From the NCBI GenBank assembly GCA_963836075.1, contig CAWIIB010000001.1:928001-992000 (forward strand): a stretch of 64,000 nt of DNA, given 5' to 3'. Shown here piece by piece: positions 1 through 64,000 of this stretch. This DNA comes from an uncultured Acidobacteriota bacterium (lineage in GTDB: Bacteria; Acidobacteriota; JAQAZP01). The position numbers were made by a program, and so were the translations under genes. The notes below the pieces were generated by a model. The model was given only the letters and a program-made list of their open reading frames with translations. It was not told the origin of the DNA and did no database searches. Position 1 is the first letter of the stretch. The number at the start of each line of letters is the position of its first letter.

Positions 1-728
1 CGGCCCGGCTCTGGCCATTCCGCTGCTCTTCCAGAATGGGCTATTCGGTGTGCTGGAGCTGCTGCGCCGCCCTGGCGGAACGCCATTCAGCGCGGAGCGG
101 AGCCAGATGGCGGAGATCCTGGGCCAATCGGTGGCCTCCACCATTATCAACGCCCGTTTTCACACCTCACAGCAGAATTTCTCCGCCCACTCCATCGAGT
201 TGCTTCGTCTGGCCATGGACAGCCACATCGTCTGGAAAGGGCACCTGCACAACGTGACCCGCTATGCCTCACTGATCGGACGGCAACTGGAACTCAGCGA
301 GGAGGCCCGGCGGGAGATCCACTTCGCCGCCATCCTGCACGACATCGGTCTGCTCAAGCTTCGCCTGAGGGGCCGGCTCCTGGACCAGCAGAAGTGCCCG
401 GACCTCTACCGGGAGCACCCCGTCCTGGGAGCCGAGCTGATCGAACCGATCCAGGTCTGGGGGCACGTGGCTCCGATGATCCGCCATCACCACGAGTACC
501 TGCAACGGCGAGGGCTACCCCGACGGCCTGACCGGGGAACAGATCCCCCTGGGGTCGCGGATCATCGGCGTGGCGGAGGCGTTCGACGCGATGATCAATC
601 CCGAGTCCTACGCCGAGACCCGCACCCCGGAGGAAGCCCTGGCCGAGCTGGAACTGTACAGCGGGACGAGGTACGACGAGCGGGTTGTGGGTGCCCTGAA
701 AGAGGTCCTGGCCCGGGAAGAGATGTGA
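1..728 (+). CDS. GAF/HD-GYP domain phosphohydrolase, 5' end outside window; +1 frameshift near 499-500
   Basis: AAILHDIG and EHP..G..IRHHHE motifs in ORF 50-961. Removing one C at ~500 continues as YCNGEGYPDGLTGEQIPLGSRIIGVAEAFDAM... to TGA at 726-728 (HD-GYP signature). Confidence 0.85.
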
Positions 729-753
729 ACTCCTGCCCCTGTCCTGCCCTCTC

Positions 754-2286
754 TCACACCGCCATCACGTCGAACTGCTCGTGGTGCAGGTTGTCGTCGC
801 TCTTGACGGTGATGGTGGAGTTGAGGATCTCCTCCAGGTCCTGGACCAGCCGGTATTCGTCCTCGCGGAAGACCCGGGCCACGGCCGGGTTGGCGCGGAC
901 GATGAGGTGCTTGCCCTCGATGGCGGTGCGCGACTTGAGCAGTTCGCGCTGGATGTCGTAGCAGATGGTGGTCTCCGACTTGATCCGGCCTGAGCCCATG
1001 CAGTAGGGGCAGGGCTGGCAGAGCAGCCGTTCGAGGCTCTGCTTGACCCGCTTGCGGGTGATTTCCACCAGGCCGAAGTCGCTGATCTGCAGCAGCTTGG
1101 TCCGTGAACGGTCGCTTTTCAGCTCGTTTTCCAGCGCCTCCAGAACCTTGGCCTGGTTCTCCTTCTCCTCCATGTCGATGAAGTCGAGAATGATGATCCC
1201 GCCCAGGTCGCGCAGCCGGACCTGGCGCACGATGGCCTTTACCGCCTCGAGGTTGGTGCGCACCACCGTATCCTCCAGGCGCTTCTTGCCCACGTATTTA
1301 CCGGTGTTGACATCGATGGCCACCAGGGCCTCGGTCTGGTTGATCACGATATAGCCGCCCGACTTGAGCCAGACCTTGGAGCGCAGGCTCTTTTCGATCT
1401 CCAGCTGGATGCCGTACTCCTCGAAGATCGGGTAGTCCTTGCTGTAGAGCCGGATGCGGTTCACCAGTTCCGGCTGGATGCGGTCCATGAACTCCACGCA
1501 CTCCTCGTAAGCGTTCTCGGTGTCGACCCAGACCGCGGAGAAATCGGCGGAGAAGATGTCCCGCAGGGTGCGCTGGATCAGCCCCAGGTCGCGGTGGATC
1601 ACCGCCGGCGCCGACCGGCTTTCGGATTTCCTCCCGATCTCGTCCCAGATCTTCTTGAGGAAGTTCACGTCACGGGCGAAGTCCTCGCCCTCCTTTCCCT
1701 CGCCCGCGGTGCGGACGATGAACCCCTCGTCCGGGCCCTTCTCCGCGCTGATCACATCGCGCAGCCGGCTCCGCTCCGCCTCGTCCTCGATGCGGCGGGA
1801 GACCCCCACGTGCTCGACGGTGGGCATGAAGACCAGGTAGCGGCCGGGGAGAGTGACGTGGGTGGTGATCCGGGCGCCCTTGCCGGCGATGGGCTCCTTG
1901 GCCACCTGGACCAGGATCTCCTGCCCTTCACGGAGCAGTTCGTCGATGGACTGGGACCGCTGGGGGGGGTGGATGTGTTTCAGTTCGTCTTTGTTACCGT
2001 CGCCCTGGCCCTCTTCCTCGACATCCTCTTCGTCATCGATGGTCTCGGCCACCTCGATGCTGTCGATCACGTCGGCCACGTAGAGGAAGGCGTCCCGGTC
2101 GAGGCCGATGTTGACGAAGGCCGACTGCATCCCCGGCAGCACCTTGGTCACCCGGCCCTTGTGGATATTGCCGACGATTCCGCGCTGCTTTTCCCGTTCG
2201 ATGTAGATCTCGGTGAGGAGGTCGTCCTCCACCACCGCCACCCGCGTCTCCTGGGGGTTGGAGTTGATGATGATTTCCTTAGACAT
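754..2286 (-). CDS. rng: Ribonuclease G (Rne/Rng family)
   Basis: S1 region GNIHKGRVTKVLPGMQSAFV; DVNTG and IDFIDM-like (LDFIDM) catalytic motifs; CPYCMGSG; 510 aa; lies downstream of rodA. Confidence 0.93.
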   Translation of the reverse strand: MSKEIIINSNPQETRVAVVEDDLLTEIYIEREKQRGIVGNIHKGRVTKVLPGMQSAFVNIGLDRDAFLYVADVIDSIEVAETIDDEEDVEEEGQGDGNKDELKHIHPPQRSQSIDELLREGQEILVQVAKEPIAGKGARITTHVTLPGRYLVFMPTVEHVGVSRRIEDEAERSRLRDVISAEKGPDEGFIVRTAGEGKEGEDFARDVNFLKKIWDEIGRKSESRSAPAVIHRDLGLIQRTLRDIFSADFSAVWVDTENAYEECVEFMDRIQPELVNRIRLYSKDYPIFEEYGIQLEIEKSLRSKVWLKSGGYIVINQTEALVAIDVNTGKYVGKKRLEDTVVRTNLEAVKAIVRQVRLRDLGGIIILDFIDMEEKENQAKVLEALENELKSDRSRTKLLQISDFGLVEITRKRVKQSLERLLCQPCPYCMGSGRIKSETTICYDIQRELLKSRTAIEGKHLIVRANPAVARVFREDEYRLVQDLEEILNSTITVKSDDNLHHEQFDVMAV

Positions 2287-2315
2287 CCCTGTGGTTCTCC
2301 GGTATCACGGGCGGA

Positions 2316-3407
2316 TCAGTTGGTAAAACGCCGCACCCGAACATTCAGAATCAGTCCAATGGCGATAAAGGAGGATATCACCGACGACCCCCCGTAACTC
2401 ATCAGGGGCAGCGGGATTCCCGTGGTGGGCATCACGCCGATCACCATGCCCACGTTGACCAGTACGTGAAAGAGCAGGATCGACACCAGACCCATGGACA
2501 GAAAAATGCCCCGGCGGTCCCGGGCGTTTTTCGCTGCGCTCACCGAACGCGAAAAGAGTGTGAAGTATAACCCGAGTGTAAAGGCCACGCCTAGAAATCC
2601 GAACTCCTCGGCCAGCACCGAAAAGATGAAATCGGTGTGCTGCTCGGGAATGAACTTCAGCTGGCTCTGGGTGCCGGACATGAACCCCTTGCCCAGCAGG
2701 CGTCCCGAACCCACGGCTATTTTCGACTGGGCAATCTGGTAGCCGGCCCCCAACGGGTCTGACTCCGGGTCAACAAAGGTTTTGATGCGGTCTTGCTGGT
2801 ACTCCGCGAGGCCGAAGTTCCAGACGATGGGCAGCATGATCAGGCCGGCCAGGGCCAGCACACCGATGGTCTTCAACCGCAGACCGGCGAGGATGTTCAC
2901 CGCGGCCAGCAGCGGGACAAAGGTCAGGGCGGTGCCCAGGTCGGGCTGGAGGTAGATCAGGCCCACCGGCAGGGCCACCATGCCCGCGGTGACCAGCATG
3001 TTGACCAGGCGGTAGCCGTCCTCCCTGATCTCGGCGCAGTAGCGGGCCAGAAGCAGGGCGGTGGTGATCTTGACCAGCTCCGAAGGCTGGAAATTGAAGA
3101 TCCCCAGCGGGATCCAGCTGCGGGCCCCGGAGATGGTCTTGCCGAAGATCAGCACGCCCACCAGCACGGCGATGGAGAGGAGGTAGAAGTAGCCGGAAAA
3201 CTCCACCCAGAAGTGGTAGTCAACGGCGAGCACCAGCAGCATCAGTCCCAGCCCCACGGCGATCCAGAGCGCCTGCTTGCGGTACAGCCCCTCGTGCTCC
3301 CCGCCGTAGGTGGCGCTGAAAATCAGCGCCACACCGATGGCGCAGATGACCAGGCTCACCACCAGGATCGACCAGTCGAAGTTGAACAGGGCGCGACGGC
3401 TCAGCAT
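2316..3407 (-). CDS. rodA: Rod shape-determining protein RodA (SEDS glycosyltransferase)
   Basis: Multi-TM protein with GARSW, FQPSE, QPDLGTA, PEQHTDFIF and LPLMSYGGSS motifs; start re-assigned to ATG at 3407 (MLSRRALF). Confidence 0.95.
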   Translation of the reverse strand: MLSRRALFNFDWSILVVSLVICAIGVALIFSATYGGEHEGLYRKQALWIAVGLGLMLLVLAVDYHFWVEFSGYFYLLSIAVLVGVLIFGKTISGARSWIPLGIFNFQPSELVKITTALLLARYCAEIREDGYRLVNMLVTAGMVALPVGLIYLQPDLGTALTFVPLLAAVNILAGLRLKTIGVLALAGLIMLPIVWNFGLAEYQQDRIKTFVDPESDPLGAGYQIAQSKIAVGSGRLLGKGFMSGTQSQLKFIPEQHTDFIFSVLAEEFGFLGVAFTLGLYFTLFSRSVSAAKNARDRRGIFLSMGLVSILLFHVLVNVGMVIGVMPTTGIPLPLMSYGGSSVISSFIAIGLILNVRVRRFTN

Positions 3408-3411
3408 CTGG

Positions 3412-5286
3412 TTACCTGTCCCCGGCGGATCCGGCCCGGGCGACCACCAGCGGGTCGGTGTCCTCGGCCGGCTTCGGGTGATATTTGTCGCGGTAGACCT
3501 CGAGCACCTTCTGAACCACCGGCGCCGCGGTGTCCCCGCCGTGGCCGCCGTGCTCGATAAAAACGCAGTAGGCGATCTCCGGGTTGTCCCGCGGGGCGAA
3601 CCCGGAGAACCAGGCGTGGTCCCGCATCTCACGGGGCAGGTCCTTCGGTTTGACCCCTGCCGACGCCTTGTGGATCTGGGCCGTGCTGGTCTTGCCGCAG
3701 ACGTCGAAATCCTTGACCCGCGCCCGCCGGGCCGTGCCGCCGTCCACGTTGACCACCATCCAGAGCGCCTCCTTGAGCACCTCGATGGTGGAGGGCCGCA
3801 CCCCCAGTTCGCCCAGCGGTTCCGGTGCGGCGGGCCAGCCCTCACGGCCCACGATCTCCTCCACCAGGTAGGGCCGGTAGCGGGTGCCGCCGTTGGCCAC
3901 CGCGGCCATGGCCACCGCCAGCTGGACCGGGGTCACCTCCAGATAGCCCTGGCCGATGGCGATGGAGATGGTTTCGCCGGGGTACCAAGGCTGGTTAAAG
4001 GTTTTTCGCTTCCAGGCCACCGAGGGGATGGTGCCCGGCGTCTCGGGCACGAGGTCGATGCCGGTTTTGCTCCCCAGGCCGAAGCGGTCGGCCCACTTGT
4101 GAATGGTATCGATACCCAGTTGTGCGCCCAGGTGGTAAAAGTAGACGTTGCAGGATTTGTGGATCGCCTCCTTGAGGGCCACCGTCCCGTGGCCCCCGGC
4201 CCGCCAGCAACGGAAGGTGTGATTGTAGATCCGCGCGTGGCCGATGCAGGTCCTCGCCGTGGCCGGAGTGATCACCCCTTCCTCGAGGCCGGCGGTGGCC
4301 ATGATGATCTTGAACGCCGAGCCGGGAGGATACTTGCTTTGGATCGCCCGGTTCTGCAACGGGTGCTCCGGGTTGGAGATGATCGAGCTCCAGAATTCAC
4401 CGCTGAGGCGCACGGCAAATTTGTTGGGGTCGAAGACCGGACGGGAGACCAGGGCCAGAATCCGGCCCGAGTTCGGATCGAGGAAGATGGCCGCCCCGGT
4501 CTCATCGCCAAAGGCCTCCTCGGTGGCCGCCTGGAGATCGCGGTCGATGGTCAGCCGCATGGTGCAGCCCTGGAGCGGCGGCTGGCGGTCGTGCTCCCTG
4601 ATCTCCCGGCCGAGGGAGTTGACCACCATCTTCTTCAAGCCGTTGGCCCCCTGCAGAGCAGGGTTGTAATACAATTCCAGGCCGGCCTTGCCCACCAGGT
4701 CGCCGGGCAGCAGTTCCTGGTCCCCTCCCTCGGCCCGCCGGACCTGTTCCGCGGTCACCTCCCCCACGTAGCCCATCAGGTGGGCCCCGAGCACGCCCTC
4801 GTTGTAGTGACGCAGGTATTTCTGGTGTACACGGATGCCGGCGTAGGACTCGCGGCGGGAGGAGAAGTGGGAAACCTCCTCGAGGCTCAGGTTCTCCTTG
4901 AGCACGATGGGCCTGAACTTCTGCAGCGTTTTGTACTTTTCCACCCGCTCCTCCAGCTGCTCCAGCGGCAGCTCCACCACCCTGGAGACCGCGGCCAGCA
5001 GCTCCTCCTGGGGGACCAGCATGTCCTCGCGGATCAGCTCGAGGTCGAAGGAGAGGGTGTTGCCGGCCAGCACACGACCCTCGCGGTCGAGGATCAGGCC
5101 CCGGGGGGCGTAGAGTACCTGGGTTTTCAGCCGGTTGTTCTCCGAGCGCTCACGGTAGTAACTGCCGTGGAGCACCTGGTGGTACCAGAAACCGAGGACC
5201 AGGAACCCCAGGGCCAGGTAGCCCACGGTGCGGATCATATCGACCCGCCTGGTGATCGTGCGGCGGTCTTCGCTGAGCTGCATCAT
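3412..5286 (-). CDS. mrdA: Penicillin-binding protein 2
   Basis: APRGLILDR, PPGSAFK (SxxK), SCN (SxN) and GKTST (KTG-like) motifs; sits between mreD and rodA. Confidence 0.95.
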   Translation of the reverse strand: MMQLSEDRRTITRRVDMIRTVGYLALGFLVLGFWYHQVLHGSYYRERSENNRLKTQVLYAPRGLILDREGRVLAGNTLSFDLELIREDMLVPQEELLAAVSRVVELPLEQLEERVEKYKTLQKFRPIVLKENLSLEEVSHFSSRRESYAGIRVHQKYLRHYNEGVLGAHLMGYVGEVTAEQVRRAEGGDQELLPGDLVGKAGLELYYNPALQGANGLKKMVVNSLGREIREHDRQPPLQGCTMRLTIDRDLQAATEEAFGDETGAAIFLDPNSGRILALVSRPVFDPNKFAVRLSGEFWSSIISNPEHPLQNRAIQSKYPPGSAFKIIMATAGLEEGVITPATARTCIGHARIYNHTFRCWRAGGHGTVALKEAIHKSCNVYFYHLGAQLGIDTIHKWADRFGLGSKTGIDLVPETPGTIPSVAWKRKTFNQPWYPGETISIAIGQGYLEVTPVQLAVAMAAVANGGTRYRPYLVEEIVGREGWPAAPEPLGELGVRPSTIEVLKEALWMVVNVDGGTARRARVKDFDVCGKTSTAQIHKASAGVKPKDLPREMRDHAWFSGFAPRDNPEIAYCVFIEHGGHGGDTAAPVVQKVLEVYRDKYHPKPAEDTDPLVVARAGSAGDR

Positions 5287-5299
5287 CCCGCGCCCCCCC

Positions 5300-5818
5300 T
5301 TACCGTGACAGCCGGCTCACGCCCCGGGAGCGCATCCGTCCCGCGGAGAGCCGGCGGAAGAGCAGTACGCTCAGTTTCATCAGCAGCACGCCCCCGAAGG
5401 CATTGCAAGCCGTGCGGATCAACAGTTCGGGAAAGACCTGTCCCGGTGCAATGCCGAACAGCGCGGCACGGAGGCCGATGCAGATTCCCTCGTTGAGCCA
5501 GGTGGCCACGGCCAGCACCACCAGCTGGGTCAGGGCGGTGTCGATCATGAACCGCTGGTAGAAGGAGGAGGCCAGATAGCCCACCACGGTCTTGGAGAAC
5601 CCGTTGAGTCCGAAGAGGATTCCGGTAAAGGCGTCCTGGAGCAGCCCGCTGGTGCTGCCCAGCAGGGTGGCCTGAATCCGCGAGCGGCTGACGCTGTTGA
5701 AGATCACCACGATGAGCATGAAATCGAAATAGCGGAAGAAACCGGCCACGTAGCGCGGCAGGAGCAGCTCGGCCAGCAGGGCCAGCAGGAGCACCGCGGG
5801 AAGACGGAGAAACTTCAT
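5300..5818 (-). CDS. mreD: Rod shape-determining protein MreD
   Basis: 172-aa hydrophobic multi-TM protein with GLLQD motif, between mreC and mrdA. Confidence 0.85.
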   Translation of the reverse strand: MKFLRLPAVLLLALLAELLLPRYVAGFFRYFDFMLIVVIFNSVSRSRIQATLLGSTSGLLQDAFTGILFGLNGFSKTVVGYLASSFYQRFMIDTALTQLVVLAVATWLNEGICIGLRAALFGIAPGQVFPELLIRTACNAFGGVLLMKLSVLLFRRLSAGRMRSRGVSRLSR

Positions 5819-6747
5819 CGTTCTTCTCCTTTCCCGTTCGGTACAGCCACGGGATCAGAACCGTCCCCACCGCTGAGCTCGGAAGGGAGCCGTTCTTCCG
5901 TGGTCACCACCAGCACTTCCTCCAGCAGGCTCATGTTTACCGCCGGTTCCACCACAACCCGCATGGAGAGCCCCGGCCCCGCCTCCACGGCGATCACCGT
6001 ACCCACGGCCAGGCCCGCGGGGAAGATACCGCCGAGGCCGGAGGTAAGCACCAGGTCGCCCGGCTCCACGTCGTCGAGGCTGGAGATGTGCTGCATTTCC
6101 AGCGCCGGCTTGCCGTCGTCCAGCAGGGCGCCGCCGGTGAGCATGCCCCACACCCGGCTGCGCTCCACCCGGGCCGAGATGCCGCTGTTGATGTCGGTGG
6201 CCAACAGCACGGTGGTAATCAATGAGGTGCAGGTCAATGTCTTGCCCACCACCCCTTCAGCGGTGATCACCGGCATGTTCGGCCGCAACCCGGCGGAGGC
6301 ACCCCGGTTGAGCAGCAGGACCCGGGACTGCTCCACACTGTGGCGATTGGAGATCACCAGGGCGGGGCTGATGGATTCCAGCAGCGGTTCCTCGCCCGGA
6401 AGATCAAACTCCTGGATGAACCGGTACAGTGCCGCATCCCGCTCGTAACTCCGGAGTTTCTCCCGCAGCAGGGCCAGTTCCAGGGCCTGCCGGTCAAACT
6501 GGTCCAGGGTTCGGCGGTTCGCGGCCCGGGCATCCACCAGGTTGAAGTAGCCGAACCAGGTGTCCCGCACCTTCTGGGCCGTGCCGGCGGAAAGCCGGAC
6601 AAAGGGGGAGCAGGCCTGCATCACCGTCCTGGTGAGCAAGGAGGAACCGTTTCCATTATCCGCCTGGGAGGCGAGGATGCAGAGCAGGACCAGCAGAACC
6701 GTGACAAACAGAAGAGGGTCTTTCCTTCTGACGATAAAACCGGCCAT
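5815..6747 (-). CDS. mreC: Rod shape-determining protein MreC
   Basis: N-terminal TM, coiled coil, LNRG...MPVIT..GVVG and GDLVLTSGLGGIFPAG motifs. Confidence 0.93.
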   Translation of the reverse strand: MAGFIVRRKDPLLFVTVLLVLLCILASQADNGNGSSLLTRTVMQACSPFVRLSAGTAQKVRDTWFGYFNLVDARAANRRTLDQFDRQALELALLREKLRSYERDAALYRFIQEFDLPGEEPLLESISPALVISNRHSVEQSRVLLLNRGASAGLRPNMPVITAEGVVGKTLTCTSLITTVLLATDINSGISARVERSRVWGMLTGGALLDDGKPALEMQHISSLDDVEPGDLVLTSGLGGIFPAGLAVGTVIAVEAGPGLSMRVVVEPAVNMSLLEEVLVVTTEERLPSELSGGDGSDPVAVPNGKGEER

Positions 6748-6810
6748 GCCGTTTTCCGTCTCCCGGGCCCGGCCCGGCCGGCCGCAGGAAAATCGGGGTG
6801 TTGAGGGTCG

Positions 6811-7896
<1,086 letters not shown>

Positions 7897-9369
7897 TCAG
7901 GGGAGGGTCACGTCAACTTCATACAATTTGGTAGTGGTCAGCCCGCTGGCGTCCTGGGCCACCACTTCGATCCGGTTGATGCCTTCTTCGGGCAACGTGA
8001 TCAGGTGCCGGAACGAACCGTCACTCTCCACATCGGCTTCGTCGTCGTTGATGCTTAGCAAAACCCCGGCGTCGGTGAAGCCCTCCACCAGGGCGATGTT
8101 ACCGAACGACATCGGGCTCTCCACAGTAAGCCGTGGTGGTTTTCTGTTGGCGCGGTCCGGCATGCTGTCAGCTTGCTTGACCTCGAACTTGTAGGTCTGA
8201 CTGTATTCGCCCTCGATACCGAGGGCTGAGATCGAGCTGACATGCCAGTAATACTCGCCCGGCGCAAGGTTGCGCACCGTGATCCGGTCCTCGTGCATGT
8301 CCGTCCGGTCCACCATGGCATGGGCAAACAGGGAGTGGCTGGCAATCTGCAGGTGGTAGCGGTATTCAGGCTGCACGGTAAGCCACTTCAGTTCCACCAC
8401 GGACTCCTCGCCCGGTCTGCTGAACACCGGGCGGAGGTGCGGCGGGCTGACCAGTTTCGGCGGCATGGGCAGGTGGCTGACGGGGGAGATGGTCTTGTCC
8501 TGCGCCACGGTGATCTTCTGGTCCTTGGTCACCTTGCGCCGCTCGCTGCCGGTGTCCAGCTCGACGCTTCCATCGTAGACATAGACGCTGGTCTCTCCGC
8601 TCTGCACGTCATAGTTGACGGCGGAATGGCTGTTCTCGGCCATACTGGAGGTCGCACTTGGGGTGGAGACCTTGGATGAGGATCCCTCCACCGAGCGGCT
8701 GGATGTGGAGAGGTCGAGGAAGCCGAAGTTGACATTGACTTCCACGTCCTTTTCCCGGGTCACCGGGTTGAAGGCGCTCTTCTGAATCTCGATCAGGGAG
8801 TTGGGCTTCAGCTCGTACAGACTGCCGTCAAAAGCAAAGAGGAGCGCACTTCCCCGTTCCCCGGTCTGAACCTTGTCCATCGGCTCCAGTTCCATGTCCT
8901 GGACCGCCTGCTCCCACTGCAGGGAGTTTTTGCGTTTGACCCGCACGTCGCCTTCCACATCGAACACCTTGAAGCTGTAAGGACTTCGCTCGGAACCGGC
9001 ACTGTCCAGGATGTAGCTGGACAGTTTTCCCGACTCGATGGCCAGATCGTAGGAAAAGCTCAGCGCCGAACGGTCGAACGCTTCCCGGGCTTCTCCCAGA
9101 CGACCGCCGGCCCGGTTGAGGAAATCCTGCAGCTCGCGGTTCATTTTCACCCGCGATGCCCGGTCAAAGAGCTGCTCTGCCACCTGGATCGCCTCCGCCA
9201 CCCGCCGTTCCTCGGGAGTGAGGCCCCAGTTTTTCTCGTAGACGAGGTACGACGGGTAGGCCAGGATGGCGATGAGCACCACGGCGATAAGTGCCAGGCG
9301 ACGATAGGTGACCGTGTACCAATCGATCCAGAATGAACTGGTGCCGTGTCTCTTGTCCGCTGCCGACAT
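7897..9369 (-). CDS. Membrane-anchored FecR-domain protein with C-terminal FN3/Ig-like domains
   Basis: N-terminal TM; VEGDVRVKR...DKVQTG...DGS..ELKPNS and V.VYDGSVE FecR-like pattern; GEYYWHV FN3-like segment; EGINRIEVVAQD Ig-like end. Confidence 0.7.
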   Translation of the reverse strand: MSAADKRHGTSSFWIDWYTVTYRRLALIAVVLIAILAYPSYLVYEKNWGLTPEERRVAEAIQVAEQLFDRASRVKMNRELQDFLNRAGGRLGEAREAFDRSALSFSYDLAIESGKLSSYILDSAGSERSPYSFKVFDVEGDVRVKRKNSLQWEQAVQDMELEPMDKVQTGERGSALLFAFDGSLYELKPNSLIEIQKSAFNPVTREKDVEVNVNFGFLDLSTSSRSVEGSSSKVSTPSATSSMAENSHSAVNYDVQSGETSVYVYDGSVELDTGSERRKVTKDQKITVAQDKTISPVSHLPMPPKLVSPPHLRPVFSRPGEESVVELKWLTVQPEYRYHLQIASHSLFAHAMVDRTDMHEDRITVRNLAPGEYYWHVSSISALGIEGEYSQTYKFEVKQADSMPDRANRKPPRLTVESPMSFGNIALVEGFTDAGVLLSINDDEADVESDGSFRHLITLPEEGINRIEVVAQDASGLTTTKLYEVDVTLP

Positions 9370-9677
9370 GCGAATCCCTCATAAAATGGCGAAAAAACTG
9401 CATTTATGGCCCGGAGACTGATAAACGGTATATAACACATTAACTTCCATTATTCAATGTGGTAACGGGGAAAACAGGCTGTCGGGGCGAATATTTCCCG
9501 AATTCTGACCAGGCGGTTCCATGGCCCCGTCAGCCGGGCTGTCGTATCCGGTTGAACTTTCTCCGGCGTTTCGCTAGAATTCATCCCTTCGCGCGGCGAT
9601 TTTTGTCCCGCGGAAGTTCGGTTTGTCAAAAAACGGCGGGTGACGCTCACCCCCGATCAACCTGGAGGTGCTGGTTC

Positions 9678-11603
9678 ATGCTCAGAACCATGAGAGAAAA
9701 CCTGAAATCACTCAGTGTGATTCTCTGGCTGGTGATTGCCGCTTTTATCCTTTCGGTCTTTGTCACCTGGGGGATGAAGGGATCGTACGGCGGTGGTGAA
9801 ATGGGGCAAGGTGTTGTTGCCACGGTGGACGGAGAGCCCATCGATTACAAGGAATTCCAGCAGGCGCTGAACAACCAGCGAAATCTCTACCGCTCACTGT
9901 ACAAGGAGCGCTACCAGGAGATGCTCCAGAACCTCGACCTGGAACAGTCGGTGCTCGACTCCCTGGTGGACCAGAAAGTGGCGCTGAACGAGGCCCGCTC
10001 CCTGGGCATCTCGGTCACCCCGGAAGAGGTCCAGAAGCGGATCCTCGAAATGCCGGCCTTCCAGCAGGACGGCCGTTTCATCGGCCAGGACCTCTACCGC
10101 CAGATTCTGGAGATGAACAACATCACCGTCCAGACCTTTGAGAAGATGGTGGGTGACGAGATCGTGTTCAACCGCTACCGCGACCTGATCACCGACTCGG
10201 TTGTGGTGAGCGAGGACAACGTCCGCAGCGAATACATGAAGCAGAATGAAAAAGCCACCATCGAGTACGTCTACTTCGATCACAGCCTGTTCAAGGATCA
10301 GGTGGTGATCGATGATGACGCGCTGGCTGCCTGGTATGACGAGCACCAGGAGGACTACCGCGAATCGGAGAAACGGGAGGTCCGCTTCCTGTTGGTGGAC
10401 GCCCGGCAGGTCCAGGACCGGGTGGAACTCACCGACGATGATATCGAGTACTACTACCAGGACAACCGGGATTCCCAGTTCTACTCTCCGGACCAGGTCC
10501 GGGCCAGCCACATCCTGCTCAAGACCAACACCACGATGAGTGACGAGGAGAAGGCGGCACTCCGCCAGCGGGCTGAAGAACTGCTGGCCGAGGCACGGGA
10601 CGGGGCCGATTTCGCGAAACTGGCCGAAGAGCACTCGGAGGACTCCTCCGCCTCCCGCGGCGGCGACCTCGGCTTCTTCGCCGAGGGTGCCATGGTCAAG
10701 CCGTTCTCCGACGCGGCTTTCGCCCTCGCCCCCGGCGAGATCAGCGAGGTGGTGGATTCTCCTTTCGGCTACCACATCATCCTGGTCACCGAGAAGAAAG
10801 CAGAGGGCTACCAGCCGCTGGAAGAAGTCCGCGAACGGATCGAGCGGACGTTGAAGATGGAGTACGCCCGGGACGAAGTGCCCGAGGTGGCCGCCGAGCT
10901 GATGGACCGTCTGGACCAGGGCGAAACCTTCGAGGACCTGGCCGGACCGGAAGGCGCCGGCTTCATCATCCGTGATGCCACGTTCGGGTATGAGGACAAC
11001 ATCCCCTTTATCGGCCGCAACCCCGACTTCGCCGATGCCGCCTTCGGCCTCACCGAGCCGGGGGCCGTGGCCGGCCCGGTGACGGTGCCCCAGGGCTCGG
11101 CAATCATCAGCCTGGTCTCGGTGATCGAGCCGCACGTTCCCGCCCTCGAGGAGAAGCGGCAGGAAGTGGAATCGACCTACCGCATGGAGCAGGCGAAGAG
11201 CCTGGCCCGCGCCGCTGCCGAAGAAATGCACGCCATGGCCGGCAACTCAACACTGGCCGAAGCGGCGGCCGGCCGCGTGGATGAAGGACTGAAAGTGAAA
11301 GTCTCGGAACCGCTCAAGCGGAACGGCTATATCGATGGGGTCGGCTCCACCAGGCCGCTGGACAAGGAAATCTTCAACCTCGAGGCGGGTCAGCTGGCCC
11401 CGGTGGCCACCCTGCCCAACGGTGAACTGGTCTTCGCCCTCAAGGAACTGACCAGCCCCGACGAGGAGAGCTTCCAGCAGGAGAAGTCGAACACCCGCAC
11501 CCAGCTGGAGTCGTCAAAGCAGCAGCTGCTGCTCACCTCTACCATCGCCGAGCTGAAGAAGCACCAGGAGGTCGTGCTCAACCCGGCCTACTTCAACCGG
11601 TAA
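9678..11603 (+). CDS. ppiD: PpiD/SurA-type membrane-anchored peptidyl-prolyl isomerase
   Basis: MLRTMRE start after GGAGG RBS; TM; SurA-N domain; parvulin motif VRASHILLK...DFAKLA...GGDLGFF...FGYHII. Confidence 0.88.
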   Translation: MLRTMRENLKSLSVILWLVIAAFILSVFVTWGMKGSYGGGEMGQGVVATVDGEPIDYKEFQQALNNQRNLYRSLYKERYQEMLQNLDLEQSVLDSLVDQKVALNEARSLGISVTPEEVQKRILEMPAFQQDGRFIGQDLYRQILEMNNITVQTFEKMVGDEIVFNRYRDLITDSVVVSEDNVRSEYMKQNEKATIEYVYFDHSLFKDQVVIDDDALAAWYDEHQEDYRESEKREVRFLLVDARQVQDRVELTDDDIEYYYQDNRDSQFYSPDQVRASHILLKTNTTMSDEEKAALRQRAEELLAEARDGADFAKLAEEHSEDSSASRGGDLGFFAEGAMVKPFSDAAFALAPGEISEVVDSPFGYHIILVTEKKAEGYQPLEEVRERIERTLKMEYARDEVPEVAAELMDRLDQGETFEDLAGPEGAGFIIRDATFGYEDNIPFIGRNPDFADAAFGLTEPGAVAGPVTVPQGSAIISLVSVIEPHVPALEEKRQEVESTYRMEQAKSLARAAAEEMHAMAGNSTLAEAAAGRVDEGLKVKVSEPLKRNGYIDGVGSTRPLDKEIFNLEAGQLAPVATLPNGELVFALKELTSPDEESFQQEKSNTRTQLESSKQQLLLTSTIAELKKHQEVVLNPAYFNR

Positions 11604-11637
11604 GCCGGGACCACCGGTCATCAACCGCTGACAACGG

Positions 11638-11669
11638 ACGGCCTCCCCCCCCGGGGAGGCCGTTTTTTT
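11638..11669 (+). terminator. Rho-independent terminator after ppiD
   Basis: ACGGCCTCCCC-loop-GGGGAGGCCGT followed by a T tract. Confidence 0.85.
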
Positions 11670-11750
11670 GCCCGAAACCTGTTTCATGTACAATGAAACA
11701 GGTGTGAGCACCGTTTCCCGCGAACCGCCCCACACTCGAGGAGAAAACCA

Positions 11751-14453
11751 GTGCGCATCCACCGGCGCTTCCTGTTGCTGACCACAGCCATTGTTCTTCT
11801 CACCGTGATGAGCGCCCCACTTCCCGCCGCAGTGATCCAGGTCCCGGCCCACCAGCCGACCATCCAGGCCGGTATCGACGCTGCGGCAGACGGTGACACG
11901 GTGCTGGTGGCCGACGGCGTCTACACCGGCCCGGGGAACCGGGACATGTATTTCCGGGGCAAGGCGATCACGGTGATCTCGGAGAACGGCCCGGACCACT
12001 GTGTCATCGACCTCCAGGGCAGCCTGGACGACCCGCACCGGGCCTTCTGGTTTCACCAGCAGGAGGGCCCCGACTCGGTGCTGGAAGGCTTCACCATCCG
12101 CAACGGCTACGCCACGAACCGGGGCAGCGCCATCTGGTGCTCGTCCTCGCCCACCATCAGGAACAACTACATCATCCACAACGACGGCAACAACTGGAAT
12201 ACCGGCGCCCTCTATTGCTGGTATTCAGCTCCCACCATTGTCGACAACCTGGTGGCCCGCAACGGCACAACGGGCGGGATCCTCCTCGAGCACGGCGGGG
12301 AGCCGACCATCGCCGGCAACATCATTTTTTACAACCAGTGGGACGGGATCAACTGCCTGAGAACGAACCCCGCAACCACGATCAGCGACAACCTGATCCT
12401 GGAAAACCGCCGGATGGGTATCTTTGGCGATTATGCGGAGCTCGATATCCTCAGGAACCGCATCGTCGACAACCGCCTCAACGGAATCGCTGGCGAGTAT
12501 TCGGCAATGAACATCGAAGGGAACATCATCACCGGCAACAGCGGCAGTCGCGGTGCCGGTATCCGGTGTGGTGGCAATGTCACCATCACCAACTGCCTGA
12601 TCAGCGGCAACCAGTCGGTGGACTTCGGCGGCGGGATCTATTTCGGCAGGGCGGGCACAACCAGTGATTCGTTCTGGATGACCGGCTGCACCGTCACCGG
12701 CAACAGCGCCCTGGAAGGCGGCGGCGGCATCTTCAACGGAGAGGACGATGCCCACGTTTACGACTCCATCATCCACGGCAATTCCGCTCCCCAGGGCCGG
12801 GAGATCTACCTCGGTCACGACACCTTCGGCGGCGGCATTTTCTCCATCAACTGGTCCGACGTGGTGGGCGGTCAGGATCTTATCTTTATCGACCCTGAAG
12901 CGACCCTCTGGTGGGGCACGGGGATGATCACCGAACTCCCGCTGTTCACCTCCGGCCCCCTGGGTTCCCACTACCTGTCCCAGACCGCCGCCGGCCAGCC
13001 GGAGGACAGCCCCTGCGTGGACCGCGGTTGGCCGCTGACCGAGATGCCCCAGGGGACCACTCGCACCGATGGCGTCCAGGATGTGGATACCGTGGACATG
13101 GGCTACCATTACCCGTTGACCGGCGGAGCCCCGGTGATCTGCCTCGATCCCCTCTGGCTCTCCTTCGAGGGCGTCTTCCCCGGCGGCACTCCCGCAGACC
13201 AGGTTCTGGAAATCCGGTCCTGCGACGGCAGCCTGCTGGAATGGAGCGTGAGCAGCGGGGCGGACTGGCTGACCTTCAGCCCGGCCTCGGGCTCCTGCAC
13301 CGGCGAGGTGGACCAGGTGACCGTGAGCGTCGTCCCCGGCGCTGCCGGCCCCGGAGAATTCCTCACCCTGATCAGAATCCTCGGCATCGGGGCCGCGAAC
13401 TCGCCGCTTAAGATTCCGGTCAAGCTGAAGCTGGAGGATGGCCCTCCATCCCCGTGGATCGTGACCGGTCCGGGTCCGGCCGAAGGCAACCCCACCTCAG
13501 TGAGAAGCTTCCCGCCGCTGGCCAACGCCGGCCATGACCTGGAGTTCACCGCCTACGGCGTGCAGAAATACGGCGTCAACATCACCTGCGGTGACGTGAC
13601 CGGCGATGGCCGTGCCGAGTTCATCACCGGCGCCGGGCCCGGAGCGGTCTTCGGCCCCCACGTGCGGGGGTTCGGGAGGACCGGAGCGCCCCTGCCCGGC
13701 CTCAGCTTCCTGGCTTACGGAACAGACAAATACGGGGTCAACGTGGCCGCCGGCGACCTGAACGCGGACGGTATGGATGAGATCATCACCGGCGCCGGGC
13801 CCGGAGCTGTGTTCGGGCCCCACGTTCGCGGGTTCACCTACAGCGGCTCCGCGGTGACACCGCTCTCGGGCGTCAACTTCTTCGCCTACGGCACACTGAA
13901 GTGGGGGGTCAACGTGGCTGCCGGGGACATCGACGGTGACGGCTACGACGAGATCGTCACCGGCGCCGGGCCCGGCCCTGTTTTCGGACCCCACGTCCGG
14001 GGCTGGAACGTGGACGGCGGAACAGCCGCGGCCATGGCCGGGGTCAGTTTCTTTGCCTACGGCACCCCGCGCTATGGCGTGGGGGTGAGTTGCGGCGACG
14101 TGGACGGTGACGGGATCGACGAGATCGTCACCGCCCCCGGGCCCTCTCCCCTGTTCGGCGCCCACATCCGTGGCTGGAACCATGACGGGACTTCGATCAC
14201 CGAACTGCCGGGGCTCAGCTTCTTTGCCTGGCCACCGGAGAGCATGCTCTACGGCGCCGAGGTCTGGGCCGGCACCGACCTGGATGGTGACGGCCGGGCG
14301 GAGATCGTCACCGGGCCGGGGCCCGACCCCTCCGCCGGATCAGCGGTAAAGGTATTCCGCTACCACGAATCAGGGGACGTCACCGAGTGGCTGTCCCTCG
14401 AAGCCTTCCCCGGCCTGACCCATGGCGCCACCGTGGCCGCCGGCTGGTTCTAG
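11751..14453 (+). CDS. Secreted right-handed parallel beta-helix protein + BACON-like domain + C-terminal tail A (six FG-GAP-like units)
   Basis: Signal peptide; VP..QPTIQAGIDAA.DGDTVLVADG start; Asn/Gly-rich beta-helix repeats; DSPC..TTRTD..DMGYHY; WLTFSPASG; six TG(A/P)GPG units. Confidence 0.85.
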   Translation: MRIHRRFLLLTTAIVLLTVMSAPLPAAVIQVPAHQPTIQAGIDAAADGDTVLVADGVYTGPGNRDMYFRGKAITVISENGPDHCVIDLQGSLDDPHRAFWFHQQEGPDSVLEGFTIRNGYATNRGSAIWCSSSPTIRNNYIIHNDGNNWNTGALYCWYSAPTIVDNLVARNGTTGGILLEHGGEPTIAGNIIFYNQWDGINCLRTNPATTISDNLILENRRMGIFGDYAELDILRNRIVDNRLNGIAGEYSAMNIEGNIITGNSGSRGAGIRCGGNVTITNCLISGNQSVDFGGGIYFGRAGTTSDSFWMTGCTVTGNSALEGGGGIFNGEDDAHVYDSIIHGNSAPQGREIYLGHDTFGGGIFSINWSDVVGGQDLIFIDPEATLWWGTGMITELPLFTSGPLGSHYLSQTAAGQPEDSPCVDRGWPLTEMPQGTTRTDGVQDVDTVDMGYHYPLTGGAPVICLDPLWLSFEGVFPGGTPADQVLEIRSCDGSLLEWSVSSGADWLTFSPASGSCTGEVDQVTVSVVPGAAGPGEFLTLIRILGIGAANSPLKIPVKLKLEDGPPSPWIVTGPGPAEGNPTSVRSFPPLANAGHDLEFTAYGVQKYGVNITCGDVTGDGRAEFITGAGPGAVFGPHVRGFGRTGAPLPGLSFLAYGTDKYGVNVAAGDLNADGMDEIITGAGPGAVFGPHVRGFTYSGSAVTPLSGVNFFAYGTLKWGVNVAAGDIDGDGYDEIVTGAGPGPVFGPHVRGWNVDGGTAAAMAGVSFFAYGTPRYGVGVSCGDVDGDGIDEIVTAPGPSPLFGAHIRGWNHDGTSITELPGLSFFAWPPESMLYGAEVWAGTDLDGDGRAEIVTGPGPDPSAGSAVKVFRYHESGDVTEWLSLEAFPGLTHGATVAAGWF

Positions 14454-16101
14454 GGAGCAATTCCGGTCACGGTACAGCTGTCCGTGGAGGAATCGCCTGC
14501 CGGCGGGTAGGGCGGCTGGTTGTACGGCGCAGGAGTCACATCCAGCGCCAGCATCGTGAAGCGGGTGTCACCCACCAGGGTGGGCAACTCCGGAATAGTC
14601 TGGCTCCACGTGGTGACGAAACTCTCTCCGCCCTGAACATTCGCGTATCCCGCTCGCCAGTTGGAAACAGATCCGCCGCCGGCCAGCCGGATGTCGATAC
14701 GGGCCGCGATACGGCGTCGGTTGACCGATAAAAATGTTGGCCAGGTCCGCCTCCATGGAGACGGCGAAAGGCAGGGCACCGGCGGAGGGATTGCACTCCA
14801 ACCTCGTGGCCACCGAGACGGCTGGCAGATAATGATACCCCATGTTCACAATACTGCCATCCAGGCCTCGATCTGTTCGGGTGGTCAACTGGTCCAGACA
14901 GACCGTACCGCTGCCATCTTCATAGCAGACCAAACTGGCCGCTTGGCCCCCACTGTTGAGACAGGGGCTGTCCGCCGGCTGGCCGGCGGCCGTCTGACGA
15001 AAGATACCAGCTGCCAAGTGATCCGATAGAAAACAGTGGAGCAGCATCGATCATCCCCTCTCCCCAGTCGAGAATACCTCCGAGAAGTATGGACTGCCGC
15101 CGCTCCACCGTCGACGTTCGTAAAGTTCAGCTGCAGAGTCGATGGTCCGAGAGAGAGTGCGCCCACGTGACACTGGTCTCCGAAATTCAGCCTCGTTGCC
15201 CCGGATGATCGAATTTTCCACCACCACGGTGGAGAAAGGGCCGGCGGAGCCACCAAGTTGAGGCGGTTCGACACAGAGTCCACCGCCATACTCATTGGCA
15301 TCAGAAGACATCGACTCTGTTCGCGGTGATGGTGCAGTTGACGATGGTGACCGTCGATCCTTGGAGCAGTGGATGCCACCGCCTCCAGAGGGAGGTGGGT
15401 CGGTGAAACCGTATCCCTGGATACTGTTTCCAGTAATCAGATTGTTCATCAGCAGCATGGAGCACCCCAGGGCAGAGACTCCGCCGCCTATCCCCCCGCT
15501 GATATTGTCGCTGATGGTGTTGCCGCTGATTTCCGGCGATCCAGAGGTGCAGCAGATTCCGGCCCCGGCGCCGACAGTGTCCGGGTGATCCACTGCCAGG
15601 TTGCCAATGATCAGGTTCCCGTTGATCAGCGGACTTCCCTCATGAATATCGATTCCCGCCCCGAATAGGCCCTGTTGGCGGTGATCACATTGCCCAGGAT
15701 TGACGGTGAAGCTTCGAATACACGCCACCCCCCCGCCATTCCCGTAGAGTACCCATGTCCCCACCACGGATTGTGAACCCCTGGAGGACCGAGTCCCGTC
15801 CCTCACCGTTTTGAAAAATGAACCCCCGGCGCTGCTCCATCTCACTGCCCTGGCAGTCTATAATGCAGTTGTCAGGGCCGTATTCCGACCGGACGGTGAT
15901 CGCCTTGCCCAGAAAGTCGACGTCCCGGTTGCCGGGACCGGTGTAAAGACCGTCAGCCACCAGCACTTCATCGCCCGCCGCGGCTGCATCAATCCCGGCC
16001 TGGATCGTGGGTTGGTCGCTGGGGACGTGGATCACGGCTGCCGGAGAGGATCCGGCGATGAGAAGGAGAAGCAGGATCAAGGTCGCAAGATATCTGTTCA
16101 T
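14450..16101 (-). pseudogene. Secreted beta-helix protein with C-terminal tail B; reading frame broken by about nine single-base indels (pseudogene or consensus error)
   Basis: Fragments in ORFs 15685-16482, 15051-15845, 14885-15379, 14920-15108, 14568-15047 and 14450-14779 join collinearly with paralog 16116-17804; start MNRYLATLILLLLL at 16101. Confidence 0.8.
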
Positions 16102-16115
16102 TACAATGCCCCCCA

Positions 16116-17804
16116 TCAATTCCTGGCAGTTGCAGTATACGGGGCGTCCCCGGTGACCGCACAGCTGTGGGCCATGGTATCGCCGGAAGCGGCATAAGGC
16201 GGCTGGTTGTAGGGCGCCGATGTCACATCCGCCACCACTATGGTGAACACATTTTCGCCGACCAGAGTGGGCAGCGCAGGAATGTTCTGGACCCAGGATG
16301 TTGTGTAGCTCTGCCCGCCGGCAACGTTTGTATACCCCGCCCGCCAGTTGGCCACTGAACCGCCGGAAGCCGGCAGGACATCGATCCGGCCGGCCAGGCG
16401 GCGCGGCTGGTCGGCCACCCGGTTGTCCAGACTCACCGCCATTGAAATGAGGAATGGAAGGACACCGCCGGCGGGAGTGCATTGGAGCCTCGCCCCCACC
16501 GTCCCGCCGGACATGTAGTGAAAACCCATGTCCACGACACCGCCATCCCGAACCTGGTCGGTGCGGGTGCCCAACTGGTCCAGGCAGACCGTGCCGCTGG
16601 CATCGTCGTGGCAGATCGTTCCGGCAGCAGCGTTGCCGCTGTCGAGGCAGGGGCTGTCCGCGGCCTGGCCGGCGGCGACCTGTTGGAGATACCAGTCGCC
16701 AAGCGGTCCGGCGGCAAAGAGCGGATCCGCGTCGATCATACCCGGACCCCAGATGAGGCTTCCGTGAACCAGCACCTCGGCTTCGCCGCCGTCCAGGTCC
16801 GAATGTTCTAGAGAGAGGACCGCCGGTCCTTCAGCGGTGTTTCCGACATAGCACTGTGCGCCGAAATCGGCCGAGTTGCCGAAGATGATCGAATTCTCCA
16901 CGGTGACCGTCGTGGGGCCGTGGTTGATCTCAAATTGCGGCGGTTTGATACTCATCCCTCCGCCATGCCCGTACTGCGAATAGAAATCGATGACCTGGTT
17001 CATGGCGATGGTGCAGTTGATGATCGTCACCGCACCGTTGGCGACATCGCAACCCACACCCCCGCCGTTGGCGGCAATGGTCAGCCCGACGTCCAGCTCC
17101 ACCCGGTTCCCCACGATGAGATTGTTCGCCAGGAGGATGTGATCGTTCCCGAAACAGGCGATGCCCCCGGCCATGGCGCCGCTGAAGTTGTCGCTGATGA
17201 TGTTGCCGACGACCTCCGCCGTTCCGATGCAGGAAATACCACCGCCGACGCCGGTGGGATCGTTGTGCGCCAGGGCCACATTGCCACTGATGATATTCCC
17301 GGCAACCAGTGAAGAGCCGCCGACCACGAGCCCTGCACCCCACCAGGCCCGATTGGCAGTGATCACGTTATCCAGAATCGAGGGGGAAGCCCCGCCCGTG
17401 GCATAGACTCCCCCGCCGTATCCGTATACCCCCATGTCACCGTTGCGGATGGTAAACCCCTGGAGTACGGAATCCCGGCCCTCTCCGCTCTGGAACACGA
17501 AACCGCGGTGCTGCTTGGTCTGGGAGCCCCCGCAATCGACGATGCAGTTGTCCGGGCCGTATTCCGACCGGACAGTGATCGCCTTGCCGAGAAAGTCCAC
17601 GTCCCGGTTGCCGGGACCGGTGAACAGGCCGTCGGCCACCAGCACCGTGTCACCGTTCACCGCGGCATCAATGCCGGCCTGGATGGTGGGCTGGGCGGCG
17701 GGAACATGGATCACGGAGGCCGCCGTCGGAACTGCATTGAACAGGACGACAATACCAAAGAAACTGAGGAAACATCCGTAGCGGAGCAGATTCCGAATTG
17801 ACAT
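16116..17804 (-). CDS. Secreted parallel beta-helix protein with C-terminal tail B
   Basis: Signal peptide; beta-helix N-cap as above; DMGFHY, then ARLQC...WRAGYTN...DVTSAPYNQPPY...C. Confidence 0.85.
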   Translation of the reverse strand: MSIRNLLRYGCFLSFFGIVVLFNAVPTAASVIHVPAAQPTIQAGIDAAVNGDTVLVADGLFTGPGNRDVDFLGKAITVRSEYGPDNCIVDCGGSQTKQHRGFVFQSGEGRDSVLQGFTIRNGDMGVYGYGGGVYATGGASPSILDNVITANRAWWGAGLVVGGSSLVAGNIISGNVALAHNDPTGVGGGISCIGTAEVVGNIISDNFSGAMAGGIACFGNDHILLANNLIVGNRVELDVGLTIAANGGGVGCDVANGAVTIINCTIAMNQVIDFYSQYGHGGGMSIKPPQFEINHGPTTVTVENSIIFGNSADFGAQCYVGNTAEGPAVLSLEHSDLDGGEAEVLVHGSLIWGPGMIDADPLFAAGPLGDWYLQQVAAGQAADSPCLDSGNAAAGTICHDDASGTVCLDQLGTRTDQVRDGGVVDMGFHYMSGGTVGARLQCTPAGGVLPFLISMAVSLDNRVADQPRRLAGRIDVLPASGGSVANWRAGYTNVAGGQSYTTSWVQNIPALPTLVGENVFTIVVADVTSAPYNQPPYAASGDTMAHSCAVTGDAPYTATARN

Positions 17805-17980
17805 TTCATCCTCGTCAGTTGTGGCCTAACCTATGGAGAGGAATGAACCCTGACTTCCCCGATGATGAACTACTTCTATGATATAGGGAATTCACGCGGA
17901 TAAGGCAAGCCCACCGCGAGTCGCTGGGATATAATCGTCCGCAGTTCCGCAAGCACTGCTCGAGATGGATGGAGTTCACC

Positions 17981-20591
17981 ATGGGTATGGACATGAGATG
18001 GGGCATCGCGCTGCTGGCTGCCGTGATTCTTTGCCTGGCCGCCCCGGCGGATGCCGGACAAGGGCATGATCGGGGATTACTGGGCTTGATCGAGCAGCAG
18101 CTCGGTGATGGTTCAGTCGACCACAGCACGGCCCTGCGCTGGAAGATCCTCTGGTTCAAGCGGCCTGATCTGCTGCCGCAGATGCTGAAGGACGCCGGCC
18201 CCACCGCCATCGGTTGCGCCACCCCGGTGGTGCTGGAGATCATTCGCAACTTCCACCGCCTCTCCCCTGCCGACCTGGACTGGCTGCGGGACCTGGCCGG
18301 GATTCGTGACCTGGCCGGAGTGCTGGAGCGGCCGCCCTTTGCCCACACCATCCAGTCGGCACTCTACCCGCTCCGTGTGCACTACGAAACACCGGGCCAG
18401 GAGGCGACGGCACAGATGACCCTCCAGGTCTATGAGGAATCGTGGCAGCGGGAGTGCGACGAGATCGGCTTTTTCGAACCGCCGCCCGACTACGGCATGG
18501 AAGGGAGCGACGACCTCGACGTCTACATCTCGGACCAGGTACCCGCCGGCGCCTGGGGCTACACCGGCCACGAGCATGAGGTGAAGGAGACCTGGTGGTA
18601 TGACTACACCTCCTATATCGTGCACAGCAGCGACCTGACCTCGCACTACACCATCGCCATGACCGGCTCCCACGAGTTCAACCACGCCTGCCAGGCGGCC
18701 ATGGCGGCGGAAGAGCCGGCCGCCTTCTGGGAGAACAGCGGCCCAGTGGGCCATCCCCCACGTCTACCCCGAATACAGCGAGCAGACCTGGGCCGCCACT
18801 TCGGGGTTCCAGCTGGAGCCCTGGCGGGCGGTGAGCGACTACGTGGCAGGCGCGATCTACCAGTACGGCGGCCTGATGTGGCCCGAGTATCTGGAGGACC
18901 GCTTCAACGGCTGGGATCCGGACCTGGTGCGCGACGCCTGGGACTGGTGCCGTGACGGTCCGGGGGATGGCTACAACCACGACTATTTCTCGGCCTTTGT
19001 CCAGATCGCCGAGACCTTCGAGCCCGGCGGACCGTCGGGCACGGGCTGGACCATCGCCGACGTGATCATGGACTTCTCCCAGTGGCGCTGGTTCTGCGGC
19101 CCCGAGCTGGACGACGGCCTGCACTTCACCCACGGCGCCGGCTTCGCGCCGGTGAACGTGGAACCGTCCCAGCGCCACACCTCCCTGCCCGCGGCCGGCC
19201 CGCCCCAACTGCCCACCCCGCCGCAGCTCTTCGGGGTCAACTACGTGCGTCTCGACGAAGCGTTGTCCGGAGCACAGCCACTGACCGTCTTTCTCCACGC
19301 CGAACCGAAGCACTTCTCCAGCGACCTGCGGTGGAAGGTGGGCGTGCTGCAGCAGGAACTGGGCGGTGTGTCCCACTACACGGTGCACGACGTGCCCCAG
19401 GAGAGCTATGCCCTCTGGCTGGAGATCGATCCCGGAGAGAGCACCGACCGGCTGGCCCTGGTGGTGGGCAACATGGCCACCGCCACCGCGGGCCCCGGCT
19501 CGAGCTATGCCACCAGGGACTACCTCTACATGGTCTGGCCGGGGACCGACCCGCCGCGCTCGACAATCTTTGCCGCCCCGGGCCCGGGGCCGGAGAACAG
19601 TCCCCTGTTCAAGGGTGTGCTCACCGCGGACACGGCGGTGGAATGCTGCCTGCGCGAGCACGAAACGGCCAACAGCTTTGGCCTGCGCATCGCCACCGGC
19701 GACGTGGACGGCGACGGGGTGGAGGAGGTGATCTGCGGCAGCGGTCCCGACCCCTCTGCGGCGCCGCTGTTCCGGGTCTACGAAGTCAACGGCCGCCCGT
19801 TGAACGGTGCCGAGGCAGTGGCCTACGGCGTCTCAGCCTTCGGCGTCAACGTGACCGCCGGCGACCTGGATGGCGACGGCTATGCTGAAATCGTCACCGG
19901 CGCCGGCCCGGGCGCCGTGTTCGGCCCCCACGTCCGCGGCTGGAACCTGGACGGCGCAGGCGCTGCGTCCATACCCGGGGTCAACTTCTTCGCCTACGGT
20001 ACCAACAAGTGGGGCGTCAACGTGGCCGCCGGCGACATCGATGGCGACGGGTTCGACGAGATCATCACCGGCGCCGGCCCGGGTGCGGTGTTCGGATCGC
20101 ACGTCCGGGGGTGGAACGTGGACGGCGGCGCGGCAACAGCCATCCCGCAGATCAACTACTTCGCCTACGGCACCCCGCGCTGGGGGGTCAACGTGGCCTG
20201 CGGCGACCTGGACGGCGACGGCATGGACGAGATCATCACCGGCGCCGGACCGGGGACGGTCTACGGGCCGCACGTCCGGGGCTGGAACTGGGACGGCTCG
20301 GCGCTCACTCCCCTGCCCGGTCTGAGTTTCATGGCCTACGGCACCCTGCAGTATGGGGTCAACGTGGCCGCCGGCGACCTGGACGAGGACGGTGTGGCCG
20401 AAATTCTCACCGGCCCCGGTCCCGGACCTCTTTTCGGCGCCCATGTCCGCGGATTCGACTATGACGCCGCACAGGGCCTGGTGACCCCGCTCACCGAGAT
20501 CAACTTCTTCGCCTTCCCACCCGGGGGCGGCGAGGCTTCCGGTTACGGGTGCAGTGTGGCCGTGGCCGACCTGATGACCGGTCCTGTCTGA
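17981..20591 (+). CDS. Secreted zinc metalloprotease (resembles MXAN_6640-type) with C-terminal tail A; +1 frameshift at ~18740
   Basis: GGAG RBS; signal peptide; SHEFNHACQ (HEXXH). Removing one G at ~18740 gives FWENSAQW...RAVSDY and joins ORF 18831-20591, which carries six tail-A units. Confidence 0.8.
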
Positions 20592-20633
20592 CCGTAGTGC
20601 CTTCCTTTGACAGAGGCGTCCCTGAATCAGTGC

Positions 20634-20662
20634 TTGACCGATCTGGGCCAATTGCCTATATT
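20634..20662 (+). promoter_or_regulatory. Putative sigma70 promoter of the xre-res operon
   Basis: TTGACC-17 bp-TATATT, followed by a TGTCATTTGTC repeat and an AGGAGG RBS. Confidence 0.55.
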
Positions 20663-20695
20663 GATAGTGTCATTTGTCCACAAAGGAGGATCATC

Positions 20696-21127
20696 ATGAC
20701 CGCTCTGGTTGAAACCGTGGGCCGGTTGCTGGGACTGCAGAACCGGCTCTCCAACCGTCTGGACCTGGCCCGGTTGATTCGGGACGGCCTGCCCCACGGG
20801 GCGGTGGAACGGGTCAAGGATCTGCTGGATCTGAGCGACCGCGAACTGGCCGCGGCCATGGGGGTGAGCCAGAAAACGGTGAGCCGATTGCGCAAGAGCG
20901 GCGCCTCCCGGTTGGGCCCGGTGGCCGGAGACCGGCTTTACCGCATGGCCCGCCTCTATGCCCTGGCCCGCCAGGTCACCGGCGGCGAAGAGCCGGCCCG
21001 GCAGTGGCTCCGCTCGCCGCAGTTCGGCCTGGCCGGCCAGACCCCGCTGGAGTCGATGCTCACCGAGGCCGGGGCCCGCGAGGTGGAAGACCTCCTCGGC
21101 CGGATAGAACACGGGGTTCTGGCGTGA
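20696..21127 (+). CDS. Xre/MbcA/ParS-family antitoxin
   Basis: N-terminal HTH (ELAAAMGVSQKTVSR); DRLYR; WL..P...L.G.TPL; LLGRIEHGV; GTGA overlap with the RES gene. Confidence 0.9.
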   Translation: MTALVETVGRLLGLQNRLSNRLDLARLIRDGLPHGAVERVKDLLDLSDRELAAAMGVSQKTVSRLRKSGASRLGPVAGDRLYRMARLYALARQVTGGEEPARQWLRSPQFGLAGQTPLESMLTEAGAREVEDLLGRIEHGVLA

Positions 21128-21588
21128 CCACGGTGTGGCGCATCGTCAAGAAGAACCAGGCGGGTGAAGCGTTCAGCGGCAAGGGGGCCCGGCTCTTCGG
21201 CGGCCGCTGGAACCTCAGGGGCGCTGCGGTGGTCTATACCGCCGACACCCTTTCCCTGGCCGCCCTGGAGTATTTCGTGCACCTCGGCCCGGCCATGGCC
21301 GGAGTGGAACTGGTCAGTTTCCGGGCCGAGATCCCCAAACGGGTGACCATTGAGGAACTGGCCGTGGCAACGCTTCCCGCCGGGTGGCGTGAAGAGCCTC
21401 CCCCCACCTTCACCCGGCAGCTGGGCAGCGACTGGGCTGCCGGCGGCGCCACGGCGGTACTCCGGGTGCCTTCGGCCCTGATCCCGGCAGAGCACAACTT
21501 CATCCTCAACCCCGAACACCCCGATTTCCCGAAGATCAAGACCACCGGGCCCGACACCTTCCGCTTCGACTCGCGGATGTGGAAGTGA
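21124..21588 (+). CDS. RES-domain toxin (NAD+ phosphorylase family)
   Basis: VWRI...SGKGARLFGGRWN..G..VVY...SLAALE...VPS...E.N.ILNP.HPDF. Confidence 0.92.
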   Translation: MTTVWRIVKKNQAGEAFSGKGARLFGGRWNLRGAAVVYTADTLSLAALEYFVHLGPAMAGVELVSFRAEIPKRVTIEELAVATLPAGWREEPPPTFTRQLGSDWAAGGATAVLRVPSALIPAEHNFILNPEHPDFPKIKTTGPDTFRFDSRMWK

Positions 21589-21772
21589 AAAAAAAAGTGA
21601 TTCCCCTTGTATTTTGCCTGTCCTGGCTGTAAATTGAAATCAACTGTTAGTTGATTGGCGGACCGCATCCATACCGGTCGATTAATTTCCAGTTTTAAGT
21701 CCTGCTATTAGAAGAAATACCAGCGGTCTGCCCAAATGCCATCGCGGAGTTATCCGCATCTGGAGGTCTGCC

Positions 21773-24700
21773 ATGAGAGGTGAGGACCGGCCCGTTGGGC
21801 CCTGCCGCCTGATCCTGTTCACCATCCTGCTCTCCCTGACCGCCATCGCCGGCTCCGCCGGCGAGCTGGTACTGGAATACGATTTTGCCAAGCCCCTGCT
21901 GACCCGCATCGAAGCGGGCGGCACGGTGTTTGACCGGGTGACCATCCCCGGCTGCACCAGCGGCGGTATCGCCGGTGAGCCGGCCCTGCCGGCCATGGGG
22001 GCCGAGATCCTGCTGCCCATGGGCGCCGAAGCGCTGGGTGTGGAGGTGATCCCGGGCAAGGGCATCCTGCTGGGCAGCGGGTTCCTGGTGGAACCGGTGG
22101 CACAGCCGGTGAAACTTTCCGCCGCTCCCGGATCGGCGCTTCCCCCAACCCCGGACAAGGCCATCTACCGCTCGACCCTCCCCTTCCCCGCATCCAGCGT
22201 GGAGGAGATGGGGACCCACAATTTCCGCGGCTACCCGATCCTGGTGCTGCGGCTGATGCCGGTCCAGTATCTGCCGGCCACCGGCGACCTGGTCTGGTTT
22301 CCCCAAATGAAAGTGGTGGTCCGGACGGCTGAATCCCGCTCGCTCTCGCCGCTCTTTCGTGGGCTGCCCGGGGACGAAGCTACGGTGCTGGCCCGGGTGG
22401 ACAACCCGGAAGCAGTTGCCAGTTACGCCGGCGCCGGACAACGGGACGGCCGGGCATACCAGCTGCTGATCCTGACCACCGACGGTCTCGCCTCGTCCTT
22501 CACCGCGCTGAAGAACTACCATGACGCCCGCGGCATCCCCACCGAGATCCACACCACAACACAGGTGGGCTCCAGCGACCCGGGTGACGTGCGTGACTAC
22601 ATCCGCCAGCGCTACCAGGGCGACGGCATCGAGTATGTGCTGATCGGCGGGGACGACGACCTGATCCCGGCCCGCGACCTCTACGTGGACGGCGAGTCCG
22701 CCATGCCGGGGGACATCTACTTCGCCTGTCTCGACGGCACCTGGAACGACGATGGCGACGGCCGCTACGGCGAGCCGAACGACGGTCCGGGCGGCAGCGA
22801 CGTCGACCTGGTGGCCGAGGTCTACGTGGGCCGCTGCGCGGCGGGCAACACCACCGAGGCCAACCGCTTCGTGGACAAGACCCTCTGGTATCTGAACAGC
22901 GAACACAGCCGTCCGGAGCAGGTGCTGCTGGTGGGCGAGTACCTCGGTTTCGGCGGCCCCTCCGAGTATGCCGCGGCCACCATGGAGGAACTGGTGGACA
23001 GCTGCGACACCCACGGCTACAGCACCACCGGCATCCCCAGCACCGAGTTCACCATCGGGGAAATGTTCGAGCGGGACGGCGACTGGAGCCGCTCCGACCT
23101 GGCCGCCAGCATCAATGACGGCCTGCACATCCTCAACCACCTGGGCCACGGCAGCCCGGACTACGCAATGAAGTTCTACAACGGCGACGTCCTCTCCTAC
23201 CTCGACAACGAGGACCTCTGCTTCGTCTACTCCCAGACCTGCCTGGCCGGGCACTTCGACGACTTCGACTGCTGGGCCGAGCACATGAACATCAAGACCG
23301 ACGCCGGCGCCTTTGCCGTGGTGATGAACGCCAGATACGGCTACGGCCAGTACTCCTCCACCGACGGTCCCTCCCAGCGTTTCAACCGCGAGTTCTGGGA
23401 CGCGGTGTTCGCCGAAGGGATGCCGCAGATCAGCAAGGCCAACCAGGACTCCAAGGAAGACAATATCTACCGCATCAACGAGAGCTGCATGCGCTGGTGC
23501 ACCTACGAGCTGAACCTCTTCGGCGATCCCACCGTGGCCTTCTCCGGCGCCGAGGTCACCGGCCTCAGCGTCAGCCCGCGCACCGAACTGGAATCCGAGG
23601 GGATGGCCGGCGGCCCGTTCAGTCCCGTGAGCATCACCTACACCCTGGAGAACATGAACGCCACCGGCATCGACTACACCGTCTCCCGGACCCAGCCCTG
23701 GGTCAGCCTCTCCAGCAGTTCGGGCCACCTGGCCGCCGGGGCCAGCGCCACGGTGACCGTCTCGATCAACGAGTACGCCGCCACCCTGACCAACGGCCTC
23801 TACAGCGACACGGTGAGCTTCGTCAACACCACCGACCACGATGGCGACACCACCCGCGGGGTCAACCTCCAGGTGGGGGTCCCCACCATGCAGTACAGCT
23901 GGAACCTGGACAGCGACCCCGGCTGGGAGATGGAGGGCGGTAGCAGCGGCTGGGCTTATGGCCAGCCCGCCGGCGGGGGCGGCGTGGAATACGGCAACCC
24001 CGACCCCACGTCGGGTCATACCGGCGCCAAGGTGCTGGGCTTCAACCTCGGCGGCGACTACCCGCCGGACATGGCCGAGCAGCACCTGACCTCGGGAGCC
24101 TTCGACTGCTCCGAGCTGACCCTGGTCACCGTGAAGTTCTGGCGTCACCTCAACGTGGAGACCAACAGCTACGACCACGCCTACGTGCGGGTGAGCAACG
24201 ACGGCAGCAGCTGGACCACGGTCTGGGAGAACAGCGGCGAGATCACCGACGGCGCATGGTCCCAGGTGGAACACGACATCTCCTCGGTGGCCGACGGCCA
24301 GTCCACGGTCTACCTGCGCTGGACCATGGGGACCACCGACGGCGGCTGGGAATACTCCGGCTGGAACGTGGACGACATCGAGGTCTTCGGCCTCACCGGC
24401 TCCGGTGGAACGACCACCTCCCCGGTGATCATCACCGGTCCCGGCGAGGGTCCGGACAACGTCACCGACGTCCACGGCTACCTCGTCTTCGACACCACCA
24501 CCCCGGCCACGGTGATCAACGCCTACGGTGTTGACCGCTACGGGGTCAACGTGGCGGTGGGCAACTTCGATTCCGACATGGCCCACGAGATCATCACCGG
24601 GCCGGGACCGGGGGCGGTATTCGGGCCCCAGGTGCGGCTCTTCGACTTCAACGGCACGCCGCTTCCCGGATCCAGCATCATGGCCTACGGCACCAACAAA

Positions 24701-25420
24701 TACGGGGTCAACGTGGCCGGAGGCGACATCGACGGCGACGGCTACGGCGAAGTGGTCACCGGCGCCGGCCCCGGCACGGTCTTCGGCCCCCACGTGCGGG
24801 CCTTCAACTACGACAACCGCGGCACCATGACCCCGGTCTCCGGAGTCAGCTTCTTCGCCTACGGTGTCCCCAAGTGGGGCGTCAACGTGGCCTGCGGCGA
24901 TATCGACGGTGACGGGTTCCACGAGATCATCACCGGCGCCGGGCCCGGTGCGGTATACGGGCCCCACGTCCGCGGCTGGAACGTGGACGGCGGCGCCGCC
25001 ACGGCCATGCCCGGGGTGAGCTACCTGGCCTACAACACCCCGAAATACGGGGTCAACGTGGCCTGCGGCGATATCGACGGCGACGGCTGCTGCGAGATCC
25101 TCACCGGCGCCGGACCGGGCGTGATGTTCGGACCCCACGTCCGGGCCTGGAACTGCGACGGCAGCACCGTGTCGGCCATCGGGGCGATCAACTTCTTCGC
25201 CTTTGACGGGCTGCTCTGCGGCGTGGGCGTGGGCGCCGGCGACATCGACGGCGACGGCAGGGCCGAGCTGCTGGTGGGCGCCGGTCCCGACGAGGCCGCC
25301 CCGGCCATGGTGCGGGCCTACGATTTCGACGGCGGGTCGCTGACCATGTCCCTCGACTTCCAGGCCTACCCCTCGGACACCATCACCCACGGGGTGAATG
25401 TCGCCGCCGGGCAGTTCTGA
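21773..25420 (+). CDS. Secreted C25 (gingipain-like) cysteine peptidase with propeptide, BACON-like and jelly-roll domains, and C-terminal tail A
   Basis: Signal peptide; GEPALP propeptide; YVLIGGD, EVYVGR, NHLGHG (His), YSQTC (Cys) and NLFGDP motifs; GWNVDDI jelly-roll end; six tail-A units. Confidence 0.88.
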   Translation: MRGEDRPVGPCRLILFTILLSLTAIAGSAGELVLEYDFAKPLLTRIEAGGTVFDRVTIPGCTSGGIAGEPALPAMGAEILLPMGAEALGVEVIPGKGILLGSGFLVEPVAQPVKLSAAPGSALPPTPDKAIYRSTLPFPASSVEEMGTHNFRGYPILVLRLMPVQYLPATGDLVWFPQMKVVVRTAESRSLSPLFRGLPGDEATVLARVDNPEAVASYAGAGQRDGRAYQLLILTTDGLASSFTALKNYHDARGIPTEIHTTTQVGSSDPGDVRDYIRQRYQGDGIEYVLIGGDDDLIPARDLYVDGESAMPGDIYFACLDGTWNDDGDGRYGEPNDGPGGSDVDLVAEVYVGRCAAGNTTEANRFVDKTLWYLNSEHSRPEQVLLVGEYLGFGGPSEYAAATMEELVDSCDTHGYSTTGIPSTEFTIGEMFERDGDWSRSDLAASINDGLHILNHLGHGSPDYAMKFYNGDVLSYLDNEDLCFVYSQTCLAGHFDDFDCWAEHMNIKTDAGAFAVVMNARYGYGQYSSTDGPSQRFNREFWDAVFAEGMPQISKANQDSKEDNIYRINESCMRWCTYELNLFGDPTVAFSGAEVTGLSVSPRTELESEGMAGGPFSPVSITYTLENMNATGIDYTVSRTQPWVSLSSSSGHLAAGASATVTVSINEYAATLTNGLYSDTVSFVNTTDHDGDTTRGVNLQVGVPTMQYSWNLDSDPGWEMEGGSSGWAYGQPAGGGGVEYGNPDPTSGHTGAKVLGFNLGGDYPPDMAEQHLTSGAFDCSELTLVTVKFWRHLNVETNSYDHAYVRVSNDGSSWTTVWENSGEITDGAWSQVEHDISSVADGQSTVYLRWTMGTTDGGWEYSGWNVDDIEVFGLTGSGGTTTSPVIITGPGEGPDNVTDVHGYLVFDTTTPATVINAYGVDRYGVNVAVGNFDSDMAHEIITGPGPGAVFGPQVRLFDFNGTPLPGSSIMAYGTNKYGVNVAGGDIDGDGYGEVVTGAGPGTVFGPHVRAFNYDNRGTMTPVSGVSFFAYGVPKWGVNVACGDIDGDGFHEIITGAGPGAVYGPHVRGWNVDGGAATAMPGVSYLAYNTPKYGVNVACGDIDGDGCCEILTGAGPGVMFGPHVRAWNCDGSTVSAIGAINFFAFDGLLCGVGVGAGDIDGDGRAELLVGAGPDEAAPAMVRAYDFDGGSLTMSLDFQAYPSDTITHGVNVAAGQF

Positions 25421-25452
25421 GCCGGGACATCGTCTGACAACCAGACCTCCAG

Positions 25453-25485
25453 AGGGGTTGCGGTAATAGCCGCAGCCCCTTTTTT
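25453..25485 (+). terminator. Rho-independent terminator after the C25 gene
   Basis: AGGGGTTGCGG-loop-CCGCAGCCCCT followed by a T tract. Confidence 0.8.
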
Positions 25486-25571
25486 ATTTGCCCGGTTTCA
25501 TGGACAATAGACAAAAGAGATGGACCCCGGACAGTACGTACCTCTTGTGACGATCACCCGGGAGGCCAACC

Positions 25572-28471
25572 ATGAGTTCTCATACCGCATTGATCATAGG
25601 AATCGCTCTTCTCGCCGCCCTGACGCTCACCCCGCCGGCCCTTTCCGCGACGCTGCATGTACCAGCCGAGTACCCCACCATCCAGGCCGGTATCGATGCC
25701 GCCGTGGACGGGGACACGGGTACCTGGTGGCCGACGGCACCTACACCGGGGACGGCAACCGCGACATCAATTTTCGGGGAAAGGGCATCACCGTCCGGTC
25801 GGCCAACGGGCCGGAAACCTGCATCCTGGATCTCGAAGCCAGTTATTGGGAAATGCACCGTGCATTTCTGTTCCAGGACAATGAGGACCGGACCTCCATA
25901 CTGCAGGGATTTACCATCACCAATGGGGACAACTCGTGGTTCAGTTTGCAGGGCGGAGCGATTTACTGCCTGGGGGCTTCGCCCACAATTGTCGACAATG
26001 TCATCACCGACTGCGGTGCAGGTTACGGTGGAGGGATCTATTGCGAAGGCGGTTCCCCTTCCATCATTCGCAATACCTTTTCGGACAACGTGGCATACAT
26101 CAACGAGGCCCCCGGCACGCCAGGAAAGGGGGGCGCCATCGCCCTGTTCAGTGGCGCCGAGCCGCTGATCTCCGAGAACACATTCAGCGGAAACAGGTCC
26201 AGCGAAGCCGGAGGGGCCATTTACTCCCGGGAATCATCGCCGATTATCACCGAAAACCAATTCGACGGGAACTGGACCTCGCCAGCCTTTCCCGACCTCC
26301 GCGGGGATGGAGGGACCATCTACTGCCTGAATGGGGGTCTGGTGGAGGATAACCAGATCGACAATGGCACAGCTGATGATGGTGGCGGTGTCCACGCCAG
26401 TGGCTCGGTGATCATCAGGGGCAATGTATTTGAAGACAATTCCGGCCATTGGGGCGGCGGAGCGATCCATGCGCACGGCCCGGTGCAGATCCGGGACAAT
26501 CTCATTCTCAGAAGCCGAGCCGACGATATCTTGTCCGGAGCGGGCATACATTTCACCGGCACCGGGGGGGTGGCCACGGGAAACATCATCATGGATACTC
26601 TGGGCACGGCCATATCCAACATTGGCGGCCCGGTGACCGTGGAGAACACGCTGCTGGTCAACTATGTCACTGCCTTATTTAGCCTCGATGAAATCGTCAT
26701 TCGCTCCTGCACCATCGTTGACAACCTGGATCCCTATGGGCCCACGATATTCCTTTTCGGCAACACCACAATCAGCGATTCGATCATCTGGGGCAACAGC
26801 CCGGACGGGGAGGCGATCCGGTTGCAGGACGCAGAACTCTCCATCCACCACTGCGACCTCGAAGGGGCGCAAACCTCCATTGAACTGATTAATGATGCCG
26901 CCCTCAATTGGGGCCCGGGGATGATCGACTCCGACCCACTGTTCATCGAGGGTGTCGATGGCTTCCACTACCTGTCCCAGACCGCTGCCGGTCAGGCGAT
27001 TGACAGCCCCTGCTTGGACCGGGGCAGCGCCTCGGCGGCAGACCTGGGTCTCGATCGTTCGACAACACGGACCGACCTGGTCCCCGACAGCGGAACCGTG
27101 GACATGGGCTACCACTCCCCTGCGCCGGGCAACGAACCGGACACCATGATCACCGGAGGCACATCTGGAACCACTGACTCGCCGATCGTCTGCTTCTCAT
27201 TCAGCGGGATCGACGACACCGACCCGCCTTCGTCCCTCACCTTCTCCCACCGCCTGGACAGCGGCCCCTGGTCCGACTACTCGGCGCAGACCGATGCCTG
27301 TTACGAAGACGTCGAGAACGGCAGCCACACTTTCGAGGTGCGCTCCCGGGATGCGGAAGGCAATGTCGATCCCTCCCCGGCCGTGCGGGTCTTTGCCACC
27401 ATTCCCTGGGACAAAAGCGGTTGGACCGGCCTGGTCACCGGACCGGGCCCCGGCCCGCTCAACCCTCCGCTGGTGCGAACACCACTGGCCCAGTGGGCGG
27501 CGTACGGCGTTTACCGGCATGGCGTCAATGTGGCCTGCGGAGATCTGGACGGCGACGGCACGGCGGAAGTGGTCACCGGTCCCGGCCCGGGACCGGTCTT
27601 CGGCCCCCACGTCCGCGGATGGGAACTGGATGGCACCCCGCTGGCCGGCGTGAACTATATTGCCTACGGCACGCTGAAATACGGGGTTAACGTGGCCTGC
27701 GGGGACATCGACGGCGACGGCTTTGACGAAATAGTGACCGGTGCCGGACCGGGCGCGGTCTTTGGCCCTCATGTCCGGGGGTGGAATTATGATGGCAGCG
27801 CTTCCACAACGGCCCTGCCGGAGGTCAGCTTTTTTGCCTACGGAACGCTGAAATACGGGGTCAACGTGGCCTGCGGGGACCTCGATGGCGACGGGTTCGA
27901 CGAGATCGTCAGCGGTGCCGGGCCGGGCGCGGTTTTCGGCCCCCATGTCCGGGCCTGGAACTGGGACGGGGACGGCAGCGTGATCCCAATCCAGGGTATC
28001 AGTTATTTTGCCTATGGCACCCTGAAATGGGGGGTCAACGTGGCCTGTGGAGACCTCGACGGGGACGGCATGGATGAAATCGTCACCGGGCCCGGACCGG
28101 GATCGATTTTCGGCGCCCACGTGCGGGGCTGGAACAGCGACGGTGGGCCGGCCACCCCGATACCGGGTATAAACTTTTTCGCCTACACTTCAAACCATGG
28201 CTGCGCGATGGGTGCCGGTGACATCGACGGTGATGATATCGACGAAATCCTCACCATGCCCGGGCCTGGTCCGGAAATGAACGCCCACCTACGGGCCTGG
28301 AACGCCAATGGCGGATCGGTCACCATCGTCCCGGAATACGACTTTCTCGCCTACGACGAGTGGTACACCCACGGCGGACGTGTGGCCGGCGTCGTGATGG
28401 CCATTCGCCGACGGTCTTCGGGGCCGCACCGGACACCATCCCCGGCAACGCTCCCCTCAAGGACCCGCTGA
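25572..28471 (+). CDS. Secreted beta-helix protein + Ig/Y_Y_Y-like domain + tail A; frameshift at ~25716-25724
   Basis: Signal peptide in ORF 25572 after GGAGG. GACACGGGTACCTGG equals the expected GACACGGTACTGG (DTVLV) plus two homopolymer insertions, joining ORF 25520-28471. GSHTFEVRSRD Ig motif; six tail-A units. Confidence 0.82.
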
Positions 28472-28494
28472 CCTGGCGATGTGGCCATCGAGTT

Positions 28495-30738
28495 TCAGAT
28501 GAGCCTTCCGGCGAAGCGGCCGGCACTGCGGACGAAGATGGTGGTTTTGAGGCCGCCGGCCAGTTCCTCGAGGCTGGCGGCGTATTTCTCCTCGTCACCG
28601 GCCGCCGGCTCCCGCAGGCCAAGAAAGACCACGTCGGCGGTGCGGCTGCAATCTCGAATCAGCTCGGGGATGGTCTGGTCCTGCTCGAGAAGGATCACTT
28701 CGCTCTCGGCCTGGATGCGGGTGCCGGGGATCAGCTCGGCCAGGGCGGCCAGCTGTTTCTCCCGCTCCTCCTCGCTGCGGGCGATGGAGCGCACGCAGAG
28801 CCGGGCGTCCCGCCACTGGGGATTGAGGGTCAGCAGGTAGGCCAGCAGCAGCATCAGGTCGCCGTTGTTCTGCAGCCCGCCCCACCAGAGGTCGATCCGT
28901 TTCTGCTGCCCCGGTTCGTGGGCCCAGTTGATCCGGGAAATGATCGTGCTGATCCCCAGGGCGGAGAGGGTGCGCATCATCCGCAGTTGGGACATCAACC
29001 GCTCGGGCTGCCGGGACCAGCCGAACATCACAGTATTCGAGTGCAGGCCGGCAATGCCGTTGGCCTGGGCCACGTCCACCACCCCCCGCTCGAAGTCCTT
29101 GACCACGTTCACCTCGGCAAAGGCCACCAGGCCCTCCTGATCCATGTCGCGGTCCATCTCCTGCCGCGTCTCCTCGACCAGATGTGCGTTTTCTTCCAGG
29201 CCACCGGTGACCAGGCGGCAGACGGTGACCACCCCGCGGTTCTGGTTGAACCAGCAGGCCAGGCGCACCAGGCTGATCCGCTTGTTCGGGTCGCCGGCAA
29301 AGAGCAGGATGTTGGGCCGCCAGTTGCGGGCGTCGGAACGATGATTCTTCAGCTGGAGCAGGGCGAAGCGGGCCATGGCCATCCAGACGCCGGCCCGCAC
29401 ATCCCCCCAGCGCTTGCGCATACTGCGACGGCGGAGATAGATGTAGAGCATGAACTCGAGGCTCACGGCAATGACACAGGCCAGCGGGCTGATGAGGAAC
29501 ATCACCACGATGGCGCCCAGCGACCCGAGGATCGAAACATACCAGGGAACAGCGATGGTCGGGCGGTAGGAGGGGTCGCCCACCAGCTTTTCCAGCGCCG
29601 CGCTGAGGTTGATCATCACGTAGAGGGTGAGGAAGAGGATGGTGACGAACCGGGCCACCGAGTTGAGATCGCCCAGCCCAACCGCGGCCAGGGCGATGAT
29701 CCCGCTCATCAGCGTGGCGACCAGCGGCTGACCGGTCTTTGAAAGCCGGGCAAAGACCGCAGGGGCCAGGCCGTCATTGGCCAGTGCCTGCAGCACCCGC
29801 GGCCCGCCCAGAACGCTGCCGAAAGCCGAGGAGAGGATGGCGCCCCACAGGCCGGGGAAAACCAGCCAGGCGCCGAGCACGGCCACCTTGACCCAGATCA
29901 CCCCGGGCTCGGCCAGCTCCGCCCCGCTGACCCGCGCGGTGACGGCCAGCAGGACCGGGATGCAGAGGTAGACCAGAGTTCCGGTGGCCACCGCGCCCAG
30001 GGTGCCGCGGGGGATCGACTTGCGGGGATCCTTCAGGTCGCCGCTCATGCCGATGCCGGCGGTGAACCCGGTGACCGCGGGGAAAAAGATGGCGAAGACA
30101 TACCAGAAGCCCAGCGGCGCGGTACGGTAGGTGGGGGTCCACTCGGGCGATTGCAGGCCGCCGCTGAGAGCGCCGACGACCAGGGCCACCAGCGACAGCC
30201 CCACCGCGATCATGATCGGGATCTGCAGCCGCAGGGCCAGCCCGGCGCTCTTGCCGGCGATGAGGGTGATCACCACGATGATCGCCGCGGCCAGGCCCAT
30301 CTCGGTGTAGGGGGGGATCAAGCCCCAGGCGGCGGGCCAAAACGCCAGCAGCGATTCGGAAAGGCCGTAGCTGTAGAAGGTGATGCTCAGCGTGCGGCAG
30401 AGAAAGAGCGGGATGCCGATGGCCCCGCCCAGCTCCAGCCCCAGGCTGCGGGAGATCATGAAATACTCTCCGCCCACCCCCACCTGCATGTTGGTGGAGA
30501 CGGCCGAAGCGCTGAGAGCGGTGATAAAGGTGATGGTGCTGGCCAGCAGGACGATGAGGATGGTGATGCCCAGGCCCACATTGCCCACCACCCAGCCAAA
30601 GCGCAGATACATGATCAGGCCGAGGATGGTCAGGACACTGGGGGTGTAGACACCGAGGAAGGTGCCGAACTTCTCGCTGGAGGGAGCAGCGGCGTCGGCC
30701 GTGCCGGTGTGGCTCTCGCTTGAGTTGGTATCGGTCAT
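28495..30738 (-). CDS. SLC12-like cation-chloride cotransporter (APC superfamily)
   Basis: FGTFLGVYTPSVLTILGLIMYLRFGWVVG, FFPAVTG, NWRPNIL and IDLWWGG motifs; large cytoplasmic C-terminal domain. Confidence 0.85.
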   Translation of the reverse strand: MTDTNSSESHTGTADAAAPSSEKFGTFLGVYTPSVLTILGLIMYLRFGWVVGNVGLGITILIVLLASTITFITALSASAVSTNMQVGVGGEYFMISRSLGLELGGAIGIPLFLCRTLSITFYSYGLSESLLAFWPAAWGLIPPYTEMGLAAAIIVVITLIAGKSAGLALRLQIPIMIAVGLSLVALVVGALSGGLQSPEWTPTYRTAPLGFWYVFAIFFPAVTGFTAGIGMSGDLKDPRKSIPRGTLGAVATGTLVYLCIPVLLAVTARVSGAELAEPGVIWVKVAVLGAWLVFPGLWGAILSSAFGSVLGGPRVLQALANDGLAPAVFARLSKTGQPLVATLMSGIIALAAVGLGDLNSVARFVTILFLTLYVMINLSAALEKLVGDPSYRPTIAVPWYVSILGSLGAIVVMFLISPLACVIAVSLEFMLYIYLRRRSMRKRWGDVRAGVWMAMARFALLQLKNHRSDARNWRPNILLFAGDPNKRISLVRLACWFNQNRGVVTVCRLVTGGLEENAHLVEETRQEMDRDMDQEGLVAFAEVNVVKDFERGVVDVAQANGIAGLHSNTVMFGWSRQPERLMSQLRMMRTLSALGISTIISRINWAHEPGQQKRIDLWWGGLQNNGDLMLLLAYLLTLNPQWRDARLCVRSIARSEEEREKQLAALAELIPGTRIQAESEVILLEQDQTIPELIRDCSRTADVVFLGLREPAAGDEEKYAASLEELAGGLKTTIFVRSAGRFAGRLI

Positions 30739-30798
30739 GAATGTATCAGCGATCCTGCCATGGCCCGCATCTGGTTACCATACAGCTTCAGTGTGAAA

Positions 30799-30827
30799 AG
30801 CATAGTTCTCTCGAGCAGGCGCGTCAA
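30799..30827 (-). promoter_or_regulatory. Putative sigma70 promoter of the SLC12-like gene
   Basis: TTGACG-17 bp-TATGCT on the minus strand. Confidence 0.5.
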
Positions 30828-30900
30828 GGAGCCGCTGTTGTCCATCAAGAATAAATGACATACTGTGGGCAGCTGTACACTCAACAAAGGGAGCAGAACA

Positions 30901-32778
30901 TTGCCGATTCGATCGACACGGCTGTTTTTCAAAGCCGCCCACGACTTCACCCGCACATGGCCGCGTCTGCTGGCCGTCGATATGGTTTACAAGATCATCG
31001 CCTTCGTGGTGCTGGCGCCGCTGGCGGGCTTGACCCTCAAACTGTTCATGATGACCAGGGACAGCTCGGTTCTCGCCGACATGGACATTCTCTATTTCGT
31101 CCTCAGCCCGGCGGGCCTGGCGGCGCTGGTGGTGCTCGGGTCGCTGGGCCTGGCCATCCTGGCCCTCGAGCAGGCCTGCCTGATGGCCATAGGTTTCGGA
31201 GAATCCCGGAACCTGCGGCTCTCCACCACCGAAGCCCTGTGGTACGGAGCCCGGCACGCCTGGCCCACGGTGATGATGGCGCTGCGCATCTTTCTCCGCA
31301 CCCTGCTCATCGCCCTGCCCTTCCTCGCCGCGGGCGGCCTGGTCTACCTGCTGCTCCTCCGGCAGTACGACATCAACTACTACCTGGCCCAGCGCCCACC
31401 GGCCTTCTTCTTCGCCGCCGGCGCCATTGCCATCCTGCTGGCCGTGATGGCCGTGCTGGTCATCCGACGACTGCTGGGCTGGGCCTTTGCACTGCCGCTG
31501 CTGCTCTTCGAGGGTTTCGGTGCGGCGCAGGCATTGACCACCAGTGCCCAGCGGACGGCGGGACACAAACGGGTGGTGGGGATAACCCTTATGGCCTGGG
31601 GCGCCGCGGCGGCCCTGCTGTCGTCGCTGCCGCTGGCCGTGGTGGGTATGGTGAGCCACTGGCTGGTTCCACGGTTTTCAGACTCCATGGCCCTGGTCGT
31701 GATCGTCGTGGGCGGGTTCCTGCTGCTCTGGGGGCTGCTCAATCTGCTGGTGACGCTGGTCAATGCGGTACTGTTCGCGCTGCTCATCGTTCGTCTGTAC
31801 GACACGCTGGGCAGCACGCCCGAAGCGCGGTTGTCCGGCATGACCTTCTCCGAAAAATCGGCCCTGGGCAAGACGTGGCGGATAACCCCGAAAATGGCGA
31901 GCAGCGCTCTGGTGCTGACCACGGTCCTGGCGGCGCTGGCCGGCTACGTCCTGCTGGAGAGTGTGAGATTTGACGATGATGTCATCGTCATCGCCCACCG
32001 CGGTGCAGCCGGAAGCGCCCCGGGAAACACTCTTGCCTCGGTGGCGCTGGCCGTGGAGCAGGGAGCGGACATGGTGGAGATCGATGTCCAGGAGAGCGCC
32101 GACGGTGAGATCGTGGTGATCCACGACAGCGACCTGATGCGGGTGGGCGGCTCCCCTCTCAAAATCTGGGAGGCCGACTATGCCGAACTCCAGCAGGTGG
32201 ACGTGGGCAGCTGGTACGGACCCCAGTTCCGCGGCCAGCGCCTGCCCACTTTGGAACAGGTGCTGGAGATCTGCAAGGGCCGGTCAATGGTCGACATCGA
32301 ACTTAAATATTACGGTCACAACGAGCGCCTGGAAGAGCGGGTTGCCGATATCGTCGAAAGAACGGGAATGGAGGACCAGATCGTTCTGATGTCGCTGGTC
32401 AACGATATTGTCGTTTCAATGAAGGCGCTTCGCCCAGCCTGGACGGTGGGACTGCTCACCGCCACGGCCGTGGGCGACCTGACCCGCAGCGACGCGGACT
32501 TCCTCGCTGTTCACGTGGGAATCGCCAGTTCGCGCTTCGTGCGCCGCGCCCACGCCGCCGGCAAGGAGGTCTATGTCTGGACCGTCAACGACAAACTCAA
32601 CATGTCACGGATGATGAGCCGGGGCGTGGACGGCGTGATCACCGACCACCCGGCCCTGGCCCGGCAGGTGATCGAGGAACGCGCCGAAATGAACCCGGCC
32701 GAGCGGCTGATGCTCACCGCCGCGTTCTGGCTGGGCCTCGACCCGAAGGAGCCGCCCCCCGAGAGGGACGCGGGCTAA
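30901..32778 (+). CDS. Glycerophosphodiester phosphodiesterase with N-terminal membrane domain
   Basis: Several N-terminal TM segments, then IAHRG, EIDVQ..DG..V..HD, IELK, VWTVN and GVDGVITD motifs; TTG start inferred from a GGGAG RBS. Confidence 0.88.
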   Translation: MPIRSTRLFFKAAHDFTRTWPRLLAVDMVYKIIAFVVLAPLAGLTLKLFMMTRDSSVLADMDILYFVLSPAGLAALVVLGSLGLAILALEQACLMAIGFGESRNLRLSTTEALWYGARHAWPTVMMALRIFLRTLLIALPFLAAGGLVYLLLLRQYDINYYLAQRPPAFFFAAGAIAILLAVMAVLVIRRLLGWAFALPLLLFEGFGAAQALTTSAQRTAGHKRVVGITLMAWGAAAALLSSLPLAVVGMVSHWLVPRFSDSMALVVIVVGGFLLLWGLLNLLVTLVNAVLFALLIVRLYDTLGSTPEARLSGMTFSEKSALGKTWRITPKMASSALVLTTVLAALAGYVLLESVRFDDDVIVIAHRGAAGSAPGNTLASVALAVEQGADMVEIDVQESADGEIVVIHDSDLMRVGGSPLKIWEADYAELQQVDVGSWYGPQFRGQRLPTLEQVLEICKGRSMVDIELKYYGHNERLEERVADIVERTGMEDQIVLMSLVNDIVVSMKALRPAWTVGLLTATAVGDLTRSDADFLAVHVGIASSRFVRRAHAAGKEVYVWTVNDKLNMSRMMSRGVDGVITDHPALARQVIEERAEMNPAERLMLTAAFWLGLDPKEPPPERDAG

Positions 32779-34742
32779 TCTTCGGGTTTCTGCTGGATCA
32801 CCACCCGGTGGGGCACCGAGATCCTGATGCCCGCCTCGTCGAACCTGTTCTTGACCCGCCGGAGAAGCTCGCGCCGGACGGGGAACATCTTGTCCGGGCG
32901 GGTCTTGAGCATGAACTTGATCACCACGCCATACTCGGTGAACTTGTCTACGCCCAGCATCACCGGCTCCTCCTCGATCCAGTCACCGAACTCGGGGTCG
33001 GAGCTCAGCTGCTCGGAGACCTCGTGCAGCACCTCCATGGCCCGGTCGACGTTCTCCCGGTAATCGATGGGAACCTCCAGCACGGCCCGGCCCCAGCCGT
33101 AGGTCCGGTTGGTGACCGCCTTGATCTCCCCGTTGGGGATGAAGTGGACCCGCCCCTCCAGGTCGCGCAGCACCGTAATGCGCATGTTTACCGACTCGAC
33201 AGTCCCGGTGATGGCGCCGATGGAGATCAGGTCGCCCAGTTCGTACTGGTCCTCCATGAGGATCAGGAATCCGGTGAAATAGTCGCGCATCAGGTTCTGC
33301 GCCCCGAAGGCGATGGCCACACCGAGGATGGCGGCACCGCCGAGCACCGTCTTGATGTCCAGCCCGGCTTCCTGGAACACGAGGAGGATACCGCCGACCA
33401 GAATCAGAACATTTGCGGCGCTGCGAAAGCTGAAGGCCAGGGTGTCAGCACGGTTGGATCCTCTGGCTCGCTCGCTCCGCGTCCCATGAACCAGCAGTCG
33501 CGCCGTGCGGCGCGCGGTAAAACGCAGTATGAGGAGAAGGCCGCCACAGACCAGAATCACCAGCAGAATGCGCGGACCGCGTATACGCAACCACTGCAGA
33601 AGGTTTCGCGGATGCAGCGGGCTCTGCAGCCAGTAGAGCTGCTGCTTGGCCGTCTCGACCTTCTCACGAGCCTCCTCGACTATTCGCGTTACCAGGAGCT
33701 CCACGCGGGCAATTTCTTCCTGCCGCTCGTTCAGTGATTTCAGATAGTCGCCCCGCCGGTCGACCTCTTCGGCCACCTCACCCATCACACGATCGATACG
33801 CCCCATGCGCCGCTCCAGCTCGACAATCTCCTGCCGTGGTGCGTCAGCAGCGTTCAGCCGCTCCAACTTCGCATGAGACAGGCTCAGAGCCTTCTCCAGG
33901 TTCTCCAGTGCGCCCTGCGCGGTCTGAAGAAGCTTGTCTTCCAGGAACGCCAGGTCTCCCAGAGCTTCTTTTCGCTCGACAAACGTCACCACATCCTGCT
34001 CCGCTTTCGCCAGCTCGATCTTCAGCCGCTCCAGCTCCCGCAGAGCCGTGATCTGCTCCGGGGTCTCCAGCTGCATCTCGATCGGCACCGGCTCTGCGGC
34101 TGCTGGTCCCGTGGGGTAGCCCGGTATGGGCAGCGGGGACACTGCCGTTCCTGCAGGTGTGGACACCGGCACCTGCAGTACGGCCGCCGGTGCCTGCCCG
34201 GGCTCGCCGGACACCTCGCCGCGAAGCACGGCTCTGACATTTTCCTGGAGCCTGAGGTTCTCCTCCATGGACAGCTTCTGCTCTCGAAGAGTGGACTCGG
34301 CGGTAAGTGCAAGCTCGGTATGGGTCTTGAACAGTTCCAGCTCCAATTCGAGCGAAGCGATCTGTTCCGTCAGGGCTGCCAACTGGCCGGCATCTGTGTC
34401 CGGGTCAGGCTGTTCCAGTCTCAGCCGGTATTCGTCCAGACGCTGAGAGATTGCGATCGCCTCGTTTCCCAGAGCGTCCACCGCCCGGTTCCCCTCTTCA
34501 AGCTCCTGCTCTATTTCCGCCAGCTTCAACTGGTCCAACTCCATAACCTGTTTCAGATACATCAGGCGATCGGCCCGGGTCGGTTCAACCGGCTCGTCTG
34601 CAGCCTCGGCCTCGACCGTTTCGGGAGCGGGCTCGGCGGGTGCATCCTGAACCGGCTGGTCCTGGGCCAGCGAAACTGGAACCGAAATGCCCGCAAGCCA
34701 GAGACCCAGGAAGGCGACCAGCACAGCACTGAAGTTCTTCAT
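32775..34742 (-). CDS. MscS-family mechanosensitive channel with long periplasmic coiled coil
   Basis: Signal peptide (MKNFSAVL, GGAG RBS); coiled coil; AFGAQNL.RD..GF.IL.EDQY..GD and IPNG motifs. Confidence 0.88.
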   Translation of the reverse strand: MKNFSAVLVAFLGLWLAGISVPVSLAQDQPVQDAPAEPAPETVEAEAADEPVEPTRADRLMYLKQVMELDQLKLAEIEQELEEGNRAVDALGNEAIAISQRLDEYRLRLEQPDPDTDAGQLAALTEQIASLELELELFKTHTELALTAESTLREQKLSMEENLRLQENVRAVLRGEVSGEPGQAPAAVLQVPVSTPAGTAVSPLPIPGYPTGPAAAEPVPIEMQLETPEQITALRELERLKIELAKAEQDVVTFVERKEALGDLAFLEDKLLQTAQGALENLEKALSLSHAKLERLNAADAPRQEIVELERRMGRIDRVMGEVAEEVDRRGDYLKSLNERQEEIARVELLVTRIVEEAREKVETAKQQLYWLQSPLHPRNLLQWLRIRGPRILLVILVCGGLLLILRFTARRTARLLVHGTRSERARGSNRADTLAFSFRSAANVLILVGGILLVFQEAGLDIKTVLGGAAILGVAIAFGAQNLMRDYFTGFLILMEDQYELGDLISIGAITGTVESVNMRITVLRDLEGRVHFIPNGEIKAVTNRTYGWGRAVLEVPIDYRENVDRAMEVLHEVSEQLSSDPEFGDWIEEEPVMLGVDKFTEYGVVIKFMLKTRPDKMFPVRRELLRRVKNRFDEAGIRISVPHRVVIQQKPED

Positions 34743-35128
34743 GTGTTGATACTCCACTATTATCAGCCAACTCGCGGTTGGTTCATCAGATTTGAAGAGA
34801 ATGCCCGTAATGATTAGAGGTACAGAATAGTGGCTTCCCCGGAATGCGTCAATAATGGCGGGAGGGACAACAGCGATTGAATCCTGGCAGTGCATCGGAG
34901 CATTGCCTATCCAAAGAATGGACATGGCAAGCACCGCTTGACGGAAACAGGGTTCCTCCCTATCTTCTAATGTGCAGGAGTTGCACATCATCCCTCCCCT
35001 CACGCAGTAGTGAAGGTACCGACTGGTGTGAGCCTCTTCCCTCTTCTGCGGAGAGGCCCTGAACTCGTCCTGGCACGCGGCACCATGTCCATCGGAGGCA
35101 CAAACAATGCGACGGCAAATCGCGTCCG

Positions 35129-35551
35129 CTTTCCCAACCGCTCGAGGTCACCGGGCTCCTTTCGGCAACGCTGTATGTCTCCTCACAGTCACCGGATACC
35201 GATTTCATGGTCAAACTTTGTGATGTCTATCCGGACGGCCGGTCAATGCTCATCCAGGAAGGTGCCATCCATGGCCGTCACCGGGTGGACGATCGCAGCG
35301 AAAACCAGCTCGAGCCCGGCGCCGTGTAAGCCATCGACGTGAATCTCTGGAGCACGAGCATCGTCTTCAACAAGGGCCATCAAATCCGGCTCAGCATCAC
35401 GTCGAGCAATGATCCACGCTGGGAAAGCAACCCGAACACCGGTGAACTGTTTCGGCAGCATACCCGCACCCAGGTCGCGGTGAACCGCGTCCATTGCAAG
35501 ACCGATCTGCCGTCACGAATTCTTCTTCCAGTCGTGCCGATTACGCCTTGA
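35129..35551 (+). pseudogene. C-terminal remnant of a CocE/NonD (PepX_C-like) hydrolase
   Basis: PLEVTG...LYVSS...DTDFMVKLCDVYPDGRS...F.KGHQIRLSITSSN.PR...NPNTG...SRILLPVV; in-frame TAA at 35327-35329; no N-terminal catalytic domain. Confidence 0.8.
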
Positions 35552-35681
35552 ACAGCCGTAAGCTCTCGTAAGACCAAGCGCTCGGGGCTTCCGGGTGAGA
35601 GCAACATACGGGGTGCCCCAGCGGGCTTGCCACAAGAAATAAGAAGTTACGGCCAAGTCACCGTAACCCCTGTAAAATGCG

Positions 35682-35707
35682 GGTGGAGCTGAGGAGGGCC
35701 GAAACTC
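35682..35707. repeat. Degenerate direct repeat of the tRNA-Ala 3' end (att-like site)
   Basis: GGTGGAGCTGAGG is identical to 40859-40871, then AGGGCCGAAACTC versus GGGATCGAACCCC; preceded by a GTTACGG/CCGTAAC inverted repeat. Confidence 0.6.
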
Positions 35708-35846
35708 GCTCGAGAATTGCTCGAATATAACCGCGGCGATTGCAGGCTGCCCGGAAACTGATGAATCGTGCCAGTTGGCATGGTATATTGTTCGACAACT
35801 AAATCGACAGCTTACCCATAATTACCTTATTTCATCGAGGTGGCCC

Positions 35847-38800
35847 ATGTCCGGTTATCTTCGCTCGCTCGTTCTCCATCTCGCCCGGCGAATGACCTTC
35901 CTGGTTGTCGTGATCCTGCTGCTCTTGCCGCTGATGGAGACCGGCGCCCGGGCGGGATACATTCTTCAGTCCGCACGGCAGTTCGCCAATGAGTATACGG
36001 ACAACAGCGGGGTCAATGACCTCCAGGTGGGGGACGTGACCGGCGACGGCATCCCGGACGTGGTCACCAGCGGTTCATATTCGGAGGGATGGGCGCCACT
36101 GCTGGTCACCTTGCCGGGCCTGGGTGACGGCACCTTCAGCGATGCCGTAGTCACCGATCCTTCCCCTTCCCTGCCGTTCGGGGAAATCTGGCGGATGATC
36201 ATGACGCAATTGAACGGTGATCCATATCCCGATCTCATATTGAACTACGACGACTACGATATCGGGCGCGGCGTGGCCACGTTGCTCGGCAACAGCGACG
36301 GCAGCTTCTCACTGCACACCACTCTGCCCCTCAGCTACTCCCTCTACGACATGGCGGCAGGCGACTTCACCGGTGACGGCCTGACCGACCTGGCCATCGC
36401 TAAAACTTCGCACAGCTCCCCTGCCGTATGGATCTACCAGGGGAACGGCGACGGATCGCTGACCCATCACTCCACGGTGCCCCTGGACGAGGGTTCGTAC
36501 AGTGTGGTGGCGGGCGATTTCGACAACGACGGTGACCCGGACCTGGTCTGCGGGATCAACTCTGCTTCCCGCGGAATTCGCCTACTGCTCAATGACGGCA
36601 GCGGCAACTTCGCCGTCCATAGTTATGGCACGCCGTATGACGTCTGGTCCCTGGCCGCCGGTGACCTGAACAACGACGGCTATGACGACCTGGTGGCCGG
36701 CCATGGAACCGACGCCGAGGAAATCCGCGTCTTCTTCGGCAGCGCCGGGGGCACGTTCGACACCTGGAGCAGCCACCCCTTTGCCGAGAATTCCGGCTCC
36801 CTCAACCTGGGTGACCTCGACGGCGACGGCGATCTCGACCTGGTGGCCTTTGGCCGGGAGCCGTGGCCATCCGGTTTCGGGCCGGGCAGGGTCTGCGTAC
36901 TGCTCAATGACGGCAGCGGAGCCTTTGGCGAGGTGGACTACTGTTTCCGATCGGGGCTCGGGCTCCGGTTGGCCGACATGGACGGGGACAGCGCACTGGA
37001 CGCGGTCATGAGCGGTCCCGAAGACGAAAACGTCACCATTCTGCCCGGGGGTGGAGACGGCACCTTCCCCGCCATGTCCGATATCGTCATTGCCGGCATG
37101 TATCCCCAGGGTGTGGGGCACGCCGACGTGGATGGCGACGGGGACATCGACCTGGGCCTGGCCGCCCAGTATGAGTTTGACGCGACCCTGATCGTGCGCA
37201 ACAACGGAGACGGCACCTTTGCCGTGGTCGAATCCTATGACGTCGGCAGCGGCCCGTATGATGTGACCTTTGGCGACCTGGATGGTGATTGGCTGCCCGA
37301 GATGATCGTCATTACGTCCGCCTACACCTCGCCATCCGGCCTCTCGGTGATGCACAATGCCGGAAACGGCACTTTCGAAGACCGCCGTGACTACGAAATC
37401 GGGGCCAGTGACGCGGCTCTTGGGGACCTGGACGGCGACGGCGACCTCGACATCGCGGCCTGCCATTCGGGAAACCTCGGCGTCCTGATCAACCCGGGCA
37501 ACGGCATCTTCCCCGACCCGGTCTACTACCCCTCTACATCTTGGCCCAACGACCTCTGCCTGGCCGACATGGACGGGGATAACGACCTCGACGCGGTGGT
37601 GGACGGCGAGGTCGGTTCCACCTATGGGCCGTCGCTGCTGACCAACAATGGCGACGGCAGCTTCGCCGCCCCGCGCCAACTGGCAAGTATCAGCGGCTAC
37701 GCCATGTGCCTGGGCGACTTCGACGGTGACGGCGACCCCGATATAGCGATGACCGACGAATACACCGGCGAGGTGGCGATCCTGCTCAACGACGGCACCG
37801 GCCACTTTGGCGCCCCCACCCGGTACCCCTGCGGCGAATCCACCCTGGAGCTTGCCGCCGGCGACATCGACCGGGACGGTCATCTCGACCTGGTGGCCGC
37901 CAACCAGCAGTCGGGCGACATCGTGCTGCTCCGCGGTCTGGGTGGCGGCATGTTCGGCCCTCCGGAGTCGTATCCCCTCGGGGGCCTCCTTCGGGACATC
38001 AGCCTGGCCGACTTCGACGGGGACGGGTCACTGGATGTTCTGGCCAACTCCGTGGATCAAATTAGCGCCTCGATCTTCTGGAGCGCCGGGTCGGTCACCG
38101 GCCTGCTGGCCACCGGCCCCGGCCGGGGCGAACCGAACCCGACTCTGGTTCGCATTTTCCCCGCCACCGGGTCGGGGCTGCCCACGGCCGAATGGTCGGC
38201 CTACGGCGTTGACCGCTGGGGGGTCAACGTGGCCCTGGGCCAGCTCGACGGCTCGGGCTGGCCGGAGGTGCTCACCGGCGCGGGACCGGGAGCGGTCTTC
38301 GGGCCCCATGTCCGGGGCTTTACCGCCGACGGCACGCCGCTGGCCGGTGTCTCCTTCCTCGCCTACGGAACCAACAAATACGGGGTGAACGCCACCTGTG
38401 GTGACCTGGACAACGACGGTTTTGACGAGATCATCACCGGCGCCGGGCCGGGGGCGGTCTTCGGGCCCCACGTGCGGGGCTGGAACTGGGACGGCGCAGG
38501 CGTGCCCCAGCCGATCCCCGGCATCTCCTATTTCGCTTACGGCACGCCCAAGTGGGGGGTCAACGTCAGCTGCGGCGACATCGACGGTGACGACTATGAC
38601 GAGATCGTCACCGGCGCCGGGCCCGGTGCCGTGTACGGCCCCCACGTCCGGGGCTGGAACTGCGATGGCGGCGGGGCCACGGCCATCTCCGCGGTCTCGT
38701 TCCTGGCCTACGGCACGAACAAGTATGGCGTCAACGTCTGCTGCGGCGACATCGACGGTGACGGTATCGACGAGATGGTCACCGGTGCCGGGCCGGGGGA

Positions 38801-39110
38801 AGTCTTCGGCCCGCACGTCAGGGCATGGAACTGGGACGGCAGCGGAACGGTCCAGGCCATCCCGGGGGTGAGTTTCTTCGCCTACCCCTACCCGAAGTGG
38901 GGCGTCAACGTCTCCTGCGGCGACCTGGATGACGACAGTATCGACGAAATCCTCACCGGACCGGGACCTGGTCCCAACTACCCGGCATGGGTACGCGGAT
39001 TCAACTACGACGGCAATACGCTCAGCGCGCTGGGCGGCGTCGACTTCATCGCTTACGACGAAGGTGAGGGTGGCCGGTACGGGGTCAAGGTGGCCGGAGA
39101 TCGGCGGTAG
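35847..39110 (+). CDS. Secreted FG-GAP/VCBS repeat protein (14 repeats) with C-terminal tail A
   Basis: Signal peptide; 14 (G/A)DxxxDGxxD(L/V)-type repeats followed by six tail-A units; ATG at 35847 after GAGG. Confidence 0.85.
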   Translation: MSGYLRSLVLHLARRMTFLVVVILLLLPLMETGARAGYILQSARQFANEYTDNSGVNDLQVGDVTGDGIPDVVTSGSYSEGWAPLLVTLPGLGDGTFSDAVVTDPSPSLPFGEIWRMIMTQLNGDPYPDLILNYDDYDIGRGVATLLGNSDGSFSLHTTLPLSYSLYDMAAGDFTGDGLTDLAIAKTSHSSPAVWIYQGNGDGSLTHHSTVPLDEGSYSVVAGDFDNDGDPDLVCGINSASRGIRLLLNDGSGNFAVHSYGTPYDVWSLAAGDLNNDGYDDLVAGHGTDAEEIRVFFGSAGGTFDTWSSHPFAENSGSLNLGDLDGDGDLDLVAFGREPWPSGFGPGRVCVLLNDGSGAFGEVDYCFRSGLGLRLADMDGDSALDAVMSGPEDENVTILPGGGDGTFPAMSDIVIAGMYPQGVGHADVDGDGDIDLGLAAQYEFDATLIVRNNGDGTFAVVESYDVGSGPYDVTFGDLDGDWLPEMIVITSAYTSPSGLSVMHNAGNGTFEDRRDYEIGASDAALGDLDGDGDLDIAACHSGNLGVLINPGNGIFPDPVYYPSTSWPNDLCLADMDGDNDLDAVVDGEVGSTYGPSLLTNNGDGSFAAPRQLASISGYAMCLGDFDGDGDPDIAMTDEYTGEVAILLNDGTGHFGAPTRYPCGESTLELAAGDIDRDGHLDLVAANQQSGDIVLLRGLGGGMFGPPESYPLGGLLRDISLADFDGDGSLDVLANSVDQISASIFWSAGSVTGLLATGPGRGEPNPTLVRIFPATGSGLPTAEWSAYGVDRWGVNVALGQLDGSGWPEVLTGAGPGAVFGPHVRGFTADGTPLAGVSFLAYGTNKYGVNATCGDLDNDGFDEIITGAGPGAVFGPHVRGWNWDGAGVPQPIPGISYFAYGTPKWGVNVSCGDIDGDDYDEIVTGAGPGAVYGPHVRGWNCDGGGATAISAVSFLAYGTNKYGVNVCCGDIDGDGIDEMVTGAGPGEVFGPHVRAWNWDGSGTVQAIPGVSFFAYPYPKWGVNVSCGDLDDDSIDEILTGPGPGPNYPAWVRGFNYDGNTLSALGGVDFIAYDEGEGGRYGVKVAGDRR

Positions 39111-39170
39111 TTCCCGCGTAGGGCGATGAAATTTTCAGCACTGTCGAATCAGGGAAAATCAGCTCATTTC

Positions 39171-40637
39171 TCACGGCGCCACTCCGGTCACGGTGCATAA
39201 AGCAGCGACCGTGTCCCCGGCTGGCGGGTACGGGGGTTGGTTGTAAGGTGCCGGCGTGACGTCTTCGGCCACCAGGGTAAAGACGTTGTCGCCCAGCAGG
39301 CGCCCCAGAGCCGGCAGATTCTGATTCCAAGCTGAGATATAGTTCTCCCCAGGTGCCAGGTTCGTATACCCCGTCCTCCAACCGGCAATATATCCACCCC
39401 CACCGAGGGTAAGGTGGATCTTCGCTGCCAGCCTCCGCCGTTGGCCGGTGTAAAGGTTGGTCAGTGAAGCGGTCATCTGGGTCGTGAACGGCACGATGCC
39501 CGAACCGGGCATGCACGTCAGATCCGCCGAGACCGTTCCCATCGCATTAATCAGCACCGAGATATTGTGGCTCCTCCAATTTGCTACGACCAGGTCCAGG
39601 CTACCGTCGTCATCCAGGTCGCCGATGGCGATCGAGCGAGGATCGTCACCAGCCCCGTAATTCACGGCGGTCTGGAATGTGCCGTCACCATTGCCCAGCA
39701 GCACCGAGACGCTGTCGTAAGAATTTGCCGTGGCCAGATCCGGATTGCCGTCGTCATCCAGGTCGCCGATGGCCACCGACATTGAACCGCCAGCGGTCTG
39801 ATAATGCGCGGCAACCTGGAAGGAGCCGTCCCCATTGCCCAACAGCACCGAGACGTTGTCGCTGACAAAATTCACCACGGCCAGGTCCGAATTGCCGTCG
39901 CCATCAAGGTCACCGATGGCGATTGAATAAGGTCTGGTATCGGCTCCGTAATTGGTCGCTGTATTGAAGGTGCCGTCCCCGTTGCCCAGCAGCACCGAAA
40001 CGTTATCGCTAATAGCATTCGCCACGGCCAGGTCCGGGTTGCTGTCACCATTCAAGTCGCCAATGGCAACAGACCGGGGATACTCACCGACCCCGCAATT
40101 CATGTTGGCCGAGAATGAGCCGTCACCGTCGCCCAGCCACACCCAGACGTTGTCGCTGTATGAATTCGCTTCGACCAGGTCCGGATTTTTATCGCCGTTC
40201 AGGTCACCGATGGCGACGGAATAAGGAGCAATACCGGGCCCGTAGAAATTCACGGCGGCCTGAAAGGTTCCGTCCCCGTTGCCCAGAAGAACCGAGAGGT
40301 TGTTGTCGTCGTAGTTCGCCACGGCCAGGTCCGGCTTGCCATCGTTATCAAGGTCGCCGATGGCCACAGAAACAGGAAACCCACCGGTCCCGTAGTTCAC
40401 GGCAGCCTGGAAGGAGCCGTCCCCATTGCCCAGCATCACCGAAACCGTATCACTGTAATTGTTCACCACAACCAGGTCCGGATTGTTGTCACCGTTCAGG
40501 TCGCCGATGGCGACTGAAAGAGGCCAGTTACCGGCCTCGTATTCCAGGCTGGGATAAAACAACTGTGCTTCGGTTGTCGTCGGGAGAAGAAAGCAAAAAA
40601 ACAACACTGCGATGAAAAGACCATGCACAACTCTCAT
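39171..40637 (-). CDS. Secreted FG-GAP/VCBS repeat protein (7 repeats) with C-terminal tail B
   Basis: Signal peptide; seven ~49-aa SVAIGDL.GD..PDL.VAN..SDNVSVLLGNGDG repeats; ADLTC...WRTGYTN...DVTPAPYNQPPYP...CTVTGVAP. Confidence 0.88.
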   Translation of the reverse strand: MRVVHGLFIAVLFFCFLLPTTTEAQLFYPSLEYEAGNWPLSVAIGDLNGDNNPDLVVVNNYSDTVSVMLGNGDGSFQAAVNYGTGGFPVSVAIGDLDNDGKPDLAVANYDDNNLSVLLGNGDGTFQAAVNFYGPGIAPYSVAIGDLNGDKNPDLVEANSYSDNVWVWLGDGDGSFSANMNCGVGEYPRSVAIGDLNGDSNPDLAVANAISDNVSVLLGNGDGTFNTATNYGADTRPYSIAIGDLDGDGNSDLAVVNFVSDNVSVLLGNGDGSFQVAAHYQTAGGSMSVAIGDLDDDGNPDLATANSYDSVSVLLGNGDGTFQTAVNYGAGDDPRSIAIGDLDDDGSLDLVVANWRSHNISVLINAMGTVSADLTCMPGSGIVPFTTQMTASLTNLYTGQRRRLAAKIHLTLGGGGYIAGWRTGYTNLAPGENYISAWNQNLPALGRLLGDNVFTLVAEDVTPAPYNQPPYPPAGDTVAALCTVTGVAP

Positions 40638-40812
40638 TTGTGCTTTCCTCCACGCTTGAAGCGGGCATGAATCATGGCAGTATCGTGTTGGGTAGCAAAT
40701 GGGCGCCCCAACTCACTGAATACAGGATTATACCATGTTCACATGGAGGCAATTCGTTTTCTCCGACACCGCGATCTCTTCGCCTTCTCCACTTGACGTT
40801 CGATGACCAGAC

Positions 40813-40841
40813 AAAGAAAAACCCCTCGGGAATGAGGGGTT
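40813..40841 (-). terminator. Terminator downstream of tRNA-Ala
   Basis: AACCCCTC-loop-GAGGGGTT followed by a T-rich tract on the minus strand. Confidence 0.7.
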
Positions 40842-40857
40842 CACATGAGATCAAAAA

Positions 40858-40933
40858 TGGTGGAGCTGAGGGGGATCGAACCCCTGACCTCGTGACTGCC
40901 AGTCACGCGCGCTCCCAACTGCGCCACAGCCCC
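40858..40933 (-). tRNA. tRNA-Ala(GGC)
   Basis: 76 nt GGGGCTG...CTCCACCA; anticodon arm CGTGA-CTGGCAG-TCACG; T loop GTTCGA; CCA encoded. Confidence 0.97.
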
Positions 40934-40972
40934 ACGTATATCTTTTTCAGGAGTCCCTGAGGGCTCCTTGAT

Positions 40973-41458
40973 CTACTCGTCCTTCTTCTCTTCTTCGGGG
41001 GCCGGCACGTCCGCGGTGGGCGGGGTGACCGGTTCCTTGGGAGCAGGGGTCTCGGCCTTGGCTGCGGCCTCTTCCTGCTCCTCCTCGAAGGCCTGGGCCT
41101 CGAGGTCTTCGATGCGGGCCTCACGGTCCAGGACCTGGCGGTCGAATTCGAGGATCTCCTCGAAGAGCGGCTTCAGATCCTCTTCCTTCAACTGTCCGTC
41201 GTGGAACATCTGCAGGGCCTGCTCGCCCATCTCGGTGATCTTCTTGCCCTTCTGCCGCTTGGTCTTGGCGATTTCCAGCCGGAGATTGGTGATCATCCAG
41301 GCACGGCCGCCCTCGAACTGGACCCGTGAGCCCACGCCCTTGAGGAAGGTCATGAAGCGGTCCATCACCGGGGCTTCATCGGGATCGGTGGGTTTGTCAC
41401 CCACGGGCGGAACCTGTTCCGATTTTTTTTCTTCCTGATTCACTGTCTGATCATCCAT
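40973..41458 (-). CDS. Hypothetical acidic coiled-coil protein
   Basis: GGAGGAG RBS before MDDQTV; typical codon bias; heptad-rich centre and Pro/Glu-rich tail. Confidence 0.7.
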   Translation of the reverse strand: MDDQTVNQEEKKSEQVPPVGDKPTDPDEAPVMDRFMTFLKGVGSRVQFEGGRAWMITNLRLEIAKTKRQKGKKITEMGEQALQMFHDGQLKEEDLKPLFEEILEFDRQVLDREARIEDLEAQAFEEEQEEAAAKAETPAPKEPVTPPTADVPAPEEEKKDE

Positions 41459-41557
41459 TGTTTGCTCCTCCAACTGATGCCCCGCCATGCGGTGCCGGTT
41501 GCCGCGCCATGTTCCAAAACCAGGCTCTGAGGGCAGCCGGGCCGTTGAAGAGGCGCT

Positions 41558-41586
41558 AATCTAGCACAGGGTGTCCGGGTTGTCAA
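41558..41586 (-). promoter_or_regulatory. Putative sigma70 promoter (coiled-coil gene / tRNA-Ala)
   Basis: TTGACA-17 bp-TAGATT with an extended TG. Confidence 0.6.
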
Positions 41587-41719
41587 TTTCAACCGGGGCT
41601 GCCGGAGAACCCCTTTTGCGGCAGGCAAAAGGGTATGGTCACCCCGAGTTACAGCCGTTATCCGGTCACTCACTGCGGTTTACGTTTTACCACGGATAAA
41701 AGTTCATTCCCAGGTCCGG

Positions 41720-41748
41720 TTGACGCTCTTCCTGCTGTTGGCTACAAT
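41720..41748 (+). promoter_or_regulatory. Putative sigma70 promoter of tRNA-Sec
   Basis: TTGACG-17 bp-TACAAT, 19 bp before the tRNA. Confidence 0.65.
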
Positions 41749-41767
41749 GCCCCTCCCATCGGCTTGA

Positions 41768-41865
41768 GGAGGCGAATGGGTGCTGGTGTGCTCCCTGGAC
41801 TTCAAATCCAGTGGCGGTATGGGAGATCATGCCGCGGTGGGTTCGATTCCCACACGCCTCCGCCA
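41768..41865 (+). tRNA. selC: tRNA-Sec (anticodon UCA)
   Basis: 98 nt; CTGGA-CTTCAAA-TCCAG anticodon arm; 6-bp D stem with 4-nt loop; long variable arm GCGGTATG/CATGCCGC; GTGGG-TTCGATT-CCCAC; GCCA end. Confidence 0.93.
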
Positions 41866-41871
41866 ACCCTC

Positions 41872-43392
41872 TCAATCATCCCAGTCAATCCGGTAGAGCC
41901 TGAAATGCTCTGTCTGGTGGACCAGTGAGAAGAGCTCGGGGTGGCGGGTCACCAGGTCGGCCAGCAGTACCCGGTCGTAGTCAAAGAATTCGATCTGCAA
42001 CAGGTAATCGGCGCTCACCTCGCGCATCACCTCCAGGCGCCAGAGCTGGTCGGCGGAGGCGGCATCCTGATCCGTTCCTTGCCGCTTGCCCCGGGCCATC
42101 TCCCACCGTCTGAACCAGTCCTCGAAGGGCCGGTAGTAGGGCCCCGAGACCCGGCCGGTATAGTAATGCACAATCCGTGGGCGAATGGAGATGATGACAT
42201 CGTCCTCGGCGGTGTTCGCCCGGATGTGCTCGAAAAATGCCGTGGCCTCCGGGCCAGTGACCCCGTTGGGGATGGTACGGAGGTTGAGCCGGATATAGCT
42301 GGTGCCGTAGGAAAGCAGCAGGGCCAGAATCAGGCCCGTCCGCGCCAGGGTTCGCAGCCGGTTTCGGGTGAAGAGCCGGTCAATCCCCTCGAAGAGGTAG
42401 AGGAGCAGAATAGGAAAGATCGGCACAAGGTAGCGCGGGGACCCGCCGGGATAGATCAGCAGGACCAGCAGGTAGAGAATGAAAAAGATGTCGATCAGAT
42501 CCGGCCCCTTGATCAGGCGCCGCAGGAAGAGGTAGAGCAGCGCCACCCCGGCCAGGGCGGCCACCACGATGCACAGCCGTATAGGGCTCTCCGCGCCCCA
42601 GAGGCCCACGTAGTTGCGCAGACGCAGCATCAGACTGAAGAGATAGACCCGCCAGTCGGCCTCACCAATCCAGGACAGATACCCGGCGCCACCGGGTAAG
42701 GTAAAAAACTGCACCACAGCCACCGGCAGGGCGATGAGACCCGCTTTGAAGGTCGGTGCCGAGATCCGGCGGGTTCGCAGCAGGTCGAGCAGGATGGCCG
42801 CCGGCAGGACGACGACCCCCGCGGTCCGGGTGGCAAAGGAGAGATAGGCCAGCAGGCCGGCGGCGAGGAACCCGTAGCGGGCCCAGTGGGAACCGCTGGT
42901 GGCTTCGGCTGACCTCCGGACCGCCAGCAGGGCGGCATAGGTAAAGAAGATGAACGGGATGTCGGACAGGATGGAGTCCTTCATCTGCCAGCAGTGGGGA
43001 TTGAGGGCCACCAGGGCCAGGACCGCCAGCAGAGAAACGGGCTCCAGCCGGCGGGTGAAGAGCCGGGCCATCAGGAAGAGCGCCGGGATGAAGAAAATCA
43101 GGTTGATCAGCTTGAGGGCTTCGAGGTCGGGCCCGAACAGGGCCTGGAACGGGACCAGCACCGCGGGGTAAACCGGGGGGTAGGCATCGGGGTACGGCGA
43201 CGGAGTGATGAGCCGGCTCACCGCCACCCCGGAGAGGGCGTAGGGCTCGCCGCCGGCCAGGTGATCCGCGTGCTGCAGATACTGGGCAAAGTCACCGGTC
43301 CAGACGTGGCCCTGCCGGAAACTGAAGAGATAGAACAGGCCCACGGCGAGCAGAAGCAGGAACATGGCGCGCTGGGAGGGCTGTCTGTTCAT
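41872..43392 (-). CDS. GT-C fold (ArnT/PMT-like) membrane glycosyltransferase
   Basis: Many TM segments; GD..QY after TM1; YPPVYP, SDIPF, TRTAG and RYLVP motifs. Confidence 0.72.
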   Translation of the reverse strand: MNRQPSQRAMFLLLLAVGLFYLFSFRQGHVWTGDFAQYLQHADHLAGGEPYALSGVAVSRLITPSPYPDAYPPVYPAVLVPFQALFGPDLEALKLINLIFFIPALFLMARLFTRRLEPVSLLAVLALVALNPHCWQMKDSILSDIPFIFFTYAALLAVRRSAEATSGSHWARYGFLAAGLLAYLSFATRTAGVVVLPAAILLDLLRTRRISAPTFKAGLIALPVAVVQFFTLPGGAGYLSWIGEADWRVYLFSLMLRLRNYVGLWGAESPIRLCIVVAALAGVALLYLFLRRLIKGPDLIDIFFILYLLVLLIYPGGSPRYLVPIFPILLLYLFEGIDRLFTRNRLRTLARTGLILALLLSYGTSYIRLNLRTIPNGVTGPEATAFFEHIRANTAEDDVIISIRPRIVHYYTGRVSGPYYRPFEDWFRRWEMARGKRQGTDQDAASADQLWRLEVMREVSADYLLQIEFFDYDRVLLADLVTRHPELFSLVHQTEHFRLYRIDWDD

Positions 43393-43398
43393 GGTCGA

Positions 43399-44826
43399 TC
43401 AGTTCTTCACTTCGCCCCAGGAGGAGACGATGCCATTCATCTCCCCGGGTGCGGTCCCGTCGACAATGCCCTGCGCGGCGGCCAGGCCCATCTGCAGGCA
43501 CTGGTAGACGTCGACGTAGCGGAAGAGCGCCTGCCGGCCGCAGTGCCGCAGGTTTTCGATCCGGCTCATCCCCTCCAGGTATCGCTGCAGCCGTTCCTGG
43601 TAGTCCACAGTGTACACCGGGTAGCAATAGGGCCGGCGGACCACGCTGTGGTTTTCCACTTCCCAGGCATCCAGCAGTCCCAGCCGCTCCAGCCCGGCAA
43701 CCGATTTCTCCAGCAGCTGGGCGTCGCTCATCCCGCCGCTGTCGGTGATCTCCAGGGTCAGGCCGGTCCGCCCGGTCCCGGGCACCGTCTCGGGACTGAG
43801 GTGACGGACTTCGCTCCCCCGCTGAAAGAGGATGTCCTGGTCATGAAAGTAGACCACACGCGTGTCGAGCACCTGGGGCCGGGCGACCTCCAGGTAGAGC
43901 AGCGCCAGGCCGCGATAGGTCAGCCCCAGACCCCAGCGGCGGGTTTCCTCGTCCAGGCCCGGAATGGCGCCCACCAGCTCCGGCACCGGCAGCGTGGAGA
44001 CCACCCAGTCGGCCGCCACATGACCACCGCCGTTGTCATTGTCGAACCGGATGCTCCGGACACGAGTGCCGTCGAGGCTCAGTTCCTTCACCCGGCTTGC
44101 CAGGTGGATCTCCCCTCCGGCGGCCCGGACCTGTTCGGCGATGGCGTGGCTGATCTGCCAGTAACCCTTCCTCGGGTAGTGAATCTGCACTGCTCCGGAC
44201 TGCCCCTGCAGTGGTCCGCTCTTCTTACCTCCCGACCGTCCGGGAACACGGAAGAGCGCCCGGAGCAGCCGCCAGGGGCTGATTCGTGGAATGCGCTCGG
44301 AGGCGAAGTTGGCGGCCAGGGTCTCCGGCGGCACGCCCCAGGTCTTGCTGGAGAACGGGCCGAAAAAGTGATCGTAGAGCCCCTGGCCAAAGTGCAGCAC
44401 GATCCAGTCGCGGAAGTTGTCCACCCTGGGCCGGGTGCAGCCGCGGCGGATCGCGGAAAAGACGTAGTCCATACCGCAGCGCAGCAGGACCTGGGGCGGC
44501 AGGTTGGCCGCGGCCGAGGCGACGCTCAACGGGTAGTCGAGGGTCCGGCCGCGAAAGACGATCTTCTTGCCGCCATACAGCGGGCCGTATTCCAGCAGGT
44601 CGTCGCCCAGCAGATCCTTGATTCGCCGGAACACTTCGGGATCCTTGGAGTAGAAGGAATGCGGCCCGTAGTCAAAGGTGTAGCCGCGGCTGAAGTGACT
44701 GCCGGCCAGACCGCCCACCCGCGGCTGGGCCTCGATCAGGGTGACCCGGCAGCCGGCCTCGGCCAGCCCCCAGGCCACAGCCAGACCACTCATTCCGGCA
44801 CCGAGAATGATCGCCGAGGGTTTCAC
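43399..44826 (-). CDS. FAD-dependent oxidoreductase (protoporphyrinogen oxidase / Glf-like family)
   Basis: IILGAGMSGLA...EA..RVGGL..S....GY.FDYGPH; YPVY; GRQ.LF.Y. Confidence 0.8.
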   Translation of the reverse strand: MKPSAIILGAGMSGLAVAWGLAEAGCRVTLIEAQPRVGGLAGSHFSRGYTFDYGPHSFYSKDPEVFRRIKDLLGDDLLEYGPLYGGKKIVFRGRTLDYPLSVASAAANLPPQVLLRCGMDYVFSAIRRGCTRPRVDNFRDWIVLHFGQGLYDHFFGPFSSKTWGVPPETLAANFASERIPRISPWRLLRALFRVPGRSGGKKSGPLQGQSGAVQIHYPRKGYWQISHAIAEQVRAAGGEIHLASRVKELSLDGTRVRSIRFDNDNGGGHVAADWVVSTLPVPELVGAIPGLDEETRRWGLGLTYRGLALLYLEVARPQVLDTRVVYFHDQDILFQRGSEVRHLSPETVPGTGRTGLTLEITDSGGMSDAQLLEKSVAGLERLGLLDAWEVENHSVVRRPYCYPVYTVDYQERLQRYLEGMSRIENLRHCGRQALFRYVDVYQCLQMGLAAAQGIVDGTAPGEMNGIVSSWGEVKN

Positions 44827-44839
44827 GCCGCCACCCCCC

Positions 44840-46075
44840 TCAAAACCCGAAGGCGCGGCGGATGGCCGCGGCCACCGTCTCCACGCTCTCCGCGCCCATA
44901 CCGGAGAAAAGCGGCAGGATGAGCACCCGTTCCCGCGCCTCCTCGCTGCGGGGAAGCGACCAGCCGGCCGGCCGGTAGGGCTCCTCCTGGTGTGCGTTCA
45001 TGATCCCGGGGCGGCTGGCAATCCCCTGGCGCAGCAGGGTCTGCATCAGGTCCGCCTGGTTCAGTGGCGTGTCCTCCAGCAGACGCACCGGGTAGCTCTG
45101 CCAGTTGGGACGGGTATGAACTGCCGGGCGCGGCGGCTCCAGCCACGGGATGCCGTCCAGCAGGTCGGTGTACAGCCCGGCCAGCCTCCGGCGCTCGGCG
45201 ATGTTCTCCTCCAGCTTGTCCAGCTGCACCAGTCCCATGGCCGCCTGGATGTCGGTCATCCGGTAGTTGTAGGCGGTCTCCAGGTAGCGCTCCACGATCA
45301 CCTCGTCCGAGCGGTGGCGCTTCTCGTCGGAGACGTCCATCCCGTGGTGGCGCAGCACCCTGAACCGGGCGTCAAGGTCGCCGTCCGTGGTGGTGATCAT
45401 TCCGCCGTCGCCGGTGGTGATCAGTTTGCGCGGGTGAAAGCTGAAACAGGCGGTCTGGCCCCGGGGCCGCCCCACCCGCTCCCAGTCCGCCTCTTCAGCG
45501 GCCAGCGCACTGCCCGCGGCACAGGCCGCATCCTCCACCACCGGCACCCCGTAGCGAGCACCGAGCTCGATGACCCGCCCCAGGTCTGCGGGAAAGCCCA
45601 TCTGGTGCACCGGCACGATGGCGGCCAGGCGTCCCGCGGCCGTCCGCCCGGCCAGCGGGGACTCACCCACCGCGATCCGCGACAGATCACGGAAGTAGTA
45701 CCCTTCTTTTCGCGGCTCGAACTCCTTGTCCAGCAGGCGGTGCAGGCTGTCGGGGTCGATGCAGAAGGTTTCGGGCAGGATGTCGGCAAAGACCGGCTCG
45801 GCGCCGCACAGACGCACCGCATTGGCCGTGGCGATAAAACTGTGGCTCACCGTGGCCACCACGTCCCCGGGCCCCACGCCGGCGCCGCGCAGGGCCAGGT
45901 GCAGGGCGGCGGTGCAACTGGACACGGCACAGGCGTGGGCCGCGCCGGTGTAACGGGCGAAGGCCCTCTCGAACTCGGCGACCTTCGGCCCCTGGGTCAC
46001 CCAGCCGGAGAGCACCACCTGGCGGATCGCCTCCGCCTCCTCCTCACCGAGCAGTGGTTTGATGATCGGGATCAT
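44840..46075 (-). CDS. DegT/DnrJ/EryC1/StrS sugar aminotransferase
   Basis: SSCTAALH, EDAAC, FSFHPRKLITTGDGG and YNYRMTDIQAA motifs. Confidence 0.92.
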   Translation of the reverse strand: MIPIIKPLLGEEEAEAIRQVVLSGWVTQGPKVAEFERAFARYTGAAHACAVSSCTAALHLALRGAGVGPGDVVATVSHSFIATANAVRLCGAEPVFADILPETFCIDPDSLHRLLDKEFEPRKEGYYFRDLSRIAVGESPLAGRTAAGRLAAIVPVHQMGFPADLGRVIELGARYGVPVVEDAACAAGSALAAEEADWERVGRPRGQTACFSFHPRKLITTGDGGMITTTDGDLDARFRVLRHHGMDVSDEKRHRSDEVIVERYLETAYNYRMTDIQAAMGLVQLDKLEENIAERRRLAGLYTDLLDGIPWLEPPRPAVHTRPNWQSYPVRLLEDTPLNQADLMQTLLRQGIASRPGIMNAHQEEPYRPAGWSLPRSEEARERVLILPLFSGMGAESVETVAAAIRRAFGF

Positions 46076-47082
46076 CGTACCTCTTCCCAGTTGCGGGCCA
46101 CTTCCTCACCGGCCAGCGTACGGAGCCCGGCGGGGTGGTGGCGGAACCAGTCCACCGTGCGGGTCAACCCCTCCTCCAGGCCCACTTCGGGCGCCCAGCC
46201 GGTGAGCGCCTTGAAGCGCGAAGCATCGGAATAGAGACGGTCCACGTCACCCGGCCGCCGCGGCATTCGGCGCGGCTCCCGGGCCAGGTGTCCCGCCTGG
46301 CTGATGATCATCCCCACCAAACGCCGGACGGTGATCTCACGGCCGCTGCCCACGTTGAGCGTCCGGCCCACGGCGGCATCGCACTGGGCCGCGGAGACCA
46401 GGGCCCGGGCCACATCGGTGACGTAGGTGAAATCGCGGGTCTGGTCACCGTCGCCGAAAATCACCGGCGGTTCGCCGGTCAGCGCGCGAACGATCGACTT
46501 GGGGATCACCTCCCCGGCCAGCCCCTCGTGGTGCGACCGCGGGCCAAAGGTGTTGAACGGCCGCAGCATCATTGCCGGCAGCCCACGGCTGTTGCGCAGG
46601 GCCCGGACATAGGCCTCCCCGGCCAGCTTGCTCGCCCCGTACACCGTGCGCGGCATGGTGGGGTGGTCCTCGTTCATCGGCACTGAATGGGCCGTGCCAT
46701 AGACCTCCGAGGAGGAGATGTGGACATAGAGGGAGACACCCCGGTCACAGGCCGCCTGGGCCACGGTCAGCGACCCGCCGGCGTTGACCCTGTGGTTTTC
46801 CTGCGGGTGCAGCAGCGAGTGCCGGACCCCGAGGCAGGCCAGATGGAACACCACGTCCACGCCGGCCAGGGCGTTGAACACCTGCGCCGTCTCGCTGACG
46901 CTGCCCTCGACCAGCTCCACCTCCCGGTTACCGGAATGGCCGGCAAGATTTGCCAGCTTCCCGGTGACCAGGTTGTCCAGGATGCGCACACGGCAACCGA
47001 TGTCCACCAGTAAATCCACCAGGTGGGACCCGATAAATCCGGCGCCGCCGGTCACCAGCACCTGCTTGCCCTTCAGGAACAT
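46072..47082 (-). CDS. NAD-dependent nucleotide-sugar epimerase/dehydratase
   Basis: VLVTGGAGFIGS, SSSEVYG, YGASK and RDFTYV motifs; start re-assigned to 47082. Confidence 0.92.
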   Translation of the reverse strand: MFLKGKQVLVTGGAGFIGSHLVDLLVDIGCRVRILDNLVTGKLANLAGHSGNREVELVEGSVSETAQVFNALAGVDVVFHLACLGVRHSLLHPQENHRVNAGGSLTVAQAACDRGVSLYVHISSSEVYGTAHSVPMNEDHPTMPRTVYGASKLAGEAYVRALRNSRGLPAMMLRPFNTFGPRSHHEGLAGEVIPKSIVRALTGEPPVIFGDGDQTRDFTYVTDVARALVSAAQCDAAVGRTLNVGSGREITVRRLVGMIISQAGHLAREPRRMPRRPGDVDRLYSDASRFKALTGWAPEVGLEEGLTRTVDWFRHHPAGLRTLAGEEVARNWEEVR

Positions 47083-48215
47083 GATCGGGCTGCCTCCAGG
47101 CTGTTGATCTTCTCCAGTGCCCGCTCCAGCTCGCGGCAGACCTGGTCCACCTGACCATCGGTCATTTCGGCAAAGATGGGCAGGGACAACTGCCGCCGGG
47201 CGCACCGCTCGGTCACGCCGAGGGCGCCCTCCGCGGGCGCCAGGTGGCGAAACGGCGGCGTTTGGTGCAGGGGTACCGGGTAGTGGACGCCCGTCTCCAC
47301 GCCGCGCCGCCGCAGTTCCCCGGCCACGTCGTCACGCCGGTCCAGTCGGATGACGAACTGGTGATAGACATGGGTCCGGCCCTCGCCCTCCACCGGCAGC
47401 TCGACGCCGGACAGCCGTTCCAGGCGCCGGCGGTAGCGGCTGGCCAGCTCGCACCGCCGCTGGTTCCAGCGGGGGAGCCGCGAGAGTTTGACCCGCAGCG
47501 CCGCAGCCTGCAGGGCGTCGCAACGCCCGTTGCCTCCCCGGACCTCGTGGACATTTTTATCTGACTGCCCCTGGTGGCGCAGCATTCGGACCGTGTGGGC
47601 CAGGCCCTGGTCGCCGGTCACCACCGCCCCGGCCTCACCGCAGGCGCCGAGGTTCTTTGCCGGGTAGAAGGAGAACGCCGCCGCACTGCCCATTGAACCT
47701 GCCGGGCGGCCACGGTATTCGGCCAGGTGGGCCTGGCAGGCGTCCTCCACCACCCAGAGACCCCGCTCCCCGGCAAAACGGTTGATCGAATCCATGTCTG
47801 CGGTCTGGCCGAAGAGGTGCACCGGCAGGATGCCGCGGGTGCGCCGGGTGACCGCCGCCTCGAGCTTGGCCGGATCGAGGGTGCAGGTCCCGGGTTCGAC
47901 GTCGACAAAAACCACCTCTCCCCCCGCCTGGACGATGGCCGCGGCGGTGGCGATGAACGTGTTGGCCACGGTGATCACTTCGTCTCCCGGTTCCAGGCCC
48001 AGCGCCCTGAGGGTGAAGTACAGGGCATCGGTACCGCTGCTCACCGCCACGCAGTGCGGGGCCGAGCAGGCCGCGGCAAATTCCTCCTCGAAGGCCTCCA
48101 CTTCCCTGCCGCCCACAAAGGCGCCCGAGTCGAGGATCGCCTCCCAGCGGGCAAGAATCTCGCCCTTCAGTTCCCGGTGCTGGGCCGGGAGATCGATCAT
48201 CGGCACCCTGTTCAT
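47073..48215 (-). CDS. DegT-family aminotransferase (WbpE/FdtB-like)
   Basis: SSGTDAL, PVHLFGQ, EDACQAH and FSFYPAKNLGACGEAG motifs. Confidence 0.92.
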   Translation of the reverse strand: MNRVPMIDLPAQHRELKGEILARWEAILDSGAFVGGREVEAFEEEFAAACSAPHCVAVSSGTDALYFTLRALGLEPGDEVITVANTFIATAAAIVQAGGEVVFVDVEPGTCTLDPAKLEAAVTRRTRGILPVHLFGQTADMDSINRFAGERGLWVVEDACQAHLAEYRGRPAGSMGSAAAFSFYPAKNLGACGEAGAVVTGDQGLAHTVRMLRHQGQSDKNVHEVRGGNGRCDALQAAALRVKLSRLPRWNQRRCELASRYRRRLERLSGVELPVEGEGRTHVYHQFVIRLDRRDDVAGELRRRGVETGVHYPVPLHQTPPFRHLAPAEGALGVTERCARRQLSLPIFAEMTDGQVDQVCRELERALEKINSLEAARSCS

Positions 48216-48688
48216 CGCCCTCCGCCCCCCAGACAGCGGGCCGGGTTTCCGGCCCAGGTTTCATCGGGCGGCACATCCCGGGTCACCACGCTGCCCGCGC
48301 CGACCATGGCCCCGGCGCCGATGGTCACTCCGCAGAGGATGGTGGCGCCCGACCCGATGGACGCCCGCTCCTCCACCCTGGTGGGCACCGGCGTCCAGTC
48401 CTGCTCGGTCTGCAGCGCCCCGTCCTCCCCGGTGGCCCGCGGCCGGCGGTCGTTGATGAACGTCACGTTGTGCCCGATAAAAACGCCGTCGCCGATCTCC
48501 ACCCCCTCGCAGATAAAGGTGTGGCTGGAAATCTTGCAGTCGCTCCCCACCCGTGCGCCCTTCTGGATTTCCACAAAAGTGCCGATCTTTGTCCGGTCAC
48601 CCACCACACAGCCGTAGAGGTTGACAAAGGCGTGCATCTGCACCCCGGCGCCCAGCTGTACATCAGGCGCGATGCGGCAGAACTCCAT
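48212..48688 (-). CDS. Hexapeptide-repeat sugar N-acetyltransferase (WbpD/WlbB-like)
   Basis: FVNLYGC, KISSHTFICEGV, FIND and AGNPAR motifs. Confidence 0.88.
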   Translation of the reverse strand: MEFCRIAPDVQLGAGVQMHAFVNLYGCVVGDRTKIGTFVEIQKGARVGSDCKISSHTFICEGVEIGDGVFIGHNVTFINDRRPRATGEDGALQTEQDWTPVPTRVEERASIGSGATILCGVTIGAGAMVGAGSVVTRDVPPDETWAGNPARCLGGGGR

Positions 48689-48690
48689 GG

Positions 48691-49755
48691 TCAGACCTCG
48701 ATGGGGATGTTGGCCCCGTGGGCCTTGATCGACCGGTCGGCGGCCTCGAGAATGGCCAGAACACGCAGGGCGTCGGCGCCGTCGGTGAGCGGCTTCCGGT
48801 CATCGCGGATGCTGCAGGCGAACTCCTGAACCACCTGGGAGAGCGCTTCGGTCTGCGAGATATTCGGCGAATACATGTCGCCCGAACGGTAGGAGATCAG
48901 CCGCCGGATCTTTTCCTCGGGACGGGTTACGTCCACGTCGATCCCCTTGTCGTAGATCTTGATCTTTTCCGACTGTTCCATGTCGTCCCAGACCAGCATC
49001 TTCTCCCGCCCCCCGATCATGGTCATCCGGATTTTCACCGGGGAGAGCCAGTTGACATGAATGTGGGCGATGAAGACATCGTCGAAGTTGAGGGAGAGGT
49101 AGGCCATGCTGGCCCGCCCGTTGCCCCCGTGGCTCACCCCGTGGACGCTCACCGAAACCGGTTTTTTGTCCACCACGAAGTCGATGATCGAGAGGTCGTG
49201 GGTCGCCAGGTCCCAGACCACGTTGCAGTCGTCCTGGAACTGTCCCAGGTTGACCCGGATCGAGTCGAAGTAGAGCAGTTCGCCGAGGTCGCCCCGCTGC
49301 ACCACCTCGCGGATCTTCTGCACCGCAGCGGTGTAGCAGAATGTGTGGTCGCACATCAGCTTCAGTCCCGACCGCCGGGCCAGCTCCACCAGTTCCCTCC
49401 CCTGGTCCACACTCAACGCCAGGGGTTTCTCCAGCAGCACGTGCTTGCCCCGTTCCATCGCCGCCCGGGCGACGGGGAAATGGCTGCTCACCGGTGTGGC
49501 CACGGCCACGGCGTCCACAGCGGGGTCGTTCAATACGTCCAGGGCGTTGATGGTGGTCCGTACACCGGGATACGCGGCGGACACGTTTCCCAGCCGCTCT
49601 TCGTTCAGGTCACAGAGCCAGGCAAGTCTTGTCAGCGGGCAGGAGTGAAAATTGCGGATCAGGTTCGGCCCCCAATAGCCGCACCCCACCACCGCCACAG
49701 CGATGGTGTTGCCGGCCTCCACTGGATTCATCCTGCTTGCCAGGGGTCCGTTCAT
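48691..49755 (-). CDS. Gfo/Idh/MocA oxidoreductase (sugar 3-dehydrogenase-like)
   Basis: VVGCGYWGPNL.RN, GKHVLLEKP, DLATHD and WLSPVK motifs. Confidence 0.9.
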   Translation of the reverse strand: MNGPLASRMNPVEAGNTIAVAVVGCGYWGPNLIRNFHSCPLTRLAWLCDLNEERLGNVSAAYPGVRTTINALDVLNDPAVDAVAVATPVSSHFPVARAAMERGKHVLLEKPLALSVDQGRELVELARRSGLKLMCDHTFCYTAAVQKIREVVQRGDLGELLYFDSIRVNLGQFQDDCNVVWDLATHDLSIIDFVVDKKPVSVSVHGVSHGGNGRASMAYLSLNFDDVFIAHIHVNWLSPVKIRMTMIGGREKMLVWDDMEQSEKIKIYDKGIDVDVTRPEEKIRRLISYRSGDMYSPNISQTEALSQVVQEFACSIRDDRKPLTDGADALRVLAILEAADRSIKAHGANIPIEV

Positions 49756-50022
49756 TCCCTGCAGAGTCCCAAAATATGTGATACCTGAACCGGCAATGCG
49801 AGACTGCGTCTCGCATCAAAGACAGAAAAAACAGTCATAAGTCACAAAAAACGTCAGTCCGAAGACAATATCTATTATTTCAACAACTTGCCTCTCTTAG
49901 GTATTTCGGCACACTCAAGTTCCATAGTTAGCGTAAATAATACCCGCCCCTTCGGTGTTGCACAACAGGAAATTTTCCACGATGGACATGATTTATTTCA
50001 ATGCCCCACCCGGGGGGCCCGC

Positions 50023-50051
50023 TTGACCCGGACCGGTTCCATTGCCATACT
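50023..50051 (+). promoter_or_regulatory. Putative sigma70 promoter of the nuclease-ATPase operon
   Basis: TTGACC-17 bp-CATACT with an extended TG. Confidence 0.45.
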
Positions 50052-50126
50052 TTCATAAAACGCTCCCCCACCACAGCGACACCGGCGAGACCGCAGACAA
50101 GTTCAGGCCGTTATCAGGACAGGTGC

Positions 50127-51395
50127 ATGGACTTCAGATTCGTTCACGCGGCCGACCTCCACCTGGACACACCGTTCAGCGGCATGGCCCGGCTCTCCCC
50201 GGAGATCGCCGACCAGTTGCGTGAAGCCTCCCTGGAGGCCTTCGACGACCTGGTCCGCCTGACCATCCGGGTGGACGCGGCCTTCCTCCTGCTGGCCGGG
50301 GATATCTACGACGGCGCGGAGCGGGGCCTCCGGGCCCAGCTGCGGCTGCTCCGCGGGTTCCAGCGGCTGTCGCGGAGGGGGATCCAGGTCTTCGTCGTAC
50401 ATGGTAACCACGACCCGGCTGGCGGCTGGTCCGCGGTGCGCGATTGGCCCGCCGGGGTGACCATCTTTGAACCGGGAGAGGTGCAGCGGGTCGCCGTGGA
50501 AAAGGACGGTCAACGTCTGGCCGTGGTCCAGGGCATCAGTTATGGACAGCGGCACGAGACGGACAACCTGGCGCTCCGTTTTCACCCGCCCGAGGGTGCG
50601 GGCCTGCAGGTGGGGCTGCTGCACTGTCACGCCGGAAGCGACCCGGCCCATGCCCCATACAGTCCCTGCCGCGTGGAAGACCTGCTGTCCGCCGGCCTGG
50701 ACTACTGGGCGCTGGGCCACCTGCACCGCCGCCGGATGCTGGCCGAGGGCGGGCCGTGGATCGCCTACCCTGGCAACCTGCAGGGCCGGAGCCTCTCCCC
50801 TGCCGAGACAGGCCCCAAGGGGGCACTGGTGGCGGAAGCAACGGACAACTCCGTCCGTTCGGTCCGCTTCGTTGCGCTGGACCGCGTCCGCTTCGTCAAC
50901 GAGGAGATCCTCGCCGGCGGTCTGCAGGACCTGGCCGCGTTGAATCAGGCCCTGCTGGACCGCGCGGAGGCCATCCGAACGGAGCACGAGGGACGGCACC
51001 TGGTGTTGCGGACGACCCTCACCGGGGACGGACCGCTGCACACCCGGCTGAACAGGCCGGGCCTGCTGGACGAGATGCTGGAGGAATTGCGTCACGGCGA
51101 ACGCCGGGACGGCCCCCTGTTCTGGTGGGAGTCGATAGAGGACCGAACCCGCTCGTCCCGGGATTTGGCGGCGCTGGAGCGACGGGATGATTTCTCGGCA
51201 GCGGTGATCCGGCTCCAGCGCCGGCTGGCCGCCGACCCGGGGGCACTGCGGCGGTTCGTTGAGCAGCAGGTGGGTTCGGCCCCGCTGATGCACGGGATGG
51301 CCCGGCGCAACAGGCCTCTCGACGAGACCGCACTGCAGGACCTGCTCGGCCGCGCCCTGGACCGGGCCCTCGACCTGCTGGAGCCGGAACGATGA
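50127..51395 (+). CDS. Mre11/SbcD-like metallophosphoesterase nuclease (YhaO-like)
   Basis: HAADLHL, AGDIYD, GNHD, YWALGHLH and YPGNLQGR motifs; start MDFRF at 50127. Confidence 0.9.
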   Translation: MDFRFVHAADLHLDTPFSGMARLSPEIADQLREASLEAFDDLVRLTIRVDAAFLLLAGDIYDGAERGLRAQLRLLRGFQRLSRRGIQVFVVHGNHDPAGGWSAVRDWPAGVTIFEPGEVQRVAVEKDGQRLAVVQGISYGQRHETDNLALRFHPPEGAGLQVGLLHCHAGSDPAHAPYSPCRVEDLLSAGLDYWALGHLHRRRMLAEGGPWIAYPGNLQGRSLSPAETGPKGALVAEATDNSVRSVRFVALDRVRFVNEEILAGGLQDLAALNQALLDRAEAIRTEHEGRHLVLRTTLTGDGPLHTRLNRPGLLDEMLEELRHGERRDGPLFWWESIEDRTRSSRDLAALERRDDFSAAVIRLQRRLAADPGALRRFVEQQVGSAPLMHGMARRNRPLDETALQDLLGRALDRALDLLEPER

Positions 51396-53329
51396 TCATC
51401 CGCGGCTGGTCCATCGACGGCTTCGGTCTCTTCCACCAGGAGGAGTGCCGCGACCTGGGTGACGGCCTCACCGTGGTCCTCGGACCCAACGAGTCGGGGA
51501 AGAGCACGATGATCGCCTTTGTCCGCGGGGTGCTCTTCGGGTTTCCGGACCGCCGGAGCCGTGACCCGCAATATCCGCCGCTGCATGGTGGACGACACGG
51601 CGGCCGCCTGTTCCTCGACACCGCAGCCGGACCGCTGATCGTCCAGCGGGAGGCCGGTCGGTTGAGGCCGCCGCTGGTCACGCTGCCCGGGGGCCGGCTG
51701 GGCACCGGCGAGGACCTGGAGAAAATACTCGGCGGACTGGACCAGGCCGTCTTTCGCAGCATCTTCGCCTTCGGTCTCTCCGAGCTCAACGACTTTGCGG
51801 CCCTCGACACGGGCGGCATCGGTCGGCGACTGTTCGCCGCCGGCATCACCGGGGCGGGGCGGAGTGCCCGGGAGGCGCTGGACACGCTGGGCCACCAGGC
51901 CGGCCAGCTGCTCCGGCCGCGGGGCCGCTCGGCCATCGGCAGCACCCTGGGGCAGCTCACCCGACTGGAGGAACGGATCACCACGGCCAGAAACGAGCTG
52001 GACCGGCACCCCCACCTGGTGCGCGAGGAGGAGGAGCAGTGTCTGGAGCTTGAGCAGCAGTCCCGTGAGGCGGACCGTCTCCGCTCGGAGGAAAAACGGC
52101 TGGAGCGGCTGCTGGAGCTCTGGCCCTCCTGGAACCAGCGGCGGCAGGCCGCTGAGCTTTTGGCCCTGCTGCCGGCCGGGGCGGAGTTCGAAGACCCCGG
52201 TGACCGGCTGAGCCGTCTGGTGGACCGGTTGGAGGATGAAGCGGACCAGGACCGGGAAAGCGGAGGACAGCCGACCCGGAAGTGGGCGGTGCCGGTCTTC
52301 CTCGCCGTGGCGTCGGCGGCCGGTCTGTTCTGGTGCCTGCGGACTGAAAACTGGCTGTCAGTGGCTCTCTATGCCGTCGGGGCAAGTGCCTCCGTCCTGG
52401 CGCTGACGGTCAGCGTGATGCGGCATCTCCGGGCTCGCCGGCTGGAATCCGTGGAGCGCGAACGCCGGGCCGCCGATTCGGCGGCGAACCTGGCCGCCGC
52501 CGCCAGCGACCTGGCCGGCTTGCGCCGAACGCTCTCCGCAACGGCCCGGCGGCAGTCACTGGAGCAGACCATACGACAGGTGGACGCACTGGTGGCCGCG
52601 CGCACCGGTGTGGACCGGCAGGCGGCAACTTTTGTCGAAGAGCTGGACAGCGGCTCGGTGAGCTCCTGGGAACGAGCGCTGGCCCGGGTCAGGCAGCAAC
52701 TGGCCGGGACGGTGGAACGGCGTGACCAGGCGATCAGAAGAACCGAAGCGCTGCGCCGGCAGCGGGAAGCACTGGAGCAGTCGGCGGACCTCCCCGCCCT
52801 GGAGACCGAAGCCCAGACGCTGCGCTCCCGTCTGGACGAAGAGGCCGGTCAGTGGCGCCTGCTGGTCACCGCCCGCGGGCTGGTGGAGCAAGCGCTGCGG
52901 GAATACATCGCCGGCCGTCAGCCGGCGGTCCTGAATCGGGCATCGGGTCTGATCAGCACGGTCACCGGCGGGAGATACATCCAGGTGGTCCACGAAGCGG
53001 AGGGCAACAGTCTGACCCTGCTTGGCGGTGACGGGAGCCGGGTGGGGACCGCTGACCTGAGCAGGGGAACGGCAGAGCAACTCTACCTCTGCCTGCGTCT
53101 GGCCCTGGCCGGAGACCATGCGGACCGGGGCAGTCCGCTGCCGCTGCTGATGGATGACGTCCTGGTCAATGCCGACCCGGACCGGGTCGCCGGATTGGCC
53201 GCCGCCATCAGGGAGTTTGCCTCGGGGGGGCAGGTTCTGCTCTTCACCTGCCATCCCCACACGGCCGAACTGCTGCAGGATTGCGGAGGAGGGGTTGAGA
53301 CCCGTCGGCTGGCCAGCCGGCAGGACTAA
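51392..53329 (+). CDS. YhaN-like SMC/Rad50-type ATPase with an internal TM pair
   Basis: IDGFG, GPNESGKST (Walker A), LSRGTAEQLYL.LRLA, LMDDVLVN.D and FTCH motifs; two hydrophobic helices mid-protein; ATGA overlap with the nuclease. Confidence 0.88.
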   Translation: MIIRGWSIDGFGLFHQEECRDLGDGLTVVLGPNESGKSTMIAFVRGVLFGFPDRRSRDPQYPPLHGGRHGGRLFLDTAAGPLIVQREAGRLRPPLVTLPGGRLGTGEDLEKILGGLDQAVFRSIFAFGLSELNDFAALDTGGIGRRLFAAGITGAGRSAREALDTLGHQAGQLLRPRGRSAIGSTLGQLTRLEERITTARNELDRHPHLVREEEEQCLELEQQSREADRLRSEEKRLERLLELWPSWNQRRQAAELLALLPAGAEFEDPGDRLSRLVDRLEDEADQDRESGGQPTRKWAVPVFLAVASAAGLFWCLRTENWLSVALYAVGASASVLALTVSVMRHLRARRLESVERERRAADSAANLAAAASDLAGLRRTLSATARRQSLEQTIRQVDALVAARTGVDRQAATFVEELDSGSVSSWERALARVRQQLAGTVERRDQAIRRTEALRRQREALEQSADLPALETEAQTLRSRLDEEAGQWRLLVTARGLVEQALREYIAGRQPAVLNRASGLISTVTGGRYIQVVHEAEGNSLTLLGGDGSRVGTADLSRGTAEQLYLCLRLALAGDHADRGSPLPLLMDDVLVNADPDRVAGLAAAIREFASGGQVLLFTCHPHTAELLQDCGGGVETRRLASRQD

Positions 53330-53943
53330 TCGCTATACAGCCAGGCGTCCTCGCCGCTCTGTTCCTTCTGCTTCTTTCGCCCTTTCGACTCGGCAAAACC
53401 CTTGATCCGCACGCTCATTATCGATTCCAGTAAGACCGGCTGGTATTCCTCGAAATCGGCGGCGAGACAGGTGGCGGTCACCGTCAGCACGGCATCACCC
53501 CAGGGGTGGAAGGCCTTGATCGACCGGATTTCGCCGAAAACCGAGGACCAGGAGAATTCGGCCAACAGATACTGATCGTCCTCCTCACCCAGCCAGCGGC
53601 TGGACAGCAGGCGGGCTCCCGGCCTCGCGTAGAGATTGGCCTCCTGCAGAGCTTCCGGGGTCACCTCCTGTTGGAGCGGTCCACCCGTATGATTCATATT
53701 GTTCGATCCGCCCGCCATGGTCAGGCTGATGAAGGGGTAGGGGTCGTCACCCTCGGGCCTGAAAACACCGAGCACAAACTGGTGCGGCTCCGCCTGGTAG
53801 GACCAGCCCTCAGGCCCTCTGATTTCATAGGGAATCAGCACACCCTGGCGGATGATCCCGTCACCGGCAGCGACATTCCAGCCCCAGGGACCGGCCAGTT
53901 GGACCAGCACGAACAAAAGTAACAACGCAGGAACCCGCTTCAT
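53326..53943 (-). CDS. Hypothetical secreted protein
   Basis: GGAGG RBS; signal peptide MKRVPALLLL; 205 aa. Confidence 0.65.
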   Translation of the reverse strand: MKRVPALLLLFVLVQLAGPWGWNVAAGDGIIRQGVLIPYEIRGPEGWSYQAEPHQFVLGVFRPEGDDPYPFISLTMAGGSNNMNHTGGPLQQEVTPEALQEANLYARPGARLLSSRWLGEEDDQYLLAEFSWSSVFGEIRSIKAFHPWGDAVLTVTATCLAADFEEYQPVLLESIMSVRIKGFAESKGRKKQKEQSGEDAWLYSD

Positions 53944-54213
53944 CGCAATATCCTCCCGGACAGGGCCTGGCCCATATTCTTTCCTGAAACCGATTGTATC
54001 CCCAACGCCCGGCAATGTCCACGCAGTGAATCATTGCCAGGAGCCGTACCTTTCCCATATAATCTGTTTGGTTTACCGGCTGGCCGCCCCGCGGCCCGCC
54101 GGCCTCCCTCGGAAACCGCTATCGGCCCCATGGCCTTTAATACGAACTCCCGTGCGCGGGAATCTAGTGCTGGATTGAAACACCCCTTTTACCCCAGCTG
54201 TTGAGGAGGAATC

Positions 54214-55551
54214 ATGGATCTGGACAGGAGGCTAGAAAACGTCACCGTTATCGGGGCAGCCGGAAAGATGGGCAGCGGCATCGCCCTCTTGCTGGCCAAC
54301 GAAATGGCTGCCACCAGACTGAAACCTGAAAACAAGGATCGCCAGTACAAGCTGAACCTGATCGACGTCAGTGACGAAGCTCTGGCCGGCCTGATGGGCT
54401 ACCTCAGAACCCAGCTCTGCAAGCTGGCCGAGAAATCCACCGTGACCCTGCGCCAGCTGTACCAGGATCGCGAGGACCTGGTGGAGAACGGCGAGATCAT
54501 CGACGAGTTCATCTCGGATGCGCTGCTGCTCTGTCGCTGCAGCACTGACGTGGGGATGGCCGCCGGCTCGCGGATGGTCTTCGAGGCCATCGTGGAGAAG
54601 GTGGACGTCAAAGTGCAGATTTTCAGCCGGCTGAAGGACATCTGTGATGACAACGCCTTCTTCTTCACCAACACCTCATCGATCCCGATCAAGCAGGTGG
54701 ACGAACAGGCCGGCCTGGGCGGCCGGATCATCGGCTTCCACTTCTACAACCCCCCCGCGGTGCAGAAGCTGGCCGAACTGATCTCCTCGGACAACACCCT
54801 GCCCGAGGTAAAAGAGATCTCGGCGGAGATCGCCAGGCGGCTGCGTAAAAAAATCATCCCGGCCAACGATATCGCCGGGTTCATCGGCAACGGCCACTTC
54901 ATGCGTGACGGCATCCATGCCATGGACGAGGTGCGGCGGCTGCAGGGCGAGATGACCATGCCCGGCGCCATCTACGCGATGAACAGGGTGAGCCAGGACT
55001 TCATGGTCCGTCCGATGGGTATTTTCCAGCTGATCGACTATGTGGGTATCGACGTCTTCCAGTGCATTCTCCGGGTGATGAACGAGCACCTGGAGGAAGA
55101 GCTGCAGGACGAGTTGATCGATGCCATGGTGGAACGGAAGGTTCTCGGCGGTCAGAACTCCGACGGCAGCCAGAAGGACGGCTTCATCAAGTATGAGCGG
55201 GGCCGCCCGGCAGGGGTCTACGACCTGGAAACCGGGGAATACAGGATGTTCGATGCCGACGGGTGGTCGGGCAAGATCGATGCCGAACTGGGGCAGTTAC
55301 CCGCGGAGCACGCTCCATGGAAAGCGTTGCTGATGGATCCGGGCAAGCAGGACAAGCTGAAGACCTACTTTGCGGCACTGGACGAAGTCGACTCCCTGGG
55401 CGCCAAGCTGACCCGGCGCTATCACAAACGCTCATACGAGATCGGCAAGGAACTGGTGGCTGACGGCGTGGCGGCCAACGACGACGACGTCAACGGTGTG
55501 CTGACCACCGGGTTCTTCCACCTCTACGGCCCGATCAACGACTACCTGTAA
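54214..55551 (+). CDS. 3-hydroxyacyl-CoA dehydrogenase family protein
   Basis: VIGAAGKMGSGIA, EAIVE...K, TNTSS, GFHFYNP, GFIGN and PMGIFQLIDYVGID motifs. Confidence 0.88.
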   Translation: MDLDRRLENVTVIGAAGKMGSGIALLLANEMAATRLKPENKDRQYKLNLIDVSDEALAGLMGYLRTQLCKLAEKSTVTLRQLYQDREDLVENGEIIDEFISDALLLCRCSTDVGMAAGSRMVFEAIVEKVDVKVQIFSRLKDICDDNAFFFTNTSSIPIKQVDEQAGLGGRIIGFHFYNPPAVQKLAELISSDNTLPEVKEISAEIARRLRKKIIPANDIAGFIGNGHFMRDGIHAMDEVRRLQGEMTMPGAIYAMNRVSQDFMVRPMGIFQLIDYVGIDVFQCILRVMNEHLEEELQDELIDAMVERKVLGGQNSDGSQKDGFIKYERGRPAGVYDLETGEYRMFDADGWSGKIDAELGQLPAEHAPWKALLMDPGKQDKLKTYFAALDEVDSLGAKLTRRYHKRSYEIGKELVADGVAANDDDVNGVLTTGFFHLYGPINDYL

Positions 55552-55627
55552 GCAACAGCCGCTCCACCGGCGGAAACCCCGGGCCCCGAGGCTCCGGCAC
55601 GCCGCCGATGCTGGGAGGGAGACGAGA

Positions 55628-56869
55628 ATGAAGCTGAGAAAAAACGTTTACATCGCTGCCGGATTCAACACGGTGTCCTTCGGCTCCGGAAGAAAGGAGT
55701 TCCACCCGAAGAAAGCCCGGCCCGGCCTGGAACATTACATCAAGGAAGCCGGCGAGGGCGTGCTGGCCCAGATCAACGACCCGGAAGTGATCGACGAAGG
55801 GATCATCTCCAACTTCATGGCCGCCCGCTTCAACCGCCAGGGCAACCTGGCCGGCATGATCCCCACCATCCACCCGTCGCTGGAATACAAGCCGTGCACC
55901 AGGGTGGAAGGCGCCTGCGGTTCGGGTGGCCTCGGCCTCTACACGGGGATGAAGAGCGTCCTCGCCGAAACCGCCGATGTGGCGCTGGTGGTGGGCGTCG
56001 AAGTTCAGAACACGGTCAAGGCGATTTACGGCGCCGACATCCTCGCCGGTGCCGGGCACTACGCCTCGGAGCGCAAGAACGGCCACGCCTATTTCTTCCC
56101 CGGCCGCTTTTCCGAGCGCGCCGCCGCCTACCAGGAGAAGTTCGGCACGGACGAGGTTCGCGAGGCCATGGCGCTCTGGTATGCCCAGGCCGTGGAGAAC
56201 GCCCGCAACAACCCCAAGGCCCAGGAACACCACAACAGTTTCTCCGATCCGTTTGCCACCGGGATGACCCCGCCGAACCCCAAGGCGTTTCTCTCGCACC
56301 TCAACGTGTTCGACTGCTCCAAAGTGTCCGACGGCGCCTCGGCCTGCATCATCGCCTCGGAAGAGGGGCTGCAGAAACTCGGCATCGACAAGAGCAACGC
56401 GGTGCTGATCAAGGGTTTTGGCCAGTGCGAGGCCGACCTGACCCGGCACGATGACGACCCCACCAGGCTAAAGACTTCGGCCACGGCTGCCGGAATGGCT
56501 TACGCCATGGCCGGTCTGAAACCCGATGACATCGGCGTGCTGGAAGTCCACGACTGCTTCACCATCACCGGCCTGCTGATGCTGGAAGCCACCGGTTTCG
56601 CCGACTACGGCAAGGGCGGCGACCTGGTGAAGGCGAAAGAGACGAAGGTCGGCGGCGCCATTCCCACCAACGCCACCGGCGGACTGGTGGGCTTCGGTCA
56701 CTACACCGGAGGCACCGGGGTCCGGCAGGCGGTGGACATTCTGCACCAGCTCACCGGCGCGGCTCCGGAGGGATGTCAGATCGACGTGCCCAGTGGCAAG
56801 CAGAACGGCCTGATGGTCTCCATGGGCGGCAACGACAAGACCGTCACTTCGATGATCCTCGGCAACTGA
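55628..56869 (+). CDS. Thiolase (SCP2-type acetyl-CoA acyltransferase)
   Basis: EGACGSG (Cys), CS.VSDGA, EVHDCF and GH..GGTG motifs. Confidence 0.88.
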   Translation: MKLRKNVYIAAGFNTVSFGSGRKEFHPKKARPGLEHYIKEAGEGVLAQINDPEVIDEGIISNFMAARFNRQGNLAGMIPTIHPSLEYKPCTRVEGACGSGGLGLYTGMKSVLAETADVALVVGVEVQNTVKAIYGADILAGAGHYASERKNGHAYFFPGRFSERAAAYQEKFGTDEVREAMALWYAQAVENARNNPKAQEHHNSFSDPFATGMTPPNPKAFLSHLNVFDCSKVSDGASACIIASEEGLQKLGIDKSNAVLIKGFGQCEADLTRHDDDPTRLKTSATAAGMAYAMAGLKPDDIGVLEVHDCFTITGLLMLEATGFADYGKGGDLVKAKETKVGGAIPTNATGGLVGFGHYTGGTGVRQAVDILHQLTGAAPEGCQIDVPSGKQNGLMVSMGGNDKTVTSMILGN

Positions 56870-56884
56870 CGTCGTTTACAGAAC

Positions 56885-56914
56885 GGGGCAGGCGAACGCC
56901 TGCCCCATTTTTTT
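56885..56914 (+). terminator. Rho-independent terminator after the thiolase
   Basis: GGGGCAGGCG-AA-CGCCTGCCCC followed by a T tract. Confidence 0.85.
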
Positions 56915-56924
56915 GCATCGTCGA

Positions 56925-57881
56925 TTAGAAGAGGAAGAACCAGGCCGCTGCAGCCAGAATTAGAATGAAAAAGAAAATGACGGCAAGGCGGGTGCCTTTA
57001 CCTTTCTTCTTCGGTGGGGCGGCCTTCAGTGCGGTATCAGCCAGATTCCCGGAGATGACCGTTTTCGCCGCTTCATCCGCGACACCCCCGGAGGCCGATT
57101 CCCCGGCGTCCGCCGGATCCTGGTCAGCGGTATCACGGCCGGCGCTCACCAGCACCACGGTGATGTTGTCGGTGCCGTCTTTCTCGTTGGCCAGGTCGAT
57201 ACAGCGGTCGGCCTTCTGCTCCAGGCTCCCCGGGCCGGAGAGAATCGCGGCCATCTCTTCGGGGGTCACTTCGTTGGAGAACCCGTCGGAGCAGAGAAGA
57301 AAAATATCCCCCTCTCCGCAGCGCCCGCGAGCGGTGTCCACTTCCACCTCTTCCCGGCCGCCGATGGAGCGGGTGATCACGTTCTTCAACCGGTGGGTGG
57401 CCGCATCCTCTTCCTTGAGCAGGCCGAGGTCCTGCTGTTCCTGGACCAGGGAGTGGTCGGTGGTCAGCTGGGTGATCTCCCCGTCGTAGAAACGGTAAAT
57501 CCGGCTGTCGCCAACGTGGCCCAGCGTGTAGCAGTCATCGCCACCGATGAGCAGCACGCTGGCCGTGGACCCCATGCCCCGCTGTGCCGGGTTTTCCATG
57601 CCCTGCCCGAACACCTTGCGGTTGGCCGTGGTCAGGGCGGTATTCAGCACCTGGTCCGGTTCGGGTGGAGGGTCTGACTCCCCGGCGGAGCCAAAAGCGC
57701 CACGGCAGACCTCTTCGAGAACCGAGACCACCATACCGCTGGCCACTTCCCCCGCCGCGTGGCCACCCATACCGTCGGCCACCACGAAGAGACGGCACTC
57801 CGGAAGCACCAGCAGGCGGTCCTCGTTGTTTTCCCTGCGTTTGCCGGGGTGACTCTTGCCGGCAGCGGTAAATTTCAACAT
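56925..57881 (-). CDS. PP2C-family Ser/Thr phosphatase with C-terminal TM helix
   Basis: R.NNED, VADGMGGHAAGEVAS, MGST, HVGDSR, LLCSDG and DNIT motifs. Confidence 0.93.
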   Translation of the reverse strand: MLKFTAAGKSHPGKRRENNEDRLLVLPECRLFVVADGMGGHAAGEVASGMVVSVLEEVCRGAFGSAGESDPPPEPDQVLNTALTTANRKVFGQGMENPAQRGMGSTASVLLIGGDDCYTLGHVGDSRIYRFYDGEITQLTTDHSLVQEQQDLGLLKEEDAATHRLKNVITRSIGGREEVEVDTARGRCGEGDIFLLCSDGFSNEVTPEEMAAILSGPGSLEQKADRCIDLANEKDGTDNITVVLVSAGRDTADQDPADAGESASGGVADEAAKTVISGNLADTALKAAPPKKKGKGTRLAVIFFFILILAAAAWFFLF

Positions 57882-57902
57882 GCGTGTTTCCTTTTGCCCG
57901 CG

Positions 57903-57931
57903 ATTCTATTCAAGGGCTCCGGGGCTGTCAA
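57903..57931 (-). promoter_or_regulatory. Putative sigma70 promoter of the PP2C gene
   Basis: TTGACA-17 bp-TAGAAT on the minus strand. Confidence 0.65.
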
Positions 57932-57990
57932 TCAGCAGGCCGGTGGTTCGGCACCGAGCCGCCGGGACCCGCGGCCGGCGGCGGCCCTGT

Positions 57991-58019
57991 TTGACAACGG
58001 TTCGGCCGCTTCTTAACAT
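57991..58019 (+). promoter_or_regulatory. Putative sigma70 promoter of waaA-lpxK
   Basis: TTGACA-17 bp-TAACAT. Confidence 0.55.
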
Positions 58020-58070
58020 GACCGTCGAGCGGCCTTCCCGGTCACATCGGCCCATCGAGGAGTAAGCAGC

Positions 58071-59420
58071 TTGCCCGGTTTCCGTCTATTGTGGTGGTCC
58101 TATCGGCTGGCCGGCCCCCTGGCCCTGGGCCTGGCGGTGCCCTGGCTGGCGGTCAAGGGCCTCACCAACCCTCGCTGGCGGGGCGTGCTCTCCGCCCGGC
58201 TGGCCCTGGGACATCCGCGTAAGCACGGGGACCTGGGGAAGCAGGGACCGTTCTGGCTGCACGCCGTATCGGTGGGCGAAGTCCTGGCCCTGCGCGCGGT
58301 GGTGGACCGGATGCTGGCCGCTGATCCGAAGCTGCCGCTGGTCGTCTCCACCTCCACCCCCACCGGCAACCGGGTGGCCCGGGAGTCGATGCCCCGCGGT
58401 GTCCGGGTGCGCTATTTTCCGCTGGACACCGCGGGCTGCGTGCGCCGGGCGCTGGACCAGGAACGCCCCTGTGCCGCCGCGATCATGGAGACGGAAATCT
58501 GGCCGGCCTTTTTTCTCGCCTGCCGCCGGCGGGGCATACCGCTGGCGATCATCAATGGCCGCATGTCCCCCACCTCTTTCCGCCGTTACCAGCTGGTGCG
58601 GCCGCTGATCGAAGAACTGCTCGCCGGTGTGGGCTGCGGTTGCTTTCAGACCGCAGCGGACCTCCAGCGGTTCACCGGCCTCGGGCTGCCCGCCGGCCGC
58701 GGTTCGGTCCCGGGCAACCTCAAGTATGACCTGGAGAACCTCGAGGCCCTGGCCCGCGGCAGCCGTGCCGGGGCCGCCGTGGCCGCCGCCTGGCGCGAAG
58801 AGGGGGACGGGCGGGGGGCACGGCCGCTGGTGGTGGCGGGCAGCACCAAGGGGGAGGAGGAGAAAATGATCCTCCAGGGGCTGGCGCCGCTGATGCGGGA
58901 ACGTCCCGGCCTGCTGCTCCTGCTGGCGCCGCGCCACCCCGAGCGGTTTGACGAGGCGGCAAAGCTGGTGGAGGCCTGCGGGTTCCCCTGGTGCCGGCGC
59001 TCGGCCCTCAACCACGGCGCAGCACCGCCCCCCGGATGCCGGGTGCTGCTGCTGGACAGCCTTGGTGAGCTGGCCGGGGTTTACGGGGAGTGCACCGCGG
59101 CGTTCGTGGGCGGCAGCCTGGTGCCGGAAGGCGGGCACAACATCCTCGAACCGGCCTTCTTCGGCCGCCCGGTCATTTTCGGCCCGCACATGGACAACTT
59201 TGCGGAGATGGCGGACCTGTTCATCCGGCGGGAGGCTGCGATCCAGCTCGATTCGGCTGACCAGCTTGAACCGACGGTGCGCCGCCTGCTGGACGCCCCG
59301 TCAGCGGCACGTGAGCGGGGACGGAAAGCACGACGGATTCTGGAGGAAAACCAGGGGGCCGCCTCCGCCATCGCCGGCGCCCTGGTCCAGCTGGCCGACA
59401 CAACCGGACGAGGCACCTGA
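58071..59420 (+). CDS. waaA: Kdo transferase
   Basis: WLHAVSVGE, ETEIWP, NGRMS, GNLKYD, APRHPER and GGHNILEPA motifs. Confidence 0.95.
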   Translation: MPGFRLLWWSYRLAGPLALGLAVPWLAVKGLTNPRWRGVLSARLALGHPRKHGDLGKQGPFWLHAVSVGEVLALRAVVDRMLAADPKLPLVVSTSTPTGNRVARESMPRGVRVRYFPLDTAGCVRRALDQERPCAAAIMETEIWPAFFLACRRRGIPLAIINGRMSPTSFRRYQLVRPLIEELLAGVGCGCFQTAADLQRFTGLGLPAGRGSVPGNLKYDLENLEALARGSRAGAAVAAAWREEGDGRGARPLVVAGSTKGEEEKMILQGLAPLMRERPGLLLLLAPRHPERFDEAAKLVEACGFPWCRRSALNHGAAPPPGCRVLLLDSLGELAGVYGECTAAFVGGSLVPEGGHNILEPAFFGRPVIFGPHMDNFAEMADLFIRREAAIQLDSADQLEPTVRRLLDAPSAARERGRKARRILEENQGAASAIAGALVQLADTTGRGT

Positions 59421-60496
59421 TGGCCCTCAACCGTATCGATCCGCACAACGGTCTCTGGCGGGCAGCGGGCACACTGCTCATGCCCCTGGGGGCCCTCTAT
59501 GCCGCTGGGACCAGGCTGCGCAGCCTGGCCTACCGTCGCGGATGGCTGACCTCCTTCCCCGCCGGCGTCCCGGTGGTCAGCGTGGGCAATATCACCGCCG
59601 GCGGCACCGGCAAGACACCGATGGTCCAGCTGCTGGCCGGCTGGCTGCTGGAAGAGGGTCTGCGGCCCGCGGTGTTGAGCCGCGGGTACGGCGGCACCGC
59701 CCAGGGTGATATCCAGGTTCTGGAGGCCGGCAGCGACCTCGACCCCCGCCTGGCCGGTGATGAACCCTGCCTGCTCTCCCGAAACCTCCCCGGTGTGCCG
59801 GTCCTGGTCAGCCCCCACCGGGTCGCGGCGGCTCGCCTGGCGGTGGGCCAGCTGAACGCCGGCCTGCTCCTTCTGGATGACGGGTTCCAGCACCTGCGCC
59901 TGCGCCGGGACCTCGACCTGCTGCTGGTGGATGCTTCAGATCCGCTGTGGACCAACCGGGTCATCCCTGCGGGCACGCTGCGCGAGCCGCTGTCCGCCAT
60001 GAGCCGGGCCGATGCGGTGATCTGCACCAGGACCCCGGACAGCGGCATCCCCCGGGACCTCGCCCGGCTGATCAGCCACCATTGCCCGGGCCGCCCGGTA
60101 TACTCGGCCCGGCACGCCCCCGCCGGAATCACCCCCCTGGGCAGCAGTCCCCTGCCCCCCGCCGGGAAGAACTCCACCGGGGGGTACCTGCTGGTCTCCG
60201 GGATCGGCAATCCCCGCTCGTTCCGCCGTTCCGCCGAAGAGTTCGGGCTGCATGTGGCGGGCGAGAAACGCTTTGCCGACCACCATCGCTACCGGGAGTC
60301 GGACCTGGCCGAGGTGGGCCGCCTTCTGGCCCGCCTGGGAGGTGACGCCGTGCTGTTCACGGAAAAGGATGCCGTAAGGCTCGGACCGCTGGCCAGACAG
60401 CTGCAATGGCCGGCCGGGTTCCTGGGCGTGCGGATGGCGGTGGAAAACGCGGATCAGCTGAGACAGCTGGTTCTGGACCGGGTGCGGGGGGCGTGA
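59420..60496 (+). CDS. lpxK: Tetraacyldisaccharide 4'-kinase
   Basis: SVGNITAGGTGKTP, SRGYG, GDEP, LDDGFQH, PAG.LREP, DHH and TEKD motifs. Confidence 0.95.
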   Translation: MALNRIDPHNGLWRAAGTLLMPLGALYAAGTRLRSLAYRRGWLTSFPAGVPVVSVGNITAGGTGKTPMVQLLAGWLLEEGLRPAVLSRGYGGTAQGDIQVLEAGSDLDPRLAGDEPCLLSRNLPGVPVLVSPHRVAAARLAVGQLNAGLLLLDDGFQHLRLRRDLDLLLVDASDPLWTNRVIPAGTLREPLSAMSRADAVICTRTPDSGIPRDLARLISHHCPGRPVYSARHAPAGITPLGSSPLPPAGKNSTGGYLLVSGIGNPRSFRRSAEEFGLHVAGEKRFADHHRYRESDLAEVGRLLARLGGDAVLFTEKDAVRLGPLARQLQWPAGFLGVRMAVENADQLRQLVLDRVRGA

Positions 60497-60559
60497 TGAG
60501 CGGTACAAAGCAACGCCCGCCCTCGTCGGAGAGCGGGCGCTGATATTCGTTTCACGTCT

Positions 60560-61777
60560 CTATTTCACATCGACGATGTCGCCGACATAAATTGCACGGA
60601 CACTGCTGATGATCTTCACCGTGGCAAAATTCCGCTCGGTCAGCAGCACCAGTGCTTCTCCCAGCATCAGGCGGAAACCATTCTCGTAGCGGTAGACGGC
60701 AAAGAAATCACCGGGGGCCACCCCGTCGTCGCTGCCCTTGTCGATCACCATCAGGCTGCCCGCGGCCATGGCCACCTGATCGTCGGGAGAGAAGACCAGC
60801 AGCCCTTCGTTCCCCCCGGTCGGCTCATCACAGCGGCCCAGCGGCCTGGTGGGATCCACCACCGGAATGGGCAGATCTTCATAGGGGCTGATCAGATCGC
60901 CGATTTCCACTTCGACACAGTTTCTGGTGATCAGTGCGGTGCAGTTATCCTTGTTGGCGCAGAGGACTTCCAACTGTCCGATCTGCTGCATCGCTATGCC
61001 GATATGCTTGCGGCTGCCGGGGCGCAGGACCTTGCCGGAATTGTGGTGAATGAAAAACCGGTCACCGGCCGAGACGCCGTCGTCCTCTCCACAATCGAGG
61101 TAGATGACGTCCCCGACGGCCTGACTGACCTTGTCCGCCTCTTCGGTACCGATGACACTGTACTGATACCGATCGAGATCGGGCACGACCATCGGTGCAC
61201 AGTAGATATCGACCTCGTTGACCACCGCACCGGGGGTCTCCGCGGGCAACATCAGACCATCCAGATTCATACGATCGGGGTCGACGATCTCTTCGGGCGG
61301 GACGGGTTCATCGCCCAGCTGGTCAACCGCGTCATCACTCATCGGGTCTTCGCCATACTCATCTTCACCGTCCACCATCCGCTCGGCCCCCACCTGCGGG
61401 GCTTCCGGAATCACCAGCGGGTCACCGGGGTAAATCCAGTGCGCATCCTCGATATACCGGTTGGCGTCCCAGATCTGGGGCCACAACAACGGATCACTGT
61501 AAAACCTGGCGGCCAGGTTCCAGAGACAGTCTCCGCGAACGATGATGTAGACATTCGCGTCGGGATCGGTACCGGAAGGTGCCGTGTAGGGTGAGTAGTG
61601 CTCGGACACCGCCACCGGTTCATCACCGGCCATGTCCTGGGCCGCTGCAGGGAATACCAGCACCAGGGAGATGGCGACAGCAATCAGCCCGGCATTGAGA
61701 CAGGTGGAACAAATACCGTGTACACGGATACACATGCCCATGAGATCCGCCTCCATTCTGGTTGTCACAGGAAACAT
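60560..61777 (-). CDS. Secreted LysM-domain protein
   Basis: Signal-like segment; YIIVRGDCLWNLA..FY..PLLWPQIW..N...HWIYPGD; exact start uncertain. Confidence 0.85.
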   Translation of the reverse strand: MFPVTTRMEADLMGMCIRVHGICSTCLNAGLIAVAISLVLVFPAAAQDMAGDEPVAVSEHYSPYTAPSGTDPDANVYIIVRGDCLWNLAARFYSDPLLWPQIWDANRYIEDAHWIYPGDPLVIPEAPQVGAERMVDGEDEYGEDPMSDDAVDQLGDEPVPPEEIVDPDRMNLDGLMLPAETPGAVVNEVDIYCAPMVVPDLDRYQYSVIGTEEADKVSQAVGDVIYLDCGEDDGVSAGDRFFIHHNSGKVLRPGSRKHIGIAMQQIGQLEVLCANKDNCTALITRNCVEVEIGDLISPYEDLPIPVVDPTRPLGRCDEPTGGNEGLLVFSPDDQVAMAAGSLMVIDKGSDDGVAPGDFFAVYRYENGFRLMLGEALVLLTERNFATVKIISSVRAIYVGDIVDVK

Positions 61778-61816
61778 TAGTTATGTTAACAAATTAGCAA
61801 ATTCGCCGGTGCAGTG

Positions 61817-62669
61817 TCAACCATCCTGCGTCTCGGCCATTTCGTCCATATCGTCCATATCGGCCAAACGCCGCTCAGCTTTAGCAGAATATTCACAGTC
61901 GGGGTATTTTTCCAGGAGTTGCTGGAAATAGATACGCGACTCCTCAATCTTGCTGTCGCGGCGGAGAGACTCGGCCAGATAGTAGTAAACAGCTGGCATA
62001 TCGTGGAAGTCTTCATATTGCCGGTCGCGGAGGATTCGCTTGAACCGCTGGGCCGCGGCATTGAACCCCCGGCTGCGGTAGTAGAAATAGCCCACCGCGT
62101 ACTCGTGGCCGGCCATGTTGCTGTTGCAGACCTTCATCTGCTCCTGGGACAGGGCCGCATAATCGCTGTCCGGGCAGAGATTGATCACCCGCATGAACTC
62201 GGCCAGGGCCTTGCGGGTGGCCTTCTGGTCCCGGTCTGGCTTCTCCATCAGCTCGAAGTAACTGTTGGCAATCTGGTATCGGGCGTAGCAGACCAGGTCG
62301 TTCTGAGGGTAGTAGCTGACGAATGACTCGTAGAGGGCGATGGCCTCGTAGTATTCGGAGCGCCGGTCCACCAGGAAATAGCTGTCGGCGATTTTAAGCT
62401 TGGCCCGGTAGTAGAGATCGCTTTCGGGATAGATGGCCGTCAGCTCGGTGTAGTAGTCCCGTGCCTTGTCATAGCGCTTCTTTTCCATCGCCTCTTCACC
62501 CAGTTCGAAGAGACGCTGGTCGGTGAGGATCCTGCCCTGGGATTTCTTCCCGGCACAGGCAAACCCGCCGAGGGCCGCTGCCAGAAGAAGTCACCGCTGC
62601 CGTTGTCCGGGCGAACCGGCTGACAAGGTGCGCCGGCCGGCCGCTGCCGTTCCATTTATTTCGCTGCAT
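61817..62669 (-). CDS. bamD: Outer membrane protein assembly lipoprotein BamD; +1 frameshift at ~62591
   Basis: TPR-like repeats with YP.S, DRDQ..T..A and HEY.VG.FY. Removing one base at ~62591 restores the signal peptide and lipobox (...AAVLLLAAALGGFAC) from ATG 62669. Confidence 0.85.
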
Positions 62670-62686
62670 GGTTTGCTCCATTGACG

Positions 62687-63376
62687 TCACTGCCCCGCCG
62701 TTCTGCCGGCTTCGCCGTCCCGGGCCAGGGCCAGCAGTTCTCGCACGTTGGCTGCAGGATCCGGCCCGCCATATACCGCACTGCCGGCCACCAGCCAGTT
62801 GGCGCCGCGCCGCACCACCTCGGCGATGTTGTCCCTGCACACACCGCCGTCCACCTCGATCTGTACCCGGTCCAGGGCTCCACCGGCCTCCAGCAGGCGG
62901 CTCAACCGGGAGATCTTGTCCAGCGAGGCGGGGATGAAAGACTGGCCCCCGAACCCGGGGTTGACGCTCATCAGCACCACGAAATCGAGATCGTCCAGCA
63001 CTTCCTCCAGCACGGTCAGCGGCGTTGCCGGATTGAGGGCCACACCGGCTCCGGCCCCCAGCTGGCGAATCAGGGCCAGCGTTCGCTGGAGGTGCGGCAG
63101 GGTTTCCGCGTGCACTGCGACGAAATCGGCCCCGGCCTTGATGAAATCAGGGATGTACTGGTCCGGGTTTTCGATCATCAGGTGGACGTCGAAGGGCCGT
63201 TCGGTCCAGCTCTTGATCCACTTGACGATCACCGGGCCCAGGGTCAGATTGGGAACAAAGTGCCCGTCCATCACGTCGACGTGGATCAACTGGGCGCCGG
63301 CCTGGTCCACCAGGCGCACCTGCTCCCCAAGACGCGAGAAATCAGCGGACAGAATGGATGGTGCCAGTTTAATCAT
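62687..63376 (-). CDS. rpe: Ribulose-phosphate 3-epimerase
   Basis: APSILSADF, HVDVMDGHFVPNLT, DVHLMI, MSVNPGFGGQ and VDGG motifs. Confidence 0.97.
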   Translation of the reverse strand: MIKLAPSILSADFSRLGEQVRLVDQAGAQLIHVDVMDGHFVPNLTLGPVIVKWIKSWTERPFDVHLMIENPDQYIPDFIKAGADFVAVHAETLPHLQRTLALIRQLGAGAGVALNPATPLTVLEEVLDDLDFVVLMSVNPGFGGQSFIPASLDKISRLSRLLEAGGALDRVQIEVDGGVCRDNIAEVVRRGANWLVAGSAVYGGPDPAANVRELLALARDGEAGRTAGQ

Positions 63377-63449
63377 GCTCTTCCATCTTTGACGTCTGGC
63401 CAGGTTTTCCAGACCCGCGCCAGGGGCCGGTGAACCGGCCGGTTGACGT

Positions 63450-64000
63450 TCACTCCCTGTTGACGGTCAGCTCGATGATCCTCTTCCTGGTCACCGGGTG
63501 CCCCGCCGGCGGGGACTGGTCCACGATCACCCCCCGCTCCAGGCCTTCATATACGGCATACTTGACGAATCCCAGCCGGAACCCCGCGTCCTCCAGGCGC
63601 CGCCTAACATTCTCCACGCCGTAACCGATGAGGTCCGGCATGACCCAGGTCTGCTCCCGGGTCCCGCGGCTCACCAGCAGGTTCACCCGTCGGCCCCGGT
63701 ATTCCTCCAGGCCCGCACCCGGGTCCTGGGCCACGATCCTGTTCTCCGGAATACCGGGCCACCAGGCGTAGGCCACTCCGCCCATTTTGAACCCGCTCTG
63801 GCTGATCATGATCCGCGTGTGCTGGACCGTGTTCTGCTGCAGATCGGGCATGGTGAGCCGCTGGGGACCGAGGCTCAGAATCACCTTCACCTTGCGGGTC
63901 TGCTTCAGCCAACTGCCCGCCTCGGGAATCTGTTTCAGGACCCGTCCCGCCGGGATCTGCTCGCTGTACTGCGACTTTGTCTCCAGGACATGGAGGTTGA
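63450..64000 (-). CDS. PASTA-domain protein, 5' end outside window
   Basis: Repeated MPDL...Q.P..G units; frame stays open to the window edge. Confidence 0.8.
   Translation of the reverse strand, partial: NLHVLETKSQYSEQIPAGRVLKQIPEAGSWLKQTRKVKVILSLGPQRLTMPDLQQNTVQHTRIMISQSGFKMGGVAYAWWPGIPENRIVAQDPGAGLEEYRGRRVNLLVSRGTREQTWVMPDLIGYGVENVRRRLEDAGFRLGFVKYAVYEGLERGVIVDQSPPAGHPVTRKRIIELTVNRE

Follow-up and report, generated by a model that had tools for sequence, protein, structure and literature searches.

What do two shared C-terminal tails do on neighbouring exported proteins that otherwise have little in common? The question arises from a 64,000-nucleotide stretch of DNA (the window) from an uncultured Acidobacteriota bacterium, in which an initial annotation recognized eight secreted proteins with interchangeable passengers and proposed their tails, A and B, as lineage-specific modules for export, anchoring or complex assembly. 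Our analysis of the window, the genome and related genomes leads us to propose that ~350 exported enzymes and adhesin-like proteins are probably tethered to the cell surface by these tails.

Eight tailed genes in the window

The starts listed for the eight genes all proved correct, profile matches place tail A on five and tail B on three, and a signal-peptide-like N-terminus can be read directly from the sequence in each. Tail A, always on the forward strand, ends a 900-aa exported protein with beta-helix and BACON-like parts by Pfam (11751..14453; its 335-aa tail, 13446..14450, profile match 13449-14451, was the source of the six-bladed propeller model described below); an exported, MXAN_6640-like HEXXH (HEFNH) metalloprotease (17981..20591; tail 19560..20588, match 19557-20574); an exported C25 (gingipain-like) peptidase of 1215 aa with a propeptide and a choice-of-anchor-J-like domain (21773..25420; tail 24419..25417, match 24416-25418); an exported beta-helix protein in which an extension of ~25 residues follows the tail (25572..28471; tail 27428..28399, match 27410-28388); and an exported FG-GAP propeller protein (35847..39110; tail P0152, 38094..39107, match 38103-39096). 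Tail B, always on the reverse strand, ends a beta-helix gene (14450..16101; tail 14453..14819, match 14452-14722), an exported beta-helix-type protein of 562 aa with 6 residues after the tail (16116..17804; tail 16137..16508, match 16139-16508) and an exported FG-GAP propeller protein of 488 aa (39171..40637; tail P0001, 39174..39545, match 39173-39545, the source of the Ig/Fn3-like sandwich model).

The passengers are unrelated, as had been claimed: alongside the C25 peptidase and the FG-GAP propellers stand beta-helices with Pfam matches (11751+ and 25520+), a protein without a Pfam match that shares 39% identity with the passenger of 11751+ (17804-) and the HEFNH metalloprotease, which matches NF045524 below the cut-off. 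As assembled, three of these reading frames are interrupted by frameshifts: that of 16101- at several places, including its tail B, which is split near 14720; that of 17981+ once, at ~18780-18830; and that of 25572+ near 25718. Among the matches listed, contigs of four runs showed no indel at the three places; either assembly error or pseudogenization may account for the shifts.

Two tails, two folds

Tail A (~335 aa) is predicted to be a six-bladed propeller of 24 strands in six repeats (pLDDT 95.5), its four-stranded blades carrying DxDGDG loops. Its matches to Pfam PF01839/PF13517 (FG-GAP) and to an integrin alpha-V profile (E 5.8e-8), together with the predicted structure, show that tail A is not unclassified: it is a new subfamily of FG-GAP-type propellers. 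Its best global fold matches are six-bladed, FG-GAP proteins of Planctomycetota make up the closest clusters in the Atlas, and its VIA list is headed by Kelch domains (Z 22.6), which are peptide binders. The top Foldseek match is UmbA4 (PDB 9oee; E 1.2e-7, 21% identity), which binds teichuronic acid through a six-bladed propeller at its C-terminus (PMC13274773); a 2011 survey states the function of bacterial integrin-type propellers as unknown (PMC3192720).

Tail B (~122 aa) is predicted to be an Ig/Fn3-like sandwich (pLDDT 96.7) with paired Cys, conserved Arg/Trp and, ahead of its final strand, an invariant Pro-rich loop. None of 41 copies has a Pfam match or reaches E<=1 with the PF07705 or fn3 models, and a profile search of the PDB gave a best E of only 0.7. 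By structure it resembles CARDB/Fn3-like sandwiches (Z 10-12, TM ~0.6-0.7, identity 10-15%), with RbmA (4be5; Z 12.1, rmsd 2.7, 106 aligned) and a transglutaminase (Z 11.8) tied at the top and CARDB 3idu at Z 10.0; CARDB-like clusters lead in the Atlas at 0.90, a weak recognition. The 50 best fold matches include neither a T9SS CTD nor a cohesin. Tail A matches a characterized repeat family, which leaves tail B as the one new domain family; ~200 proteins in each genome terminate in a domain without a name in any library. A different 108-aa tail on three ORFs of the genome showed no detectable relation to tail B (hhalign probability 0.2%, with a two-sequence template).

Distribution and exchange of the tails

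A profile search of the whole genome found 141 tail-A and 217 tail-B loci, a B:A ratio of ~1.5 to 1, so the tails are no peculiarity of this locus. Within-family median identity (56% for A, 47% for B) is far beyond chance. The tail lies within 15 aa of the protein end in 88 of 92 cases for A and 197 of 201 for B; the expectation of a strictly C-terminal position thus holds for ~97% of copies and gives way for tail B, which is internal in two ORFs of this genome and followed by more than 15 aa in 4 of 150 database representatives. Eight complete tail B doublets occur among those representatives, and tail B can also stand by itself, behind a signal peptide in one protein and in a predicted lipoprotein. 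No ORF of this genome carries both tails. Tailed ORFs make up 11.6% of the genome, which implies that the tails organize most of the organism's exported enzymes.

The proposed lineage specificity was borne out: tail B is present in 3 of 301 genomes of the phylum, A and B are confined to the same single genus (three species), and, among 1.84 billion representatives, tail B occurs in 510 proteins that form a closed family. A viral collection gave two weak FG-GAP matches only. Neither tail was found described in literature outside subscription journals and bioRxiv supplements. By crude heuristic calls (background, 495 of 1380 'SP-like'), the tails are enriched on signal-peptide proteins; by similar heuristics a lipobox occurs in 6 of 169 tailed proteins vs 89 of 644 other exported proteins, and a TM segment after residue 50 in 4 of 281 tailed proteins.

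Passengers and tails are indeed freely combined. Of the passenger clusters with several members, 35 in all, 18 include both A-tailed and B-tailed proteins, and one paralog pair shares 96.5% DNA identity over 1269 nt, ending where tail A starts; tails have been swapped between passengers at the junction. Many of the passengers are peptidases (M28, S8, M1, S41, C25 and C1), classes having been annotated in 20 of 101 clusters. Among 120 relatives of the C25 passenger, five carry tail A, four tail B and 19 a short acidic motif; 46 show a dockerin-like pattern by regular expression, another 46 are 'other' and by eye mostly dockerin-like, and PF00404 is carried by seven. The genome's own dockerins (PF00404 match in all eight scanned, six above the cut-off) sit on beta-helix, S8, M1, M14 and GDSL passengers, the same types as the tailed ones. 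Because the tail of the C25 peptidase varies by lineage (dockerin-like, short acidic, propeller, Ig), the sequences suggest that deep-branching diderms have time and again devised terminal tags of their own for a common pool of enzymes that moves horizontally.

A proposed role in surface tethering

We give roughly even odds (about 50%) to the reading that both tails are non-covalent surface tethers specific to the genus, acting on cargo that leaves the cell by Sec and probably T2SS. Proteins with the observed signal peptides would cross the inner membrane by Sec, and would fold in the periplasm, as the paired Cys of B and the DxDGDG loops of A lead us to expect. The outer membrane would most likely be crossed through a general T2SS-like system, a step suggested by the presence of a complete-looking cluster of a secretin with periplasmic and cohesin domains, an ATPase, PilM/PilN-like proteins and pseudopilins (G000:C1:2167454-2178804). 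The cargo would then stay at the surface because its tail attaches to a glycan or an anchored protein there, tail A perhaps multivalently through six near-identical blades and tail B through its Pro-rich loop and conserved Arg/Trp. Passengers from other lineages may be re-tailed by recombination at the junction, a direction that we read into the observed swap.

Several observations argue for tethering: the tails form a many-to-one C-terminal suffix on unrelated passengers, dockerin-like tails fill the same slot on C25 relatives, and the cargo mostly lacks other anchors, as the low lipobox and TM counts indicate. Fold relatives of the tails include surface-glycan binders (UmbA4 for A, RbmA for B); these matches do not discriminate, because Kelch domains lead for A and a transglutaminase ties with RbmA for B. 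That tail B also occurs in tandem, internally, alone and on a lipoprotein, and that tail A spans 335 aa with six repeats, favours a binding module over a cleaved signal.

The main rival, possible if rather unlikely, takes the tails for folded signals for export that an outer-membrane machine, either the T2SS-like cluster or an unrecognized translocon, would recognize, much as with type A and type B CTDs in T9SS, any surface retention being secondary. The ~97% terminal bias is predicted by such a signal too and so counts against tethering, and the scarcity of passenger relatives without a tail (only 24 were found, seven with a dockerin and two with another tail) makes the tail look near-obligatory, which fits a signal equally. 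T9SS likewise uses two size classes of tail on the same passengers. The irregular placements of tail B, however, sit badly with a signal, and a sixfold propeller seems large for one. The complete-looking cluster would provide a machine, but its secretin, rejected as a genus-specific reader, is phylum-wide (36 of 41 genomes; 35 of 40 without the unpublished genome G025), whereas the tails belong to one genus. PorV was found in none of three genomes (91-100% complete) in a search that detected its positive control in 1 of 14; SprA (0 of 3) and PorP (0 of 1) were unmatched in searches whose positive controls were silent as well, as in the TIGR04183 genome search.

It seems quite improbable that the tails instead bind food, adhering to particles or other cells (prey or necromass) in the manner of UmbA lectins or CBMs. 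The closest solved bacterial propeller to tail A does bind glycans of foreign cells, and the wealth of peptidases among the passengers would suit such a diet; target-binding modules, however, tend to diversify, with 41 lectin families among UmbA proteins (both points from PMC13274773), whereas the surface of A and that of B each stay conserved over hundreds of unrelated passengers in three species, and a lipoprotein bearing tail B alone fits poorly. That A and B are mutual partners, the propeller being a hub where enzymes with tail B would assemble in mixed complexes that need no scaffoldin, is highly improbable: their mutual exclusion on ORFs, the excess of B over A and their confinement to the same genus would suit it, but same-strand A-B neighbours are depleted (35 observed vs 56.1 +/- 5.3 expected, 0 of 2000 shuffles as low; a pattern expected from tandem duplication), and nothing would anchor such complexes to the cell. 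A predicted A-B complex scored 0.03 against a mark of 0.32, which speaks neither for nor against pairing. Of the initial proposal, the lineage restriction, C-terminal position, signal-peptide enrichment and exchange of the tails are supported, as is their use of the dockerin slot; a role in export or anchoring may underlie these traits, and assembly by pairing of A with B finds no genetic support.

Candidate receptors

A doubtful extension of the tethering reading is an undescribed form of surface display, in which two unrelated folded tags on ~350 enzymes per genome would be read by dedicated, genus-specific envelope receptors. Candidates are a single-copy, genus-restricted stalked lipoprotein with four Fn3-like repeats and an orphan head of 120 aa (G000:C1:429057-430694) and an adjoining 771-aa orphan exported protein (C1:426628-428943), the pair lying upstream of a tail-A gene. 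The orphan had no PDB relative by sequence; in metagenomes a first scan found none and a scan with alignment four loci. Screening conserved neighbours at 74 loci of two related genomes (G001 and G002) returned general synteny and ordinary genes, with no recurring dedicated neighbour. A scaffold screen by fragment self-comparison recovered five of five tandem-B controls and flagged 89 of 970 candidates; no multi-cohesin scaffold was seen in the 18 of these scanned in Pfam, three of which were read. If dedicated receptors exist, the system would do with new parts what T9SS CTD or cohesin-dockerin display does elsewhere, and would give a bacterial FG-GAP propeller its first role as an address tag. 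Both tails are small, well folded and expressible alone, so that their roles as docking tag and FG-GAP propeller could be tested by binding assays without culture.

Comparison with known sorting and docking systems

Sorting signals have been described as a many-to-one 'sequence suffix' on exported proteins independent of paralogy (PMC3237569). Tails A and B share this logic with LPXTG, PEP-CTERM and GlyGly-CTERM/MYXO-CTERM but are soluble folded domains without a terminal helix; they end in beta-strands and lack the motif, TM helix and basic cluster of those signals, which agrees with the initial annotation, as do the model searches and predicted folds for T9SS CTD, PEP-CTERM-type and autotransporter features. 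The 12-stranded autotransporter barrel (PF03797) had no match in the genome, its control being positive, and the tail folds are a propeller and a sandwich.

T9SS CTDs come closer. These domains, which work with PorV, SprA and PorU, likewise form a folded ending shared by hundreds of proteins that Sec exports, including a gingipain-like C25 peptidase, they too fall into two classes (type A, TIGR04183/PF18962; type B, TIGR04131), and the T9SS CTD is a beta-sandwich, as is tail B. The differences are that tail B is also internal and tandem and that the phylum here is Acidobacteriota. CTD models (Por_Secre_tail/TIGR04183 and FlgD_ig) matched neither the window proteins nor the 41 tail B copies; FlgD_ig gave one sub-cut-off match in the genome, unrelated to the tails, with its positive control detected. 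Dockerin type I (PF00404; GC-type NF041540), outside cellulosomes, fills the same C-terminal slot on C25 relatives elsewhere, but it is a ~60-aa module of paired calcium loops and helices to which A and B are unrelated in sequence and fold, and PF00404 matched neither the tail A proteins of the window nor the 41 tail B copies.

At the level of the domains themselves, tail B in its predicted structure shares a common fold with CARDB/Fn3-like Ig sandwiches (PF07705; RbmA 4be5; the C-terminal barrels of transglutaminases) and differs from them in its missing Pfam match, its Pro-rich loop and its closed family. Tail A shares FG-GAP repeats, DxDGDG loops and four-stranded blades with FG-GAP/VCBS integrin-type propellers (PF01839, PF13517); it has six blades where the integrin alpha head has seven, and its modelled likeness to UmbA4 (9oee) and the Psathyrella lectin (2bwm) is one of fold only. 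What sets it apart from other FG-GAP propellers is that ~140 unrelated proteins in each genome bear it, conserved, as their terminal tag.

Tails A and B recur across the genome at protein C-termini

The eight secreted-protein genes of the initial annotation proved real and end as it claimed, five in tail A (~335 aa; 11751+, 17981+, 21773+, 25572+ and 35847+) and three in tail B (~122 aa; 16101-, 17804- and 40637-), with beta-helix, HEXXH protease, C25 peptidase and FG-GAP propeller passengers all present and frameshifts in this assembly in three of the genes (16101-, 17981+ and 25572+). Profiles seeded with the tail copies of the window, after one iteration against the six-frame genome, found tail A at 141 loci (120 spanning ≥70% of the model) and tail B at 217 (207), so neither is confined to the window locus; tail-bearing ORFs make up 11.6% of the genome, and none carries both tails. 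Among loci that reach the model end, ≤15 residues lie beyond tail A in 88/92 and beyond tail B in 197/201; outside this genome, tail A lies ≤20 aa from the protein end in 117/120 proteins and tail B ≤15 aa in 146/150. Strict C-terminality thus holds in nearly all loci, the exceptions including internal copies of tail B. The proposed pairing with signal peptides is supported, as an enrichment, by a crude test, passed by 84/109 A ORFs and 136/182 B ORFs versus 495/1380 other long ORFs.

Free combination of passengers and tails, also claimed initially, is upheld. The 326 passenger segments form 101 clusters, and A and B members mix in 18 of the 35 with multiple members. A swap is visible at the DNA level in two peptidylarginine-deiminase paralogs, 96.5% identical across 1269 nt, whose identity ends exactly where tail A of one copy starts; the other copy runs on via further domains to tail B. 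Families among 20 scanned cluster representatives include beta-helix, FG-GAP, M28, S8, M1, S41, Vps10 and GSDH, and six of the 20 had no family match. Only 24 passenger relatives were found to be tail-free, after setting aside 33 possible split genes. Three propeller proteins (G000:C1:2260031-2261689, C9:1491624-1493213 and C8:66632-67333; G000 is the genome under study) carry a further ~108-aa C-terminal module without a Pfam match, which presumably resembles planctomycete tails.

Folds and distribution of the tails

Tail B is a new family within a common fold. Its model (pLDDT 96.7) is an eight-strand Ig/Fn3-like sandwich, best matched by RbmA (Z 12.1, rmsd 2.7, 106 aligned), transglutaminase 3 (11.8), AlkC (11.2) and CARDB (10.0), with 10-15% identity among top matches; 41 diverse copies gave no relevant Pfam family, only four stray single matches (best E 0.046). 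Conservation peaks in a Pro-rich loop preceding the last strand and in Arg and Trp residues of the middle strands, and 124/187 copies have both Cys of a pair. Tail A (pLDDT 95.5) has 24 strands in six four-stranded blades, of which blades 2-4 have nearly the same loops (column conservation averaging 73-79%), and is an FG-GAP relative forming a new six-bladed subfamily of these propellers. VIA places Kelch and other six-bladed propellers on top (Z 22.6); with Foldseek the top match is a Streptomyces UmbA4 chain (E 1.2e-7, 21% identity), closely followed by Psathyrella lectin and integrins. According to the available text of PMC13274773, the C-terminal six-bladed propeller of UmbA4 binds cell-wall glycan, and in that of PMC3192720 the function of bacterial integrin-type propellers was unknown. 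Fold likeness is no demonstration of function, and neither tail was found described in the literature searched.

Both tails are lineage-restricted, their nearest relatives being Acidobacteriota by record titles. Tail B occurs in 3/301 phylum genomes, with ≤14 candidates scored per genome, and matches 136 places in sister genome G001 and 111 in G002; among 1.84 billion representatives it has 510 relatives, 388 at E≤1e-30. As a single sequence, tail A is found in 3/201 genomes at E≤1e-20, and its profile at 1e-12 adds distant propellers in 4 more (best E ~1e-27 versus 1e-164); in the three loci read, they are internal twice and terminal once. Both tallies include the unpublished G025, which matches neither tail. 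Another small-genome Acidobacteriota genus (G030, G059 and G073; L210-L212) has several distant tail-A-like propellers.

Other modules occupy the same slot elsewhere

Of the 120 top-ranking relatives of the C25 passenger in the window, 5 end in tail A and 4 in tail B, with one more tail-B relative apparently frameshifted. By regular expression, 46/120 have a dockerin-like end, a call with partial library support (PF00404 precomputed for 7/120; NF041540 matched in 2/28 scanned, both below cut-off), and 19/120 end in a short acidic motif, one of them source-named Thermoanaerobaculales; the 'other' ends (46/120) are mostly dockerin-like by eye, a few partial. The acidic motif, ~20 residues at the C25 peptidase C-terminus of other Acidobacteriota (P0278, P0303 and 17 more), is absent from G000, matched no NCBIfam model in 3 proteins scanned, and its terms were not found in the literature searched.

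G000 itself has nine dockerin proteins (8/8 scanned match PF00404, 6 over cut-off) and four cohesin matches, among them a secretin C-terminus and a predicted lipoprotein. The T2SS-like secretin (G000:C1:2169991-2172390; L127) ends in cohesin domain PF00963 behind an acidic linker, an arrangement kept in all three genus genomes. That this cohesin may recruit dockerin-tagged cargo is a testable idea, on which nothing was found in the literature searched. The lipoprotein (G000:C1:1016984-1017601; L173), essentially one cohesin domain, is likely an anchor for the dockerin-tailed enzymes.

Tethering or export

Tailed proteins have Sec-type N-termini and end in folded, swappable, lineage-restricted modules in the dockerin slot. 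We propose, with a probability of about one half, that the tails are non-covalent tethers: cargo would be exported by a T2SS-like system and then retained by non-covalent binding. That they are instead an export signal seems to us unlikely; a tail that is nearly always terminal and nearly always present suits both readings alike. Three observations tip us toward tethering: tail B also occurs in tandem, as a stand-alone protein, at internal positions and on a predicted lipoprotein; few tailed proteins have any other anchor (lipobox in 6/169 versus 89/644 other exported proteins); and the propeller of tail A is large, with six repeats. The two stand-alone tail-B proteins (G000:C9:1846369-1846878, L138; G000:C1:1239395-1239847, L137), one bearing a lipoprotein-like signal, the other an ordinary signal peptide together with a diverged loop, have orthologs only in G001 (73% and 60%).

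G000 has type IV pilus and T2SS-like gene clusters. The secretin of the latter is phylum-wide (36/41 genomes), so the cluster can be the route but leaves the tail restriction unexplained. Neighboring A and B genes are rarer than chance (35 observed versus 56 expected). Two ~2180-aa proteins with an Omp85-like terminus (G000:C9:2267534-2274079 and C9:1011957-1018487), read by eye, are probably TamB-TamA fusions.

A repeat screen yielded a predicted lipoprotein (G000:C1:429057-430694) that carries four Y_Y_Y/Fn3-like repeats of ~97 aa each and an orphan head of 120 aa. Next on that strand come a 771-aa orphan whose start resembles a signal peptide and then a tail-A protease of the papain family. 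The genus-restricted pair of stalked lipoprotein and orphan (G000:C1:426628-430694; L238) may supply tail partners. Head and orphan are single-copy in three genus genomes, each found in 3/151 phylum genomes, and match nothing in Pfam or NCBIfam. The three-gene order is kept in G000, G001 and G002, and also in 2/4 metagenome loci (one resembling the G002 species); the remaining two are too short. The next gene in both G000 and G001, a tail-B gene, is absent from locus L244. We treat the pair as a lead rather than a finding, because, with a single genus to compare, any orphan of that genus shows this profile and because flanking housekeeping genes are also syntenic.

Adjoining the tail genes is a surface-glycan cluster (window 41872-49755, minus strand) encoding a Gfo/Idh/MocA dehydrogenase (best NCBIfam UDP-GlcNAc 3-dehydrogenase, below cut-off), a hexapeptide acetyltransferase, two DegT aminotransferases, an epimerase, an FAD oxidoreductase and a PMT-like membrane transferase. 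Its gene content suggests an acetamido sugar, a possible source of tail ligand. Elsewhere in the window, a type II RES/Xre toxin-antitoxin pair (20549-21588, plus strand; NF049845, NF049844) is inserted between two tail-A genes; a housekeeping block (754-11603) holds RNase G, rodA, pbp2, mreBCD, a FecR/Glucodextran_B protein and, immediately before the first tail-A gene, a PpiD/SurA-like foldase; and the tail-gene cluster is broken at 28495-35003 by genes for an SLC12-like amino-acid/cation-chloride transporter, a membrane glycerophosphodiester phosphodiesterase and an MscS channel that has a long coiled region in the periplasm.

Comparison with known systems

The initial annotation saw no T9SS-CTD, PEP-CTERM, LPXTG or autotransporter barrel. 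PorV was not found in three genomes (search control positive), nor was any autotransporter barrel, and controls were silent in genome searches for SprA, PorP and TIGR04183; PEP-CTERM has a single match, in a different part of the genome, on an ORF of 104 aa. By the features tested, tails A and B belong to none of T9SS, sortase-type signals, autotransporters or dockerins, yet they work like a dockerin- or CTD-type suffix, with the many-to-one logic seen in the available text of PMC3237569.
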